Source: Minisyncoccota bacterium (GTDB lineage: Bacteria; Patescibacteriota; Minisyncoccia; UBA6257; 2-01-FULL-56-20). From it: 64,000 nt of DNA. How positions within the stretch are numbered: position 1 is the first letter of the stretch; every line of letters begins with the position of its first letter. The notes beneath the pieces were generated by a model that did no database searches, had not been told where the DNA came from, and worked only from the letters and a program-made list of their open reading frames with translations. Shown here in pieces: positions 1 to 64,000 of this stretch. The stretch is from the NCBI GenBank assembly GCA_025449695.1, contig JANWIW010000027.1, positions 283-64,282 of the forward strand, in the 5' to 3' direction. The translations under genes were made by a program, and so were the position numbers.

Positions 1-1131
1 TGGGCCTTTCATCTCGCGGACGAGTTGGCGCGCCACGGATACCTGGAACGCCTCATCACCTCTTATCCGAAGTTCGTACCGGTCAAGATGGGCGTGCCGC
101 GGGAGAAGATACGTTCGATCCTCATAAAAGAACTTCTGGAACGGGGCTGGCGGAAGATGCCGATGTTTCTCCAGAATCGCTTCGACCCTAAGGCTCCCAT
201 CACCGAACTCTACGACGCGCTGGCCCTGCGCAAGCTCGTTCCGTGCGATGTCCTGGACGGGTTCTCGAGCTTCTCTCTCCGCACCATGCGCGAGGCCAAG
301 CGCCGGTATGGCGCGGTGACGGTCATCGATCATGGCAGCGCGCACATACAGGCCCAGGAGTCGCTCATGGAGGAGGAATTTGCGCGCTGGAGCATGCCCC
401 GCATCCCATTCGAGCTGGCCAATAAGCGCATCGTCGAGAAGGAGCTCAAGGAATACGCGGAGGCGGACGCGATCGCGGTCCCGTCGCTTTTCTCGAAACG
501 GACGTTCCTCGAGCACGGCATCCCCGAATCGAAGCTGATCCATGTGCCGTATGGGGTGAACGCCGATCTCTTCCGGCCCGCGCCGAAGGAGGACAATGTG
601 TTCAGGGTGGTGTTCCGTGCCAACGTGACCCTGCGGAAGGGGATATTGTATCTTCTCCGGGCCTTCGCCGAGCTGAAGCTCAGGAATGCGGAGCTTCTCG
701 TGATCGGCGACATCGCTCCCTACATGCATCGGTTGCTGAAGCCTTATGCGGGCACCTTCATCCATGTCGGCCATCAATCCATGGAGGATCTCGCGAAGTC
801 CTACGTGCGCGGCTCGGTCTTCGTCCTGCCGACGGTCGAGGACGGCTTCGCTATGGTCCTGGTCCAGGCCATGGCGGCGGGACTGCCGGTCATCGCCACC
901 GTGAACAGCGGCGGGCCCGACCTCATCGAGGAGGGCAAACAGGGCTTCCTCGTACCCATCCGGGATGTGGACGCGCTGAAGGAAAAACTGCTCTACCTCT
1001 ACGAGCATCCCGAAGAACGCGCGGAGATGGGACGGGCGGCCGCGGCGCGGGTCGCGCAGGGGTTCACCTGGCACGATTATGGCGACGGGGTGATCGCCGC
1101 GTACGAGCGGCTGCTTGCCGCGCGCCACTAA
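1..1131 (+). CDS. Glycosyltransferase family 4 (5'-truncated by the window edge)
   Basis: Frame is open from base 1; GT-B motifs RKG and FVLPTVEDGFAMVLVQAMAAGLPVI. Confidence 0.9.
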   Translation, partial: WAFHLADELARHGYLERLITSYPKFVPVKMGVPREKIRSILIKELLERGWRKMPMFLQNRFDPKAPITELYDALALRKLVPCDVLDGFSSFSLRTMREAKRRYGAVTVIDHGSAHIQAQESLMEEEFARWSMPRIPFELANKRIVEKELKEYAEADAIAVPSLFSKRTFLEHGIPESKLIHVPYGVNADLFRPAPKEDNVFRVVFRANVTLRKGILYLLRAFAELKLRNAELLVIGDIAPYMHRLLKPYAGTFIHVGHQSMEDLAKSYVRGSVFVLPTVEDGFAMVLVQAMAAGLPVIATVNSGGPDLIEEGKQGFLVPIRDVDALKEKLLYLYEHPEERAEMGRAAAARVAQGFTWHDYGDGVIAAYERLLAARH

Positions 1132-1180
1132 GGTCCGGACTTCTTTACGGATGCCGCACGCGCCTCTACAATGACCCTCA

Positions 1181-1894
1181 ATGAAGGCCATTATCCAGGC
1201 TGGCGGCATGGGCACGCGCCTCAGGCCCGTCACCTACGAGATCCCGAAGCCCCTCCTGCCCGTCCACAAGCAGCCCATCATCAATCACCTGATCGAACTG
1301 TTCCTGAAGCACGGGATCAGGGAGGTAGCGCTCATTATTTCCACGCCTCACCGTGAGGATTTCGCCCGCTGGCAGAAGACCTGGGACGACGTGATTCCCA
1401 TGGACAAGGTGCACATCGTCTACGAGGAGAAGCCCCGGGGCACTTTCGGCGGCGTGGTGGACCTGAGGGACTGGCTTGGCGCGGAGGATTTCATCATGTC
1501 GCATGGCGATGAGCTGAAGGACTTTGATCTCACCGCCCTGGTGGAGTTCCACAAGAAGCAGGGAGCGGTGGGAACCATCGCTACAGTCCCGGTACCGGAT
1601 GCGCGTCCTTACGGCGTGCCGATGGTGGAGGGCGATGCCTCAGCCGGCTGGGTGACCGAGTTCCGGGAGAAACCGGAGAACCCTCCCTCGAACTTCGTGA
1701 ATTCGGGACTCTACGTCTTCTCTCCGAAGGTGTTCGAATACGTGGACCCGGCCCAGGAATCAATCATGACCGAATACCATGTCTTTCCCGAGCTGGCCAA
1801 AGCCAACAAGGTGGCGGCGATGCGGATGGAGAACGGGCGCTGGTACGATTGCGGCACGCTGGAGCGATGGGAGAAGGCGATGAACGAGTGGTGA
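1181..1894 (+). CDS. NDP-sugar pyrophosphorylase (mannose-1-phosphate guanylyltransferase-like)
   Basis: N-terminal AGGMGTRLRPVTYEIPKPLLPV signature; EKP and WYDCGT motifs. Confidence 0.9.
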   Translation: MKAIIQAGGMGTRLRPVTYEIPKPLLPVHKQPIINHLIELFLKHGIREVALIISTPHREDFARWQKTWDDVIPMDKVHIVYEEKPRGTFGGVVDLRDWLGAEDFIMSHGDELKDFDLTALVEFHKKQGAVGTIATVPVPDARPYGVPMVEGDASAGWVTEFREKPENPPSNFVNSGLYVFSPKVFEYVDPAQESIMTEYHVFPELAKANKVAAMRMENGRWYDCGTLERWEKAMNEW

Positions 1895-1948
1895 GCTGGT
1901 TTTACGCGTTGTCACCGGCGCCTGGCTTTGGGATAATGAAGCCGTTCC

Positions 1949-3226
1949 ATGACGAAGCTATGGCGGCGGCTCGCCGCATATGACTGGTTCGCGCTCGGTC
2001 CCGCGGTACTCGCCTTCTACGCCGCGGATTTCTTTTTAGTACCCGTCCTCGCGCTCCTTGGCGTAAGAATCGGCTTCGCTCTTGAGGGATATGAGTTTTC
2101 CCTGCGTCCTCTTCTCATAGCCCTCCTTGGCGGGGCCGCCCTGGCTGCCGGCTATTGGCTTCTTCCGTTCCGCACCTTCGCCGCGCGCCTCCCGAATCCC
2201 TGGCGCGGGCCGTGGCACAAGGGCCGGGCCAAGTTCGTTTTCCTTGCCATCTTCGGCACGGGACTCGCGGTCAAGGTCATCAAGGTCCTGGCCGGGGGAT
2301 TCTCCCTTGTCCTGCCGAGCCCCTCCTTCATCGCTCATCCTTTCTACAGCACAGTGGGATTCCTGGACCAGGTGAACATCTTCGCGATCGCACTGGCCGC
2401 CGCCTTCGCGCTCCGCCCGCCCGCGGACGATCCCAAGGAGGCCAGGTTCTGGAGGATCGCCTCCCAGGTCGCGATCCTCACCGAGGTGGCATACAACTTC
2501 CCGACCTGCACCCGGACCGCCGTCGTAATACCCCTCCTCGTATGGATCATCGCGGAGTGGTATCTCGGCAAGCGCTCCTACAAGCCCATACTCGCCTTCG
2601 CCGTGGCGATGTGGTTCATCTTCAGCTGGGGCAGCGTGTGCCGTAATCCCCTAGGACTCAGGTCGTACAAGGTGCTGGACAGTTCCCTCGAGGTGCATGT
2701 GGAACATCTGCCGACCTTCGTGACTGATAATGTAGTGGGCCGTTTCAACCAGATGCGCGTCCTCGATCCCATCAGCCGGGACGTGGTCCCGCGCCGCGGT
2801 TTCGCATTCTTGGAGAACGTGCTGGTAAGTATGGGGCCGCCGCGCTTCCTCTGGCATTCCAAGCCGGCAATCAACGCGGATGGCCACGTGCTCGGGGTGA
2901 GGCTCGGTGCGCTCGCGCCTTCGGACACCGTTACTACCATTGGCGCGACCTGGGTCGGCGACTGGTACCTGGCGTTCGGCATATGGAGCGTAGTGATCGG
3001 CATGTTTCTGACCGGCGGCGTGCTGCGGCTTACTTACGAATATTTCATCTCGGCCACGCTCCGCGCCGCGACGGCGGTGGGCGCCTACGCCGCGCTATGG
3101 GTTTTCGTCCTCAGGAGCGTCGAGACGAGCCTCGCTCCCGCAATCGCCGGCAACCTCAAGCTTTTCATCGCGATGTTTCTCATCGCCCTTTTCGCGCGGG
3201 AGTGGCGCAGGACCCCGAAAGCCTGA
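1949..3226 (+). CDS. Polytopic membrane protein, probable Wzy-like polysaccharide polymerase
   Basis: Many hydrophobic segments with a large loop; lies within a glycosyltransferase cluster. Confidence 0.6.
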   Translation: MTKLWRRLAAYDWFALGPAVLAFYAADFFLVPVLALLGVRIGFALEGYEFSLRPLLIALLGGAALAAGYWLLPFRTFAARLPNPWRGPWHKGRAKFVFLAIFGTGLAVKVIKVLAGGFSLVLPSPSFIAHPFYSTVGFLDQVNIFAIALAAAFALRPPADDPKEARFWRIASQVAILTEVAYNFPTCTRTAVVIPLLVWIIAEWYLGKRSYKPILAFAVAMWFIFSWGSVCRNPLGLRSYKVLDSSLEVHVEHLPTFVTDNVVGRFNQMRVLDPISRDVVPRRGFAFLENVLVSMGPPRFLWHSKPAINADGHVLGVRLGALAPSDTVTTIGATWVGDWYLAFGIWSVVIGMFLTGGVLRLTYEYFISATLRAATAVGAYAALWVFVLRSVETSLAPAIAGNLKLFIAMFLIALFAREWRRTPKA

Positions 3227-3380
3227 TTTGCGGGCGCGGCAGGAACTGCCATAATAACCGTCACGTGTCCCGTTTGAGACACCCTTACCATGCCCAGATT
3301 CTTTAATACAAAACTACCTGCTGGTGCGTCAGGTATGCCGGCAATTCACGGAAACGCTTGCGTTTCCGGTCTCTAACGGG

Positions 3381-4583
3381 ATGCGCATCCTGCACGTTTC
3401 GCCGACCTATCCTCCGGCGTACTACGGGGGAGCGATTGCGAGTGCTCATGCCGTGAACAAGTATCTGGTCCGTGCCGGGGCGGAGGTGGTCGTGTATACG
3501 ACCGCGGTGAACGGCGGCGCGGACCTGGACGTGCCGCTCGGCACGCCCCTCGACGTGGAAGGCGTGCAGGTGACGTATTTCAAGCCGGACTCTCCGCGGG
3601 CCTGGTTTTATTCCGGAGGTCTCCGCCGCGCGCTCTCCGCCGCCGCGCCCGGCTTCGATGCCCTCCACGAGACCTCCGTTTTTCTTTCCACGTCCTGGCT
3701 CACCGCGCGGGCGGCTGCGCGGAACCGCAAGCCTTACCTTATCTCCCCGCGAGGCGCTCTCATGCGCGCGCCGCTCCGGAGCAAGCAACTGAAGAAGGCG
3801 CTTTATATCGCCGCCATCGAGAAAAGAAATCTCAGGAACGCCACTGCCATCCATTTCACCGCCGCCATCGAGAAGGAGGAATACGATACGCTCGGGCTGC
3901 CCCGCCAGGGCAGCGTGCTCATCCCGAACGGGCTGGACACGGAGACGCTCGCGCCGGGCGACGGCACCGCCTTCCGGAAGCGGTTCGGCATCCGGCCGGA
4001 GCAAAAGGTAGTCTTGTTTCTCGGCCGTATCAGTTGGAAAAAGGGATTGGACACGCTCCTCGAGTCCTTCGGCGGGCTGGCGCGCGAGCTTCCGGATGCC
4101 GTGCTTGTGATCGCGGGCGGGGACGACGAAGGCTACATGCCCACGGTGCAAAAGCTGATCGCCGGGCAGGACATCTCCTCCCGGGTCGTCATGACCGGCA
4201 CCCTCCAGGGAGAGGACAGGTCGAATGCGTATGCCGCCGCGGATGTGTTCATCCTCGCTTCCTATGCCGAGAACTTCGGCAACTCCGTGGCGGAGGCCAT
4301 GCACTTCGGCGTGCCTGTGGTGATCACGGACGCGGTCGGCCTCGCGCCGCAGGTGCGTGCCGCGGAGGCGGGCTTCGTGACCCGCAAGGATCCGCTGGAG
4401 GTGAAGTTTGCGCTGTTCAAGCTCCTGCAGTCGCCGGCACTCCGCCGCGCGATGGGCGAGCATGGCCGGAGGCTGGTCAAGGAGGATCTCTCCTACACCG
4501 CCGTTGCCGGCAGGTTCCTGGAGGCATACACTCAATGCATTGCCGCGTACCGCACCGGCAGGACGCGCGCCATAGATCTATGA
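3381..4583 (+). CDS. Glycosyltransferase family 4
   Basis: Starts MRILHV; LFLGRISWKKG and ENFGNSVAEAM motifs; start placed at ATG 3381. Confidence 0.9.
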   Translation: MRILHVSPTYPPAYYGGAIASAHAVNKYLVRAGAEVVVYTTAVNGGADLDVPLGTPLDVEGVQVTYFKPDSPRAWFYSGGLRRALSAAAPGFDALHETSVFLSTSWLTARAAARNRKPYLISPRGALMRAPLRSKQLKKALYIAAIEKRNLRNATAIHFTAAIEKEEYDTLGLPRQGSVLIPNGLDTETLAPGDGTAFRKRFGIRPEQKVVLFLGRISWKKGLDTLLESFGGLARELPDAVLVIAGGDDEGYMPTVQKLIAGQDISSRVVMTGTLQGEDRSNAYAAADVFILASYAENFGNSVAEAMHFGVPVVITDAVGLAPQVRAAEAGFVTRKDPLEVKFALFKLLQSPALRRAMGEHGRRLVKEDLSYTAVAGRFLEAYTQCIAAYRTGRTRAIDL

Positions 4584-5500
4584 GGATACTCATCACCGGC
4601 GGAGCGGGGTTCATCGGCAGCCATGTCACGGATGCATACGCGGCCAAAGGGCATAAGGTGACCGTGGTCGACAACCTCTCGAGCGGCACGCGAAAGAACG
4701 TGCCGCGCGCGGCCGGATTTTACCGGGCGGACATCCGGGACATCGGAGCGATGCGCAAGATAATGGCCAAAGAGCGGCCGGAGGTGGTGAGCCACCATGC
4801 GGCCATCATGGAGGTGGTGAAATCGGTTCGCGACCCGTTGGCCACGTTCGACGTGAACGTGCGGGGCACGCTGAACCTGCTCATGGCCTTCGGGGAAGAG
4901 GTTAGGGTGAAGCGCAAGCGGTACATCTTCGCTTCCTCCGGCGGGGCCATCTACGGCGACCCGCCCCGGCCGCCCGCCTCCGAAGCCGCCTTGCTCCGGC
5001 CGCTTTCCCCCTACGGCCATTCCAAGAAGCTCGGCGAGGAACTGGTGGAGTTCCATGCCCGATATTTCGGTTTCGACTATGTGAACCTGCGCTACGGCAA
5101 CGTGTTCGGCCCCCGGCAGAGCCCCCATGGAGCGGCAGGGGTCATCGCCATTTTCGGAGACCTGGTGAAGCAGGGGAAGCGTCCGACCATCTTCGGTGAC
5201 GGGTCCAAGACCCGGGATTATATATTCGTAGATGACGCGGTCGCGGCCAACCTCGCCGCGCTCCGCAAAGGAGGAGACATGACCTTCAACATAGGTTCGG
5301 GCAAGGGTACGTCCGATCAGGAGGTGTTCGAGGCCATCGCCGCGCGATATGGATATAAAGGGAAGGTCCGCTACGCGGCGCGGCGGAAGGGCGAGGTAAC
5401 CCATATTGTCCTCGACACCCGGCGCGCGAGGCGGATCCTCGGTTGGAAGTCCCGCACATCCTTCCGGGAAGGCGTCCGGCGTACTATGGACGCTCTATAA
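4580..5500 (+). CDS. NAD-dependent epimerase/dehydratase (UDP-glucose 4-epimerase-like)
   Basis: [13 protein letters not shown] Rossmann motif, YGHSK (YxxxK), LRYGNVFGPRQ; ATGA overlap with the upstream gene. Confidence 0.92.
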   Translation: MRILITGGAGFIGSHVTDAYAAKGHKVTVVDNLSSGTRKNVPRAAGFYRADIRDIGAMRKIMAKERPEVVSHHAAIMEVVKSVRDPLATFDVNVRGTLNLLMAFGEEVRVKRKRYIFASSGGAIYGDPPRPPASEAALLRPLSPYGHSKKLGEELVEFHARYFGFDYVNLRYGNVFGPRQSPHGAAGVIAIFGDLVKQGKRPTIFGDGSKTRDYIFVDDAVAANLAALRKGGDMTFNIGSGKGTSDQEVFEAIAARYGYKGKVRYAARRKGEVTHIVLDTRRARRILGWKSRTSFREGVRRTMDAL

Positions 5501-5514
5501 TAAGGGACATTGTC

Positions 5515-6387
5515 ATGAAACCCCTTCCGCTAAGCGCTATTGTCCTCACTTACAATGAGGAAGCGAACATAGAAGAGTGCCTGCAGAGCCTCGCCGGCCG
5601 GGTGGACGAGATATTTGTCGTGGACAGCGGCTCGACTGATGGCACTCTCGCGATCGCCAGGCGCTACACGTCCCATATCGCGGAGCATCCCTTCAGGAAC
5701 TGGGCGGACCAGTTCAACTGGGCCGCGGATACGCTGCCATTGAAACATCAGTGGATCATGCGCCTCGATGCCGACGAGCGCATGACGCCGGATGCGTGGC
5801 GGGAGCTCGGGGATCTCTGGCCGAATCTCGGCGAGGATGCCTCCGGCATCGCCATAATGAAAGAGTTCTACTTTATGGGACGGGTCATGAGGCATGGCGG
5901 GCATTTTCTGCCCTGGATACGCCTCTGGCGGCGGGACCGGGCGCATTTCGAGGAGAGGCCCATGGACGAGCATTTGATCTTTTCCTCGGGGCGAGTGACG
6001 ACCCTGAAACACCCTTTCCGGGAGGAGGATCGCAAGGGCTTCCGGGCCTGGCTCACGAAGCACGTGACCTACGCCGAGCGCGAGGTCCAGGCACTGACCG
6101 GTCCCGGCGGCGACCTGGTCGCGCCCGATCTCAAAGGTTCCGCCGTCGCGCGCAAGAAGTGGCTCAAGCAGAACGTGTACCAAAAGCTGCCCCTCTTCGT
6201 CCGTCCCTTCCTCTATTTCTTCTACCGCTACGTGGTGCAAAGGGGCTTCCTCGACGGCAAGGAGGGCTTCATCTTCCACTTCTTCCAGGGGCTCTGGTAC
6301 CGCATGCTTGTGGACGTGAAGCTGTACGAGCTAAGGAAGAATCGACCCTTCGATAAAGCTCAGGGTAAAGAATCGACCCTTCGATAA
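5515..6387 (+). CDS. Glycosyltransferase family 2
   Basis: LTYNEEANI, VDSGSTDGT, LDADE and GFLDGKEG motifs. Confidence 0.9.
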   Translation: MKPLPLSAIVLTYNEEANIEECLQSLAGRVDEIFVVDSGSTDGTLAIARRYTSHIAEHPFRNWADQFNWAADTLPLKHQWIMRLDADERMTPDAWRELGDLWPNLGEDASGIAIMKEFYFMGRVMRHGGHFLPWIRLWRRDRAHFEERPMDEHLIFSSGRVTTLKHPFREEDRKGFRAWLTKHVTYAEREVQALTGPGGDLVAPDLKGSAVARKKWLKQNVYQKLPLFVRPFLYFFYRYVVQRGFLDGKEGFIFHFFQGLWYRMLVDVKLYELRKNRPFDKAQGKESTLR

Positions 6388-6407
6388 AGCTCAGGGTAAA
6401 GAATCGA
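6337..6407. repeat. Tandem duplication of a 31-bp unit containing a CCCTTCGA..AAGCTCAGGG REP-like palindrome
   Basis: aagaatcgacccttcgataaagctcagggta twice plus a 9-nt partial copy; overlaps the GT2 stop codon. Confidence 0.9.
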
Positions 6408-6498
6408 GAATGAACGCGGGAGCTTTGCCGCGTGCCTTAGTTAACTGCGTAAAATGACGAGCGCCGAGCTAAGCTCGGCGTCGCATGTCTTCTCGCGC

Positions 6499-6840
6499 TC
6501 ACGGCGTGAGCAGTACGTTCTGGTGGGTAGAAGTGTACCAGGTCACGCTGGTGCCTTCATTGCCCGATGGTTGGAATTCGAAGCAGATGAACCCTTCGGG
6601 ATCCACGCCCACTTCGCAGGTGTGGCTGTGTGTGGGCAGATCTTCCGAGACTTCTTCGGCCTGGATGGTGCCCTGGGCCCACACTCCCTGACGGTCCGTG
6701 TCGAGGTGTGCCAGGTAGTTCCAATCCACCGAGCACGTGACCTCGAACTGCGCCGGATGCTTGTGCAGCAGGATCCTGCCGCTGGGGTACTGGTCGATCG
6801 TGATCGCGGTGACCGTGAACTGCCGCGTAGTAATGGTCAT
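6499..6840 (-). CDS. Hypothetical orphan protein (113 aa), antisense within the polysaccharide cluster
   Basis: SD GAGGAG and a TTGACG..TACACT promoter upstream; hairpin downstream. Confidence 0.65.
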   Translation of the reverse strand: MTITTRQFTVTAITIDQYPSGRILLHKHPAQFEVTCSVDWNYLAHLDTDRQGVWAQGTIQAEEVSEDLPTHSHTCEVGVDPEGFICFEFQPSGNEGTSVTWYTSTHQNVLLTP

Positions 6841-6936
6841 CCTTGACTCCTCTCTGACGACATAGTGTAGTGGCTCGATTCCTGTCCGTCAACGGCAATT
6901 CCCATTTGGAAGTTTCGCGCTATACTACCAGCACTT

Positions 6937-8670
6937 ATGTTCATCCTGGGGCTGAACGCCTTCCACGGCGACTCTTCCGCCTGCATCGTGAAGGACGGGG
7001 AACTTTTGGCCGCCATCGAGGAGGAGCGCCTGCGCAGGGTAAAGCACTGGGCGGGATTGCCCGTCGAAGCGGTGAGGTTCTGCCTGGACCTCGCGGGCAT
7101 AACTCTGGACCAGGTGGATCGCATCGGCGTGTCGCGCGATCCCCGCGCGAACTTCTGGAAGAAGGTCGGTTTTGCGGTGACCCATGGCTTGAGCCCACGG
7201 GCGATGGCCGGCCGCGCGCGGAACCTCGGCAAAGTGAAAGGGGGAGTGGCGGAAGGTTTGGGCGCGGCGTTCGATATGTCGCCGGCCCTCCTTAGGAAAA
7301 AGATCGTGGGAGTGGAACATCACCGCGCGCACATCGCGAGCGCGTTCCTGGTGTCGCCGTTCGATGACGCCGCGGTGCTCTCGGTGGACGGGATGGGAGA
7401 CTTCGTGAGCACGATGTGGGGCGCGGGGCATGGGAACCGCATCCTTCCCGCCGCCACGGTGGAATATCCGCATTCGCTGGGATTCCTGTACACGGCACTC
7501 ACCCAGTATCTGGGATTCTGGAAGTATGGCGACGAGTACAAGGTGATGGGTCTCTCCGGTTTCGGCACGCCCCGGTTCCTGCCCGAGCTCCGCAAACTGA
7601 TCAGGCTCATGCCGGATGGCGGCTTCCAATTGAACCTGCGCTACTTTGCCCACCGCCGCGCGGTGGTCGGCATGTCCTGGGAAGGCGGCGAGCCGGTCAT
7701 CGGCCGCCTGTTCTCGGAAGAGCTGGAGCGTCTGCTCGGTCCCGCCCGCAGATATGAGGACCCTATTACCAGGGACCATGAGAATATCGCCGCATCGCTC
7801 CAGGCGCTCTACGAGGAGGTGTTCTTCCACATACTGGAAGACCTACACCGGCGGACCGGCTTAACCAAGCTCGCCTTCGCGGGCGGTTGCGCGCAGAACA
7901 GTCTCGCGAACGGCAGGATCTACGCGAATTCCGCGTTCCAAGAAGTGTACGTCCCGCCGGCGGGACATGACGCCGGTACGGCCATCGGCGCGGCTTTCTA
8001 TATCTGGAACCAGGTCCTCGGGAACCGGCGGGGTTTCGAGATGAGGAGTCCCTTCTGGGGCATGGAGTTCGGCGATGCGCAATGCAAGGCAGCGCTCGAC
8101 ACGGCGGGCCTCGCGCCGGAACATCTTGAGGACGACGAGCTCTTCCCGCGCGTCGCGAGGCTCGTCGCGGACGGGAACATCGTCGGTTGGTATCAGGGGC
8201 GCACGGAGTGGGGCCCCCGGGCGCTGGGCGACCGGAGTATCGTGGCCAATCCCGCTTTCCCGGAGATCAAGGAGCGCATGAACCTGAAGATCAAGAAGCG
8301 CGAGCCATTTCGTCCATTCGCGCCCTCCGTCCTTGAAGAGGCGGTGGGCGACTACTTCGAGTCGCACGGCCCCGTGCCGTTCATGGAGAAGGTATACGTT
8401 ATCCGTAAGGAGGTGCGCGATAAGATCCCCGCAGTGGTCCACGTGGACGGCACCGGCCGCCTGCAGACCGTGAGCCGGGATGTGAACCCGCGTTATCACC
8501 GCCTGATCGAAGCGGTCGGCAAGCTAACCGGCGTCCCTATGGTGTTGAACACCTCCTTCAACGAGAACGAGCCGATCGTGAACCGGCCGGAAGAGGCAAT
8601 AGACTGCTTCTTGCGCACCAAAATGGACGCGCTGGTGCTGGGAAACTACCTCGTTGAGCGAAAAACATAA
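6937..8670 (+). CDS. Carbamoyltransferase (NodU/CmcH family)
   Basis: HGDSSAC, EEERLRRVKH, EHHRAH, EYKVMGLS, GPRALGDRS and LNTSFN motifs. Confidence 0.95.
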   Translation: MFILGLNAFHGDSSACIVKDGELLAAIEEERLRRVKHWAGLPVEAVRFCLDLAGITLDQVDRIGVSRDPRANFWKKVGFAVTHGLSPRAMAGRARNLGKVKGGVAEGLGAAFDMSPALLRKKIVGVEHHRAHIASAFLVSPFDDAAVLSVDGMGDFVSTMWGAGHGNRILPAATVEYPHSLGFLYTALTQYLGFWKYGDEYKVMGLSGFGTPRFLPELRKLIRLMPDGGFQLNLRYFAHRRAVVGMSWEGGEPVIGRLFSEELERLLGPARRYEDPITRDHENIAASLQALYEEVFFHILEDLHRRTGLTKLAFAGGCAQNSLANGRIYANSAFQEVYVPPAGHDAGTAIGAAFYIWNQVLGNRRGFEMRSPFWGMEFGDAQCKAALDTAGLAPEHLEDDELFPRVARLVADGNIVGWYQGRTEWGPRALGDRSIVANPAFPEIKERMNLKIKKREPFRPFAPSVLEEAVGDYFESHGPVPFMEKVYVIRKEVRDKIPAVVHVDGTGRLQTVSRDVNPRYHRLIEAVGKLTGVPMVLNTSFNENEPIVNRPEEAIDCFLRTKMDALVLGNYLVERKT

Positions 8671-8686
8671 TCGTGATATCTTTTTC

Positions 8687-8770
8687 TGTCGTCCTGAGGT
8701 ATTCCGAAGGACCTTCTGCCCCCGAAAAGAGAAGGTTCTTCGCCCGTCCGCTGGAGGGCTCAGAATGACA
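8687..8770. repeat. REP doublet (TGTCRTCCTGAG...CTCAGAATGACA family)
   Basis: Inverted ends; first arm nearly identical to the one at 40382. Confidence 0.8.
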
Positions 8771-8780
8771 AACATTACAC

Positions 8781-9533
8781 ATGATCTCTTTACCCAAAGT
8801 AACCGTCATCACCGTGGTCCGGAACGGGCGCGAGTTCATTCGCGACTGCGTGGAGAGCGTTCTCGCGCAGGCCCATCCGGACATCGAGTACATCGTGAAG
8901 GACGCGGGCTCGACCGATGGCACGCTGGATATTCTCGCGGAATACGGAAACAGGCTAAAGGTCATATCCTCGCCGGACACCGGAATGTACGACGGCCTGA
9001 ACCAGGCGCTGGCCGCGGCGACGGGAAATATCGTCGCCACGCTGAACAGCGACGACATGTACACGACGCCGAAGGCGGTCGCCGGCATGGTCGCGAAGAT
9101 GGAAGAGAGCGGCGCGGACATGGGCTGGGGCGACCTGGTCATCGTGGATCGTGCCGACGTCTCCAGGGTGGTGCGCCGCTGGACCGCCGGGGCTTATATC
9201 CCGGGCAAGCTCCGCTGGGGGTGGCATCCGCCGCATCCCAGCACGTTCGTCCGCCGGAGCGCCTACGGGAAATACGGGGCCTTCCGTACGGACATGCGCA
9301 TCTCCGCAGATTACGAGCTCATGCTGCGCATGCTCGGCAGGCATCATATCGCTTCTTGTTACCTGCCCGAGACCCTGGTTACAATGAGGGCTGGCGGCGC
9401 CAGTAACCGGCCGCTCGCCGTTCTCTGGAAGTCGCGTGTGGAGGACGCACGGGCCTGGCGAGTGAACGGCATGGGTGGCGGATGGTTCACGGCGCTCGTT
9501 AAGCCATTCTCGAAATTACTCCAGCTGATATGA
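8781..9533 (+). CDS. Glycosyltransferase family 2 (WcaE-like)
   Basis: DAGSTDGT, GMYDGLNQ, LNSDD, PPHPSTF and ADYEL motifs. Confidence 0.9.
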   Translation: MISLPKVTVITVVRNGREFIRDCVESVLAQAHPDIEYIVKDAGSTDGTLDILAEYGNRLKVISSPDTGMYDGLNQALAAATGNIVATLNSDDMYTTPKAVAGMVAKMEESGADMGWGDLVIVDRADVSRVVRRWTAGAYIPGKLRWGWHPPHPSTFVRRSAYGKYGAFRTDMRISADYELMLRMLGRHHIASCYLPETLVTMRAGGASNRPLAVLWKSRVEDARAWRVNGMGGGWFTALVKPFSKLLQLI

Positions 9534-10559
<1,026 letters not shown>

Positions 10560-10574
10560 TTTTAAAACGAGTCG

Positions 10575-10602
10575 AGGGCGCCTGCGAAAGGCGCCCTCTT
10601 TA
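10575..10602. terminator. Hairpin terminator between convergent genes
   Basis: gagggcgcct-gcgaa-aggcgccctc followed by a T run. Confidence 0.75.
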
Positions 10603-10608
10603 TTGTTT

Positions 10609-10995
10609 CTAGAGCCGGACTCCCCATATCCGGTCCAGAATGAAGAACAGGTGGTCGGCTGCCTCCGGCGTCATAAGCGAGCCGGCGATCCATCCGCCCA
10701 GCAAGCAGATGCCGAAGCCGCTCAACACGAACATCGGCAGCACCACCCAGCGGATGCAGTTCTTCGGCCGCGACAGGCGGTAACCCTCAAAGGGTTGGTA
10801 GGCCGCCTTGTAATAGCCGAGAGCCAGAGCCGCGGCGACTAGTGCGGTCACCGATCCCTCATAAGAGAGGCCGGTCCAGCCGGTGCGTCCGAGAAGGGGA
10901 AGGAGAACTAATCCGACGATGGTGAGGCCGTCGGAGTTACGGAAGTATTTCCGCACGAGGGGGTAGTCCCAGGCGCGGAGCGCGAGAGCGTGCAT
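10609..10995 (-). CDS. Hypothetical membrane protein (orphan)
   Basis: SD AAAGGAG; hydrophobic segments; own promoter and leader hairpin. Confidence 0.7.
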   Translation of the reverse strand: MHALALRAWDYPLVRKYFRNSDGLTIVGLVLLPLLGRTGWTGLSYEGSVTALVAAALALGYYKAAYQPFEGYRLSRPKNCIRWVVLPMFVLSGFGICLLGGWIAGSLMTPEAADHLFFILDRIWGVRL

Positions 10996-11008
10996 CTAAA
11001 GCTCCTTT

Positions 11009-11110
11009 CGTCAGTTGCAGCTCCAAATGCCCTTACAAGGACGCTTGGAGCCGCAACCGACGGATTTCAAAATGCGCTTTCATTATAACACATAACTATA
11101 CAAAAAGCAA
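11009..11110 (-). promoter_or_regulatory. Sigma70 promoter + boxA-like motif + 19-bp leader hairpin
   Basis: TTGCTT-17-TATAAT, CATTTTGAAA, stem 11009-11062 whose only non-Watson-Crick pairs are three G-U pairs on the sense strand. Confidence 0.75.
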
Positions 11111-11117
11111 GTTTCTG

Positions 11118-12479
11118 TCAAGCCGTGGTCTGCTCGGATGGGACATGCTTGCCTGCTTCCACGTTCACGAAGAGGTACTTCGCCGTTTTCAGGATAATAG
11201 CCAGGTCCACCAGGAAGGAGCGGTTCTTCACGTAGTAGATGTCGTACTTCAGCTTCTCCCTGGCCTCGTCCAGGGAGGCGGAAGGCCGGAAATTTATCTG
11301 AGCCCAGCCGGTCAGGCCGGGTTTTACCACATGGCGGATGTTGTAGTAGGGAAAGGCCCGGTATTGCTCCACGAGTTCAACCCGTTCCGGCCGCGGGCCG
11401 GTGAAGGAGATGTCCCCGCGGACGACGTTCCAAAGCTGGGGGATCTCATCCAGATGGGTGAGCCTGAGGAGCTTGCCGAACGGCGTGACGCGCCGGTCGT
11501 TTTTCTCCGTCCAGGCGGGCGTGCCGTCGTTCCCGCCCTGCCAGGTGGTCATGGTGCGGAACTTGTAGAGCGTGAATGTCTCGTCGTTCTTGCCCACGCG
11601 CGCCTGCGCGAAGATGGCGGGGCCGCGTGAGGTGAGCTTGATGAGGAACGCGATGAGGAGGGTGAGGGGGATGAGCGCCACAGAGAACGCGACTCCCAGC
11701 ACGAAATCCACAAACCGCTTGACCAGGTCGTAACCCGGGCGGCGAGTCGTGACGTGCTCGAGGAACCAGCCCTCTTCCAGCTCGCCGAGCGGTACGCGCT
11801 CGAAGACCAATTCGTAGAAGTCGGTGAAGTTCACGATGGTCACCCCGAGCGGCAGGAGATCGTATAGGGCTCGTATGGCCGCCGGGTCCTTGGTGAGCGA
11901 AGGTTGGATGATGAGCGTATGCGCGCCGTGCTTCTCGATGAGCCGGGGCAGATCCTCCATTTGCAGGGGCCCGAACTCCTCAATCCATGCCGCCGCCTCG
12001 TAGCCGGCATGGGGATGCTTCTTCAGGAACTTCAGGAGCTCCTCGATCTCCGGAGAGCGGCCGATGACGATGGCGGGGGAGGGACGGAAGCGCGCCACCG
12101 CCAGAAAGGTGCTGCGGAATAAATACTCCCCGGCGATCACGACCGCCGCGAAAAGGAATAGGTTGGTCTTAGGGGTGAGCTGGAAGAGCGACTGGAAAAG
12201 ATAGAAAAGTACGATGGAGACCAGGGCGGCGATGCCCACCGCGGTCATGATCCGGTTCACGAGCGAGTTGTAGTTCACGAACGCCCGCTCGCGGTAGAGG
12301 TCCATGACCATGAATACGAAGAGCCACCCGATGAAGAGCAGGGAGAACGGCGCGAGGTGGATGCGCCAATAGTCCTCGAAATTACGGCCCTGATAGCGTA
12401 TCAAAAGCGTCGCGGCGAGCGCGGCGTAGAGTAATATCACGTCCCCGGCGAGCAGGACGAGCTTCTTTGTCCGGGACAT
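11118..12479 (-). CDS. Polyprenyl-phosphate sugar phosphotransferase (initiating glycosyltransferase)
   Basis: KRFVD, KFRTM, LDEIPQLWNV, GPRPER and VKPGLTGWAQ motifs. Confidence 0.95.
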   Translation of the reverse strand: MSRTKKLVLLAGDVILLYAALAATLLIRYQGRNFEDYWRIHLAPFSLLFIGWLFVFMVMDLYRERAFVNYNSLVNRIMTAVGIAALVSIVLFYLFQSLFQLTPKTNLFLFAAVVIAGEYLFRSTFLAVARFRPSPAIVIGRSPEIEELLKFLKKHPHAGYEAAAWIEEFGPLQMEDLPRLIEKHGAHTLIIQPSLTKDPAAIRALYDLLPLGVTIVNFTDFYELVFERVPLGELEEGWFLEHVTTRRPGYDLVKRFVDFVLGVAFSVALIPLTLLIAFLIKLTSRGPAIFAQARVGKNDETFTLYKFRTMTTWQGGNDGTPAWTEKNDRRVTPFGKLLRLTHLDEIPQLWNVVRGDISFTGPRPERVELVEQYRAFPYYNIRHVVKPGLTGWAQINFRPSASLDEAREKLKYDIYYVKNRSFLVDLAIILKTAKYLFVNVEAGKHVPSEQTTA

Positions 12480-12513
12480 CGTTCTTTATAGTAGCACTGG
12501 GAAACGCCCGGCG

Positions 12514-13983
12514 CTACGAGAATAGGCTGCGGGGATCGAGGTACCTCAAGAGTTCTTCGCGCATGGCGACGAGCGCCGCGCCGTAGACTGCGATGCCCGC
12601 CAGGATGGAAATAATGACGTGCACGCCCATCCGTTCCAGAACGAACACGAACGCTCCCATGAGGAGGCTCGCCGCGGCAATCTTCCCCAGATGCCGCAGC
12701 GTCTGGAAGGGAGCGACTCGCTTCAGTCTCCACCAGGTGAATCCGTTCGCGAGGATCTGCGCGAGGATGGTCGCGACAGCGGAGCCCGCGATCCCCCAGT
12801 GGGGGATGAGTAGGAAGTTGAAGAGCGCGTTGCCGAGGGTGCCTATCGCCAGGAACACGATGGCGCTTCGCTGTTCGTTCTTCGCGAAGATGCCGTTCGC
12901 GAGGAAGGAGGCGGGGAAATGCGTGAGGGCGGTGGCGAGAAGGATCAGGAAGGCCGGGGTCGCCGCCTCGTATTCAGCGCCGAAGAGGAGGACGATGATG
13001 TTCCTCCCGAGAACGAGACCGCCCACGAAGATGGGGATGGCGAGAAAGAAGGCGAAGCTCATGATCCTCTCCATGAGCATCCGGAAGCGATCGCCCTCGA
13101 GGATGGCCAGGCGAGACATGGCCGGGAAGAGGACCGTGGACAGGGTCTGCGGCACCATGTACAGGATGAAGATCGGCCGCTGGGCCGCGCTGTACAGGCC
13201 GAGGGCGGTGGCGTTCATATACCAGCCGAGCATCACGGTGTCCGTGTTCAGCATCAGGCTGCCGAGGAAGCCCATGAGACCGAACGGGATTCCCTCGACG
13301 AGAATCCGCCTCACAAGGCCCTTTTCGAAGTGCCGCCAGAAACCCCAAAAGTGCTTCCAGAGCATCGCATAGGCGAGCACCATGCCGCAGCCCGCGCCGA
13401 GGGTGTAGCCGATCATGAGCGCGAGCGGGCTCGGCTGGAGGATAAGAAGCCCCAGGCCGATGCCGGTGATAGCGACGTTCGTGAAGGTGATGATAAGAGC
13501 CTCGAGCTCCATCCGCTCCGAGGCGCGAGTGAGCGACGTCGTGAAATCCCTCAGGCCGTCGAAAGCGATGAGGAGCGCGGCCCACGGCAGGAGGGCCAGG
13601 GCGCCGCTGATGTTCGTGAAGAAAGGTACCACCGCGAAGAGGAGGATGGTGTTCGCGGCGACGAGTACGAGCTTAATGGCGAAAGACGTGCCCAAGTATG
13701 CGGGCAGCCGGGCGGGATTGCGCGCGCCCTCGCGGGTGAGGATTGAGCTTACCCCGATATCCGAAAAGAGAGAGAAAAAGCCGGCCAGTCCCACCGCGTA
13801 GGAGAACACGCCGTAGCCAGCCGCGCCGAGCACGCGCGCCGCGTAAATGAGAATAACGGCGCGGATGATCCGGCCGCCTATCGTGGACGCGGAGAGCCAA
13901 AAGGTGTTCTTGAACACGGTCTGGCGCATGGAGCTGTTCTCGAAGAGCAGGCTTTTCGCGCGGGGAAAAAATCCAGGCATCAT
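12514..13983 (-). CDS. Wzx-type flippase
   Basis: KNTFWL, ARVLGAAGYG, DTVMLGW and GLYSAA motifs; highly hydrophobic. Confidence 0.9.
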   Translation of the reverse strand: MMPGFFPRAKSLLFENSSMRQTVFKNTFWLSASTIGGRIIRAVILIYAARVLGAAGYGVFSYAVGLAGFFSLFSDIGVSSILTREGARNPARLPAYLGTSFAIKLVLVAANTILLFAVVPFFTNISGALALLPWAALLIAFDGLRDFTTSLTRASERMELEALIITFTNVAITGIGLGLLILQPSPLALMIGYTLGAGCGMVLAYAMLWKHFWGFWRHFEKGLVRRILVEGIPFGLMGFLGSLMLNTDTVMLGWYMNATALGLYSAAQRPIFILYMVPQTLSTVLFPAMSRLAILEGDRFRMLMERIMSFAFFLAIPIFVGGLVLGRNIIVLLFGAEYEAATPAFLILLATALTHFPASFLANGIFAKNEQRSAIVFLAIGTLGNALFNFLLIPHWGIAGSAVATILAQILANGFTWWRLKRVAPFQTLRHLGKIAAASLLMGAFVFVLERMGVHVIISILAGIAVYGAALVAMREELLRYLDPRSLFS

Positions 13984-14071
13984 TTCCAAAATAGCTTGTC
14001 CGCGAGGCCGAGAACTGCGCCGTTCCCGCGCTGAGACTTGACTCGCCAACTCATGTTGATACGATTGTAGC

Positions 14072-14833
14072 ATGGACAATCAAAACAACCCCGCCTTCTT
14101 AGATAAATATTTGCTGCCCGCGTCGATCCTCGTCGCGGCGGTCCTCATCGCCGGTTCGGTGTTCTACTCCACTCAGCGCGGCTCCGTCACGAACGGCAAC
14201 AATGTCGCGGTGAATCCCGGTGACAACGGCGATAACGAGCCCGCCCCGGCCGCGCAGCTGCCTCCTATCGGCTCGAACGACGTGGTTCTCGGGCAGGCCA
14301 GCGCGCCGGTCTCGGTGATCGAGTACGGCGACTATCAGTGCCCCTGGTGCAGCAAGTTCTTCGTGGAAGTGGAACCGATGATCCGTAAAGAATTCATCGA
14401 TAAGGGCAAGGTGAAGATGGCCTTCCGCAGCTTTCAGTTTCTCGGTGCGGAATCAAAGCTCGCCGCGGAAGCGGTAGAGTGCGCGAAGGACCAGGGCAAG
14501 TTTTGGGAGTTCCACGATGCGATATACAACGCGGAACATGTCGACGGGCAGGAGAACAACGGCAACCTGGACAAGGCCCTGTTCATGAAGCTCGCAGGGG
14601 ACTTGAAGATGGATACAGGCCCTTTTGGCAGCTGTTTCGATTCGCATAAACACGCGGCCAAGGTGCAGAGCGATTATGCCGCCGCAGGCAGCGCCGGCGT
14701 GAACGGTACCCCCAGCGTGTTCGTGAACGGCAAGACCTTGGGGGCCTGGACCGCCCAGACCAACCCGTTCCAGTCCCCGGCCAACCTGGCTGCGGTACGC
14801 ACTTTCTTGAACGACGCATTGGCGGGCAACTAA
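14072..14833 (+). CDS. DsbA-family thiol-disulfide oxidoreductase
   Basis: N-terminal TM segment, EYGDYQCPWC and GVNGTPS motifs. Confidence 0.92.
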   Translation: MDNQNNPAFLDKYLLPASILVAAVLIAGSVFYSTQRGSVTNGNNVAVNPGDNGDNEPAPAAQLPPIGSNDVVLGQASAPVSVIEYGDYQCPWCSKFFVEVEPMIRKEFIDKGKVKMAFRSFQFLGAESKLAAEAVECAKDQGKFWEFHDAIYNAEHVDGQENNGNLDKALFMKLAGDLKMDTGPFGSCFDSHKHAAKVQSDYAAAGSAGVNGTPSVFVNGKTLGAWTAQTNPFQSPANLAAVRTFLNDALAGN

Positions 14834-14906
14834 GGGGCGACAACGGTGTGAAATGAACGAGGGCCGCGCGGTGCGGCCCCTTTGGGTTGGGATGCGCGGC
14901 GCCTTT

Positions 14907-15167
14907 CTAGCAACGCGCGAAGACGAAGTGAGGACGGCCGACGACGGTGGTGGCCCTCTCCTGTTTTCTTACCGTGGTGCTCCTGCCGTGTTTCATGATG
15001 ACCACGGCCTGGAAGACATCTTCTTCGTCCAGCGCCAGGGGATTCAGTCCCTTAGCGATGGCGATGTCTCCGGCCAGGCGCGGCCCGAGAATCGTCTTTC
15101 CGGGCGGCGGTAACGCGGCGAGCAGATCGGTGAAGCTGACGGTTGGTTTTGCAAATTGCGAGAACAT
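14907..15167 (-). CDS. Hypothetical orphan protein (86 aa)
   Basis: SD AAGGAGG before ATG 15167; TTGACT upstream. Confidence 0.6.
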   Translation of the reverse strand: MFSQFAKPTVSFTDLLAALPPPGKTILGPRLAGDIAIAKGLNPLALDEEDVFQAVVIMKHGRSTTVRKQERATTVVGRPHFVFARC

Positions 15168-15244
15168 TCGAACCTCCTTGAAAGCATTTATATAAGTATA
15201 TGCGGCGGAAGTCAACTTTGCGCCCTTGCGACCCGGTATTGTTC

Positions 15245-15353
15245 TGTCATCCCGGCCTTGCGGTGTCCTTCGAAGCCTAGGCGAAGGAGGGAGCCGGGAT
15301 CCAGACAAGTCATACTGGATTCTGGATAGCTCTCCTGGGCTTCCGGAATGACA
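15245..15353. repeat. REP doublet with a second REP family nested in the loop of its first arm
   Basis: Matches 51146-51228 apart from a 31-nt insert (15261-15291) and the spacer. Confidence 0.85.
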
Positions 15354-15462
15354 AACAGGCCTGAAAATAAACCTTACCAGACCATCCTACTTGCGCCGCT
15401 GCCATCGCCAGAATAAAATGATGCCCTAGGGTCCGTTCGGTCAGCCAACCAATCATTTTTCC

Positions 15463-15705
15463 ATGCCCAAGACGGTAAAGATATATTCCACCCCCAGTTG
15501 TGTCTATTGCCGGATGGCGAAGGCGTTCTTCGTGGAGAAGAACGTGCCGTACGAGGAGTTCAACGTCCAGGAGGACATGAAGGCGCGCGAAGAGATGTTC
15601 TCCAAATCCCATCAGCTGGGAGTGCCCGTGATCGACGTCGAAGGGGAGATCTACGTGGGCTTCGACCGGAGCGCGATAGCGGAGGCGCTTGGGATCAGTC
15701 AATAG
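15463..15705 (+). CDS. Glutaredoxin/NrdH-like redoxin
   Basis: YSTPSCVYC and GVPVID motifs. Confidence 0.92.
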   Translation: MPKTVKIYSTPSCVYCRMAKAFFVEKNVPYEEFNVQEDMKAREEMFSKSHQLGVPVIDVEGEIYVGFDRSAIAEALGISQ

Positions 15706-15766
15706 GGGATAGGGTATGGGGTATGGAATCCCCGTCCCTAAACCCAATACCCTAAACCAATACCCT
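15702..15766. repeat. Inverted 7-mer tandem-repeat element
   Basis: ATRGGGT-like units, then CCTAAAC/CCAATAC units; spans the grx stop to the trxB start. Confidence 0.75.
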
Positions 15767-15767
15767 T

Positions 15768-16691
15768 ATGTATGACCTGATCATCATCGGTGGCGGGCCG
15801 GCGGCCGTTGCTGCAGGCGTCTACGCGGCTCGCAAGAAGATAAAGACCGCCGTGGTCGCGGAGGCTTTCGGCGGCCAATCGCTCGTGTCCGCCGACGTGC
15901 AGAACTGGATCGGCACGCCTTCTATTTCCGGCTTCGATCTAGCCGAGAATTTGAAGAAACACCTGTACGCGTACCGCGAGGGCGTCGATATTCTGGAGGG
16001 CGAGCTCGTGACTGGCATATCCAGGAAGGATGACGGGACCTTCAGCCTGGCGCTCCGGAACGGCAAGGAGATGGAAGCGAAGCATGTCCTTCTCGCGTCC
16101 GGCAGCCGGCGGAAAAAGCTCGAAGTTCCCGGCGAGCAGAAGTTCGAGGGCCGGGGCGTGGTTTACTGTTCCATCTGCGACGCGCCGCTCTTCGGCGATA
16201 AGGTGGTGGCCGTGGTCGGCGGCGGCAATGCCGGGCTTGAGGCCGTCATCGATCTGCTGCCCTACGCCTCTAAGATATACCTCCTCGTCCGTTCCGAGCC
16301 CAAGGGAGACGCGGTGACGCTGGAGAAGATCAAGAACGATCCCAAGGTGGAGATCCTCACCAACACCATCGTGGAATCCATCGAGGGGCAGGATCTTGTG
16401 ACTGGCGTGGTCGTGAAGGACACGCGGACCGGCGAGCCGCGCAAGATCGCTCTGGAAGGCGTTTTTGTGGAGATCGGCGCCCTGCCGAACTCCGAATTCG
16501 TGAAGGGTCTCGTCGAGTTGAACGGAGGGGGCGAAGTGACCGTTGACCACAAGACCCAGCGTTCTTCGGTGCCCGGGATATGGGCGGCGGGGGACGTCTC
16601 AGACGTCATTTACAAGCAAAACAACATCTCCGCAGGAGATGCGGTAAAGGCGGTGCTGAACATCTACGAAATGATGGTGAAAGGGAAATAG
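15768..16691 (+). CDS. trxB: Thioredoxin reductase
   Basis: IIGGGPA, GVVYCSICDAP, VVGGGNAG and AAGDV motifs. Confidence 0.88.
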   Translation: MYDLIIIGGGPAAVAAGVYAARKKIKTAVVAEAFGGQSLVSADVQNWIGTPSISGFDLAENLKKHLYAYREGVDILEGELVTGISRKDDGTFSLALRNGKEMEAKHVLLASGSRRKKLEVPGEQKFEGRGVVYCSICDAPLFGDKVVAVVGGGNAGLEAVIDLLPYASKIYLLVRSEPKGDAVTLEKIKNDPKVEILTNTIVESIEGQDLVTGVVVKDTRTGEPRKIALEGVFVEIGALPNSEFVKGLVELNGGGEVTVDHKTQRSSVPGIWAAGDVSDVIYKQNNISAGDAVKAVLNIYEMMVKGK

Positions 16692-16738
16692 AACTTTGCT
16701 TGCTCATGAAAACGCGAGCAGGGTGAGCCATTGCGGTC

Positions 16739-17464
16739 TCACCCTGTCGTTTGATGCCGTTCGTCGCATTCCGGTTCGATGAGCTGTACGTACCCGTGCG
16801 ACGTGATGCTGATCTTCGGCCAATGATCGGGATGTTCCTCGTACCAGGCCCTGATCCGCTTGATGAGTCCTTCGAGGGCATACTGCACTCTTGCTGGAGG
16901 CGACTTTCGAGGTACATAGCCGAACCGGCCTTGTAGTTCCGAACAGAGCTCGCGGAAGGGCAGCATCTTCCCTCGTCGAAGCCCCTCCGCGATGAGCGTG
17001 ATCAGCCCATTCCTGTCTACCCCGCCTGGAATGCTTGCAGGCAGGGCAGGTAGGGCCCGCACTACACGCTCCAGTTCTTGAGCCATCATCTCGAAATACT
17101 CGCTCCAGTGCGGCTCGCTGAATTCCAAGCGCCCGTGTGCCGTCATGCTGATTTGCGGCCTATGGCCGGGATGCTCTTCGTACCAGGCCCTGATCCGCTT
17201 ACGGAACTCATAGAGCGCGCTCACCACGCCTGCCGTACCGGAACGTCTCTTCGGCGCGTAACCGAACCGCTTTTGCAGCTCGGACGAGATCTCCGGGAGC
17301 GAAAGCATCTTGCCCTGCCGCAGGCTTTCGGCGACGACCGTGACGAGGCCCTTTTTGTCGATGCCGCCAGGAACGATGACGAGCGGCCTGCCCACGGCGT
17401 ACGACACCGCTTTCGCCACCCGCTCCAGTTCCTCGGCAAGCCGTTCAAAGTACTCATTGGCCAT
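16739..17464 (-). CDS. Hypothetical protein made of two tandem ~115-aa repeats, possibly winged-HTH
   Basis: EYFE..AxELERV, PGG(I/V)D..GL and KRIRAWYEEHP each occur twice; SD GGGGGAG. Confidence 0.7.
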   Translation of the reverse strand: MANEYFERLAEELERVAKAVSYAVGRPLVIVPGGIDKKGLVTVVAESLRQGKMLSLPEISSELQKRFGYAPKRRSGTAGVVSALYEFRKRIRAWYEEHPGHRPQISMTAHGRLEFSEPHWSEYFEMMAQELERVVRALPALPASIPGGVDRNGLITLIAEGLRRGKMLPFRELCSELQGRFGYVPRKSPPARVQYALEGLIKRIRAWYEEHPDHWPKISITSHGYVQLIEPECDERHQTTG

Positions 17465-17557
17465 AATCTCCCCCTTTTCAACCCCTGCACGAACCGGTGC
17501 TTACCATGTCATCTAAAAATGATTTTGTCAAAAAAGATGCGCGTGGCAGAGGCGGAA

Positions 17558-17586
17558 TTGACAGTCCTTCAAAGGGAAACTACAAT
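17558..17586 (+). promoter_or_regulatory. Sigma70 promoter of groESL
   Basis: TTGACA-17-TACAAT. Confidence 0.85.
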
Positions 17587-17589
17587 CTT

Positions 17590-17616
17590 TCAGCACTCCA
17601 TGGTCGGGAGTGCCAA
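17590..17616. promoter_or_regulatory. CIRCE element (HrcA operator)
   Basis: TCAGCACTC-N9-GAGTGCCAA versus consensus TTAGCACTC-N9-GAGTGCTAA, directly upstream of groES. Confidence 0.92.
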
Positions 17617-17749
17617 TTTAAAATGTTTTCGGTTTACCGTGAGAACCCATCTCAAAAATACCCTCGCGGCCGGCGGTACTTCTGAGATGAGTTCTAGTTT
17701 TAAGGGAAATTTAACTGGAGACTGTAAACTCAAAACTAATAAAAAATAA

Positions 17750-18037
17750 ATGATGATAAAACCATTGTCGAACCACATTCTCCTCGAACCCCAGGCGGAG
17801 GAGAAGACCACCAAGTCCGGCATCGTGATCCCGGACACCGCGGACAAGGAGCGCCCGACCCGCGGCACGGTAGTGGCGGTAGGGCCTGGCAAGTCGGAAG
17901 ACGGCAAAATAACTCCCATGTCGGTCAAGGTCGGCGACAGCGTTCTCTTCAAGAAGTACGGTCCGGACGAACTCGAGATCGACGGCAAGAAGTACCTCAT
18001 CGGTGACGAGGACGATATATTGGGCATCATAGAATAA
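17750..18037 (+). CDS. groES: Co-chaperonin GroES
   Basis: IKPL, TKSGIVIPDTA, VVAVGPG and VKVGD motifs. Confidence 0.98.
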   Translation: MMIKPLSNHILLEPQAEEKTTKSGIVIPDTADKERPTRGTVVAVGPGKSEDGKITPMSVKVGDSVLFKKYGPDELEIDGKKYLIGDEDDILGIIE

Positions 18038-19774
<1,737 letters not shown>

Positions 19775-19888
19775 TCGCTTCGCGACGTGGTAGCGTTGTA
19801 CTCGTTGGATCGCCGCGCGCCCGTAAGGGCGCGCGGCTTGTTGTAGGCGTTCGAATGCGCTTGCCGCTACCGTTATTATTCTTTTCAG

Positions 19889-19927
19889 TGTCATCCCGGA
19901 AGCCCAGCAGGGCTATCCGGGATCCAG
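19889..19927. repeat. Single REP arm
   Basis: tgtcatcccggaagcccagcagggctatccgggatccag, close to the reverse complement of the 3' arm of 51146-51228. Confidence 0.8.
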
Positions 19928-20025
19928 CTGAGCGTGAGATGCTCCTCAAAGCATTGATTACCCAATGTTCCCCGCATTTGCGAAAGGCGTTTACCAAAAG
20001 GGGCTACTGGTCTACCATGAGAGCC

Positions 20026-21720
20026 ATGCAAACTCCGGAAGAGTTGCGCGACTACAAGCCCGACTTCGAACCGCACCATTGGACCGACGAGGACAGGCGG
20101 TATCTTTCGCCCTTCGTGACAAACGTGGATGGACTCGTCTCGGTCATCAGCCACAACCTGCCGCCGGAGATCACGGGAGCGCTCTGCTCCCGCGCAAGCC
20201 GCGCCACGGGTTCCCTCACGGAGGTTCTGCTCAAGGAATATATCAAGCCGATTCTGGAAGGGGAGGACAAAGAGCTTGCCGCCGAGTTGAACCGCACCAT
20301 CGAGTTCCTGGAGCGCGGCGGCTTCCGGAAAATCCTGAACAATCAGCGGGCGCAATCCTTCTACGCCCGTTGGCTCTCCCAATACGGCGACGACTCCATC
20401 GCCCAGCTCACCGGGACCCACGTAGTGCTCTGGGGCATCTCGCAGCTTGCCATGAAGTTTCTGGAGGACCGCCGCATTGGCCTGGAGCCCTTGGAGAAGT
20501 CGACCCGTTACGTTAATTTCAGCAACAAGGTCAACGGAAATTACCTGTACTACACCCCGAAGCCCGATCTGGAGAAACTGAACCTGCTTCAGGACTATCG
20601 AGCGACTCTCGACCATCTTTTCGATACGTATGCCGCGCTCTTGCCAAAGCTGCTCGAATGGCTGAAGGTCACCTTCGACGACAAAGAGTCGGTGCTGGAA
20701 AAAAAGGCTTTCGATACCCTGCGGGGTCTTTTACCCATGGCTACCCTCGGCCAGGTCGCATTCCGCGGGAATGCGCAGGCTTTCGAGTATGCCATCAACC
20801 GCATGGCAGGCAGCAATCTCGGCGAGTTCCGCTGGCTCGCCGCGTCTCTGAAGCAGGAATTAGACAAAGAGATCTACTCCCTGCTGCTGCGCCTGGAAGA
20901 CGAGAAAACCAAGCACTACCAGGAGTATCTCTCCCGCCGGCACGACAAGATCCGTGAGTTCATAGGGGAAAAGCAATGGGAAAAAGATGCGCCTGCGGCA
21001 AAGCCGGGCGTGCAGGAGGTCTTGCTTGCGGAATACACTCCCGATGCCGAGGAAAATATCATTGCAGGGATCCTCTTTCCCGAATTCCACGGTAGCTGGG
21101 CGGAGGCGCTGGCTCATGTGAAAAACTTGGATGAGGCCGGCCGCCGGGAGGTCATCAAGCGCTATCTGCCCGGACGGGAGCAGCGCTGGTACAAAGTGGG
21201 CCGGGCCTTCGAGAACGCGTATCTCCGGTTCGAGATCACTATGGACATCGGCGCCTACCGCGACGTCCAGCGCCACCGCATGATGACCCAGGACCGTCAG
21301 CGGTTCTCCACGCATCACGGCTATGCCGTCCCGGCGGAGCTGACCGGTGCCGGACTGGAAACTCCTTATCGCGAGGCGATGGACAAAGCAGCCGAGCTGT
21401 TCCGGAGACTCGAGGGAGCTGATCCCGACCTTGCTCAATATGTGGTGCCTCTCGGTTACCACATCCGTTTCTATCAATGGCAGAACTTCCGACAGTTCTT
21501 CTGGGAGGCCGAATTGCGGACCATCTCCCAAGGACATCCCGATTACCGGACCGTCGAGCAAAAGAAATATCTTCTGGTAAAAGAGAAGTTCCCGCTTCTC
21601 GCCGAGTTCATGCTGGTGGACATGAACGATTACGCCATCGCCCGCCGTGGCACCGAAGATAAGATCGTGGAGAAAGAGAAGAAGATACTGGAGCGGCTGC
21701 AGAATAAGGCCGGAAGCTAG
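20026..21720 (+). CDS. thyX: FAD-dependent thymidylate synthase, long two-domain form
   Basis: YGDDSIAQL, EKSTRYV, FDTLRGLLP, DVQRHR and ELRT..QGHPDYR motifs. Confidence 0.85.
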   Translation: MQTPEELRDYKPDFEPHHWTDEDRRYLSPFVTNVDGLVSVISHNLPPEITGALCSRASRATGSLTEVLLKEYIKPILEGEDKELAAELNRTIEFLERGGFRKILNNQRAQSFYARWLSQYGDDSIAQLTGTHVVLWGISQLAMKFLEDRRIGLEPLEKSTRYVNFSNKVNGNYLYYTPKPDLEKLNLLQDYRATLDHLFDTYAALLPKLLEWLKVTFDDKESVLEKKAFDTLRGLLPMATLGQVAFRGNAQAFEYAINRMAGSNLGEFRWLAASLKQELDKEIYSLLLRLEDEKTKHYQEYLSRRHDKIREFIGEKQWEKDAPAAKPGVQEVLLAEYTPDAEENIIAGILFPEFHGSWAEALAHVKNLDEAGRREVIKRYLPGREQRWYKVGRAFENAYLRFEITMDIGAYRDVQRHRMMTQDRQRFSTHHGYAVPAELTGAGLETPYREAMDKAAELFRRLEGADPDLAQYVVPLGYHIRFYQWQNFRQFFWEAELRTISQGHPDYRTVEQKKYLLVKEKFPLLAEFMLVDMNDYAIARRGTEDKIVEKEKKILERLQNKAGS

Positions 21721-21722
21721 TC

Positions 21723-22262
21723 ATGCTTTCGATCGTCGTCGCTGTTTCCACGAACGGTGTCATCGGCCACCGCGGCCAATTGCCATGGCATCTTCCCGCC
21801 GACCTCAAGCATTTCAAGGACGTGACTGAGGGGCACGCCGTCATCATGGGACGGAAGACCTTCGAATCCATCGGCCGCCCCCTGCCGAACCGCCGCAACA
21901 TCGTAGTCACGCGGCAGGAAGACTACAAGCCCGCCTCCGCCGAGGCTTCGGTGGGCAAGCCCGCTGGCGTAGAGTTCGTGCATTCGATCGAAGAAGCTCT
22001 TGCCCTCTGTCATCCTGACCCCGCACTTGATGCGGGGGAAAGACCTTCTCCTGAAGTCTTTCTCATCGGCGGCGCGGAGCTCTACCGACAGATGTTCGAT
22101 CGCACGGACCGCATCTATCTCACCCGTATCCACGAGGATTTCGCGGGGGACGTCTTTTTTCCGGAGCTGGGCCCGGAATGGAAGGAGATATCGAAGCAAG
22201 AGGGGATAGTTGACGGGAAGAACGCATATCCCCATACTTTTCTTATCTACGAACGCAAATGA
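21723..22262 (+). CDS. folA: Dihydrofolate reductase
   Basis: LPWHLPADLKHFK, IMGRKTFESIGRPLPNRRNIV, IGGAELY and GDVFFP motifs. Confidence 0.97.
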   Translation: MLSIVVAVSTNGVIGHRGQLPWHLPADLKHFKDVTEGHAVIMGRKTFESIGRPLPNRRNIVVTRQEDYKPASAEASVGKPAGVEFVHSIEEALALCHPDPALDAGERPSPEVFLIGGAELYRQMFDRTDRIYLTRIHEDFAGDVFFPELGPEWKEISKQEGIVDGKNAYPHTFLIYERK

Positions 22263-23020
22263 CCATTGTCGCGATCGCGGTCATCTTCATCTGCTTCCGC
22301 GTTCTCCAGGTGATCAACGGTTTCTTGTTCGCGCTCATTTTAGAGAACAAGACAGGGATATGGATAGTCATTGCAAGCGTCGCGATCATGGGAGGGCTCC
22401 ATCTTGTACGGGTTCTATTGCCAGAGAGCAAGGCTACGCGTGTCGCTGTGGTGGGTATCATGGCAATCGCCGGCGCAGCGTTATTAGCGGGACCACAATA
22501 TCTCGGAGGCTTCTTTTTCGCAGTTCTTTTTTATGTGCTGATCGGCGCGGAGCATAAGTTTTACGCCGCGCTTGAAGCCGTGGTGCGCCTGCCGGCATGG
22601 ACATCGAACCTCTTCGGTGCCGCGCTTTTCGTGCCGGCATGGTGGCTCGGTCGGTATCTCTCCCTGGATGTCGAGGCGGGGTATGTCGCCGTGTTCGCGG
22701 TGGCGGAGCTCGTCTTATTGATGCTTTGGATGCGGGAGGCCAAGGATCGTCCGGAGGATGACGGCCGCATGGACCCACCACTTTTCATGGCGCTGCCGTT
22801 TCTGGGATTTCCCATAGGTTTTTATTTCGCTTTCAAAGCGAATGGCCAGGATCTCCTAGAGGCTCCTTTGGTCTTGAACATCCTCGGAGCCCTGTATGTC
22901 GCGGGTATGATGATTGTGTATCTCGCCTTCTCGCGATGGGTGTTCGCGATTGGCAAGCGTCGTCAGAGCTCGTTTCTATCCCGCGTGGATACAGGACATC
23001 TTCATGCCGGACCGGATTGA
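22259..23020 (+). CDS. Hypothetical polytopic membrane protein
   Basis: ATGA overlap with folA; multiple hydrophobic segments. Confidence 0.7.
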   Translation: MTIVAIAVIFICFRVLQVINGFLFALILENKTGIWIVIASVAIMGGLHLVRVLLPESKATRVAVVGIMAIAGAALLAGPQYLGGFFFAVLFYVLIGAEHKFYAALEAVVRLPAWTSNLFGAALFVPAWWLGRYLSLDVEAGYVAVFAVAELVLLMLWMREAKDRPEDDGRMDPPLFMALPFLGFPIGFYFAFKANGQDLLEAPLVLNILGALYVAGMMIVYLAFSRWVFAIGKRRQSSFLSRVDTGHLHAGPD

Positions 23021-23051
23021 CGGAGTGGATAAGGATACATATAATCGTCCC

Positions 23052-23220
23052 ACCTCTTTGAATTCAAGGTGTGGCGGCAGACCTGCCGGGTGTTTGTGGG
23101 ATCAGAAGGGCTGCCGGTTGAGTGTGAAGAGCGCTAATTGTCGGCCTTTGGAGTCTAGGGCTATGCGTTCAGCCTGGGGAAGCTAAGTCCTTTGCTTTGG
23201 CAACTCCGATCAGTCGCCAC
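23052..23220 (+). ncRNA. Candidate structured ncRNA with 6S RNA-like architecture
   Basis: Promoter TTGACG-17-TATAAT (23017-23045); GTGGCGGC pairs with GTCGCCAC; central bubble and long terminal stem-loop; terminator directly after; no convincing ORF. Confidence 0.55.
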
Positions 23221-23247
23221 GGGCGCTTCCGAAGGGAAGCGCCTTTA
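23221..23247 (+). terminator. Intrinsic terminator
   Basis: gggcgcttcc-gaag-ggaagcgcct followed by T residues. Confidence 0.75.
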
Positions 23248-23327
23248 TTCATTGCGTGCAGTACGCCGTCCCCTATCCCTTGGACTATTTCTTTTAAATG
23301 AGGCTCGGTTGCGGTATAATAATCCTC

Positions 23328-23882
23328 ATGACGACGATCGGAATAGTGATCGCAGTAATAGTAGTGGTGGCCCTCTGGCTTATCGCGGTCTTCAACGGCC
23401 TGGTTCGCGCGCGTATGCGCGCGCGGGAGGCGATGTCGGACATCGACGTACAGACCAAGCGACGCTACGACCTCATCCCAAACTTGGTAGAGACTGTTAA
23501 AGGCTACGCGAAGCACGAGAGCGGCGTCTTCGAGCGGGTGACCGCGGCCCGCACCGCCGCCATGCAGGCGCCGATGGGCAATGCGAAGCTGGAGGCGGAG
23601 AACGCGCTTAGCGGGACCCTGAAATCGCTCTTTGCGGTGGCGGAGAACTACCCAGACCTCAAGGCGAACCAGAACTTCCTGCATCTCCAGCAGGAGCTCA
23701 CCGACACCGAGAACAAGATCCAGGCGTCGCGCCGCTTCTATAACTCGAATGTCATGGAGTTGAACACGAAGATCGAGACCTTCCCCACGAATCTCATCGC
23801 CGGCCCTTTCGGTTTCTCCAAGATGGAATTCTTCGAGGTTCAGAATGACGTTGAGCGCGCCCCGGTGCAGGTGAAGTTCTAG
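23328..23882 (+). CDS. lemA: LemA family protein
   Basis: RRYDLIPNLVETVKGYA, AVAENYPDLKAN and RRFYN motifs. Confidence 0.96.
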   Translation: MTTIGIVIAVIVVVALWLIAVFNGLVRARMRAREAMSDIDVQTKRRYDLIPNLVETVKGYAKHESGVFERVTAARTAAMQAPMGNAKLEAENALSGTLKSLFAVAENYPDLKANQNFLHLQQELTDTENKIQASRRFYNSNVMELNTKIETFPTNLIAGPFGFSKMEFFEVQNDVERAPVQVKF

Positions 23883-23890
23883 TGCACAAG

Positions 23891-23926
23891 CGTTGTAGTT
23901 GTTCTAATCGTTCTACTCGTTGTAGC
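23891..23926. repeat. Left 9-mer repeat arm flanking the four-helix-bundle gene
   Basis: cgttgtagt tgttctaat cgttctact cgttgtagc. Confidence 0.85.
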
Positions 23927-23934
23927 GTGGATGA

Positions 23935-24321
23935 GTGGCAAAGCTGCTCTTCACCCGTTATAGATTTGAGGATCTGGAAGTATGGCAAGTCGCCCAATCT
24001 ATTGTGACGGAAACTTATAAACTCACGCGCAGCTTCCCGAGTGACGAGCGTTTTGGATTGACAAGTCAATTCAGAAGGGCCGCGATATCTATCTCTCTAA
24101 ACATCGCCGAAGGAAGCGGCCAGCAGAGTCCGAAAGGCTTTGCGAACTATGTAAATCGAGCAAAGGGCTCGTTGTTGGAATGCGTCGCGTGCGCTAGAAT
24201 TGCGGAACAGGAAGACTTCTCGCGCAACGACGATATGCGCACACTCGTCGTTTTGCTTGAGAAGGAGTATTTCAAACTGATTGCTTTAGAAAAGGCGCTA
24301 CGGAGCAGGATTCACGATTAA
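23935..24321 (+). CDS. Four-helix-bundle protein (23S rRNA IVS protein / Avd-like family)
   Basis: FEDLEVWQ, FPSDERFGLTSQFRRAAISISLNIAEG and AKGSLLE motifs; more AT-rich than its neighbours. Confidence 0.93.
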   Translation: MAKLLFTRYRFEDLEVWQVAQSIVTETYKLTRSFPSDERFGLTSQFRRAAISISLNIAEGSGQQSPKGFANYVNRAKGSLLECVACARIAEQEDFSRNDDMRTLVVLLEKEYFKLIALEKALRSRIHD

Positions 24322-24352
24322 AACATTCGCATCGGTTACAACGATTAGAACA
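24316..24352. repeat. Right (inverted) 9-mer repeat arm
   Basis: gattaaaac attcgcatc ggttacaac gattagaac a; 13 nt perfectly complementary to the left arm. Confidence 0.8.
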
Positions 24353-24358
24353 CTGCCC

Positions 24359-25261
24359 ATGGCCACCATCTACTCCCACAAGGACGCCAACGTACGCAAG
24401 ACCTGGTTCTTGTTTACAGGCTTCCTCGGCGTCGTCATCGCGCTCGGCTGGGTAATCTCCCAGTACTACGGCGATCCGTCCATCCTCCTCTTCGCGGTGA
24501 TCTTCTCGACGGTCATGAGCCTCGTGAGCTACTGGTATTCCGACAAGATCGTCCTCTCCATGGCCCACGCCAAGGAAGTGGACCTCAAGGCCAACCCGGA
24601 GCTCTACCGGATCGTGGAAAACCTCGCCATCACCGCCGGACTGCCCATGCCAAAGCTTTATATAGTACCCGAGGCGCAATTGAACGCCTTCGCGACCGGC
24701 AGGGACCCGAAGCATGCGGTCGTCGCCGTGACCGAAGGCCTGCTCGCGAAGCTCGATAAGACGGAGCTGGAGGGCGTCCTTGCCCATGAGATGTCGCACA
24801 TAGGGAACCGCGACATTCTGGTCAACACCATGGCGGTCATCTTGGTGGGTTTCATTTCCCTCGTCGCCGACATGTTCATGCGCTCCATCTTTTGGGGTTC
24901 CGGCAACCGCGACCGGGAGGGCGGGGGAGGAGCCATCGCCATCATCGGCCTCGCGCTCGCGATCCTCGCGCCCATCTCGGCCACGCTCCTCCAGCTGGCC
25001 ATTTCCCGCCGGCGCGAATCCCTGGCGGACGCCTCCGGCGCCCTCCTCACCCGTTACCCTCGGGGGCTTGCCTCTGCCCTGGAGAAAATCGCCCGGGACG
25101 TTACGCCCATGCGCCGCGCCCGGAATACCACCGCCCACCTTTGGATAGACGACCCTTTCACCGGCCAGCAGCGTACCGCCTGGTGGCACAAGGCATTCAT
25201 GACCCATCCTCCCATCGAGGAGCGCATCCGCGCATTGAGGGAAATGAGCTTGGGTGGATGA
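24359..25261 (+). CDS. htpX: M48 zinc metalloprotease HtpX
   Basis: NAFATGR, HEMSH, SRRRESLAD and THPPIEERI motifs; follows lemA. Confidence 0.95.
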   Translation: MATIYSHKDANVRKTWFLFTGFLGVVIALGWVISQYYGDPSILLFAVIFSTVMSLVSYWYSDKIVLSMAHAKEVDLKANPELYRIVENLAITAGLPMPKLYIVPEAQLNAFATGRDPKHAVVAVTEGLLAKLDKTELEGVLAHEMSHIGNRDILVNTMAVILVGFISLVADMFMRSIFWGSGNRDREGGGGAIAIIGLALAILAPISATLLQLAISRRRESLADASGALLTRYPRGLASALEKIARDVTPMRRARNTTAHLWIDDPFTGQQRTAWWHKAFMTHPPIEERIRALREMSLGG

Positions 25262-25294
25262 CCGCCATTCCGCCATTGCAGTATTCACTTACAA

Positions 25295-25470
25295 CCCTCG
25301 CCTTTCCTTAAAATGCGGCCGCATTTTAAGGAAAGGCGAGGGCGTGAGAATCGCCGGTAGCAGGGTGCCACCCTGGAAAAAGCGAATACTTGGTGATATC
25401 CTTCCTCCTGTTCCCACGCCTTTCTTTCTGTCCCTTTCCTTAGGATGCGGCCGCATTTTAAGGAAAGGGA
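25295..25470. repeat. Two copies of a spacer-less palindrome centred on GCGGCCGC
   Basis: 25295-25342 is a perfect 48-bp palindrome; 25431-25470 is 40 bp with two substitutions. Confidence 0.9.
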
Positions 25471-25524
25471 AGATGGAACAGTTGGAGATTTTCCCGGGCA
25501 ATGTAACCTGGAATGAGTTCAAAC

Positions 25525-26214
25525 ATGCATCACAAATTCGGCAAGACAATCGTCATGGCCCTGGGTGGCTCTATCGTGTATCCCAGTGAGATCAATTCCC
25601 GGTTCATCCGGGATTTTAAGAGGTTCGTGGAGCGGTTCGTGAAAAAGGGCTACAAGTTCGTGATCGTGGTGGGTGGCGGGAGCATCTGCCGCGTCTATCA
25701 GAAGGCCGCGGCGGAGGTGGCACCTCTGACCGACGAAGACAAGGACTGGCTCGGCATCCACGTCACCCGCCTGAACGCGCACCTCATCCGCACCATCTTC
25801 CGTGACATCGCGAACCCGGTCGTCATAGACACGCGGGGCAAGATCAAGAAGCTGAACCATGCGGTCACCGTCGGCTCCGGCTGGCATCCCGGTTCGTCCA
25901 CCGACCACGTGGCGACCGCGCTCGCTTCCGATTTCAAGATTCCGGAGGTGGTGATCATAGGCAAGCCCGATCACGTCTACGACAAGGACCCCAACAAGTT
26001 CAAGGGCGCGAAGCCCCTGCCGCAGCTTTCCTGGAAGGCATACCGCAAGCTGATCCCTTCCGAATGGACGCCCGGTTTCCACTCGCCGGTGGACCCGCTC
26101 GCGGCGAGGTTCGGCCAGAAGGAAGGCATTGACGCCATCATCGTGAACGGAGACCTGAAGAACCTCCAGGCTCTCCTCGAAGGCAAGGAATTCAGGGGGA
26201 CCGTGATATCGTAG
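25525..26214 (+). CDS. pyrH: UMP kinase, archaeal-type
   Basis: LGGS, VVGGGSICR, DWLGIHVTRLNA, PGSSTD and VYDKDP motifs; start could be 25513. Confidence 0.9.
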   Translation: MHHKFGKTIVMALGGSIVYPSEINSRFIRDFKRFVERFVKKGYKFVIVVGGGSICRVYQKAAAEVAPLTDEDKDWLGIHVTRLNAHLIRTIFRDIANPVVIDTRGKIKKLNHAVTVGSGWHPGSSTDHVATALASDFKIPEVVIIGKPDHVYDKDPNKFKGAKPLPQLSWKAYRKLIPSEWTPGFHSPVDPLAARFGQKEGIDAIIVNGDLKNLQALLEGKEFRGTVIS

Positions 26215-26226
26215 CCGCGTTCCGGC

Positions 26227-27147
26227 CTACGCCCCTGCGGTCCTCAGTGCCACTTTCGATTTCCAGAAGAAGAAGCCAATGGTCACGAAGGTCATGAACG
26301 GGGAAACCCAGCTCGGCACGTGAATGCCGAACGCGTCTATGATCATGATCGCGCCGAGGAAGAGGATGGAGTACATGGCGCCGTTCTTCAGATAGATATA
26401 TTTCTTGACCCGGTGGATGTTGCCGATGGTCATCTGCCGGACGACCAAGGCTCCGATGCCGTTCCCGATCAGGATGAGCGGCACGGCCATGGTGAATGCG
26501 AAGGCGCCGAGCACGCCGTCGATCGAGAACGTGGCGTCGATCACCTCGAGGTAGAGCAATTTGCTGAGGTCGGAGCGGTCCTTCGTGACCAAGTCCTTTT
26601 CCCGCGCTTCCGCGTTCTCCTTGAAGCCGTGGGTGATGAAGAAGACCGTCGAGCCTATGACCGCCCCGAAGGCCATAAGCTGATTCTGGGATAGGGAATA
26701 CCACACGAGCGCGGAGAGCACTATGGACACGATGGCGTAGAACCACACGCCGTTCCGCAGGAAGAACTGTTCCGTGCGCGGCAAGCCGAAGTGCTTTTCT
26801 TCCAGGAAGAGCCAATGGAAGAAGAGGAAGACCAGGAACACGCCGCCGCCCATGAGGAGGATGGGCGCCGACCTCTCGATGGATTCCATCACCGCCGGGT
26901 CGCTCGAGAAGGTGGCGGTTAGAGAGCCGAGGAGGCCAAGGGCGGGGTTGAACACCCATACGATGAGCCAGGGCAGGAGGCCTCGGATAAGGAATACGGC
27001 GATGAGCATTCCCCAAAACAGGAACCATTTCCTCGCTTTGGCGCCCATGGTGTTCAATACCTCTGCGTTGATGACGGCATTATCCACGCTCGAAACAGTC
27101 TCGAAGAGCGCGAGGCCGAGCGTGGTGATGATGAGCGACAGGATCAT
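26227..27147 (-). CDS. DUF475/TerC-like membrane protein
   Basis: SSVDNAVINA, YLEVIDATFSIDGVLGAFA and YLKNGAMYSI motifs. Confidence 0.88.
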   Translation of the reverse strand: MILSLIITTLGLALFETVSSVDNAVINAEVLNTMGAKARKWFLFWGMLIAVFLIRGLLPWLIVWVFNPALGLLGSLTATFSSDPAVMESIERSAPILLMGGGVFLVFLFFHWLFLEEKHFGLPRTEQFFLRNGVWFYAIVSIVLSALVWYSLSQNQLMAFGAVIGSTVFFITHGFKENAEAREKDLVTKDRSDLSKLLYLEVIDATFSIDGVLGAFAFTMAVPLILIGNGIGALVVRQMTIGNIHRVKKYIYLKNGAMYSILFLGAIMIIDAFGIHVPSWVSPFMTFVTIGFFFWKSKVALRTAGA

Positions 27148-27226
27148 GGGATGGGTCTAATTATGCCACAGTCTAATTGCCCCTTCCTGTAAGTTGGGTT
27201 AAAATGACCCCGTTCGAAAATCCACA

Positions 27227-27311
27227 GGAGGGGTCGCATAGCGGTCTAGTGCGCACGCTTGGAAAGCGTGTGTACCGAAAGGTACCGAGGGTTCGAATCC
27301 CTCCCCCTCCG
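27227..27311 (+). tRNA. tRNA-Ser(GGA)
   Basis: GGAGGGG/CCCCTCC acceptor stem, anticodon loop TTGGAAA, long variable arm, GGTTCGAATCC. Confidence 0.97.
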
Positions 27312-27457
27312 CGAGAAGGTCTTATGAGCGAAGCGAGCTAGGGCTTCTCGCGCCCCGCGCTGCGTCCCGCGAAGCTTTAGCGGAGTGGGATTGCTTTGTA
27401 GAACCTTCGTTCGTTGGGTAGTTTTATTTTTGTGGATTCTATGTTGTACTAAACGGT

Positions 27458-28591
27458 ATGATTGATGAGTGGCAGGAAGCCGAGTCTTTTGAAGGAAGCA
27501 CGCTTCATAGTGCGCTGGGAGGGCCCGCGGAGCATCCCGAGGCGAGCGCCAAAAGCGAGTTCGCAGAGACGATATCCCTTCTCAGGTTTTTGAACGAAGG
27601 GGCTCTTCGGGGCGTACTGACACAGTTTCTGACTCAGTTTCCCGGAAGTAGGGAAAGCATGGAGGCAGTCATAAAGAACGTGGCGCGACGCAAGATAGAG
27701 CAAAGGGATCCCGACGAGATAGACGCAATTCTTGATCAGGCTGACAAGAATGGAGCGAATCCCGAGGCGCTGGTACAAATGCTTATGCAGAGTATCTCGC
27801 TGGGTAATAGCAAATTGCGTAGGGACTGGAGTGTTTTCACGGGCGCGACCGCAAATGTACGTTTCGCGTTGTCACACGTAGAGAACGCGGAAGCCGACGT
27901 CGAGAGTGAGCTGAGAGCCCTCGCAAAGGAGAGGTCGGACCACACGGCCAGTATCACCTTTATGAAAAGACTTATACTGAAGAAGCTGCCGGACAGGGCT
28001 AAGGATATCAAAAGATTCTTCGAAGAATCTGATCTTGCGGCAGCGGAGGTTGATTACCGCGCGAGGATTTTCTTCTCTCATGGCCGCGCGGATCTCCATG
28101 ACGCTGGTCCGAAAGGAAAGCGGATGGAGGAGATACTTTCGACGCTGAAGCATGACAAGAAGGTGGAGGTGTGGCAGGACGTACAGGGCATACAAACAGC
28201 GGATGATTTTCAGGAGCGTATCTTAAACGCTATCATCCATTCCGACCGGGCAGTGGTAATGCTCGGCAACGCCTCCATTCGCAGCGAGTGGGTCTTCAGG
28301 GAAATACAGGCCTTTCAGCTTTATGGAATCGATATCGTGCCAATCCTTGTAGAGGATATTGTCCCGCCCGACCAAGAGAAAGAACCTGAAGCATGGGCCC
28401 GCTATCAGGAGATCCGAGAGCGTATAGGCGCACTCAATTATATTGACGTGCGCAAATTAGAACCCTTGCCCTCTGCCGGGAAGGAAAAAGCTTCGGAATC
28501 GGCGGCATTGCGCAAGAAGATCTCGGGCGATTTCGAGAGACTGCTCCCTTTGAACGATCAGGAGCGTTTCGATCGATTCTATAAAGTCTGA
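27458..28591 (+). CDS. TIR-domain protein with an uncharacterised N-terminal region
   Basis: IFFSHGRAD, VWQD, SIRSEWVFREI and IVPILVE match the TIR_2 pattern including the catalytic Glu. Confidence 0.85.
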   Translation: MIDEWQEAESFEGSTLHSALGGPAEHPEASAKSEFAETISLLRFLNEGALRGVLTQFLTQFPGSRESMEAVIKNVARRKIEQRDPDEIDAILDQADKNGANPEALVQMLMQSISLGNSKLRRDWSVFTGATANVRFALSHVENAEADVESELRALAKERSDHTASITFMKRLILKKLPDRAKDIKRFFEESDLAAAEVDYRARIFFSHGRADLHDAGPKGKRMEEILSTLKHDKKVEVWQDVQGIQTADDFQERILNAIIHSDRAVVMLGNASIRSEWVFREIQAFQLYGIDIVPILVEDIVPPDQEKEPEAWARYQEIRERIGALNYIDVRKLEPLPSAGKEKASESAALRKKISGDFERLLPLNDQERFDRFYKV

Positions 28592-28677
28592 TCTTCAATA
28601 GAGTACCGCAAGGCCAAAATTTCAACAGCCGCTCCGTGAGGAGCGGCCGTCGATGTTTTCGCGATTGAGAATCACGA

Positions 28678-29223
28678 TCAGTTGATGCCGAGGAATCCGC
28701 CGTCGCCTGCGGTGCGGAAGAGGGTCTTCAAGATGTCGTGGGCGGCGAGCCAGTGCGTGGCATCGTCTCCGGTCATGACAGCCGTCACCTTTGCCGTAAG
28801 CGACTCACCCTCCATCTTCTCGATGGCGGCGAGGAGCTTGGCACAGGTGGCCCCCGCGATGACGACCGGCGTTCCATGATCTACCACGTCGATGGCGCGG
28901 ATGAAGGTGGAGAACGGCCGCCGCGTACGAAGCGCGTCCACGGTCGTGCCGCCTACCTTGGCGAGGCCCTCGAGCCACCACGTGGGGGCGCCACTCGGCC
29001 GACGATAGCTGACTCCCGCGCCGTTCTCCGCGACGTAGCAGCCGGATTCGATGCCCCGGCTGAAACCGCGGGTCTTCGTCGACGGGTACACGCCGAAGTG
29101 CTCCATCATGCAGAAGCCCTCGGCGTGGATCTCCCGGTCGCTCATCCTGCCGCCGCCCGGCTTCGGATGCACTTCGTGGGTCACGCGTTGGACGTTGCTC
29201 ATCGCTCGCATAACAATACTCAT
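28678..29223 (-). CDS. Hypothetical protein
   Basis: SD GAGGA before ATG 29223; second gene of a two-gene unit. Confidence 0.6.
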   Translation of the reverse strand: MSIVMRAMSNVQRVTHEVHPKPGGGRMSDREIHAEGFCMMEHFGVYPSTKTRGFSRGIESGCYVAENGAGVSYRRPSGAPTWWLEGLAKVGGTTVDALRTRRPFSTFIRAIDVVDHGTPVVIAGATCAKLLAAIEKMEGESLTAKVTAVMTGDDATHWLAAHDILKTLFRTAGDGGFLGIN

Positions 29224-29239
29224 CGTCGTTTCCTCTCTG

Positions 29240-29722
29240 TTACCGCTGGTAGTTCCTGAATTCGATGTCGAGCGTCCGACGGTCGATCCCGATCGCCACC
29301 GAGCCTTCGTCGCGCGCACCCTCGCCGCTTTTGAGGCGAGTGCCGTTCGGCGACAGGGTCATGCGGTCGTGGACGCTGATGTAGACCGTCGTGACGCCTT
29401 CCCGCTCCCACGCGTAATACTTGCAGGTCCAGTGGAACTGGAGCCGGCTCGTCATCCAGCGCGTTTCGATGACGCGCTCCTTGGTGTCGCGGCCGCAGAA
29501 AGATTCGAGGCGTCCTTCCACTTCGCGGATGTCCTTTGCGTCGCCGACGATCTTCTCGATCTCGTCGACTGCGGGAGCGATCTGCTGGCGGAACACGGCG
29601 CGCGTCTGGACGCAGATGAGAAGAATGAGAGCGAGAATTGCGAGAGCGGGCATGAAACCGATGCTGAGCAGACTGCCTGCAGTCGTGGGTTGTCTCGGGG
29701 TCGTGGTCGTCTGAGCTTTCAC
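29240..29722 (-). CDS. Hypothetical protein with an N-terminal TM segment
   Basis: SD AGGAGG before GTG 29722. Confidence 0.65.
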   Translation of the reverse strand: MKAQTTTTPRQPTTAGSLLSIGFMPALAILALILLICVQTRAVFRQQIAPAVDEIEKIVGDAKDIREVEGRLESFCGRDTKERVIETRWMTSRLQFHWTCKYYAWEREGVTTVYISVHDRMTLSPNGTRLKSGEGARDEGSVAIGIDRRTLDIEFRNYQR

Positions 29723-29768
29723 ATTGCCTCCTGTTGTTGGTTGAACTGAAATTTCCTCGGTCGTATGG

Positions 29769-29867
29769 GCCGAGGACCGGGAAGAAGGCGAGTGAGCGCC
29801 CTCTTCCCGACCTCCGGCTATATCAAGAAGCGTTTCCATATTATACAATATACACGGTAAATGTCAA
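29769..29867 (-). promoter_or_regulatory. Promoter + boxA-like motif + leader hairpin
   Basis: TTGACA-16-TATAAT, CTTCTTGATAT, ~21-bp stem at 29769-29818. Confidence 0.7.
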
Positions 29868-30006
29868 AGCAGTGCATTGGATGTGCCCGGAGGTCGAATT
29901 TTGATATAAACTCGCGTGCTCGGCAGCATGCCTGTGGAAAGAGAACTGATCTGCGGGGGCTTCAACACCATCTCCCTATACCCCGGTGCTATACTTAGAC
30001 CATACG

Positions 30007-31191
30007 ATGGCTGTTTCTTCTCATAAGGCTCAGAAGATCTATATCGGCGGCTGGTTCCAGCGCACCACCCTCCACCTTTCGGAGGTGTACGATTTCCTGA
30101 AGAGAGGGGAGTCGCCCTTGCCGCTCGACAAGGATAAGCTGAGGACGCTCCACCTGCAGGCGGACATTGCCTCGGTCGCGATGCATCCCGGGAGCCTCGA
30201 TCACATCGGCGTGCGCACGAACGCAGGTATCGAGATCAAGATATACGAAGACGGCCTCGTCCTCTTCAGTAAGGAGAACCTGACCTCCCTCGACGAGGAC
30301 ATCCACGACCTCACGAGTTATTACGAGGAAAAGCTCTCCCCGGGCATAGGCTACATCTTCAGCCTGGGCGCGCCGGTCCCAAAGGAACTCGCTAATATCA
30401 AGACGGTCTATCCGTATTTCATCGTCCTCCATCGCGGCACCCGCAAGGACGTCCAGGCCATCCTGGAGCATTTCCGCGAGGAGGAATACCTGGAGATACG
30501 CAAAAAAGAGTTCGAAATCTACCGGGGCAACAACGTCTATATAGTGAACAACATCTCCGAGCAGATGCCCCAGGTGGAGCGCCTGATCGAGGAGCAGGTC
30601 TTCATGCGCGAGTTCAAAGGCCAGCTCCACCGCTATCTGAACCTCCACCGCATCATCTGGGAGCGCATCGCCGAGGTGAAGGAGAAGGGAGAGATCAAGG
30701 GCGGAGAAGTGGGCGCGTTCAAGGAAAAGGTGGAGAGCTACGCGAAGACCATCAACCTCATCGAGGCGCGCATCGGCCAGATGGGCACGTATCTGCATAC
30801 CCGGGAGAAGATCGCCAGAGAAAGCAAGGATTTCGCGCGCCTCCTTACGGTGCTGGATTTCAAGCACGAGACCTTGTCCGACACGCTGGACTACGTGAAG
30901 GGCATCTGGGGGATGACCAAGAACTATGTGACCTCCACCCTCGATCTCTTTTCGAGCATCCAGGCCAAGAGCACCGAGGCTTCCGTGAAGAACCTGACCA
31001 TCATCACTTCCATGGGCGTCGCGGCGACCCTCGTGAACTTCGCCCAGAAGGTGCCCCAGTTCAACGGGGGCGGCCTGGTCTACGTGGCGATACTCGCCGC
31101 GGTCGGCTACTCCACTGACCGCATCCTGAAGACGATCTACAAACGCCGGATGTACAAGATCAAGGACACGAAGCTCGCGAAAGACCTCTGA
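30007..31191 (+). CDS. Hypothetical protein with a helical body and two C-terminal TM helices (CorA-like layout)
   Basis: Long ORF with host-like codon usage; two hydrophobic helices at the C-terminus. Confidence 0.7.
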   Translation: MAVSSHKAQKIYIGGWFQRTTLHLSEVYDFLKRGESPLPLDKDKLRTLHLQADIASVAMHPGSLDHIGVRTNAGIEIKIYEDGLVLFSKENLTSLDEDIHDLTSYYEEKLSPGIGYIFSLGAPVPKELANIKTVYPYFIVLHRGTRKDVQAILEHFREEEYLEIRKKEFEIYRGNNVYIVNNISEQMPQVERLIEEQVFMREFKGQLHRYLNLHRIIWERIAEVKEKGEIKGGEVGAFKEKVESYAKTINLIEARIGQMGTYLHTREKIARESKDFARLLTVLDFKHETLSDTLDYVKGIWGMTKNYVTSTLDLFSSIQAKSTEASVKNLTIITSMGVAATLVNFAQKVPQFNGGGLVYVAILAAVGYSTDRILKTIYKRRMYKIKDTKLAKDL

Positions 31192-31226
31192 ATCGGGTTA
31201 TGAGCGCGGCGGGACGGGCCGGGCGC

Positions 31227-31562
31227 CTACAAGCTCATAAGCACCGCCCCAATTACGGCGAGAATAATGCCTGCGCCCTTTACGGCGGATAGGCTTTCTT
31301 TGAATATAAGGATGCCGGATAGGACGCCTAGAATGGAGTAAAAGACGACGTAGAGGGTTGTGTAGATGGTCAGCTCTCCCTTATACACGAAGATATAGAT
31401 GGCGAAGAGAATCTGGACAAAGTAGAGGGCGTAAACCACGAGCATCCATGGATCCCGAAGCGCGTCCATGATCGTGCCGGAACTGACCTTCTTAATGATC
31501 GAATCTCCGACAATAACGGTGAGCGCGGAGAGGAAGATGAGCGCCGTCCCGGCTAGGTTCAT
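31227..31562 (-). CDS. Small 4-TM membrane protein (SMR/EamA-like)
   Basis: GILIFKESLS..KGAGIILAVIG C-terminal pattern. Confidence 0.75.
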   Translation of the reverse strand: MNLAGTALIFLSALTVIVGDSIIKKVSSGTIMDALRDPWMLVVYALYFVQILFAIYIFVYKGELTIYTTLYVVFYSILGVLSGILIFKESLSAVKGAGIILAVIGAVLMSL

Positions 31563-31715
31563 GCCGTGATTATTCCATGAGCAGCAGAGAGTCACAATGC
31601 GTTCTATTGACAACTTCCTGCACGATGGTTTAATTTGGCCAGTCCACTAAACCCAACTGGATACGGTATCCGTGCTGCCCACGGACCTGAATCAGAGTAC
31701 TGACAGGAGTGTGTG

Positions 31716-32267
31716 ATGACATCGGTTTGCAGAGAAGTGTTGCTTCAGAACGGCCAAGAGGCCCGCATCGTTATCCCCGAGAAAACACTCCGGCGACTGG
31801 ACACTACGTGTTTCCGCGGAGCGCACCTCGAGCTGGCGGGCAACTTCCACCGCTGGGAGTGGGCGGATGACTTCATGGACGATAAGTCCATCCTCGACCA
31901 GCTCACTATCCAGATCTCGGAGGCCTTGATCGCGGGCGATATTGGCACCAACAGCGTCACGCTCGCATACGGATCGGCCGTCGGCTGGGCAAGCACTTCT
32001 CCTCTGGCCGGGTTTCGTCCGGAGGATTTGGAAGCGTTCCAGCCGAACCGCAGGAGCACCGCGCTCCGCGTTCGTCCTGACCGTGTTCACCTGCGCGCTC
32101 CCCAGACCTCCGAGCTCACCGTGATCTTCGAGTTGAGGCTCGAAGAAGAGCGTCCCGTCGGCGTCGTCCACTCCATCTACCCCGGTCAAGACATCGGGGA
32201 ACTGAATGGTGACGTCAGCGCGAGGGAAGAGATCGCGTTCTTCGACTGGAAGCATCCCGGCGTCTAG
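31716..32267 (+). CDS. Hypothetical orphan protein
   Basis: SD AGGAG, TTGACA promoter near 31607, hairpin downstream. Confidence 0.7.
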   Translation: MTSVCREVLLQNGQEARIVIPEKTLRRLDTTCFRGAHLELAGNFHRWEWADDFMDDKSILDQLTIQISEALIAGDIGTNSVTLAYGSAVGWASTSPLAGFRPEDLEAFQPNRRSTALRVRPDRVHLRAPQTSELTVIFELRLEEERPVGVVHSIYPGQDIGELNGDVSAREEIAFFDWKHPGV

Positions 32268-32362
32268 TCATCGATCGAGGGAGAGGGTCTCACCACCCTC
32301 TCCGCTCAACCCAAGCCCATGAACAATGGATTTAGGTTGGGGGCGTGGTATAAAGTAGGCAT

Positions 32363-34150
32363 ATGGGTCCGGAGACCCCTTCGACGGCTTCAATAAGTTC
32401 ACCGCAAGCAAGCTCAGGGCAAGACCGGGTATGCGCGAACTGCAAGGAACGGTTCACACTTGATCCGGATGATTTTTCTTTTTATCAAAAAATAGAGGTC
32501 CCGGCGCCTAGGTTCTGTCCCGCCTGCCGCAATCAGCGCCGGAGAGCATGGCGGAACGACATCTCTTTCTATAAAAGACAGTGCGATCTTTGCAAGAAGA
32601 ACATTGTCTCCCTCTACTCGCCGGACAAGACCCTTACCGTCTATTGCCAGAAATGCTGGTGGTCGGACGCTTGGGACCCGAAAGCTTACGGGCGAGATTT
32701 CGATTTCTCGCGGCCGTTTTTCGAGCAGTACCGCGAGCTTCAGAACGTGGTGCCCCTGATCGCGCTCATGAACGACGATGGGATAGGGAGCATCAACTGC
32801 GAATACACGCAGAACGTATCCTCGGCAAAGAACTGCTACATGGTGTCCTCTTCCTGGAAGAACGAGGAGTGCGCGTACGACATGCAAATATCCGGTCCGG
32901 AGCTTCGCGAGGTGTTCGATTCCCTGGATATCTTCCAGAAGTGCGAGATGGTGTACGACAGCATCTTTCTGGAGAGCTGTTACCGCGTACGAAACTGCTA
33001 CCGATCGTTCGCGCTCGTTGATTGCGCGTTTTGCCTGGAGTGCCGGGATTGCCAGGACTGCTTCATGTGCGTAGGGCTTCGCCGCAAGCGCTACTGTTTC
33101 AAGAACAAGCAGTATACGAAAGAGGAGTACGAGAAGATACTGGCGGAGTACAGGTTAGATACTTGGGACGGCAGGGAGCGCGCCCGGAAAGAATTCCAGG
33201 AGTTCATCCTGGAATATCCCCGCGAGTTCGCTATCCTCCGGAACTGCGTGAACTGTACGGGCGATCAGATGTTCAACTGCAAGAATATGAAGTATTCCTT
33301 CAATGTGCGGGGAAGCGAGGATACGGCATATTTCGAGAACGGTAATATCATCAAGACAGGATACGACATGGCGACAGGCGGCGAGAACGAAGAATGCTAC
33401 GAGGGCATCACTCCCGACAACGACTATCGGGCATTATTCACCATCTTCTCCTGGAAGAACTCGCATGCTGAGTATTGCGAGAATTGCCACTCTGGACAGA
33501 ATCTTTTCGGATGCTCCAGCCTGCGCGGCGCAAAGTACTGCATCTTGAACAAGGAATACACCAAAGAGGATTATCACGAGCTCCGCATCAGAATCGTCGA
33601 GCATATGAAGAAGACCGGGGAATATGGAGAGTTCTTCCCGGCGAAGCTCTCCCATTTTTGTTATAACGAGACCACTGCCCAGATGTATTTCCCGATCACC
33701 AAAGAAGAAGCACTGGCCAAAGGATATCGCTGGCAGGATAGCTTCCAGTTCACGACCGGCAAAGAGACGATCAAGGTAGAAGCTCTGCCCCAGACCATCG
33801 CGGAGGTGGGTGATGGCATTATGAAAGAGGTGCTTGCTTGTACTAACTGCAAACGTAATTACATCATCGTCCATCAGGAGCTCCAATTCTATCGGCGAAT
33901 GAACCTGCCTTTGCCGCGCCAATGTTTCTACTGCCGCAATGACGAGCGAATGCGTCTTCGGAACCCGTTCCGCCTTTGGCAGAGGCAGTGTGACTGCAAG
34001 GGCGCAGGATCGACTAACGGCATATATGCGAACGGAGAACCCCACTTCCACGGGGAAAAGGCATGTCCCAACACGTTCCAAACCCCCTATGCTCCCGAGC
34101 GCCCGGAGATAGTGTATTGTGAAGAATGCTATCAAGCCGAAGTCGTATGA
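32363..34150 (+). CDS. Cys-rich zinc-ribbon/repeat protein, paralog 1
   Basis: CxxC..P..CPxCRxxRR, CWWSD.WDP, DFSRPFFEQ, CxxC repeats, YGEFFP and YCEECYQ motifs. Confidence 0.9.
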   Translation: MGPETPSTASISSPQASSGQDRVCANCKERFTLDPDDFSFYQKIEVPAPRFCPACRNQRRRAWRNDISFYKRQCDLCKKNIVSLYSPDKTLTVYCQKCWWSDAWDPKAYGRDFDFSRPFFEQYRELQNVVPLIALMNDDGIGSINCEYTQNVSSAKNCYMVSSSWKNEECAYDMQISGPELREVFDSLDIFQKCEMVYDSIFLESCYRVRNCYRSFALVDCAFCLECRDCQDCFMCVGLRRKRYCFKNKQYTKEEYEKILAEYRLDTWDGRERARKEFQEFILEYPREFAILRNCVNCTGDQMFNCKNMKYSFNVRGSEDTAYFENGNIIKTGYDMATGGENEECYEGITPDNDYRALFTIFSWKNSHAEYCENCHSGQNLFGCSSLRGAKYCILNKEYTKEDYHELRIRIVEHMKKTGEYGEFFPAKLSHFCYNETTAQMYFPITKEEALAKGYRWQDSFQFTTGKETIKVEALPQTIAEVGDGIMKEVLACTNCKRNYIIVHQELQFYRRMNLPLPRQCFYCRNDERMRLRNPFRLWQRQCDCKGAGSTNGIYANGEPHFHGEKACPNTFQTPYAPERPEIVYCEECYQAEVV

Positions 34151-34167
34151 CCGAAACGCGCACTTGC
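34089..34167 (+). repeat. Junction direct repeat, copy 1
   Basis: 73/79 nt identical to 35840-35918; last 35 nt identical. Confidence 0.9.
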
Positions 34168-35901
34168 GGTCATTGCCGGAGATCCTTTGTCGTGGAGGCG
34201 GACGATTTCTCGTTCTACGAAAAACTCAACGTGCCGCCTCCGACCTTCTGTCCGGATTGTCGCAAGCAGCGGCGGTTGGCATGGCGCAATGATAGTACGC
34301 TTTACTCAAGAGCTTGCGGTCTTTGCGATAAGAACACGATATCCATCTACGCGCCAAACGGCCCCATGCAGATCGTCTATTGCCAGAAGTGCTGGTGGTC
34401 CGACAAATGGGACCCCAAAGAGTACGGCGCAGAATACGATTTCTCCAAAACTTTCTTCGAGCAGTTTGCGGAACTTCAGCGGCGCGTTCCCGCACTCGCG
34501 ATGACCAATGACGACGGCATTAGCAGTGTCAATTCTGAATATACCCAGGATTTTGCGCGAGCAAAGAACTGCTACATGTGTTTCATCGGCTGGAAGGTGG
34601 AGGACTGCCTGTACGATTTCTACATCATAGGAGGTAAAGAGATAGTAGACGCGATCAACAGCATGGGGGAATGCGAGTACACTTATGAAACCGTCTATAC
34701 GGAGAAGTGCTATCAGAGCAGATATATCTACTCCTCGGTTTCCGTCTCCGACAGCGCTTTTTGTTATGATTGCAGGGACTGCACGGATTGTTTTATGTGC
34801 GTCGGTTTGCGGCACAAGCGGTATTGTTTCAAGAACAAGCAATACACCAAAGAAGAATACGAGAAAATACTTGCCGATTATCGCTTGGACACATACACCG
34901 GCGTGGAGCGTGCGAAGAAGGAGTTCGCGGACGTATTTTTCAGCAAGCCCAGGCGGTTCGCCATGCTCCGTAACTGCTTCAACTGCACTGGTGATGCGCT
35001 GATCAACGGCAAGAACTCAAAATACTGCTTTAACGTGCAGCGCCCCGAAGAAACCCGGTGGGTGGAGAATGGCGATACGCCGAAAGACAGCTACGATTTG
35101 AGCGTGGGAGGCGAGTTGCAGCAATGTTATGAAGGAATCACTCCGGACCATTCGTACCAAAGCCGCTTTGCCATATTTTCCTGGAGGAATACAGATGTTT
35201 CTTATGTCGACGGCTGTCATGCATCCGAACATCTTTTTGGATGTGCGGGCCTTAAGAAGGGACAGTACTGCATTTTCAACAGGCAATATCCGAAAGAGGA
35301 ATACGAGTCATTGGTAAAAAAGATAAAAGCGCAGATGGATGGTATGCCCTACGCCGACCGGCAAGGCATAAGCTACAAGTTTGGGGAGTTCTTCCCTGCG
35401 GAACTCTCCTATTTCCGATACAACGAGACCGTTGCACAGGAATCCTTCCCTCTTACCAAGGAGAAGGCCTCTGCGGAGGGATTGGATTGGCAGGAGCAAT
35501 TCCAGGTCACGATCGGGAAGGAGACGATCGATATCGCTAAGGTCCCCGATGCGATCGCCGACGTACCCGACTCCATAGTGGACGAGGTGCTTGCATGCGC
35601 AGGATGCGCGAGAAATTATCGCATAGTGCCTGCCGAGCTCAAGTTCTATCGCAGGATGAGGATCCCCCTTCCCCGGCGTTGTTTTTACTGTCGTCAGGCA
35701 GACCGGCTGAAATTCAAGAACCCCCATAAACTGTGGCACAGGCAGTGCCAATGCGCAGGAGAAAAGGAAAGCGGTTTCAAGAACACAGCAGCTCATTTCC
35801 ATGGCAAGAATTCTTGCCCCAATGAATTCGAAACCCCTTATGCTCCCGAGAGCCCCGAGATAGTGTATTGTGAACAGTGTTACCAAGCCGAAGTCGTATG
35901 A
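34147..35901 (+). CDS. Cys-rich zinc-ribbon/repeat protein, paralog 2
   Basis: Same motifs; ATGA overlap with paralog 1. Confidence 0.9.
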   Translation: MTETRTCGHCRRSFVVEADDFSFYEKLNVPPPTFCPDCRKQRRLAWRNDSTLYSRACGLCDKNTISIYAPNGPMQIVYCQKCWWSDKWDPKEYGAEYDFSKTFFEQFAELQRRVPALAMTNDDGISSVNSEYTQDFARAKNCYMCFIGWKVEDCLYDFYIIGGKEIVDAINSMGECEYTYETVYTEKCYQSRYIYSSVSVSDSAFCYDCRDCTDCFMCVGLRHKRYCFKNKQYTKEEYEKILADYRLDTYTGVERAKKEFADVFFSKPRRFAMLRNCFNCTGDALINGKNSKYCFNVQRPEETRWVENGDTPKDSYDLSVGGELQQCYEGITPDHSYQSRFAIFSWRNTDVSYVDGCHASEHLFGCAGLKKGQYCIFNRQYPKEEYESLVKKIKAQMDGMPYADRQGISYKFGEFFPAELSYFRYNETVAQESFPLTKEKASAEGLDWQEQFQVTIGKETIDIAKVPDAIADVPDSIVDEVLACAGCARNYRIVPAELKFYRRMRIPLPRRCFYCRQADRLKFKNPHKLWHRQCQCAGEKESGFKNTAAHFHGKNSCPNEFETPYAPESPEIVYCEQCYQAEVV

Positions 35902-35918
35902 CCGAAACGCGCACTTGC
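35840..35918 (+). repeat. Junction direct repeat, copy 2
   Basis: atgctcccgagagccccgagatagtgtattgtga...gaagtcgtatgaccgaaacgcgcacttgc. Confidence 0.9.
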
Positions 35919-37580
35919 CAGAACTGCAGCCAAGGGTTCTCCATAGAGGACGAGGACTTCAATTTCTACAAGAAGATAGAAGTGCCGCCGCCGACTCTCT
36001 GCCCCGACTGCCGCCAACAGCGTCGTATGGCTCATCGAGACAAAAACTATTTTCTAAGAAACTGCGACAAGTGCGGCAAAAGCTCCATTTCCATTTGGCA
36101 CCCCGACATTAAAGGCTATCTTTTTTATTGCAACGATTGCTGGTGGAAGGATGATTGGGATGCCTTCGAGTACGGGCGGGATTTCGACTTCTCTCGTCCG
36201 TTCTTCGAGCAATTCAACGAGCTGTACAAAGCCGTGCCGAAGCATATCTCGAACGCGATGCTTAATATGAAAAACTCCGACTACTGCATCAATGCCTCGC
36301 GGAGCAAAGACTGTTATATGGCTGACGAGATAGACGAATCAGAGCGTTGCGCCTACGGATACTGCGTCCAGAACTGCAAAGACTGCACAGATTGCCTCTA
36401 TGTCAACGAATGCGAGATAGGCTATGAGCTGGTGAAGTGCGATAACAACTATAAGGTTTTCTATGCCTACGATTCACACGCTTGTAATAACTCCGCGTTC
36501 CTGGCTCATTGTCGGGGCGTTTCAAATTCGCTGTTTTGCACCAATAAATACAACGTCACGAATTACTTGTTCAATGAACCCTCCACCGCAGAGGAAGTGA
36601 AGAAGGCCTGGGACGAAATCTTCTGTGGCAAAAACGGCAAACTCCAGGAGGCGCTCGCCAAGTACCAGGAGATCCTCAAGTCCTCCATCTCTCGTCCGCT
36701 TATCGGTACGAACGTCAAGAACTCATCGGGCAATTTTCTGGTTAACGTCCAGAATTGCAAAGACTGTTATTCGATAGACAACAGTATCAACTGTAAATAC
36801 TGCACGGACATCCATCATTCCAAAGACAGCATGGACGTGCATATTTACATCAGCGAACTGAGCTATGAGAGCCTTCACGCCTGGGGTTATAAACAGCTAT
36901 TCTCGCATCTCCTTTGGAACTGCTCCGATGCTACCTACGCCGACGAATGCCATAACAGCCAAGACCTCTTCGCCTGTTGCGGCCTCAAGAAAAAACAGTT
37001 CTGTATCCTCAACAAGCCTTATAGCAAGGAAGAATATCTGGAGTTGAAAGAAAAGATCATTGCCCACATGAAGCAGACCGGCGAGTACGGCGAATACTTT
37101 CCGGTTTCCATGTCGCCGCACGGCTACAACCACACCTTCGCGCAAGAGTTCTATCCGATGACCGAAGGAGAAGTAAAACAGCGCGGCTGGCAATGGCTTC
37201 CTGAAATCAACATCAGGGACAAGTACAAAGACAAAGTGATCACCCAGCTTCCTGATGATATCGCGGAAACCACACCCGCAATCTGTAATGAGATATTCGA
37301 GTGCGAAGCGAGTGGCAGGTTCTATCGGATAATTCCCGATGAGTACCAGTTTTATAAGAAGCACGGCTTGCCCCTGCCGCGTTTGTCGTCTCAAGAGCGC
37401 GACCATCTGCGTTGGGAGAAAACGAAGCCACGCCATCTATGGGACAGGGAATGTGCCTGTGCGAAGCAGTCCCACTTCCACGGGGCCAGCTCTTGCTCCA
37501 ATGCATTTAGGACCACACATGCTCCCGAGAGCCCCGAGATAGTGTATTGTGAGCAGTGTTACCAAGCTGAAGTCGTATGA
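35898..37580 (+). CDS. Cys-rich zinc-ribbon/repeat protein, paralog 3
   Basis: Same motifs; ATGA overlap with paralog 2. Confidence 0.9.
   Translation: MTETRTCQNCSQGFSIEDEDFNFYKKIEVPPPTLCPDCRQQRRMAHRDKNYFLRNCDKCGKSSISIWHPDIKGYLFYCNDCWWKDDWDAFEYGRDFDFSRPFFEQFNELYKAVPKHISNAMLNMKNSDYCINASRSKDCYMADEIDESERCAYGYCVQNCKDCTDCLYVNECEIGYELVKCDNNYKVFYAYDSHACNNSAFLAHCRGVSNSLFCTNKYNVTNYLFNEPSTAEEVKKAWDEIFCGKNGKLQEALAKYQEILKSSISRPLIGTNVKNSSGNFLVNVQNCKDCYSIDNSINCKYCTDIHHSKDSMDVHIYISELSYESLHAWGYKQLFSHLLWNCSDATYADECHNSQDLFACCGLKKKQFCILNKPYSKEEYLELKEKIIAHMKQTGEYGEYFPVSMSPHGYNHTFAQEFYPMTEGEVKQRGWQWLPEINIRDKYKDKVITQLPDDIAETTPAICNEIFECEASGRFYRIIPDEYQFYKKHGLPLPRLSSQERDHLRWEKTKPRHLWDRECACAKQSHFHGASSCSNAFRTTHAPESPEIVYCEQCYQAEVV
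37519..37580 (+). repeat. Junction direct repeat, copy 3
   Basis: 60/62 nt identical to 35840-35901. Confidence 0.9.
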
Positions 37581-39286
37581 GCAACGAAACCAAAACCTGC
37601 CAAAACTGCAAGAAGGAGTTCGTTATCGAACCGGACAACGCCGCGTTCTGCGCGCACATGCAGGTGCCGCTCCCGACCTGGTGCCCGCCCTGCCGCCGCT
37701 TGCGGCGCATGGGCTGGACCGGCTACAGGATCCTCTATAAAAGGAAATGCGCCTACTCGGGGGAGGATATCATCACCTTCTACCATCCCAACGCTCCGTA
37801 TGTGATCTACAAGCAGGACATATGGTGGAGCGACAAGTGGGACCCCAAGAGCTACGGACGGGACTACGATTTCTCCAAGCCGTTCTTCCAGCAGTTCGAC
37901 GAGCTTCTGCGGTCGGTGCCCCTGCCCTCGCTCCATACGGAGTACACGACTCTCGTGAACAGCGACTACTGCAATGCCGTAGGGGGCCTGAAGAACTGCT
38001 ATCTGGTCTTCCAGTCCGGGGACGGGGCCTCGCATATAGGCCACGAGAATACGGCATACATGCACATGGTGGACGACACGAAGGACAGCATGGACATGTC
38101 CTTCTCCTCGAACTGCGAGCTTTGCTACGAGTGCGTGCGCTGCTTTGGATGCTTCCGGGCGCGCTGGTCCGCGAACTGCGACGAATGCCATAACGTCGCG
38201 TTTTGCCAGAGCTGCATTGGCTGTTCCGACTGCGTCGGCTGCGTGAATTTAAAGAACAAGTCGTATTGCATCTTCAACGAGCAGTATTCCAAGGAAGAGT
38301 ACGAGCGCAAGCTGAAGGAGCTCGATCTGGGATCCCGCGAAGGATTGGACAGGTTCGCGGTGGAATTCGCCAAGTTCGCGGAAAAGATGCCCCATCGCAT
38401 GTTCTACGGCCGGCACAACACTTCTACTTCCGGCGACTACATCTCCAATTCCAAGAACGTCCACGATTCCTACATCGTCCATGGCGCAGAGAACGTGCGC
38501 TACGGGCAGCTGCTGAGCGCGCCCGCGGCCAACGCCTACGACTACACGCTCTTCGGCACGTTTGCGGAGTGGATCTACGAATGCGCGTGGAATGGCTTGA
38601 GCAGCAACACGCTCAAGTTCTGCTTCTGGAACTACCACGCCCATCATCTTGATTACTCCCTCGGCTGCCACGGGTCGGAGAACCTGTTCGGCTGCGTGGG
38701 GGTTCGCAAGGGCTCCTATTGCATCTTGAACAAGCAATATTCCAGGGAGGAGTATCAGGAACTCGTCGCGGATATAAAACAGCAGATGGCGGAAATGCCC
38801 TACGTGGACCGCCTGGGCCGGAACTACTCGTACGGGGAGTTCTTCCCGCCGGAGATATCGCCCTGGACCTTCAACGAGTCTATGGCGTCCCTGGGCTTCC
38901 TCCCTTTGTCCCGCGAGGAAGCCCTGGCGCAGGGGTTTAACTGGCGCGAGGATGATGGCCGCCAGTATCGGGAGCCGACCGCGCCGGTACCGGCAAGTAT
39001 CAAGGATGTTCCCGAAGATTTCTCCAAGGAGATACTGAAGTGCGAGTATTGCGGTAAGAACTACCAGATCATCCCCATGGAATTGGATTTCTATCGCCAG
39101 TGGGACGTTCCCATCCCTTTGCGCTGCCCCTTGTGCAGGGAGAAAGACAGGGTCGCCAGCCTGAACCCCATGGCCATCTACGACCGGGAGTGCATGAAGT
39201 GCGGCAAGTCCATTCAAACCTCCTACGCGCCAGAAAGGAAAGAGATTGTATATTGCGAGACCTGCTATCAAAACGAAGTTGCATAG
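37577..39286 (+). CDS. Cys-rich zinc-ribbon/repeat protein, paralog 4
   Basis: Same motifs; ATGA overlap with paralog 3. Confidence 0.9.
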   Translation: MSNETKTCQNCKKEFVIEPDNAAFCAHMQVPLPTWCPPCRRLRRMGWTGYRILYKRKCAYSGEDIITFYHPNAPYVIYKQDIWWSDKWDPKSYGRDYDFSKPFFQQFDELLRSVPLPSLHTEYTTLVNSDYCNAVGGLKNCYLVFQSGDGASHIGHENTAYMHMVDDTKDSMDMSFSSNCELCYECVRCFGCFRARWSANCDECHNVAFCQSCIGCSDCVGCVNLKNKSYCIFNEQYSKEEYERKLKELDLGSREGLDRFAVEFAKFAEKMPHRMFYGRHNTSTSGDYISNSKNVHDSYIVHGAENVRYGQLLSAPAANAYDYTLFGTFAEWIYECAWNGLSSNTLKFCFWNYHAHHLDYSLGCHGSENLFGCVGVRKGSYCILNKQYSREEYQELVADIKQQMAEMPYVDRLGRNYSYGEFFPPEISPWTFNESMASLGFLPLSREEALAQGFNWREDDGRQYREPTAPVPASIKDVPEDFSKEILKCEYCGKNYQIIPMELDFYRQWDVPIPLRCPLCREKDRVASLNPMAIYDRECMKCGKSIQTSYAPERKEIVYCETCYQNEVA

Positions 39287-39300
39287 GGTTGGTGTTACCG

Positions 39301-39360
39301 CGTCCTTCCGAAGCCTTGCAGCGTCCACCCGAAGCCTGGCGAAGGAGGAGCGAAGGAGGG
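39301..39360. repeat. Nested CGAAGCC..GCGAAGGAGG REP-like elements
   Basis: Two interleaved copies of the motif seen at 15261-15291. Confidence 0.7.
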
Positions 39361-39417
39361 TCAGGCGGAAGTCGCATAGCGCTTGCCATCCGGAGTGGCG
39401 CGCCGTATCCTGACGCG

Positions 39418-40392
39418 GTGAAAGAAAACTTCTGGTTGTATTTGAAGAGACCTATCATGGCGCTTGCCCCGATGGCGAATGTGACCGACGCCGCGTTCCG
39501 GCGCCTTTTCGCCAAATACGGGAAACCGGACGTGACGTGGACCGAGTTCGTTTCCGTGGAAGGCCTGCTCTCCAAGGGGCGCGAGAAACTCCTTGTCGAT
39601 TTCTGGTTCACCGAAGCGGAGCGGCCCATCGTGGCGCAGATATTCGGCGGCAAGCCGGAACAGTTCGAGGAGATCGGCCCGCTCATCCGGGAGCTTGGTT
39701 TCGACGGCATAGATATCAATATGGGTTGCCCGGACCGGTCCATCGAGCGCTCCGGCGCGGCCGCCGCGCTCATCAAGGATCCCGCGCGCGCAAAGGAGAT
39801 CATCCGCGCCGCGAAGCGCGGCGCGGGCGGCCTGCCCGTTTCCGTGAAGACCCGCATCGGTTATAACAGGGACCAGACAGAGGACTGGATCCCCGCGCTC
39901 CTCGAAGAGGGCCTGGACGCGCTCTCCGTCCACCTCCGTACTCGCAAGGAGATGTCCGACGTCCCCGCGCGCTGGGAACTCGCGCCGCGGATAAGGGCGC
40001 TCCGGGACAAGCTTGCGCCGCAGACCCTGCTTTTGGGGAACGGCGATGTGGATTCGCTCGAGCTTGCCCGCTCAAGGACCGAGGCAAGCGGCTTCGACGG
40101 CGTGATGATCGGGCGCGGCATCTTCGGCAATCCCTGGTTCTTCTCCGGGCACGCGCCCTCCGTGGAGGAGAAGCTCGCGGTCATGATGGAACACACGGAA
40201 CTCTTCGAAGAACTGTTCGGATCGAACGGGCCGAAGCGCCTCAAGAACTTCGACGTCATGAAGAAGCACTACAAGGCGTATGCAAACGGCTTCGACGGTG
40301 CGAGAGACCTGCGCGCGAGGCTTATGGACGCGGGTGACGCGGCCGGGGTGCGCCGGATCACGGAGGAGTTCCTCGCCAGTCTGTCATCCTGA
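39418..40392 (+). CDS. dus: tRNA-dihydrouridine synthase
   Basis: ALAPMANVTD, IDINMGCP, SVKTRIG, NGDV and MIGRGIFGNPW motifs; start placed at GTG 39418. Confidence 0.93.
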   Translation: MKENFWLYLKRPIMALAPMANVTDAAFRRLFAKYGKPDVTWTEFVSVEGLLSKGREKLLVDFWFTEAERPIVAQIFGGKPEQFEEIGPLIRELGFDGIDINMGCPDRSIERSGAAAALIKDPARAKEIIRAAKRGAGGLPVSVKTRIGYNRDQTEDWIPALLEEGLDALSVHLRTRKEMSDVPARWELAPRIRALRDKLAPQTLLLGNGDVDSLELARSRTEASGFDGVMIGRGIFGNPWFFSGHAPSVEEKLAVMMEHTELFEELFGSNGPKRLKNFDVMKKHYKAYANGFDGARDLRARLMDAGDAAGVRRITEEFLASLSS

Positions 40393-40498
40393 GGTATTCC
40401 GAAGGTCCTTCGGCCACTGTTGTGGCCTCAGGATGACAGAGGGAAGAGACTTCCTAAGTCGCCCCTGAAGGGACTTCCTGCGGTCGCTCAGGGTGACA
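40382..40498. repeat. REP cluster (TGTCATCCTGAG...CTCAGGATGACA)
   Basis: Inverted arms; the first arm supplies the dus stop codon. Confidence 0.8.
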
Positions 40499-40519
40499 GA
40501 ATAGTGATATCATTTCCTC

Positions 40520-41098
40520 ATGCGTAAGATCATCCTTGCCTCCACTTCCCCGCGCCGCAGGGAGCTCATGGGTTTTTTGGGCATCCCGTTCCGCGTCGAG
40601 CCGGGGGATTTCGAGGAGACCATGGTGCCCGGCCTGGACGCTTTTTCTTTAGCCAAGGCGATGGCGCTCGGCAAGGCCAGGGCGGTCGCGAAAAAACATA
40701 AGGATGCGATCGTGATCGGCGCGGACACGGTGGTCGGGCTGGGCAGAAAAGTGTACGGTAAGCCGAGAGACGCGCGCGATGCGAAGCGCATATTGCGCGA
40801 GCTGTCCGGCAAGACGCAGATCGTCGCGACGGGCCTGGCCATCATCGATACCAGGACAAAGAAGACCATACTCCGCGGGTCGCGGCACAAAGTGTATTTC
40901 CGGAAGCTCTCGGCGCGGGAGATCGCGAGCTATGTGGCCTCCGGCGAGCCCATGGGTAAGGCAGGCGCATGGGCCATCCAGGGCAAGGGAACTTTGTTCA
41001 TAAAGAAGATTGAAGGAGATTACCCGGCCATCGTGGGATTGCCGGTCTTCACTCTGGCGAGGGAATTGGAGAAGCTGGGAATAAAATCGTGGAAGTAA
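40520..41098 (+). CDS. maf: Maf-family nucleoside triphosphate pyrophosphatase
   Basis: ILASTSPRRREL, IGADTVV, GKAGA and VGLP motifs. Confidence 0.95.
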   Translation: MRKIILASTSPRRRELMGFLGIPFRVEPGDFEETMVPGLDAFSLAKAMALGKARAVAKKHKDAIVIGADTVVGLGRKVYGKPRDARDAKRILRELSGKTQIVATGLAIIDTRTKKTILRGSRHKVYFRKLSAREIASYVASGEPMGKAGAWAIQGKGTLFIKKIEGDYPAIVGLPVFTLARELEKLGIKSWK

Positions 41099-41110
41099 CG
41101 CGCCGATCGC

Positions 41111-41560
41111 ATGCCGGAACCCCGCAAACAATGGAAAAAACAATCCTCCGCGGGCGGCCTTGTCCTGAGAGGCGAGGGGGACGACGCGTTCATCCTGATG
41201 ATCCGTCCGCGTCGCGAGGACGCAAAGACAATCTGGGGGTTTCCTAAAGGCATGGCCACGGACCACGCGGACGGTTCTCTCGAGGCTACGGCCCTGCGGG
41301 AAGTGCGCGAGGAGGGCGGGGTGCAGGCGAGCATTCTTAAATATTTAGGCGAGATCCACTACTTCTTTTCGTTCAGGGAAGAAAATATCTCGAAGACGGT
41401 GCATTATTTCCTTATGGAGTACCTGGACGGCGACACCAAGGATCATGATGAGGAGGTGGAAGAAGCGGTGTGGGTGCCGCTCGCCGAGGCCGGGTCCAGG
41501 CTCTCTTATAAGAACGACAGGGAGATGTTGGGGAAAGCCCTGCGTGGCCTGAATGTCTAG
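41111..41560 (+). CDS. NUDIX hydrolase
   Basis: FPKG..TALREVREEGG Nudix box. Confidence 0.92.
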   Translation: MPEPRKQWKKQSSAGGLVLRGEGDDAFILMIRPRREDAKTIWGFPKGMATDHADGSLEATALREVREEGGVQASILKYLGEIHYFFSFREENISKTVHYFLMEYLDGDTKDHDEEVEEAVWVPLAEAGSRLSYKNDREMLGKALRGLNV

Positions 41561-41664
41561 CGGTTTCGCCCTGTGTACAAGAGCGCTTGTACCGTCCTGG
41601 GGAGGGGGTAGTATTTAGATACAAACCAAGCTAACATAAACCCATGACCGGTTCCCACTAGTCT

Positions 41665-41703
41665 CCTAACCAAAAAGCCCCTTCGGGGGCTTTTTGGTTA
41701 GGA
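41665..41703. terminator. Long bidirectional hairpin terminator
   Basis: tcctaaccaaaaagcccc-ttcg-ggggctttttggttagga. Confidence 0.85.
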
Positions 41704-41869
41704 AGCATTTTGTCATTTTCTTTGACGCTGCATTTCTCTCCAGCGCGGAGCGCTAAGGCCGCTGCATATCCAGTAAGTCACGATCGTGAGTTACTGGATA
41801 TGCAGGGGATCTATTTTCCGTATCGCCCTACTGGGCCCCCTGGTTGGAATGACAGGGAACGATGCGGCC

Positions 41870-43093
41870 TTAGGAGGCCGAGGCGGGATAGATCATGTCC
41901 CAGATCGCGCCCGCCACGTTCCGCACCGGTCCTTCGAAGGGGAAATGATGGTTGCCGAGATGGGGGAGGCTATTCAATTCGATGACACCGCAGCGTTCCT
42001 GGTCCCGCCAGGAGCGAGAAATGTCCTCGATCATGAAATCGACGCCCACGATGTCGTCGTCCAGGTATTCGCCGATGTCCTCGAAGAGCTGAATCGTGTC
42101 CGGATGAACCTCCGGCGTGGCGTCCCTTGAGGTGCCGCCCACGCCCCAGTTCACTTTGAAGTGGAAGTAGACCACCCGGCCTTTCGCGGGGACGCTCTGG
42201 GGCGTGAGCTGCTGGCGCTCCAGCTCCGCGCGGCTGATCTTGGAATCCAAATTGATATCGGCGAACACCGGCCCGCGCCGTAGGGGGTTCACGTTTTCCC
42301 GTTCCACCAGCTCACGGATGCTCAACCTGCCGTCGCCCGTCACCTGCGGCGGGTCCCGCCTCAGAACGCCCGCCAGTTTGCGGTGGACCAGGGTGGCGCG
42401 GAAGACGGGACCGCGCAGTTCCTCTTCAACGATCACGAATGGGGATACGAGCCGCGCGTTTTCGAAGGCGGCCTTCAGTTTCTCCTCGGTATCTATATGC
42501 ACGGTAGTATGCCGTCCGCCGGAGCCCTCGTTCGGCTTCACGATAACCGGGGCCTCTAGCGAGCGGAAGAGCTTCTGCGCCTGCCCCCACGTACGGCACA
42601 ACCCTCCGTTCGCGACGGGGAAGCCGGCCTTGCGGAAACGCCTCTTCATTTCCGCCTTGTCGTCGATCCACATGAGGGACCTCTGCCAGTGAGTGAGTCG
42701 CGGCAATCCCTGGAACACCCACGGACGCCCGCCGTGGCGGGTGATGAAAAGGCTGCGCCGGAGGCCGAACGGCCGTATCTCATAGATCGCGATGCCCCTC
42801 TGTTCCGCCTCTCTCCACAGGGCAAGGGTCGTCTCAGAGGAGTTTGGGTCGAGCTCGTTCACGCGCATGGCGAGGCCCGCCTTCGCCATGCTGTTTAGAA
42901 AGAGGGGCCCGCCGAGATTCATGGCCCGGTCGGTGAGCGGCACCGCCCAGCTGATCAGGAAGCTGAAGGGACGGAAAAGGCGGCTGAAGACGAAGTCCAG
43001 CGCGAGCGAGGTGCGTTCCAGGCGGTGGTTCACCGGAGACATGCCGCACTCCTCGCAGGGAGCAACATTCAGCTCGGGGATTACGATCGCCAT
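41870..43093 (-). CDS. ATP-grasp ligase (cyanophycin synthetase N-terminal / GshF C-terminal-like)
   Basis: DDKAEMK, VIVKPNEGSGGR, PQVTGDG, ENVNPLR, GVDFMIEDI and IELNSLP motifs. Confidence 0.85.
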   Translation of the reverse strand: MAIVIPELNVAPCEECGMSPVNHRLERTSLALDFVFSRLFRPFSFLISWAVPLTDRAMNLGGPLFLNSMAKAGLAMRVNELDPNSSETTLALWREAEQRGIAIYEIRPFGLRRSLFITRHGGRPWVFQGLPRLTHWQRSLMWIDDKAEMKRRFRKAGFPVANGGLCRTWGQAQKLFRSLEAPVIVKPNEGSGGRHTTVHIDTEEKLKAAFENARLVSPFVIVEEELRGPVFRATLVHRKLAGVLRRDPPQVTGDGRLSIRELVERENVNPLRRGPVFADINLDSKISRAELERQQLTPQSVPAKGRVVYFHFKVNWGVGGTSRDATPEVHPDTIQLFEDIGEYLDDDIVGVDFMIEDISRSWRDQERCGVIELNSLPHLGNHHFPFEGPVRNVAGAIWDMIYPASAS

Positions 43094-43137
43094 GCCGAAA
43101 TTTTAACAGAAATAAGCACATGGCGGGAACGAAGGTT

Positions 43138-43390
43138 TGTCATCCCGAGCCCCTCGCCATACTCGGGGTAAACTCCGGCGAGGGACCTCTGAGCGATATC
43201 AAGGCATCATTGTTTGAGCGAGCGAAAAATGTGATTCGTGTCCGAGCCGGTTTATAAAGACTGACAAACTTCAGAAATACTTCTGCACTCAAAGCTTGCT
43301 ATAACATAGAGGTCCCTCGCCTGGGCTCGGGATGGCAGAGTGAGATCGCCGAAGTTAATCCCGTGTATGCCCGCAGGGCTCAAGATGACA
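43138..43390. repeat. REP doublet enclosing a unique AT-rich spacer, plus an extra arm
   Basis: tgtcatcccgagc...gcgagggacctct and agaggtccctcgc...gctcgggatggca. Confidence 0.8.
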
Positions 43391-43424
43391 GAGTTAGTTC
43401 ATTTGTATTACTATTGGCCTATCT

Positions 43425-44363
43425 ATGAAAGTATTGGTTTCCGGCCTGGTGGCCTTCGACAAGGTCCTGAACTTTCCCGGAGTGTTCTCGGACCATATCC
43501 TGCCGAACAAGGTTCACGACCTGAACGTGAGCTTCGTGACGGAGAACATGTCCGAGCATTTCGGGGGGACGGGCGGGAACATCGCCTATAACCTTGCCAC
43601 GCTCGGCCTCGACCCCGTCCTTGTCGCATCGGCCGGGAGCGACTTCCAGACCTACCAGTACTGGCTGGAGACGAAGGGAGTGGACCTCTCCCTCGTCCGG
43701 ATCATCCCTGACAAGGTCACGGCTTTCGTGACGGTCATGACCGACCGCAAGGACAACCAGATCGCGGCGGCTTACTACGGCGCGGCGGACGAGGCTTGCG
43801 CATGGGAAGACCAACACATTCCCAAGGTGCCCTTGGCCATCGTCTCGCCGGGGAACGCCGACGATATGCGCCGCTTCCCGGCGCTCTTCCGCAAGCGGAA
43901 GACGCCTTTCATCTTCGATCCCGGCCAGCAGATACCCGCCCTCTCCGCCGACGACTTGAGGTCCGGCATGGAAGGGGCCCGGGTGCTGATCGCGAACGAT
44001 TACGAGCTTTCACTGGTCATGGAGAAGACCGGCTGGACGGAGGAGGAGATATTGAAACATGCGCATATGCTCGTTACCACTTTCGGAGAGGAGGGCTCGC
44101 GGGTGCGCACGGCTGACCGCACCTTAGACATACCCGCCGTGCGGACGCCGGATGTGAAGGATCCTACTGGAGCGGGTGACGCATATCGGTCGGGGCTTAT
44201 CTACGGCATGCTGAAAGAATGGCCGCTTGATATCGCCGGGCGCTTTGGCAGCGTGATGGCCGCGTACGCCGTGGAGGGGGTAGGTCCCCAGTTCCACGAA
44301 GTTTCGCTCCACGCCGCCCGCGCCCGGTACGCACGGAGTTTTGGAAAAGAGTTGCCCTCATAA
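43425..44363 (+). CDS. PfkB-family kinase, probably adenosine/nucleoside kinase
   Basis: GGTGGNIAY, FDPGQQ, NDYE and DPTGAGDAY motifs; near ahcY. Confidence 0.88.
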   Translation: MKVLVSGLVAFDKVLNFPGVFSDHILPNKVHDLNVSFVTENMSEHFGGTGGNIAYNLATLGLDPVLVASAGSDFQTYQYWLETKGVDLSLVRIIPDKVTAFVTVMTDRKDNQIAAAYYGAADEACAWEDQHIPKVPLAIVSPGNADDMRRFPALFRKRKTPFIFDPGQQIPALSADDLRSGMEGARVLIANDYELSLVMEKTGWTEEEILKHAHMLVTTFGEEGSRVRTADRTLDIPAVRTPDVKDPTGAGDAYRSGLIYGMLKEWPLDIAGRFGSVMAAYAVEGVGPQFHEVSLHAARARYARSFGKELPS

Positions 44364-44408
44364 AAAGCAAAGGGGGCGCTCAGGGCGCCCCTATCTTGTC
44401 GTCGTTGC

Positions 44409-44585
44409 TCAGTCGGCAGCGAACTCGCTGAAGGCCATGACGTCGGCTGTCGGCAGCTTGGACTCGTGCCGGACTGTGGCGGTGACCTCCGTCAAGTTCG
44501 TTTTGCTGATCTCGTCTTCCCGGTCGATGACCAGGGTGCCGAAGCGGCCAGTCGGGGTCATGTAGGCGATAAGGTACTTATGCAT
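44409..44585 (-). CDS. Small orphan protein (58 aa, MHKYLIAYMTP...), absent from the ORF track
   Basis: SD GGGAGG, TTGACA upstream, hairpin at 44371-44391 downstream. Confidence 0.6.
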   Translation of the reverse strand: MHKYLIAYMTPTGRFGTLVIDREDEISKTNLTEVTATVRHESKLPTADVMAFSEFAAD

Positions 44586-44618
44586 AAGTCCTCCCTCATG
44601 CCTTTATGGCATGATTAG

Positions 44619-45962
<1,344 letters not shown>

Positions 45963-45964
45963 AT

Positions 45965-46028
45965 AGTTTTCAGTTGCAAGTTGTCAGTTGTTAGTGCATT
46001 CGGCTAAGAACTAAGAACTGTATCAGCT
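45965..46028. repeat. Inverted 7-mer tandem-repeat element
   Basis: AGTTGTY-like units, then ACTAAGA-like units between ahcY and gdh. Confidence 0.7.
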
Positions 46029-46029
46029 C

Positions 46030-47229
46030 ATGGATAACTTTAAAACCAGCTCCAAAGAAGGTTTCGGCAACGACGCGTTTGGCCCGGAGTACGTCGTGAA
46101 GGTATACGACCCCAAGCTGGACATGCAGGCATTCCTCGTGATCGACAATACCGTGATCGGGCTTGGCAAAGGCGGCATCCGCATGACCCCTACCGTGACC
46201 GAGGAAGAAGTACGGCGCCTGGCACGCGCCATGACCTGGAAGAACGCGCTCGCAGGGCTGCCCTTCGGCGGCGCCAAGGGCGGCATCGTTATGCCGAAGG
46301 AGGTGCTCCGGGACCGCGCACTCAAGAAAAAGTACGTGCAGTCTTTCGCTCGCGCCATCAAGCCCCTTTTGCTCGAGAAATACATTGCCGGTCCCGACGT
46401 GAACAACGGTGAGGCGGAGATGCAGTGGATCGCGGAAGCGGCGGGGGATTGGCGCGCCTCGACGGGCAAGCCCGTGAGCTACAAGCGCCGCGGCATGAAG
46501 AAGGGTTATTGGCGGGGCTTGCCGCACGAGCTGGGTTCCACCGGCTTCGGCGTCGCGCATTCGACCGCCGTCGCAGCCATGATGATAGGCCTGAACATCA
46601 AGGGCGCCCGCGTCGCCATCGAGGGTTTTGGCAACGTCGGTACGTTCGCGTTCAAGTTCCTGTCCGAGATGGGGGCCAAGGTGGTGGCCGTCGCTGACTC
46701 CAAAACCTGCGCGTACCTGCCGGCAGGCCTGGATTATAAGAAAGCGATGTCCGTGAAGAAGAAGACCGGTGCGGTCTCCGGATATCCCGGCGCGAAGGCG
46801 CTCCACCACGACGAGATATTCGGCCTGGAGGTCGACATCCTCATTCCCGCCGCAGTGACCGACGTCATCAACGATTCCAACAAGAACGATATCAGGGCGC
46901 GTCTTATCGTGGAGGGCGCAAACATCCCCATGCGCGAATCGATAGAGGACGAACTCTTCCGCCGCGGCATTTTCATAGTTCCCGACTTCGTGGCCAATGC
47001 GGGCGGGGTTATCTCCTCGTACGCCGAATACATGGGCTACGATCCCGAAACGATGTTCCGCATCGTGAAGCAAAAGATCATGAAGACTACGAAGGAAGTG
47101 GTCGAGCGGAGCCTCAAGGCCCGCAAGAACCCGCGCGTTACCGCAATCCGCCTGGCCATGGAGAAAGTGGCGAAGAAGGGAGGCGGCGTAGGCTTGTCCC
47201 GGCCTTTGAACCGGGATAGTAGGTCGTAG
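46030..47229 (+). CDS. Glu/Leu/Phe/Val dehydrogenase
   Basis: GKGGIR, GGAKGG, GFGNVG, EGAN and PDFVANAGGV motifs. Confidence 0.95.
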   Translation: MDNFKTSSKEGFGNDAFGPEYVVKVYDPKLDMQAFLVIDNTVIGLGKGGIRMTPTVTEEEVRRLARAMTWKNALAGLPFGGAKGGIVMPKEVLRDRALKKKYVQSFARAIKPLLLEKYIAGPDVNNGEAEMQWIAEAAGDWRASTGKPVSYKRRGMKKGYWRGLPHELGSTGFGVAHSTAVAAMMIGLNIKGARVAIEGFGNVGTFAFKFLSEMGAKVVAVADSKTCAYLPAGLDYKKAMSVKKKTGAVSGYPGAKALHHDEIFGLEVDILIPAAVTDVINDSNKNDIRARLIVEGANIPMRESIEDELFRRGIFIVPDFVANAGGVISSYAEYMGYDPETMFRIVKQKIMKTTKEVVERSLKARKNPRVTAIRLAMEKVAKKGGGVGLSRPLNRDSRS

Positions 47230-47253
47230 GATTTCCTTCACAGGCTCTCTTTT

Positions 47254-47433
47254 TCTGTCATCCCGAGCAGCGGCGAGGGACCTCTGTGCGAGCACAGCCT
47301 TTGAGTAGGGAACCTGTTTTTGGAGTTATCAAACTTGGTCAGCCGACTCGGACGCTAAGGACGTTCTCTGTATCATGGAACGTGAAGTATCGTTATTGCC
47401 GGGAGGTCCCTCGCCGCTGCTCGGGATGACAGA
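47254..47433. repeat. Perfect 31-bp inverted REP pair enclosing a 118-nt unique spacer
   Basis: tctgtcatcccgagcagcggcgagggacctc and its exact reverse complement. Confidence 0.9.
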
Positions 47434-47479
47434 TTATATTACCCTACAACCTGTTAGCTAAAAGCGGTAAGCTATACGC

Positions 47480-47962
47480 ATGCGTTACGGGCATCTGATC
47501 GCCGTCATTCTTTTCGTGCTATGCGCGGCAGTGTTTGCCTTACTCTTCGTCACCCGGCCGCTATCCGGCCGCATTGGTGTCGCCGCGCCGCGCCCCAACC
47601 CCGGCGGCCAGGCCGCGACCGCCACCACTTCCGCAGGCCTCTTCTACACCGAGCCCCAGAGCTCGGAGATAAGGAACGTCATGTATACCGACAAGGGTTT
47701 TACCCCGCTCGCACTCACTGTGCCGGCCGGCACCACGGTGGTATTCCAAAACCGTTCCAGCCAGCCCTTTTGGCCCGCCTCCACGTCCACCGCCATCTAT
47801 CCCGACTACCCTGCGAAGGGCTCTTGCGGTGCCACCGCCTTCAATGCCTGCAGCGCCCTGCCTACCAATATGAGCTGGGCCTTCAAATTTGACACAATAG
47901 GAATATGGGCGTATGATGACATCCTAAATACAGGGCATACGGGCGTTATCATAGTCAAGTAA
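47480..47962 (+). CDS. Membrane-anchored cupredoxin-like protein
   Basis: GFTP..LTVPAGTTVVFQN, W.FKFD..G.W.Y and GVIIVK pattern. Confidence 0.75.
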   Translation: MRYGHLIAVILFVLCAAVFALLFVTRPLSGRIGVAAPRPNPGGQAATATTSAGLFYTEPQSSEIRNVMYTDKGFTPLALTVPAGTTVVFQNRSSQPFWPASTSTAIYPDYPAKGSCGATAFNACSALPTNMSWAFKFDTIGIWAYDDILNTGHTGVIIVK

Positions 47963-48039
47963 CCAGCCCGTTTTACCTAGGTTTTTCAGCCCTTCCGCCT
48001 CACCGTTTCTTCACCACAGAATGATAATCTCCTAAAACC

Positions 48040-48684
48040 ATGAAATACGCATCCGTCATCATTGGTGTTATCGTCCTCATTATTGTCCTTGGGGTGGTCT
48101 TCGCGGTCATGCCGAAGAACAATGCAGGCGTGGCATATAATACGTATCCCATCTATTCGGCGGGCCTGCCGGAGAACATCCCCGTGCGGAGCTATAACCT
48201 CCAGCCGGTCAACTACCAGGCTTCCGCGCTCGGTACCTACCAATCCGGCTATCAGCCCTACCAAGCCTCATATGGCTACCGTCCCTACCAGGCATCCGTC
48301 ATCAACGCCGTCCCGGTTTCGACCGGCGGGATCGTGACCAACATGGCGGTGAATGCCCCCGCGGCGGGCACCATAGTCGCGGCAGGCTATCCGTATCCCG
48401 GCAACACTTATGGCACGGTCCCGGCGGTGCCGGTCGTACCCGTCGTCTGGTACACCGCCCCGAGCGGCCCGTACACCATCTCCGTTCCCGCTTCCACGTA
48501 TTACTCCGCACAGTCGGGCGTGTACGCCAATCCTTCGTACAATTACTCTTCCCAGTACAGTACGGTTATCCCCGGCAACACCACGGTCACCCCGGGTGGG
48601 ACCAACGTATATAACTACAATACTCCCGGCTATTCGAACGGCATGCCCATCTATCAGACTGGCAACGGCCAGTGGTATCAGTAA
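48040..48684 (+). CDS. Membrane-anchored low-complexity Tyr/Pro/Thr/Asn-rich protein
   Basis: N-terminal TM segment; YQAS/YQPY repeats. Confidence 0.7.
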   Translation: MKYASVIIGVIVLIIVLGVVFAVMPKNNAGVAYNTYPIYSAGLPENIPVRSYNLQPVNYQASALGTYQSGYQPYQASYGYRPYQASVINAVPVSTGGIVTNMAVNAPAAGTIVAAGYPYPGNTYGTVPAVPVVPVVWYTAPSGPYTISVPASTYYSAQSGVYANPSYNYSSQYSTVIPGNTTVTPGGTNVYNYNTPGYSNGMPIYQTGNGQWYQ

Positions 48685-48888
48685 ACGACATCGCATGAAA
48701 GGAAAACGCCCCGATGGGGCGTTTTCCTTTTGAGATACCCGTTAAGATCGCTTCGCGATACCCACGGACTGGACTCGAAGAGTTTCGCTCCCACGTAAAA
48801 CAAAAATCCCTGTTGGAAGGGATTTTGCCACATGGCGCTAGAAATGCTGGCCGCGCCGCGTGATGCGGCTCGTCCGCATTTTACGCGG

Positions 48889-48970
48889 TGCCCGGGGTGG
48901 GAGTCGAACCCACACGCCTTACGGCATTCGATCTTAAGTCGAACGCGGCTGCCAGTTACGCCACCCGGGC
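48889..48970 (-). tRNA. tRNA-Leu(TAA)
   Basis: GCCCGGG acceptor stem, anticodon loop CTTAAGA, variable arm, GGTTCGACTCC. Confidence 0.96.
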
Positions 48971-49019
48971 AAAAACAGCTTTCAGCTTATAGCTTAAAGC
49001 TGTCAGTTTCAATCACATG

Positions 49020-49092
49020 AGGCGCAGGAGGGATTCGCACCCTCGCATAGCGGTTTTGCAGACCGCCGCGTTTACTTCTTCGCCACTGCGCC
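49020..49092 (-). tRNA. tRNA-Cys(GCA)
   Basis: GGCGCAG/CTGCGCC acceptor stem, loop CTGCAAA, U73; T-loop reads TGCGAAT. Confidence 0.93.
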
Positions 49093-49126
49093 AATTCGGC
49101 AATTGTACTGCGGCAGACGTACTTTT

Positions 49127-49480
49127 TCAATTCGCTCCTTCGTCCTCGGGTGCGGGATGATCGAGCAGTTTCTTTTCCACGCGCGCCGCGTTCTCCGGCC
49201 CATGGTCCGGGAAGAAGTCGATCCGGGGCATAGGCCGGATGTTCAGTTTGTGGTTCAGGAGGCGCTGGAGCTGTCCCTGCGAGCGCTTGAGAACGGCCAT
49301 GGTCTCATCCGCCTTCTCGGAAGGGAAGACGGTCACGCCCACTTTGGCGAGCTCCAGCTTCTTGTTCACTTCCACGTCGGTCAGGGTGACCAAGGTGTCC
49401 GGGAACTCAAGCTCCCGCACGATAAGGAGGGAAAGTTCCTCCCGGATGAGGCTTGCAACGCGTTCGGGCCGGTGGTTCAT
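49127..49480 (-). CDS. rbfA: Ribosome-binding factor A
   Basis: RPERVASLIREELS, LVTLTDVEV and RPMPRIDF motifs; downstream of infB. Confidence 0.95.
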   Translation of the reverse strand: MNHRPERVASLIREELSLLIVRELEFPDTLVTLTDVEVNKKLELAKVGVTVFPSEKADETMAVLKRSQGQLQRLLNHKLNIRPMPRIDFFPDHGPENAARVEKKLLDHPAPEDEGAN

Positions 49481-49493
49481 TGGATAGTTTGAG

Positions 49494-49560
49494 CGTTCAA
49501 ATCGTTCTATCCGTTGTATCGTTCGCCTAGAACGGATTGAACGGTGAGAACGATTACAAC
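49494..49560. repeat. Inverted 9-mer tandem-repeat element (empty form) between infB and rbfA
   Basis: cgttcaaat cgttctatc cgttgtat cgttc then gcctagaac ggattgaac ggtgagaac gattacaac. Confidence 0.85.
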
Positions 49561-51086
49561 TTCTTCTCTTCGTCGAACACTAATAGATGGTCGCCTTTCT
49601 CGATCGTGATGGAGGCGCCGGCAAGCACGCCGCATTCGTAGCCCTCCGGCACGGAGGAAGTATCTTTCTTCTGGGCCTGGAGGTTCGTGACCCGGCCCTG
49701 GCCCACGATCTTGCCTTCGCCCTTGCCCTCCGCGCCTTCACTGCGTCCGTCCGAAGCCTGGGACGAAGAGGGAGCAGGGGAGAAGCGCATTATCTGGAAC
49801 GGAGCCTTCTTGAAGTTTCCGGAGACAACCCGGCCGCCCACCACCTGTTTGTCCAGCTTGGCCGAATTGAAGACCGCGAGGATCTCGAGCACTCCGGACG
49901 GGCCCGCGACCTGGAGCTCCTTCAGCTTCTTCTCGACCGCGATGATCAGGTCGTAAACGATGTCCGAACTCACGACCTCCGTGCCTTGAGCCTGGGCGAG
50001 GTTCCTGGCGGCCTTGTCCACGTTGCTCTTGAAGGCGACGATGAGGGCCTTGCCGGACACTGCGAGCTTCACGTCGTTCTCGCCCACATCTCCCACCCCT
50101 TCGGCAAGGAGCACGAGAGGCTGTTCCGCGCCGAGGGCATGCAATATCTGGGAGAGTACCTCCAGAGAACCCGCATCACCCGCCTTCAGGATGAGGTTCA
50201 GGGCATCTCCTTTGAGGGTAGGCATCTCCGCGCCGGCCACGGCGGTCTTGATCTGGGCGGTCTTGGCCTTCTCGCCGGTCGTGAAGGTCTCGCCCACCTG
50301 GGGCAGGGACTCCAGGCCGACGACGAGCGCCGGCGCGCCGGCCGGGACCTCGTTTGCCGCTTTGCCTAAGAAGTTCTCCAGCATCTTCGCCTTGCCTTTC
50401 GCGGTCGGGGTGGCGATGTCGTCGCCCCGGCGCAAGGTGCCCTCGCGCACGATGAGCGAGGCTTCCATGCCGCGGTTCTTGTTGGTGCGCGTCTCGAGGA
50501 TGAAGCCTTCCGCAGGAAGCGAGGGGTCGTAGCGCAGTTCCTCGAGTTCCGCCGCGAGGATCAGGAGGTCCAGCAGCTCGTTCACGCCCTCGCCGGTCTT
50601 CGAGGACACCGGCTGGTAGCTCGTGGAGCCGCCGTAACCCTCCAGGTAAACGCCGTTCGCGAGAAGGTCGTTCTTGACCCGGTCCACGTCCGCGCTCGGC
50701 TTGTCGATCTTCGTGAGAGCGACCACATAGGGCGTCTTGGCCTGCTCCAGGATCTGGATGGCTTCCTTGGTCTGCGGCTTCACCCCTTCTTCCGCAGCGA
50801 CCACGAGTACGGCCAGGTCGGCTGCGTCCGCTCCGCGGGAACGCATCTTGGTGAAGGCCTCGTGGCCGGGGGTATCTATGAAGGTAAGTTTCTTTGCCTG
50901 TGTTGAGCCCGTCGAAACGTGTTCGATCTCGTAAGCGCCGATGGCCTGGGTGATGCCGCCCGCTTCGCGTCCGGCGACGTTCGCCTTGCGGATGTAATCG
51001 AGGAGGGAGGTCTTGCCGTGGTCCACGTGGCCCATAACCACGATGACCGGCTGGCGCTCCTTCAAATTGTTGGGTTTGTCGGCCAT
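49554..51086 (-). CDS. infB: Translation initiation factor IF-2 (short form)
   Basis: [28 protein letters not shown] and ECG motifs. Confidence 0.97.
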
Positions 51087-51145
51087 GTTAGCCCGCCCAT
51101 GATATCAAAAGAACGGCATTCCGTCGAATTTGGCTGTCCGGGACC

Positions 51146-51228
51146 TGTCATCCCGGCCTTGAGCCGGGATCCAGGATAACAGGGAAATACTGGATTCCGG
51201 ATAGCCCTGCTGGGCTTCCGGAATGACA
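51146..51228. repeat. REP doublet
   Basis: tgtcatcccggccttgagccgggatccag ... ctggattccggatagccctgctgggcttccggaatgaca. Confidence 0.85.
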
Positions 51229-51271
51229 AGCGGGCCTATTCGCTTTGTTTTCCGGATAGTATCCGTTCGAT

Positions 51272-51371
51272 TTGACACGCTTCTACATTTGGCGTTGAAT
51301 AAGCAATCGTCCCTTGATAAGCAGGTCCGGAAAACCCAAGGGCAGCTATCTGCGCTTGGGTTTTCCGGACC
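51272..51371 (+). promoter_or_regulatory. Promoter + boxA-like motif + 17-bp leader hairpin
   Basis: TTGACA-17-TTGAAT, GTCCCTTGATAA, perfect stem at 51324-51371. Confidence 0.7.
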
Positions 51372-51417
51372 GAACGCCGAATGCATCCTAACGATGTTGA
51401 AACCTGTGGAGGGACCG

Positions 51418-51801
51418 ATGAACAAGAACATTCGAGACGATATCACCGTGCTCACCGACCTGGACGACACGGATTACGACCGCATGATAACGCGGTTATA
51501 CATCATGCTGACCGAAACTCCGCCGTCCAAGCTCGTGCTCGACGTCACCGCAATGCGTAGCGCCAGTAATGCCGTGGCAAGCACGATCTGGCTGCGTTGG
51601 ACCATGGTGAACCAGAACCGCGTGCTCGCGGTCGTAGTCACCAGGGAGCAGCGTACGCGCCTGGCAGCGAACCGCGTGGCCGAGCTCCTCAACACTTTCG
51701 ACGACGTTGAGGCGGCTGTCGCGGCTGTCACCGCGGGCACGGTGCCTCCGGTGACCGATTCCGTCGAACCACAACAGGTTCAAGAGGAGGTTGTGTCATG
51801 A
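51418..51801 (+). CDS. STAS-like (anti-anti-sigma fold) protein
   Basis: LVLDVTAMR and C-terminal FDDVEAAV patterns; SD GGAGG. Confidence 0.65.
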   Translation: MNKNIRDDITVLTDLDDTDYDRMITRLYIMLTETPPSKLVLDVTAMRSASNAVASTIWLRWTMVNQNRVLAVVVTREQRTRLAANRVAELLNTFDDVEAAVAAVTAGTVPPVTDSVEPQQVQEEVVS

Positions 51802-52142
51802 AGACCTATGTGGAGCAGAGCGTCCTGGTCGTGGTCCTTGGTGACGGCGACTACGACGACTGGGACCGCACCATCGCCGCCCTCGAGCCGGCCTGTCTGG
51901 TCGTGCTCGATCTCCGGAGTAATCTGGATCCCGGAGAGTCGGTGCGGAGAGCGGTGTCGGCACAGCGGCACGTCCAGGCCCACCACGGTGCTATTGCCGT
52001 CGTCCTGTCACCGCAGCTCAGCCTCGACTTCGAAGCCGATCCGAGACTGGCTTCCAATTTCGCTTCGTACCCGGGCGTCGGCAGGGCGGTGGACGCGCTC
52101 CTCAACGGCGAGGTGCCGCAAGCCATGGCGGTGACAGTATGA
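51798..52142 (+). CDS. Second STAS-like protein
   Basis: VVVLGD, VVLDLR and YPGVGRAVDAL patterns; ATGA overlap; SD GAGGAGG. Confidence 0.6.
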   Translation: MKTYVEQSVLVVVLGDGDYDDWDRTIAALEPACLVVLDLRSNLDPGESVRRAVSAQRHVQAHHGAIAVVLSPQLSLDFEADPRLASNFASYPGVGRAVDALLNGEVPQAMAVTV

Positions 52143-52474
52143 ACCGCCACCCTTGCCGCAGAAGACCGCGGGCGTGTCATGGCTGTGATGGGAGCGACGA
52201 CACATCGGCGTACAAGGGCAACTGCGCGTGCCCGCAGCGGCGGATTCAGAACGCGCAGATCGAATGACGAGCGACGGGAAACCGTCGCTTCGTTCGTTTT
52301 TAGGAATTCCTTTATCCAATTCTTCCAGTGCCCAGAGACTTTTTTCTAGCTCGGCTGGACGATGATCCAATGCGCCCATCCCCCTCGCATTCCTTGAAGT
52401 CCGTAGGCGCCTTGGAGCTTGAGAATCGGGACCGAATGGAATAAACTTACGCCGCGAGGCAATTACCTCAACCT

Positions 52475-52535
52475 TGTCATTCCCGCGCAGCGCCCTTCCG
52501 TAGCCTTGCGCGGAGGAGGGAAGGCGGGAATCCAG
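52475..52535. repeat. TGTCATTCCCGCG..GCGGGAATCCAG REP with a nested second-family REP
   Basis: Palindromic arms around cccttccgtagccttgcgcggaggaggg. Confidence 0.75.
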
Positions 52536-52653
52536 TAAGTCGAGATGCGCAGGTAGCTGAGCGCCAGGATTTTTTGGGACCCGCCAGTCCTTACAAATTC
52601 CACTCCCTTTAGGGATGGCCGACGGTGTCAGTAGTTGAAAACGCTAACAATAC

Positions 52654-52742
52654 GGAGAGGTGGCTGAGTGGTCGAAAGCGGCTCCTTGCTAAGGAGTTAG
52701 AGGGGTTAAACCCTCTCGTGGGTTCGAATCCCACCCTCTCCG
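52654..52742 (+). tRNA. tRNA-Ser(GCT)
   Basis: GGAGAGG/CCTCTCC acceptor stem, loop TTGCTAA, long variable arm, GGTTCGAATCC. Confidence 0.97.
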
Positions 52743-52874
52743 CCTTCGCCCGACGTAGCTTTAGCGAAGTCGGGATTCGCTAAAGCCGTCGGGCTTCGGC
52801 GGACGCAGTCCGCTCTAAAGGACAGCTTCGCCGAACTTTATAAATAGCTGATAAAGCACCTTTAGCATAAGGAT

Positions 52875-53123
52875 GTGTTTTACGTTTACATCTTAAAATG
52901 TGCAGATGGCCACCTTTATACTGGATGTACGGAAAATCTAAAGGAACGCTTATCCCGACATCGGGCCGGCCACGTTCCGGCCACAGCTTCACGCCTGCCT
53001 GTTGAATTAATCTGCTATGTTGCTTTTCATGATAAATATATAGCATTCGCATTCGAGAAATATTTAAAATTTGGTTCAGGGAGAGCATTCTTAAAGAAAC
53101 ATCTAACTATAGGAAGCGCATAG
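52875..53123 (+). CDS. Small GIY-YIG nuclease-family protein
   Basis: YVYILKC..LYTGCTENLKERL..H and A...EKYLK.GSGRAFL; AT-rich. Confidence 0.88.
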   Translation: MFYVYILKCADGHLYTGCTENLKERLSRHRAGHVPATASRLPVELICYVAFHDKYIAFAFEKYLKFGSGRAFLKKHLTIGSA

Positions 53124-53247
53124 TGCCTGCCTGCAGGACACGGCCATGCCACCCGCTCCGCTGTCAAGCACCGTGACATTTGAAAAACCAACCGCCAAAC
53201 CTGTTTTCTTCGAGATGTTGCCAAGGTGCTGATACACTGCGTTGTAG

Positions 53248-53345
53248 TTGATCGATATGGAAATTTTATGTTTAGATAACTCATCGATCTTTGAAAAGCT
53301 TGTGACACCAGAAAAGGCTTGTCAGACCTTTTCTGGCGTCACAAG
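53248..53345 (+). promoter_or_regulatory. Promoter + boxA-like GATCTTTGAAAA + 19-bp leader hairpin
   Basis: 53265-53296 is 29/32 identical to 57470-57501; stem at 53299-53345. Confidence 0.75.
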
Positions 53346-53384
53346 ACAAAGCCAGCAAATCTAACGCGAAAAGGAGAACGACAA

Positions 53385-53750
53385 GTGCAACAGATTCTCG
53401 TCATCACCCACAACGGCCTCCCGCCGAGCCAGGGAGGCAAGCGCCTCGGTTACGTCTGCGGCGACCTCGCCTTCATGTTCGGTGGTCCACCGCAAGGCAT
53501 CTCCCTCTCACGCCTCCGCATGATTCGAGAAGAGGAAGAGAAGAAAGCCGTGCCCGTACCCCCGTCATCCTCGCCGCCAGTCACGATGGTGGTCTACAAC
53601 ACGTTGAAGGAGGCGCAGTATTCGGACGGCGAGTGCCCGCACTGCGGCAAGTACCCGAACCCGACGGTGGACCTTCTCACCACGACGGGTATGCGACGGG
53701 TCGTTCAATGCACGAAATGCAACGAGTTCGCCCGTCCGTACGGGACCTAA
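53385..53750 (+). CDS. Orphan protein with a C-terminal zinc ribbon
   Basis: CPHC and CTKC motifs; SD AAGGAG before GTG; hairpin after the stop. Confidence 0.7.
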   Translation: MQQILVITHNGLPPSQGGKRLGYVCGDLAFMFGGPPQGISLSRLRMIREEEEKKAVPVPPSSSPPVTMVVYNTLKEAQYSDGECPHCGKYPNPTVDLLTTTGMRRVVQCTKCNEFARPYGT

Positions 53751-53843
53751 CAACTCATCACGGCTCCGTCAGGAGGCTTCGGCCCCTCACGGAGCCGAAG
53801 TCTTTTAATGATCAGGCAAAAGAAAGTCGCAAAACCTAGCTGC

Positions 53844-53861
53844 AGGTTCGAACGTCCTCCA
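53844..53861 (+). repeat. att-like direct repeat, copy 1
   Basis: aggttcgaacgtcctcca, identical to 56182-56199. Confidence 0.8.
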
Positions 53862-53920
53862 ATAACCCCTGCGTCGTATCGCATTTGCATAGGACGGAGC
53901 TTGTTCTACAATAGTTGCAT

Positions 53921-54244
53921 ATGGCCGAGCCGCAGGTGGTTCACCGGGTCTTAAAAGGAAGGATGTTTTTAAGTATCTTCTGGGGCGTCCTTATAGTGCC
54001 GTCGTTATTCTTTTTCGTAATGTCCCTGTTCGCGTTCGATGGGAATGGCGCTGGGCAAAGCCCGCTCGTGTGGACGGCCTTCCTGACCTCCTTCACCCTG
54101 CCGCTCGTTCTTCTCATTTGTTGTGTCGGCGGGATCATAGTCTCGCGTGGTGTCCGCACGAAAAGTAAGGATCGCGTGGCGACTATTTTCAGTATCGTCC
54201 CTGTAATCGCGCTCCTCGGGGCCGCACTGATCTTCGTCATATGA
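53921..54244 (+). CDS. Small 3-TM membrane protein
   Basis: Hydrophobic; ATGA-coupled to the downstream hydrolase. Confidence 0.75.
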   Translation: MAEPQVVHRVLKGRMFLSIFWGVLIVPSLFFFVMSLFAFDGNGAGQSPLVWTAFLTSFTLPLVLLICCVGGIIVSRGVRTKSKDRVATIFSIVPVIALLGAALIFVI

Positions 54245-56031
54245 AAAAGATGCTCTTGATCCAGAAAGTGATGATGGCCGCCGCCGCGCTCGGCGTGCTC
54301 TTGAGTCCTCTCACCACCTTCGCCCTGGTCAAGAACGTCGCGAACAGTCCCGCGGGTACCTACGGCGTCGTGGACAAGCGCGAGTACCCGATCATCTTCG
54401 TCCACGGCGCGGCGGGATCGGAATTGGACAGGGGTGGCACCAATCTTTGGCCGGGATACATCGGCGGCATTATCAACGATTCGGGAGCGGCGCAAATGGC
54501 GCTGAACTCCGACGGCAAGACGGATTGCTGCGGCAAGGTCACGGCGACCAAGGTCCTCCGGTACGGGGCGGGTTATGACATAGGCAGTTCCTGGATCAAC
54601 CCTCAGTTCGCGCCCGTGTACCAGGGCTTCTACGACTACATGACGGGGCAGGGTTTCGCGTACGAGAACCCCGGCGAGGATGGCAAGGTGTTCTACGATT
54701 TCGTCTACGACTGGCGCAAGGACAACCGCGCCTGGACGCCGGAGCTAGACCGCAAGGTCAACCAGGTTCTCAAGGAAACGAAAGCCGATAAAGTCATACT
54801 GGCCGGCCACTCCATGGGCGGCATCCAAGTCCGCCTCTATATGAACAACCCGGCGTACGCGAAGAAGGTCGCCGCCGTCATTTTCCTCGCGACGCCCCAT
54901 CATGGTGCTCCCCAGGTGCTCTGGGCCTACACCTACGGGTACAACTTCGGCAACTCCAAGGTGGGGGACACGCGCATGTGGGAAGTCATGAAGAACTGGC
55001 CTGCAGGCTACCAGTTGCTGCCGGATTACCCTTCGGTCCAGGACGACGAGACGGGTAAGTTCTGGACGATGGACCAGCTTCTGGCCGGACAATTCTACAG
55101 CCAACAGGAATACCAGCACACGCTCGATAGCGCGACGGGCAGGGGAGCGACCTATCTGCCGCACGCCGGCCTGCCCAACGCGACGTTCGCGAGGGATGCG
55201 CTCGCCTTCCACCAGAACGTGTTGGGCGATTCGGTGAAACAGTACCCAGGGGTCAAGTATTACATGGTCGCCGGCACGGGACAGGACACCGTCCAGTACT
55301 TCACCGGCAAGCTTGTGTCGCGGCCGGGGTTCACGTTGCCGATCCTGGAGCTGACCAAAGTGAAGAGCAAGAACGGCGACGGCACTGTGCCGACGGCCGG
55401 CGCGAAGATAAACGGCGTTGACGAATTCGTCACCGTCGTCGGCGAGCACGGTGCTATACCGTCCACGCCCGCCGCGCAAGTCCTCGTCACCAAGTTCAGG
55501 AAGACTACCAACGACGAAGACTTCCGTAAGAGCCTGGATACGGCGTTTGCGCGGTACGCGACGCAGAAACTGCCGGAGGCCGCGCGCATGAGAAACGCGG
55601 GCCTTAACCGGAAGGAAGGTTCGGACAGCAAGGATGACAACCTTGCTATGAGCATCCTCAGACTGCTTTTCTTCCCCATTCCCAATGAAGAGAAGATCAA
55701 GGAGCGCGACGCCATGCAGCGCGACGCGGCGCGCATCTTCGAGAATCAAAACGTGAATGTAGAAATAACCGCGAGCGGGGATAAAAGCGACGACACGCTC
55801 CACGCGGTCATCAGAAACTTCGAATTGGCCGCTCATGGTAACGGCGTGGTATCGCCCGCGCAGACCACGATCCACGTGCCGAGCTACGAGATATTCGACG
55901 CCATCGTGAGCGGGAAGCTGGATGGCTGGGAGGCCTACAAGAACGGCACTGTCACGATTACCGGGAACGGCCTCATTAACGGGTTGAGGATGCGGTTCGT
56001 GTCTTGGCTCTCGAAGTTCGCGGGCATGTAG
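54241..56031 (+). CDS. Secreted alpha/beta-hydrolase (LCAT/PGAP1-like) with a possible C-terminal SCP2-like domain
   Basis: Signal peptide, PIIFVHG, YDWR, GHSMGG, TPHHGAP and GDGTVP motifs; GKLDGWEAYKNG.VTITGN tail. Confidence 0.85.
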   Translation: MKKMLLIQKVMMAAAALGVLLSPLTTFALVKNVANSPAGTYGVVDKREYPIIFVHGAAGSELDRGGTNLWPGYIGGIINDSGAAQMALNSDGKTDCCGKVTATKVLRYGAGYDIGSSWINPQFAPVYQGFYDYMTGQGFAYENPGEDGKVFYDFVYDWRKDNRAWTPELDRKVNQVLKETKADKVILAGHSMGGIQVRLYMNNPAYAKKVAAVIFLATPHHGAPQVLWAYTYGYNFGNSKVGDTRMWEVMKNWPAGYQLLPDYPSVQDDETGKFWTMDQLLAGQFYSQQEYQHTLDSATGRGATYLPHAGLPNATFARDALAFHQNVLGDSVKQYPGVKYYMVAGTGQDTVQYFTGKLVSRPGFTLPILELTKVKSKNGDGTVPTAGAKINGVDEFVTVVGEHGAIPSTPAAQVLVTKFRKTTNDEDFRKSLDTAFARYATQKLPEAARMRNAGLNRKEGSDSKDDNLAMSILRLLFFPIPNEEKIKERDAMQRDAARIFENQNVNVEITASGDKSDDTLHAVIRNFELAAHGNGVVSPAQTTIHVPSYEIFDAIVSGKLDGWEAYKNGTVTITGNGLINGLRMRFVSWLSKFAGM

Positions 56032-56181
56032 TCCCGGCGTAGTTCGGGTTGCCGCCCGAACCGACCGCAGCCGGGGCAGCGACCAGAAGCCGTACTGGCC
56101 GGAAAGCGACCTCGCATCGAACGAGCGGCAAGCAGGTCGGGGCGAGAAGTACTCCGTGGTCTTCCAGGACCAGAAGGTAAG

Positions 56182-56199
56182 AGGTTCGAACGTCCTCCA
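56182..56199 (+). repeat. att-like direct repeat, copy 2
   Basis: aggttcgaacgtcctcca. Confidence 0.8.
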
Positions 56200-56230
56200 G
56201 GAGCCCTCGCGTGACAACTTTTTACCGGCG

Positions 56231-56434
56231 TTATTTTTCGTATTCTAAAATGTCCCCGGGCTGGCATTCTAAAGCTTTGCAGATAGCTTCCAAAGTTGAG
56301 AGGCGAATTGCTTTTGCCTTTCCGTTTTTCAACACGGAGATATTGGCTATCGTGATGCCGACCCTCCCAGCAAGCTCGGTAACGCTCATTTTTCGCTTCG
56401 CCAACATGACGTCGATGTTGATGATGATTGCCAT
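56231..56434 (-). CDS. XRE/Cro HTH regulator (YozG-like)
   Basis: DVMLAKRKMSVTELA..LKNGKAKAIR..CQPGDILEY. Confidence 0.93.
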   Translation of the reverse strand: MAIIINIDVMLAKRKMSVTELAGRVGITIANISVLKNGKAKAIRLSTLEAICKALECQPGDILEYEK

Positions 56435-56444
56435 GTTGGTCTCC

Positions 56445-56927
56445 TTATACCGTTAAATCGTTCTCGGATTTTATATCCACGGCGTTTTGCAAAATCCGTT
56501 CAAACACGGCCGCCGCTGTGCCGATAACAATAGAGGCGAAGATAGCTACGAGACCCATCATTACACCTCCCGCAATGTCGTCCTTGCCTCTGATAGCTAT
56601 GAATAGATAAGCTTCTGCCCCCACGATAAAACCCGCGGTAGCTAGTGCGCAATATTTTATAGTCCGTAAAGCGTTCACGGCCGCTTGCGAGAATACCTCG
56701 TTTTGTCCGGTATATTCCAACACCCTGAATGCCTGATAGAGCGCAACGAAAAACGGAATAGACGCTATATACATATACGCCAGAAACGGATCTTTGAAGT
56801 AGATTGCGAAGAGCGTGGCGTGCGCATTCCTGCCTTCGAGGCGGGGCTCCCAAAGCATGAGGCCAATAACGCCGATGCTTAGAGCCACAATGACTACCTG
56901 AAGAAATATCGTTGAGCTTTTTTTCAT
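56445..56927 (-). CDS. DUF2975-family membrane protein
   Basis: AVDIKSENDLTV C-terminus; usual partner of the adjacent HTH gene; AT-rich. Confidence 0.88.
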   Translation of the reverse strand: MKKSSTIFLQVVIVALSIGVIGLMLWEPRLEGRNAHATLFAIYFKDPFLAYMYIASIPFFVALYQAFRVLEYTGQNEVFSQAAVNALRTIKYCALATAGFIVGAEAYLFIAIRGKDDIAGGVMMGLVAIFASIVIGTAAAVFERILQNAVDIKSENDLTV

Positions 56928-57134
56928 AGGTGGTTCTTACAGATTCTTATAGTTTCAAGCTTAATTTAGTGGTTATCGTTTGTCAATATATATTTATCGT
57001 TACTAGCTACTCTCAATAATTGTCATCTTTTGTCCCTCATAGTTCAGCCTGCCTCAGTATCGGGCTTGACCCGAATGCTTATGATGGCAGAGGCGATCCG
57101 AGTATGTGTCTTGATATGCTAAGATCAAAATATT

Positions 57135-57332
57135 ATGAGGATTCATCCAATTGTCCGCATCTTGGCAGGTATAGCTTTACTCGTCCTTATTTTTGTGGGC
57201 TTTGTAGCATGGCGCATGGGACTTCCGTCATTCCAGGGAACAGGAGGCGTGTTTGGTGCTTTAGCTGGGCTAGTGGGCGGTGTGATAGTCGTCTACATAC
57301 TGAATTGGTTTTGGAAAAACTATCGAAAATAG
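57135..57332 (+). CDS. Small 2-TM membrane protein
   Basis: Two hydrophobic helices; AT-rich. Confidence 0.55.
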   Translation: MRIHPIVRILAGIALLVLIFVGFVAWRMGLPSFQGTGGVFGALAGLVGGVIVVYILNWFWKNYRK

Positions 57333-57452
57333 CTTGCGACCCACAAGGCTATTGTGCGAACTTTGCTGAGCCTAGAAAAATCCTGCTTTACCCTGTATCG
57401 ACTGGGGACTTAACTCACGTGGCCCGCTGGTGTAGAACGGCCTCGAACCTGT

Positions 57453-57565
57453 TTGACGAATCTGGATTATTTATGTTTAGATAATTCACCGATCATTGAA
57501 ATGAATTTATACGGAACTTGACCTGGAAGCCTAAGCGCAAAGACCGTTTAGGCTTCCAGGTCAGG
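57453..57565 (+). promoter_or_regulatory. Promoter + boxA-like GATCATTGAAA + 19-bp leader hairpin
   Basis: TTGACG; stem at 57517-57565 with two G-U pairs. Confidence 0.75.
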
Positions 57566-57673
57566 AAAGACTACGTAAAGGAGGTTGGAACGATCGTGGA
57601 GCTTGAGACTGCGAGCGACGTGCATGTCGCTGGCTTGTGGTTGTTACCTTTGAACTGAGACGGAGGTTCTCCT

Positions 57674-59080
57674 ATGTTCAACGCTAAACTCGCCCTCATG
57701 GATTCCAGGGATCTCTGGCGAGAAAAATTACTCGCCCCTCTCATTGAGTTCGGGCGTATCCCGGGCATCTCGCCCGGCTATGCCCCGACCTGGGCCGCCG
57801 ACGGGCACATCCAGCGCACCGCCGAATTCATGGCGTCGTGGTGCAGGACGTTGCCCATCCGTGGACTCAAGGTGAAGATCATGCGCTCCGGCAAGAGGAC
57901 GCCGATGCTTCTCGTCACCGTCCGCGGCAAGGTGCGCGGCACAGTGGTCGGGTACGCACACGGCGACAAACAGCCGGTGCTCGAAGCCTGGCGCCGCGGT
58001 CTCGATCCGTGGACGCCTCTGCGGAGGGGCAGGAAGCTCTTCGGCCGGGGCCTGGCCGACGACGGCTACGGACTCTTCGCGCTCATGGGCGCGCTCATGA
58101 TCCTTCAGCAACAGGAGGTTGACCACCGTACCTGCGTCTGCATCATCGAGTTCTCCGAGGAATCGGGGAGCGTCGACCTGCCGGCGTATCTCAAGAAGCT
58201 GCGGCGCCAGCTCGCCAACCCGTCGCTCATCGTCTGTCTCGATTCCGGAGCAGGCGACTATGGTCATCTGTGGCTGACCGGCTCCCTGCGCGGCGTCGGC
58301 AACGGCTTCCTGGAAGTCAAAACGATGCTGACCGGCAAGCACTCTGGTGAAGGTACAAACATCGTGGCCGACACGTCGCGCATCACCCGCCACCTGCTTG
58401 ACCGCATCGAGGACTCCGCGACCGGCCGGATCATCATTCCCGGCGTCGACGTGGAGATTCCCGAGGACCGCATGGCGGAGCTCAGGGCGGCCGCGGAGGC
58501 CATGGGTGACAATGTGTGGAAGGATATGCCTCTCCTCCCCGGCGTGCGGCCGATGAGCGATGACCCGCTCGAGCTGCTTCTGAACCGCACCTGGCGCGCG
58601 GGCCTCACGCAGACCGGCATTGCCGGCATCCCCGGCCTTGACGGAGGCAACGTGCTCCGGCCGAGCACCACCACCAAGCTCTCTATGCGGTTCGCGCCGA
58701 CGGCCGACGCCCACGCCCTCATGGCGAGGATGAAAGAGATTCTCGAAGCGGATCCGCCGTACGGCGCGCAGGTCACCTTCACGCTGAGCCAGGTCGTCCA
58801 GGGCTGGACCGCCCCCGAGATGCCGGCATGGCTTGCGGCGAGCGCAGCCGAATCTTCCCAGGCCTTCTTCGGACGGCTGGTCAAGATCCTCGGCGAGGGC
58901 GGCTCGATCCCGTTCATGAAGATGATGAGCGACTACTTTCCCGGCTCGCCGCTCTTCATTACCGGTCTGCTCGGACCCGGAGCCAACGCTCACGCGCCGA
59001 ACGAGTCGCTCGACCTGCCGACGGTCGTGAAGCTCACGGCCACGATCGCCAAGCTGCTCGCGGACGACGCGCGCCGCTGA
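57674..59080 (+). CDS. M20-family metallopeptidase
   Basis: YAHGDKQP, GRGLADDGYG, EESGS, HSG, GGSIPF and NAHAPNE motifs; SD GGAGG. Confidence 0.93.
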   Translation: MFNAKLALMDSRDLWREKLLAPLIEFGRIPGISPGYAPTWAADGHIQRTAEFMASWCRTLPIRGLKVKIMRSGKRTPMLLVTVRGKVRGTVVGYAHGDKQPVLEAWRRGLDPWTPLRRGRKLFGRGLADDGYGLFALMGALMILQQQEVDHRTCVCIIEFSEESGSVDLPAYLKKLRRQLANPSLIVCLDSGAGDYGHLWLTGSLRGVGNGFLEVKTMLTGKHSGEGTNIVADTSRITRHLLDRIEDSATGRIIIPGVDVEIPEDRMAELRAAAEAMGDNVWKDMPLLPGVRPMSDDPLELLLNRTWRAGLTQTGIAGIPGLDGGNVLRPSTTTKLSMRFAPTADAHALMARMKEILEADPPYGAQVTFTLSQVVQGWTAPEMPAWLAASAAESSQAFFGRLVKILGEGGSIPFMKMMSDYFPGSPLFITGLLGPGANAHAPNESLDLPTVVKLTATIAKLLADDARR

Positions 59081-59213
59081 TCTACCTTCGTACGCAGTCT
59101 TTTCGGGAAGCAATCATGTCCCGGCGGATGGCAGCCCGAACTGCCATCCGCCACTTACAAACACCTTCGCAATGGTGTTTTGTCGTTTTATGGCAGCGAA
59201 TTGCTTCTCTAGC

Positions 59214-59241
59214 GGTTCGAACATGTTCCAGGAACCCCGCG
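59214..59241 (+). repeat. att-like repeat, copy 3 (diverged)
   Basis: ggttcgaacatgttccaggaacccc versus ggttcgaacgtcctccaggagccct. Confidence 0.6.
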
Positions 59242-59279
59242 GCGAAAACCTGTCGAGCGCGATAGGGTATACTCAAAAA

Positions 59280-59939
59280 ATGACCGTACCGGCAGCAGTG
59301 ACCGCACAGTCACTATACGACCGTTTTTCGGTGCCTCCGAACCTCCAGGAGCATATGCTGCGGGTCGCCGCCGTGGCCGAGATTATTGCCGGACGGTGCG
59401 CGGGGGTGACGGTAGACTTTTCCAGCCTCATGTCCGCCTGCCTCCTCCATGACCTTGGGAATATCGTCAAATTCGAGATCGACAAGTACCCTCACTATCT
59501 GGGCGCGGAAGTGGTTCGCCGCGATTATTGGGAAGGCGTCCAGCGCGATATGATCGAACGGTACGGGACGGATGATCACGCGGTTACCGCCGTGATGCTC
59601 GAAGAAGCGGGCATCCCCGTCGTCGTGAGGCGGTTGATAGACTCAAAGAGCTTTCCCCATGCCATAGAGATAGCCGATGGAACGGACTGGACCCGCAAGA
59701 TCTTCCTCTATTCCGATCTGCGCGTTGCGCCGCTCGGCATCGTCTCCTTGGATGAGCGCCTGGACGAGGCGCTGGCCCGGTTGGAGAAATACCGGGGACG
59801 CGCCGATTTGGCGGATGCGGCCCGGCGTATCGAAAGCCAACTCGCCTCGGTTTCTTCTCCGCTCCTCACCGATGCCGATTCAGGGGTCATCGATAGCCGT
59901 ATCCCGGAGCTACGCAAGTTTCCTCTCCCCGGCGGTTAA
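59280..59939 (+). CDS. HD-domain protein
   Basis: HMLRVA, LLHDLG and YSDLRV motifs. Confidence 0.88.
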   Translation: MTVPAAVTAQSLYDRFSVPPNLQEHMLRVAAVAEIIAGRCAGVTVDFSSLMSACLLHDLGNIVKFEIDKYPHYLGAEVVRRDYWEGVQRDMIERYGTDDHAVTAVMLEEAGIPVVVRRLIDSKSFPHAIEIADGTDWTRKIFLYSDLRVAPLGIVSLDERLDEALARLEKYRGRADLADAARRIESQLASVSSPLLTDADSGVIDSRIPELRKFPLPGG

Positions 59940-59963
59940 ACCGCCGCGCTATACACTACGCGC

Positions 59964-60437
59964 ATGCAGCCGAATATCACTTTCTCGTCCACCACCAATA
60001 TGCTTCTCATGAGAGAAGGGAAGATACTTCTCTTAAAGAGGAGCGATGCCAAGACATTTTCCGGCCGGTATATGCTTCCGGGAGGGAAGCAACACGAGAA
60101 CGAAACCCTCGAGGAAGCCGCTATTCGGGAAACCTTCGAGGAGACCGGCCTCAAAGTATCCGATGCTTCTTTGAGGGTCGTCTCTACCAACTATCATGAA
60201 TACAAAGCGAGGGTATACCTCGTGCACATCTTTACGTCCTCGAAGTTCGCGGGGTCGCTCACCGGCTCCCGAGAAGGGACCTTGGAGTGGGTTGGTACAA
60301 AAGATGCCCTTGCCAATCCCATGCTCTATCCCGACCTCAAGCGGCACATTCAGTTTATTCTCGACCCCAAGTCTCCAAACCTCGCCTTCACTTATCACAA
60401 GTTCAACGAGGCGCTCGAAATCACGGAGTCTAGGTAA
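59964..60437 (+). CDS. NUDIX hydrolase (MutT-like)
   Basis: LPGGK..ETLEEAAIRETFEETGL. Confidence 0.92.
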   Translation: MQPNITFSSTTNMLLMREGKILLLKRSDAKTFSGRYMLPGGKQHENETLEEAAIRETFEETGLKVSDASLRVVSTNYHEYKARVYLVHIFTSSKFAGSLTGSREGTLEWVGTKDALANPMLYPDLKRHIQFILDPKSPNLAFTYHKFNEALEITESR

Positions 60438-61101
60438 ATTTTTCGGATTTCACGTTCGCTTCAAGAGCTCCCAGCTCCAGGACATTATCGACCATCTCAT
60501 CGATAAAGCCGTCCGGTCCGCAGATGTAGAAAAGAGCCTGTGGGTTCTTGGCCAGTGCGCCGACGGGATCTTTGAGGAAGCCCAGATCAATCCTCTCTTC
60601 GGTGGCGGTAAAGCGGGTGATCAAAATGTCCTTCAGGGCATCATAGTGCATGATGCGGGAGGCGTCCTTCGCGCTCATCACGAACGCGCAGGTGCCATGA
60701 GGATACTTGAAGCGATAAGCGCGATAGATAGACAGCAGGGGAGTGATGCCCGAACCGGCTCCGAGGAGCACGAGCGGCCCGGAAGCGTCGGCGTCCCAGA
60801 CGAAAGATTCGCCGAGCGGTCCGCGGATCTCGATCTCGCTGCCCTCCGCGAGGCCCCAAAGCTGGGGGGATAACACCCCGTTCCGGATCAGCTGGACCCC
60901 GAACTCCAGGCTGTCTCCCGGCTCGTACGGACTGGATGCGATGGAGTACTTCCGGGAGATGTCGCTTCCCGGCATGCGCAGTTCATAGTGCTGGCCGGCC
61001 CTGTAGGGGATGTAGGACTCGGGCTTCAGAACGAGAGACCTGATATCGAAAGAGGCGGGAGCGCTCTTCACGATCTTTGCTTTTTGCCAGGAAGGGTTCA
61101 T
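60430..61101 (-). CDS. FNR-like FAD/NAD(P)-binding oxidoreductase
   Basis: RKYSIAS, GVLS, GPLG, GSGITP and YICGP motifs. Confidence 0.92.
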   Translation of the reverse strand: MNPSWQKAKIVKSAPASFDIRSLVLKPESYIPYRAGQHYELRMPGSDISRKYSIASSPYEPGDSLEFGVQLIRNGVLSPQLWGLAEGSEIEIRGPLGESFVWDADASGPLVLLGAGSGITPLLSIYRAYRFKYPHGTCAFVMSAKDASRIMHYDALKDILITRFTATEERIDLGFLKDPVGALAKNPQALFYICGPDGFIDEMVDNVLELGALEANVKSEKFT

Positions 61102-61904
61102 AGCAGTTCAACCGGGTCGCCGACGGCAATGGTGCCCGGACCTTCATGGGCGAGGTTCTGGCCGAACATGATGCCTTTGGGCTTGGTGCGATAGGTGCCG
61201 AGCGTCTCCAGCGGTTCTATGCCTTTTTCGCCGGTCGCCTGGTCCACGGTCGTGATCTCGCAGCGGGAACAGGGTTTCGCGGCGCGAAGCACCACGTCGC
61301 CGATCTTTATCTTTTGCCATGCGTCTTCCTGATACGGCGTTCCTCCGGCGACGACTATGTTCGGCCGGAACCTGTTCATAGGGAGCTTCTCCGCCAATCT
61401 CGAATTGAGGTCTTCCAAAGACGCTTCCGAGATCAGCAAAAACGGGAAGCCGTCCGCGAAGCCGACTACCTCCTTCTTTTCGGACTGGTATTTCTCTTTG
61501 ACCGGCCGCTTGAAATCCGGGGCCATGCGGATGAGGCGGGCCTGCCTGCCCATAAAATCGGTAAGCCAGCTCTCTACGCTTTCACCCTGGTCTATGCCGA
61601 TACAAGGGCTTTCCCAGACCTCGGTTTGGATGCGTGTTCCTTCTATCAAGATCGGTACGTCGAGAGGCGATCTCCCTTCGGCCGCGAGCCGGACCCCTCC
61701 GGGAAAAAGAATTACGCTGACCAATGCCAGCTTGGGGTGTTGGCGCTGGGTAATGAAATTTCCTTCGCCGTCTACGATCATCCACTCCCGGTCATGCTCG
61801 AACCCCGTATCAACCACCCTGCCGGACGTGAGCGCGATGCCGGCGCACGATTTCACCGGATAGATGTTGACCTCGGAAACCCTCAAGTTATTCAATCCCT
61901 CCAT
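61098..61904 (-). CDS. MOSC-domain protein (YcbX/mARC-like)
   Basis: IYPVKSC, DREWM, FADGFPFL, RFRPNIV, KPCSRC and FGQN motifs. Confidence 0.93.
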   Translation of the reverse strand: MEGLNNLRVSEVNIYPVKSCAGIALTSGRVVDTGFEHDREWMIVDGEGNFITQRQHPKLALVSVILFPGGVRLAAEGRSPLDVPILIEGTRIQTEVWESPCIGIDQGESVESWLTDFMGRQARLIRMAPDFKRPVKEKYQSEKKEVVGFADGFPFLLISEASLEDLNSRLAEKLPMNRFRPNIVVAGGTPYQEDAWQKIKIGDVVLRAAKPCSRCEITTVDQATGEKGIEPLETLGTYRTKPKGIMFGQNLAHEGPGTIAVGDPVELL

Positions 61905-61996
61905 GGTCCTCATAATACCTCGTGAGGCAAAGGTTCGTAATCCCATCCGCATCCGATACAGTAAGACGGAGATAGCAAGCGAGGACAGTTTGGAAA

Positions 61997-62106
61997 TTGA
62001 CAAATTATCCTATTTTGTGTTTCATAGAGTATGATCTTTGATGCTTCAATACGTAAGTTGATTCGGGAACCTAAGTGCCCGCAAGGCCTTTAGGTTCCCG
62101 AATCAA
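61997..62106 (+). promoter_or_regulatory. Promoter + boxA-like TGATCTTTGA + 18-bp leader hairpin
   Basis: TTGACA; stem at 62058-62106 followed directly by SD GAGGAGG. Confidence 0.75.
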
Positions 62107-62120
62107 AAGAGGAGGACTTT

Positions 62121-62330
62121 GTGGAACAGGCAGCACTCGTGACAAGTCTCCAAGGCTTCAAGGGCCAGATCGTAAACCTCGCCTTCAACAACGGCGATGA
62201 GTTGTTGGGTTGCTTTGTGTGCGCCGTGTTCAAAAGCGTTGCGCGTCCAGGCGCCTGGGTCGTGATCATCGACAACGGCAAGCAACAGAGCCTCGACATT
62301 GCGACCATCAAAGATGTCCAGTCCGTATAG
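62121..62330 (+). CDS. Small orphan protein (69 aa)
   Basis: SD GAGGAGG before GTG; hairpin at 62367-62410 downstream. Confidence 0.65.
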   Translation: MEQAALVTSLQGFKGQIVNLAFNNGDELLGCFVCAVFKSVARPGAWVVIIDNGKQQSLDIATIKDVQSV

Positions 62331-62693
62331 CGAGGCGTCGAGAAAATGACTGAACAGCCAGTACTAAGGCTGCGGAATGGGACGGCTTCGGCCTCGCCCG
62401 CCGCAGCCTCTCATTTTTCATGATCGAGTTGAGCAATGCGGACGTATTGGATCAATGAAAGAATAAAATGGTGTTGTGCGTGGCGCGGGCCACGCACAAC
62501 ACCATGAGGATTGAAAGAGCGAGGAGCGCTTTATTGCGAATACGCATGCCTCCATGATCAGACAGGGGAATTGGGGCAAACCGAACCGTGGACAGGTACT
62601 TACCACACCACTTATTACAAAAAAAGCAAGTGACTACCACAGTGAGGGTTTTCCGTGTATATTCAATGCAATATAAAAATCAACCTAAAACAC

Positions 62694-62948
62694 ATGGCCA
62701 AAGAAAATTCCGCATTCATGAAGCCGATGAACATAAGCGCCGACCTCGCGGCCGTCATTGGCAAAGGTCCCATGCCGAGAGCGCAGGTCGTGAAGAAGCT
62801 CTGGGAGTACATCAAAAAGAATAACCTGCAGGACGCGAAGAATAAGCGGAACATCAATGCCGACGAGAACCTGAAGAAGGTCTTTGACGGCAAGGCGACG
62901 GTGAACATGTTCGAAATGACGAAGCTCGTCTCGAAGCATCTTTCCTAG
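62694..62948 (+). CDS. Stand-alone SWIB/MDM2-domain protein
   Basis: SADLAAVIG..PMPRAQVVKKLWEYIKKNNLQD..NKRNINAD..MFEMTK. Confidence 0.93.
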   Translation: MAKENSAFMKPMNISADLAAVIGKGPMPRAQVVKKLWEYIKKNNLQDAKNKRNINADENLKKVFDGKATVNMFEMTKLVSKHLS

Positions 62949-63024
62949 GAGACCGTTGCCTGCGAACGCGAAGCTGCATCCGCCGTAAGGCGGGTTTAGC
63001 TTTAGCGAACCTGCGCGCATGCCG

Positions 63025-63927
63025 CTACTGCACGAAGAAGCCGCCGATCGCGAGCAGCGCGATGCCGCCCAGTTTGAAGGCAAGCCGCTTGCCGGAGAAC
63101 TCCTCTTCCGCCTTGAACCCGAGCTCCTGCTGCAGGACGAACACGACGCCGAGCAGGATGACGGGATAGAGCGCGCTCAGGGCCTGGACCTGAGAGATCG
63201 TCGCGAGGATCATCGCGCGAAGCCAGAGGAGCGACGCCAGGGCATCGAACCCTTTGCTGATCGTCACGTTCCACAAATAGTGCTTCTCCCGCGCCACGCG
63301 CCAGAGCGCCGCATGGTCCTTCTTGATGATGAGCGGCGGCAGAAAAGCGATCATCATGATGATCCACAGGCTGAAGTAAAAGCTCGGCTCGTTCAAGCCC
63401 TGGCCCTGGAAGTGATACTTGAACCCATAGTATTCGACGACGCCCAGCGCGAAGTTGTAGAGGAAGATCCCCCAGACCAGCGGGGTGAACTCCTTCCGGA
63501 AGCGGAACTTGCCGGGCACGACGACGAACATGAGGCCGCCCGTGACGAGAAGGAGGATGCCGAGCATCTGGAGCGTGGTGAGTCCGAGATGCAGTATTAC
63601 CACGTCGATCAGGAGGTAGAGGAACGGGGCGGCATATGAGATCGCCGCCTCGCTCGTGATCTCGATGCGCTTCAGGAGATAGGTGTAAAAGATGGCGTTG
63701 CCGGTCCAGAGGATGCCTATGACGACCATGAGAGGGGAGAAAGAGACTTCGATCGTCCCGAAAAGGCCAACGAGGCCGAACGCGCCGATCCACAGGCCCC
63801 ACACGAAATTGCGCCATATGGTGGCGGCGAGCGTATCTATCGCCTTGTCGCTTACTACTACGATCTTGTCCACGGTGTCCCCGAAAGCGCCGAGGACGAG
63901 CGATCCCGCTGCCAATAGCGACCACAT
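63025..63927 (-). CDS. EamA/DMT-family membrane transporter
   Basis: About ten hydrophobic helices in two repeats; start could be 63966. Confidence 0.75.
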   Translation of the reverse strand: MWSLLAAGSLVLGAFGDTVDKIVVVSDKAIDTLAATIWRNFVWGLWIGAFGLVGLFGTIEVSFSPLMVVIGILWTGNAIFYTYLLKRIEITSEAAISYAAPFLYLLIDVVILHLGLTTLQMLGILLLVTGGLMFVVVPGKFRFRKEFTPLVWGIFLYNFALGVVEYYGFKYHFQGQGLNEPSFYFSLWIIMMIAFLPPLIIKKDHAALWRVAREKHYLWNVTISKGFDALASLLWLRAMILATISQVQALSALYPVILLGVVFVLQQELGFKAEEEFSGKRLAFKLGGIALLAIGGFFVQ

Positions 63928-64000
63928 GTCCTTTATTGTATCCTTTTTAGCAAGGTTAGGTTTCAATGAATTGTCCCCATTGACACCTCGCCGGAGTTTG

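Follow-up and report, generated by a model that had tools for sequence, protein, structure and literature searches.

Among the closest described relatives of the elements reported here is the leader of ribosomal RNA operons, which shares with them its boxA word and promoter type in a cell where NusB and RNase III are both present. In phage lambda, repression of N is relieved by RNase III. T7 is counted beside SPO1 among the phage early, or host-takeover, modules, and the T-DNA of Agrobacterium carries genes with expression signals that its owner does not use and that are meant for the host. A boxA in the 5' leader upstream of the SD is found in suhB and C. koseri parE-like mRNAs (excerpts of PMC5725501), and the lambda N message, in the excerpt used here, has a structured leader between the boxA of nutL and the N start. 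Early modules of the SPO1 kind resemble the present ones in their terminators, their RNase III sites and their being read by the machinery of another organism (PMC3896407, in excerpt). Finally, the source genome of our sequence, in which uL1 was not found, is like the Parcubacteria described as lacking both uL1 and the anti-SD (PMC9297842); the portions of that paper used here report the loss, infer the absence of SD helices and make no mention of an SD-led gene class.

The window analysed, a 64-kb stretch of a 0.98-Mb genome of the class Paceibacteria, contains six leader modules that an earlier note had proposed, and all six are real: at the positions that had been given, a TTG-led -35 box and a -10 box are followed by a boxA-like word, then a stem and then an SD-led ORF (Table 1). 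Some details required correction. The TTG-led -35 box is present in 6/6 modules but a clean TATAAT in 2/6 only, and the stems, which had been given as 17-21 bp, fold with 20-24 pairs when the upper segment is included, at energies from -28.6 to -40.9 kcal/mol. Stem sequences differ for the most part, as had been said, but the stems of modules 5 (57453) and 6 (61997) are related in sequence to each other and to one on contig C8. In module 5 the first gene is a 20-codon ORF, and the M20 peptidase that follows has an SD of its own; in the other five window modules the first gene has no Pfam match. The best relatives listed for the M20 peptidase are at most 52% identical, and those named are non-Patescibacteria. 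The protein encoded at 51418 in module 3 is STAS-like according to Atlas (score 0.90, a lead only), and its single-sequence fold is poor (pLDDT 43.5).

Table 1. Positions of the leader modules and of the ORFs that they precede in the 64-kb window.
Feature	Position	Strand	Details
Module 1 -35 box	11105..11110	-	TATAAT 17 nt downstream
Module 1 boxA-like word	11065..11075	-	
Module 1 stem	11009..11062	-	24 pairs, -40.9 kcal/mol; family-A model match, E 0.005
Module 1 SD and ORF	10609..11006	-	SD 11002-11006; 128-aa hydrophobic orphan ORF 10609-10995
Module 2 promoter and boxA-like word	29821..29867	-	-35 29862-29867; boxA-like word 29821-29831
Module 2 stem	29769..29818	-	21 pairs, -37.0 kcal/mol
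Module 2 SD and ORF	29240..29732	-	SD 29727-29732; 160-aa orphan ORF 29240-29722, GTG start
Module 3 promoter and boxA-like word	51272..51319	+	-35 51272-51277; boxA-like word 51309-51319
Module 3 stem	51324..51371	+	21 pairs, -40.6 kcal/mol
Module 3 SD and ORFs	51408..52142	+	127-aa ORF 51418-51801; second SD-led 114-aa ORF 51798-52142
Module 4 promoter and boxA-like word	53248..53296	+	boxA-like word 53286-53296, nearest of all to rrn boxA
Module 4 stem	53299..53345	+	20 pairs, -28.6 kcal/mol; family-A model match, E 0.002
Module 4 SD and ORF	53372..53750	+	121-aa orphan ORF 53385-53750, two CxxC motifs
Module 5 promoter and boxA-like word	57453..57501	+	boxA-like word 57491-57501
Module 5 stem	57517..57565	+	21 pairs, -36.8 kcal/mol
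Module 5 SD and ORFs	57579..59080	+	20-codon ORF 57596-57658; second SD; M20 peptidase 57674-59080
Module 6 promoter and boxA-like word	61997..62043	+	boxA-like word 62033-62043
Module 6 stem	62059..62105	+	20 pairs, -31.9 kcal/mol
Module 6 SD and ORF	62110..62330	+	69-aa orphan ORF 62121-62330

Action of the leader at the RNA level is supported. Single non-Watson-Crick pairs on the sense strand comprise 24 G·U against 5 A·C (p=5e-4), a bias to which the earlier note had drawn attention. Since the six window stems are mostly non-homologous, the covariance model was built from 26 outside sequences, and in the alignment of the homologous family, whose members were selected for having a stem, 13/18 pairs covary; the alignment is 97% paired, a value equalled by none of 500 shuffles, while controls slid along the sequence reached at most 53%. 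The covariation preserves G·U, and a step of A-U, G·U and mismatch is conserved within the stem. It is thus extremely improbable that these are palindromes acting in DNA (an operator, REP-like repeat or recombination site) or terminators: the source genome is rich in palindromic repeats and terminator-like stems, as that idea would have it, but the G·U bias and the covariation retaining G·U speak against it, and in a search for a U-tract none of 18 stems had more than four T in the following 8 nt, whichever strand was read. When compared with Rfam, the modules had no match at the gathering score nor a credible weaker one; elsewhere the only matches were to tRNA, one overlapping a tRNA, and chance miRNA hairpins.

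About 19 modules occur in the source genome and none precedes a core gene. Of the promoter candidates, 10/25 of those having a boxA core are followed by a strong stem and 7/186 of those lacking one (p=1e-6), and, among genes with free upstream DNA, the combination of promoter, boxA and stem stands before 11/117 SD-led genes, 1/385 others and 0/72 conserved core genes, so that the hairpins are not equally frequent before core genes. The stem is optional, in that the majority of SD-led genes do without it. This confinement to SD-led genes, together with the conserved step in the stem, is left unaccounted for if the leader is a plain 5' stabiliser, with a stem that blocks RNase J, a boxA that aids elongation and an incidental SD; RNase J is indeed encoded and the predicted 5' end is close to the stem, but the stem is preceded by an unpaired boxA stretch, and we consider this explanation very unlikely. 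Beyond the source genome, promoter plus boxA was found in 21/151 genomes of the class, against 0/151 when boxA was reversed, and related leaders were found across Patescibacteria. The family protein profile A2 was weak (5/29 genomes). Matches to promoter plus boxA outside Patescibacteria resembled, by eye, tRNA or rRNA promoters or CIRCE sites; no boxA near the start was seen at the tRNA promoters of the source genome. The leader would be described as a phylum-wide boxA-stem element, and neither the module nor SD-led genes in anti-SD-less Patescibacteria were found in a literature search that left subscription journals mostly uncovered.

The SD of these genes is at odds with the ribosomes of the cell. 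The 16S of the source genome ends without CCTCC, the anti-SD. Of 41 genomes searched in the order, 9 yielded a true 16S end, and the anti-SD is missing in 9/9 of these; in the class as a whole it is kept in 8/18 typed genomes. A search for a substitute in rRNA or tmRNA returned scattered CCTCC/CTCCT words only. Homology-verified core starts have an SD in 0/61 cases in the source genome and in 2/72 in a further five genomes, of which three have the anti-SD. GGAGG nevertheless peaks 4-8 nt upstream of starts, where a control word is flat. As the 16S has no anti-SD and core genes have no SD, a strong SD needs a reader beyond pairing with the cell's own 16S. SD sites are predicted to be partly paired (unpaired probability 0.15-0.77, without a shuffle control). 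The class is poor in recognisable families: 68/85 SD-led genes have no Pfam match against 38/110 non-SD genes (p=2e-10). An NCBIfam scan of 40 genes confirmed core genes only. This pattern, in which SD-led accessory genes have the leader and core genes do not, agrees with the earlier suggestion of a portable cassette for the expression of orphan genes.

How long such genes have resided in their genomes bears on whether they are in passage. Their codon usage equals that of core genes (r 0.985) and their GC3 roughly follows each genome, which suggests long residence with the SD retained. Two orthologues in two anti-SD-less genomes both keep the SD at 62% amino acid identity, with dissimilar leaders and 41% of four-fold sites differing, in a test of one pair only; at three loci found solely by protein search a promoter, a boxA-like word, a stem and an SD-like site are present. 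Comparison of the source genome with 352 kb of a same-genus relative found no SD-led gene with an SD-led orthologue, and hence the cargo turns over fast. Gene flux predicts this, and one could suppose that the modules are portable, moron-like expression units on which selection acts in anti-SD-positive donors, anti-SD-less genomes being passive carriers for a time; donors of that kind exist within the class, cargo differs between members of the genus, and the named relatives of the M20 peptidase lie outside the phylum. We think this unlikely all the same, because anti-SD-positive relatives are also without SD use in core genes (1/32 starts), the cargo has native codon usage, related stems precede unrelated ORFs within the source genome, and only 1/91 viral contigs with promoter plus boxA has the stem.

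The boxA-like word was compared with the rrn boxA of this organism, as had been proposed, and is the same word as in the 16S leader. In the modules it lies 5-11 nt past the -10 box with no hairpin before it and the long stem after it, whereas the 16S leader has a boxB hairpin next to boxA; the modules differ from the rRNA leader further in that they head protein genes, have a local stem, exist in many copies and occur without SuhB. The source genome has nusB, adjacent to rnc, which encodes RNase III. SuhB was not found there and Rho is absent in 151/151 genomes of the class searched, so that both of the factors required for Nus repression of the suhB type with Rho termination are missing. NusB and the rrn boxA are retained despite the loss of Rho, and boxA can therefore act in its own cell.

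A switch in the cell itself, similar to that of lambda N, is accordingly the alternative that we weigh most closely, and we find it somewhat unlikely. Nus factors at boxA would tether the leader to the polymerase and block its translation, and cleavage of the stem by RNase III would lift the block; initiation by the cell's own ribosomes would need no SD pairing, the SD being a relic or a protein-binding site. Ribosomes without anti-SD pairing can still start correctly. The order of boxA, long stem and start site fits, as do the neighbouring nusB and rnc genes, the duplex of about two helical turns and a loop-side motif resembling positions C-E of the E. coli RNase III matrix, and boxA represses translation over distances of up to 100 nt in suhB and of about 200 nt in lambda N (excerpts of PMC5725501). 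With that matrix, however, the mean z is 0.66 over 18 stems and 0.28 over 64, a slight rise; the fit is weak and the registers vary. The modules also differ from suhB and lambda in being without Rho, SuhB and boxB hairpin, in having some 19 unrelated targets in place of autoregulation, and in a 16S without the anti-SD that those organisms have. Canonical SD spacing and strength on genes with native codons would remain unexplained, and so would porins and lipoproteins in cells that have no BamA or Lgt.

Three clear lipobox proteins are encoded among the 150 SD-led genes of the source genome, two of them by module genes. A script flagged 4/150 SD-led genes against 2/778 others, and inspection by eye left 3 against 1 (p=0.015), a small excess; in eight other genomes the counts were 2/124 and 3/1015. 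Lgt was not found above the cut-off in any of 41 genomes, nor LspA in any of 5. In genome G012, two genes with promoter, boxA and SD code for a beta-barrel; the one that was folded (pLDDT 94.8) has Foldseek matches to KdgM, NanC, Tsx and FapF. A protein search of 151 genomes gave 6 further members of this outer-membrane porin family, and 6/6 are SD-led; the genomes that bear porins lie outside the set typed for the anti-SD. One porin gene carries an in-frame stop. The source genome has no member of the family, and its beta-strand-rich SD-led orphan has no homologue. BamA is absent from 10/10 genomes tested, including a one-contig genome. From these few cases, the cargo may need machinery that the cell does not have.

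The explanation that we tentatively prefer, with a confidence just short of even, is that the leader readies SD-led messages for the ribosomes of a presumed host and not for those of the cell itself. The RNA would be transcribed by the cell's own polymerase; NusB-S10 would bind boxA near the 5' end and, as on rRNA, prevent coupling of the transcript to translation; the stem would shield the 5' end from RNase J, be trimmed by RNase III, or both, and its conserved step would be a protein-binding site. Translation by host-derived ribosomes would start at the SD once RNA or DNA has been transferred, or once cytoplasm has mixed. As would be expected of a host-expressed cassette, the signals are such that their owner cannot read them in the usual way. 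They differ from phage early modules in being scattered among core genes on a cell chromosome, in carrying boxA and in being rare on viral contigs, and from T-DNA in that no defined transferred segment is present and the target would be a prokaryote. Against reading by a host, the cell could make porins itself and export the protein, codon usage fits the cell and not a host, the lipobox excess is small, the cargo turns over fast, the SDs are predicted to be partly paired, and NusB and the rrn boxA are kept at home. We know of no case in which mRNA is passed between bacteria for translation. A bolder version is doubtful. In it, Patescibacteria would deliver mRNAs into hosts as effectors, from a class of 10-15% of their genes whose SDs cannot pair with their own ribosomes; the boxA-stem leader would be both tag and protection for the RNA, and the porins, lipoproteins and scavenging enzymes translated by host ribosomes would nourish the epibiont.

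In a cell that makes no use of SDs, a strong SD is a sequence tag by which candidate host-directed genes can be picked in such genomes. Even if reading by a host should fail, the boxA-stem leader would represent a hitherto undescribed role for Nus factors on mRNA, in cells that have neither Rho nor SuhB, and one would still have to account for the SD paradox. How Patescibacteria acquire nutrients from hosts and what cargo is carried by relaxase-less T4SS, which occur class-wide (10.1101/2025.01.22.634366), are given as open questions in the portions used here of PMC11665869 and that preprint. VirB4- and VirD4-like ORFs were recognised by eye in the source genome.

The leader is a real, widespread and apparently undescribed element, tied to genes that the cell's own 16S rRNA cannot read by Shine-Dalgarno (SD) pairing; a literature search found no description of it or of the class of SD-led genes. 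All six modules that an earlier note had placed in the window, each comprising a TTG-led promoter, a boxA-like word, a stem of 20–24 pairs, a strong SD and an ORF, were present when the sequence was re-examined. The window lies on contig C27 of a genome (G000) of 983,527 bases in 37 contigs, 92.7% complete. This genome belongs with Patescibacteria: a record labelled Liptonbacteria has a 16S end that matches its own exactly through h45 and the tail, and genomes of the class span 0.5–1.3 Mb. Whole-genome scans, listed by hand, added 12 further modules, two with a degenerate boxA and one with a longer spacer, and a covariance model built only from sequences outside G000 gave an extra match on contig C30, which had also surfaced in the promoter/boxA scan, for a total of approximately 19. 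A strong stem follows 10/25 G000 promoter candidates with the boxA core compared to 7/186 without it, and a promoter-blind boxA scan found one after 11/17 promoter-like words, 2/43 AT-rich words without a -35 box and 78/1025 others. There is also a stem-less variant, in which some promoters have boxA with the SD next. For genes that have 90 or more free bases upstream, a full module precedes 11/117 SD-led genes versus 1/385 others and none of 72 conserved core genes, which bears out the suggested restriction to accessory genes.

The stem is structured as RNA. As had been proposed from the six copies, isolated non-Watson-Crick pairs are mostly G·U on the sense strand, by 24 to 5 in G000, and the same bias holds outside it (109 to 41). 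In a family of 26 homologous copies from outside G000, chosen for having a stem and related by a kinship that raises such covariation counts, 97% of cells were paired and 13 of 18 pairs had changed on both sides; none of 500 shuffles scored as high and slid controls gave at most 53%. A few pairs below the loop, these copies keep an A-U pair (25/26), a G·U pair (21/26) and a mismatch, a step recovered independently by de novo search of the G000 stems (information 7.8, maximum over 12 shuffles 6.25), and a search of 430,605 G000 bases with the family model gave six matches, each on a module stem, one being counted on both strands. No U-tract was found after the module stems. At one locus reached by protein search (L428), the module lies upstream of the matched ORF and its stem arms flank an insert of approximately 90 bases.

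The module motif matches the organism's own rrn boxA: the 16S leader of G000 bears the same word, in the order promoter of module type, small hairpin, boxA. Genes for NusB, RNase III and RNase J are present; a SuhB-family gene was sought in G000 and not found, nor was a Rho gene, which was found in 0/151 class genomes. Repression of lambda N is relieved by RNase III, and a switch worked by the cell's own Nus factors and RNase III is a somewhat unlikely reading of the leader. Scored with an E. coli RNase III matrix, taken from Supplementary Table S4 of PMC6212723, the stems show a weak excess in no fixed register, so that RNase III cleavage is no more than plausible. The module's parts are similar to those of rrn leaders, of boxA-regulated mRNAs and of the lambda N leader (PMC5725501), and to those of phage early modules (PMC3896407), but the absence of Rho, SuhB, a boxB hairpin and a U-tract sets it apart from known systems.

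Promoter plus boxA occurs in 14/41 relatives and 21/151 class genomes, compared to 0/151 for the reversed-boxA control. In a species-wide scan, 50 of at least 121 loci among the matches listed carry a Patescibacteria label; among those matches a strong stem is present at 19/47 scored Patescibacteria loci, 4/60 with other labels and 2/8 unlabelled, six of the listed loci being too short for stem scoring. A strong stem stands behind promoter and boxA in 36/113 cases from metagenomes and 1/91 from viral contigs, and close relatives are poorer in strong stems than G000 (3/27 matches, two of them G000's own). Promoter-boxA-stem modules were also seen at four loci (L059, L134, L142, L149) in genomes labelled Bdellovibrionales and Gammaproteobacteria, the three that were sized being approximately 1.1 Mb; the labels may be wrong, or the genomes may come from other small symbionts.

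Past its intron, the 16S of G000 has helix 45 and then a tail without CCTCC, the anti-SD. This word is missing from all 10 true 16S-end matches, in 9/41 genomes sampled at genus, family and order level, one additional match not being a 16S end. Class-wide, the anti-SD is kept in 8/18 matched genomes, 133/151 giving no match, and among 50 genomes behind the scan loci eight matched, six without it and two with it. According to PMC9297842, an anti-SD is detected in 48% of Parcubacteria and its loss overlaps that of uL1, which was searched for in G000 and not found. The tail in place of the anti-SD is conserved across the order, its first seven bases being alike in 10/10 matches (G000, G001, G007, G009, G010, G011, G021, G026, G031), a conservation that suggests a new role. 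In G000 the 16S gene is unlinked to the 23S-5S genes on contig C13, whose span of approximately 5.5 kb implies insertions there too.

An SD-like word precedes 75/784 G000 genes as predicted by a crude gene caller, whose SD-guided choice of starts can raise such counts (control word 63/928 versus 150). The bulk of starts has A at -11 and T at -7, a leaderless-start pattern, and GGAGG peaks 4–8 bases upstream of the start. Homology-checked core starts have an SD in 0/61 cases in G000, 1/32 in three anti-SD-positive genomes and 1/40 in two without a full anti-SD, compared to 23/223 genes not shared with G000 in those other genomes; in a same-genus genome the figures are 46/155 genes not shared with G000 versus 13/229. 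Pfam matches are absent from 68/85 SD-led genes (all those in 21 loci, approximately 44% of G000), the 17 matched genes including two wrong internal starts, and from 38/110 non-SD genes drawn at random from 324. The SD lies outside the stem in 18/18 listed modules, with partial pairing to other bases predicted by folding. This position and the spacing peak speak against taking the SDs as elements of a folded leader, though the predicted pairing keeps some chance for that view. Codon usage of SD-led genes follows that of the core (r 0.985; GC3 0.79 vs 0.81), and in other genomes their GC3 roughly follows the genome's own, mostly slightly above it; a passive flux of cassettes is an improbable account. 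The M20 peptidase gene has a perfect SD despite at most 52% identity to any listed relative, and one orthologue pair from two anti-SD-less genomes keeps the SD behind dissimilar leaders. Given this retention, the canonical spacing and the native codon usage, the SD looks to be under selection for a role in initiation, although the core genes of these cells are started without it.

The observed anatomy of the leader and its RNA stem, where it occurs, the lack of an anti-SD, the core genes free of SD and the cargo are best, if tentatively, explained by messages read by host-derived ribosomes, a reading we hold at somewhat less than an even chance. Nus factors would bind at boxA, the stem would give protection or undergo trimming, and host-derived ribosomes would translate the SD-led messages. 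T-DNA is a host-directed cassette; here the dispersal of cassettes across the chromosome makes transfer as RNA, or a mixing of cytoplasms, likelier than transfer of a defined DNA segment. Fast cargo turnover and reliance on a single orthologue pair are weak points of the host reading. Ribosomes can choose starts independently of SD. Simpler readings, taken together, have a small probability.

A clear lipobox is present in three SD-led proteins of G000, two of which are encoded behind full modules; the lipobox excess among SD-led genes is modest in G000 and weaker in other genomes, Lgt was above cut-off in 0/41 genomes and LspA was found in 0/5. In G012, a genome of the same family, two promoter-boxA-SD genes each encode a signal peptide and a final phenylalanine, and one product is predicted to fold as a beta-barrel (pLDDT 94.8, using 110 aligned relatives, 35 of them matching Gcw_chp) resembling the porins KdgM, NanC and Tsx. 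A protein search placed this porin family in 6/151 class genomes, amid housekeeping genes and SD-led in 6/6, one of these six having an in-frame stop; no member was found in G000, and BamA was found in 0/10 genomes tested. Two of the porin genes (L471, L473), from two genomes of one family, sit as insertions next to an endonuclease III-like gene, the two genes being head to head, and have only approximately 20 bases between -10 box and start, SD included. Among the named SD-led products of G000 are the M20 peptidase, an asparaginase, HD and NUDIX hydrolases, ROK and PfkB kinases and a PurM-like protein. The commonest leader cargo outside G000 is a large Pfam-less family of proteins of 200–300 aa, mostly from Minisyncoccota in the Atlas, with DUF5701 as a lead (L050, L052, L079, L159, L175, L207 and similar loci).

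Locations of individual features in the window, in G000 and in further loci
Feature	Location	Locus	Remark
TIR-domain gene	window 27227-28591		immediately after tRNA-Ser; possible defence insertion
Four tandem ORFs, 567-595 aa	window 32363-39286		lower-GC stretch; three without Pfam match, one weak zinc-finger match
Module 3, two small SD-led ORFs	window 51418-52142		first has an Atlas STAS lead (anti-sigma antagonist); folding gave no confirmation
Stand-alone SWIB/MDM2-domain protein	window 62655-62948		
nusB, RNase III gene directly after	G000:C4:12727-13956	L002, L003	preceded by an rpmF-like ORF (identified by eye)
16S gene	G000:C4:20185-23373	L001, L384	intron with LAGLIDADG-like ORF (motif by eye)
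SD-led PurM-like gene	G000:C28:24685-25803	L394:6686-7585	
ECF sigma factor, RsiV-like protein, RseP-like protease		L385:5624-6693, L391:1427-4005	among non-SD genes

Follow-up and report, generated by a model that had tools for sequence, protein, structure and literature searches.

A gene of the four-helix-bundle family PF05635 and arrays of short tandem repeats are probably parts of one element in the patescibacterial genome studied here. Each protein clade is tied to a repeat word of its own, and in one lineage gene-less hairpins built from such a word sit in core operons. This is likely a widespread element class for which we found no published description; heptamer arms and intervening-sequence (IVS) genes are each known separately, and the mechanism proposed below is deduced from sequence comparison. 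To our knowledge, no function is established for the widespread PF05635 family, and we know of no explanation for the 7-9-nt repeat arrays catalogued in bacteria. The tie between the two suggests a short mobile element that can spread although it lacks its own transposase, and by which housekeeping proteins of reduced genomes acquire extra loops. Positions given without a contig refer to the window, i.e. the whole analysed stretch of 64,000 nt.

The lemA-htpX cassette and its gene-less relatives

The gene-bearing (filled) copy lies between a LemA-like gene (23328..23882, plus strand), which we take to be lemA, NCBIfam having returned only MamQ below its cut-off, and htpX (24359..25261, plus strand). 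The names htpX, groES, fcl, rbfA and infB are those of the best NCBIfam matches, some of them under the curated cut-off. The left arm (23891..23926, plus strand) consists of four tandem 9-mers of consensus YGTT(C/G)TARN that start at 23891, 23900, 23909 and 23918, and the last codons and stop of lemA (23875-23882) form a repeat-like unit in register with them. It is followed by the four-helix-bundle gene (23935..24321, plus strand, presumed GTG start), whose product of 128 aa (pI 8.6) matches PF05635 with 101.6 bits (cut-off 33.8) and TIGR02436 with 89.9 (cut-off 24). The inverted right arm (24317..24352, minus strand) has only two clean units, at 24337 and 24346, with degenerate ones reaching back to about 24317, and ends 6 nt before the htpX start. 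The initial annotation had described this locus as an AT-richer gene bracketed by 9-mer arms. Both parts hold, the right arm with just two clean units; the GC content of the ORF is 48.8%, compared with 58.9% and 62.3% in the two neighbours.

Like those of an rRNA IVS, the cassette termini are complementary and can pair into a stem that encloses the ORF. According to folding computations, the 23-nt arms are 83% complementary and their duplex (-28.7 kcal/mol) makes up about 0.5 of the ensemble, and the arm-arm pairs are not present in the minimum free energy (MFE) structure. An Rfam scan of the window yielded tRNAs only, and the cassette sits between two protein genes, not inside an rRNA gene. 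The protein gave profile matches to 2GSC (E 1e-30) and 2RLD, entries with five chains each, and its closest homologs, like the relatives of the genome, are Patescibacteria records, which suggests the same lineage here. Contigs from four soil DNA runs span the cassette region in short pieces only and have no bearing on whether alleles are filled or empty.

Three gene-less (empty) copies, without assigned strand, occur elsewhere in the window: at the junction of a GT2 glycosyltransferase gene and fcl (9534..9618, 4+4 units), between groES and groEL (18038..18124, 4+5 units) and between infB and rbfA (49494..49561, 3+4 units, the infB stop lying inside the first unit). They had already been noted as arm pairs in the initial annotation, and each of them indeed folds as a hairpin, with z-scores of -3.9, -5.0 and -3.2, respectively, relative to 200 dinucleotide shuffles. 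In addition, degenerate left-type half-arms surround a GC-rich hairpin 3' of groEL (19786..19856, plus strand), at which no right arm was found.

A matrix scan of the genome assembly containing the window (983 kb, 92.7% complete) identified 88 9-mer arms, compared with 0 and 1 in two shuffled versions. The arms form 48 clusters, among them 37 left-then-right pairs and not a single reversed one; the remaining 11 are unpaired or one-sided, two of these being the arms of the filled cassette. The genome-wide scan suggested in the initial annotation thus adds up to 37 gene-less pairs besides the filled copy, and neither the arms nor their pairing are due to chance. A search pattern for empty 9-mer hairpins had 48 matches in this genome; with the strict empty-hairpin pattern, 19 matches came from the genome collection and none from viral contigs.

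Based on gene calls from a simple, purpose-made codon model, 32 of the 37 empty pairs lie between co-directional genes. Occupancy is 32/646 for co-directional junctions and 5/291 for all others (p=0.018), in line with the earlier suggestion that operon junctions are targeted. Most of the 32 begin within 15 nt of a stop codon (24/32) and end within 15 nt of a start codon (23/32), and 14 of 23 have their stop codon in phase with the repeat, the unit itself containing TAR. Conserved genes are enriched at occupied junctions (50/70 versus 167/576), and a ribosomal-protein gene borders on 8 of the 32 co-directional sites (the tests were run on 20 of the 64 flanks, which had been picked by eye).

The 250 units represent 125 variants around a near-invariant GTT.TA core, a conservation to which the scoring matrix itself contributes, and an arm has two to five units (mode 4 in 70 arms), a count that depends on the score threshold. 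Variable positions are not adenine-specific. Slippage was rejected as the origin of the arrays because adjacent units (similarity 0.486) are no more alike than random pairs (0.475 +/- 0.011). Arms of the same element pair slightly better with each other than with foreign arms (-24.2 versus -22.3 kcal/mol, p=0.006), and only in 2 of 37 cases does an arm pair best with its own counterpart. No target duplication was apparent, the best flanking direct repeat being 2.9 nt versus 3.1 nt in permuted data (35 elements with fuzzy ends). The loops (0-84 nt) show no excess resemblance to the ORF (mean score 15.1, versus 14.2 when shuffled) and are unrelated to each other save for one trio with a common inner hairpin, so that no master copy was found, although age could have erased such identity. 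Taken together, the unit statistics exclude slippage and a recent master copy. The elements at C6:1889, C6:14426 and C36:76850 (G000) share a GC-rich inner hairpin, which suggests a second small repeat nested in loops. The only clear slippage event seen concerns a heptamer arm grown to about 13 perfect units (G000:C11:11021-11169).

Repeat words, protein clades and orthologous junctions

The genome contains at least five repeat words, the 9-mer being one. Inverted tandem arms enclose all five of its PF05635 genes, no two of which share a word; the four others have heptamers, all differing from the 9-mer. Where inverted arm pairs up to 800 nt apart were read by eye, these five were the only whole genes enclosed by one pair. 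Two of the five cassettes are antisense to their operon. Several words besides the 9-mer have empty copies as well, and the ACAGGTT word has empties, yet no cognate gene. Reversed arm order was never seen in any of the five word families tested. The word of the L002 family (G000:C7:32-92) resembles what we recall as the telomeric motif TTAGGG/TTTAGGG, which may be coincidence.

The association of arms with four-helix-bundle genes that the initial annotation had put forward, complete in this genome, extends to homologs: at loci with usable flanks, the inverted match was better than all of the locus's own controls in 61 of 77. Of 76 cassettes, 70 have a G-rich first arm, and in 82 of 101 with both neighbours called, the gene is co-oriented with them. 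Two PF05635 genes (L004 and L318) are broken by internal stops. Short or flank-truncated homologs had been dropped before counting. In a quick version of a tree of 135 proteins (133 columns, SH-aLRT only), 16 of the 17 proteins labelled as 9-mer fall into one clade (SH-aLRT 98), and the subclade with the cassette gene has 9-mer arms in 12 of 13 members. The label of L069 is an 8-mer false positive, and L347, inside the tight 9-mer clade, has a shifted word. As 14 of 16 loci of the 9-mer clade adjoin lemA and/or htpX and two lie elsewhere (the neighbours of these two recognized by eye), the filled copy is an old, occasionally relocated one, a long-standing resident of lemA-htpX across Patescibacteria rather than a fresh hop. 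At this particular junction, the coupling of word and protein may reflect co-inheritance and nothing more.

Arms of other words also occur within genes. At 15 places, distributed over ten genes, heptamer arms are part of the reading frame and are translated, the genes including those for UvrC, a class I tRNA ligase, TatD, MnmA, TsaD, LigA, UvrD and RsmA; no 9-mer arm is intragenic in this genome. One heptamer hairpin constitutes a clean 29-codon in-frame insertion that is missing from the ortholog of a sister species, and gene-less copies can therefore be gained directly. The in-frame arms in housekeeping proteins were recorded as L366-L375 (G000 contigs C6, C8, C15, C18, C23, C26 and C36); in TatD, MnmA and one membrane protein, left and right arm follow each other in the usual order within one gene, 120-490 nt apart, and the sister genome carries a related word of its own at some of these positions.

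The sister species belongs to the same genus; of its genome of about 800 kb, the analysis covered 781 kb (contigs C1-C73). At 28 of the 37 junctions a comparison was feasible; the 9-mer was present at none of the 28, 13 of which are at most 30 nt long. Since fcl was not found in the sister genome searched, the GT2-fcl junction was left out. The 9-mer burst is a lineage-specific gain relative to the sister species. Eleven of the sister's 30 elements could be mapped, and 9 of these 11 face an element in this genome, as opposed to 50 of 217 (p=6e-5); five of the facing elements oppose a different word, which is the 9-mer in two cases.

The initial annotation had anticipated filled, empty and absent alleles at orthologous sites. 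Among 29 relatives, the lemA-htpX junction is tight in 8, holds a gene-sized insert in 12 and a short one in 6, and is not comparable in 3. The gene-sized inserts include members of the same clade with 9-mer arms as well as a different four-helix-bundle gene with heptamer arms. At groES-groEL, 15 junctions are tight, 8 carry tandem-arm hairpins of other words, one is filled by a four-helix-bundle gene and 5 are of other kinds; at infB-rbfA, 17 are tight, 2 have tandem-arm hairpins and 10 are other, none being filled with a PF05635-family gene. Thus, tight, empty (with another word) and gene-filled forms coexist among relatives at the first two sites, whereas infB-rbfA has the tight and empty forms but not the filled one, and the polymorphism holds at genus-to-order distance, not at strain level. 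The same junctions are reused by other words and other passengers. In G018, the lemA-htpX junction (L093) harbours a PDDEXK_3 gene between repeat-like flanks, presumably of the GxxExxY-type nuclease family, and this gene could serve as a catalytic partner in other genomes.

Empty 9-mer hairpins were detected in 6 of 200 relatives. Three of these six are among the 8 genomes that have a close homolog, the other three among the 192 that have none (p=8e-4, kin genomes not being independent); with the restriction to homologs with verified 9-mer arms, the ratio is 3/4 versus 3/196. Two of the three genomes with empties but without a close homolog lack htpX in the assembly, and the third has another four-helix-bundle gene at that place. 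In G152, empties are present and lemA-htpX holds a different four-helix-bundle gene with heptamer arms, and in G071 they are present although no PF05635 match was found. Conversely, 3 of 10 genomes picked by protein gave no empty match. The link in trans between gene and empties is real but loose, because empties also occur without a close homolog, as in G071.

Proposals for the spread of the elements

With moderate confidence, we consider the elements a selfish hairpin family, in which a predicted pentameric, Avd-like ring would bind its own word and an enzyme acting in trans would copy the arms. The observed basis of this reading is the anatomy, the fixed arm order, the coupling of word and clade, the gain specific to one lineage, the reuse of junctions by other words and passengers, and the placement at stop codons. 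A core at a fixed period, a unit number close to that of the ring subunits and a clade-tied word would best be explained by a protein that binds its own arms.

It is rather unlikely that only the filled cassette moves and that each empty copy goes back to a gene-bearing insertion that lost its ORF. Such a history would suit the occurrence of the filled form at different loci, the two broken PF05635 genes and the finding of both filled and hairpin forms at groES-groEL among relatives. However, there are 37 empties and one gene, the loops are no more ORF-like than shuffles, and in UvrC, TatD, MnmA, TsaD, LigA, UvrD and RsmA, where in-frame arms reside, a full cassette would have been disruptive.

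We likewise regard it as improbable that the protein is a domesticated host post-transcriptional regulator that would bind the hairpins found in operons for ribosomal proteins and chaperones. Cores conserved between free spacers do resemble binding sites, conserved-gene junctions are enriched and ribosomal-protein genes are touched, and the lemA-htpX cassette persists in distant Patescibacteria; but the sites are missing from the sister species, one word replaces another at shared sites, a single genome can contain several words, and there are genes without sites and sites without genes.

The initial annotation had also raised the idea of an IVS acting at the mRNA level, with the ORF looped out by pairing of the arms. 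In such a model, selection would favour arm pairing in the transcript, and RNase III would cleave the paired arms. There is a precedent in rRNA: excerpts of PMC4990558 describe S23p IVSs of Coxiella and Leptospira with a PF05635 ORF between complementary termini, in Coxiella 23S rRNA with tandem heptamers before the S23p ORF and an RNase III cut in the terminal stem. The gene for RNase III (rnc) is present in this genome, most cassettes are co-oriented with their neighbours, and in L358 (G210:C123) a heptamer-armed four-helix-bundle gene interrupts the apparent 5' part of a 16S rRNA gene (a partial Rfam match below the gathering score). On the other hand, the sense strand folds better than the antisense strand in just 15 of 32 elements (p=0.19), with 62 versus 84 G-U pairs; hardly any arm has its own partner as its best one, the arm-arm pairs of the filled copy occupy about half of the ensemble and are missing from the MFE structure, two of five cassettes are antisense, and in-frame arms must be translated. 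Given the strand test, the two antisense cassettes and the translated arms, RNA excision is probably not the defining trait of the element; the claim is unsupported in this respect, and we consider the idea very unlikely. RNase III cutting of the hairpins may occur as a by-product. The RNase III gene at G000:C4:12639-13490 (L365) has an empty GAATCTG-word hairpin on either side.

A mutational, REP-like origin, with slippage and template switching at terminator-like spacers making the arrays and the gene as a bystander, is highly improbable and largely refuted by the unit, order and clade results: although heptamer arrays are common in bacteria (excerpts of PMC4692102 and PMC4679880) and own arms pair slightly better than foreign ones, adjacent units are no more similar than random pairs, five word families show not one case of reversed arm order, all five genes of the family are armed, the word tracks the clade, and no Y1 transposase was found in the genome.

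Returning to the selfish hairpin family, we detected neither a reverse transcriptase (RT, PF00078) nor a Y1 (HUH) transposase (PF01797) nor a PDDEXK_3 gene in the 92.7% complete genome, in agreement with the initial view of a transposase-free element. As the cassette itself encodes no catalyst, the copying enzyme must therefore be borrowed or lost. An RT was found in 9 of 13 genomes with empty 9-mers compared with a background of 100 in 200 relatives, which is no clear enrichment. About half of the relatives carry an RT of 330-380 aa (L362, L396-L400), and several of the loci viewed look DGR-like, with a small helical ORF beside the RT.

According to our proposal, a basic ring, pentameric by homology to 2GSC and Avd, would bind the three to five tandem units of an arm, which would explain the conserved cores with free spacers. 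Because the cassette is devoid of a catalytic gene, a borrowed enzyme would then write new copies. The likeliest candidate, tentative even if the rest of the proposal holds, would be a DGR-type RT with the ring in the part of Avd; host recombination would be the alternative. Finally, the hairpin would keep stop and start codon close together, and ribosomes that terminate there would melt the base of the hairpin and so make the following start accessible; judging from this geometry, copies may persist in core operons because the stop is kept near the start. In its most specific version, which we think improbable as a whole, the arms would not be copied from a master element; instead, the predicted ring, with a borrowed RT, would write them unit by unit. 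Its own word would be added in telomere fashion to each of the two 3' ends where a highly transcribed operon has broken, and rejoining would give the left-then-right order, at times with the gene or a different passenger trapped between the arms. Such unit-by-unit writing would explain the never-reversed polarity, the G-rich first arm and the near-independent units. It would also account for the missing target duplication and for old words being overwritten where a junction is reused.

Relation to known elements and further genes of the window

REP/BIME-RAYT sequences, MITEs and Rickettsia palindromic elements are short non-autonomous intergenic hairpins that occur in operons, show lineage-specific bursts and include in-frame coding insertions. 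The elements described here differ in that they consist of tandem units, that no Y1 transposase, target duplication or master consensus was found, and that the partner gene has no known catalytic activity.

With rRNA IVSs, they share the PF05635 protein, an ORF within complementary termini and the existence of ORF-bearing and ORF-less forms, the latter two being reported at the same rRNA sites for CPR inserts (10.1101/2024.02.27.582315, in excerpts). In contrast to these, they occupy mRNA junctions, have a 9-nt period, can be antisense and include 37 unlinked gene-less copies. The element thus appears to resemble an ORF-bearing IVS moved outside rRNA, supplemented by MITE-like empties.

The heptamers GGGAATC of Xanthomonas and TAACTGA of Beggiatoaceae form intergenic arrays by stop or start codons, with about four units preferred and, in Xcc, 70 cases of inverted pairs; they have been read as G-quadruplexes or regulator sites (PMC4692102, PMC4679880). 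Unlike here, they are not tied to four-helix-bundle genes or a mobile cassette in the relevant passages of these papers. Excerpts of PMC3936711 also describe separate parts of the design.

Avd is described as a positively charged pentameric barrel, similar to S23 proteins, and as the partner of an RT for which it binds an RNA stem-loop (10.1101/2023.10.23.563531, in excerpts). This likeness and the Pfam bAvd matches in 11 of 14 clade members favour the kinship with Avd claimed in the initial annotation, but the matches are weak (best E 1e-4); unlike in DGRs, no RT was found in this genome. A precedent for enzymatic synthesis of short tandem repeats in bacteria is the DRT10 RT (PMC12632851). 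DRT10 is an antiphage system that comes with an RT and an ncRNA of its own, and nothing comparable is linked to the cassette. On the features tested, the element lies outside the IVS, REP/RAYT, MITE and DGR families. Our literature search, which covered few subscription journals and no supplements, returned no published link between such arms and a PF05635 gene outside rRNA.

Apart from the elements, the window encodes a TIR-domain protein (27659-28591; PF13676, with a weak ThsB-like match), possibly the product of an antiphage gene, four tandem cysteine-rich paralogs almost without Pfam match (32363-39286) and a stand-alone SWIB/MDM2-domain protein (62694-62948).
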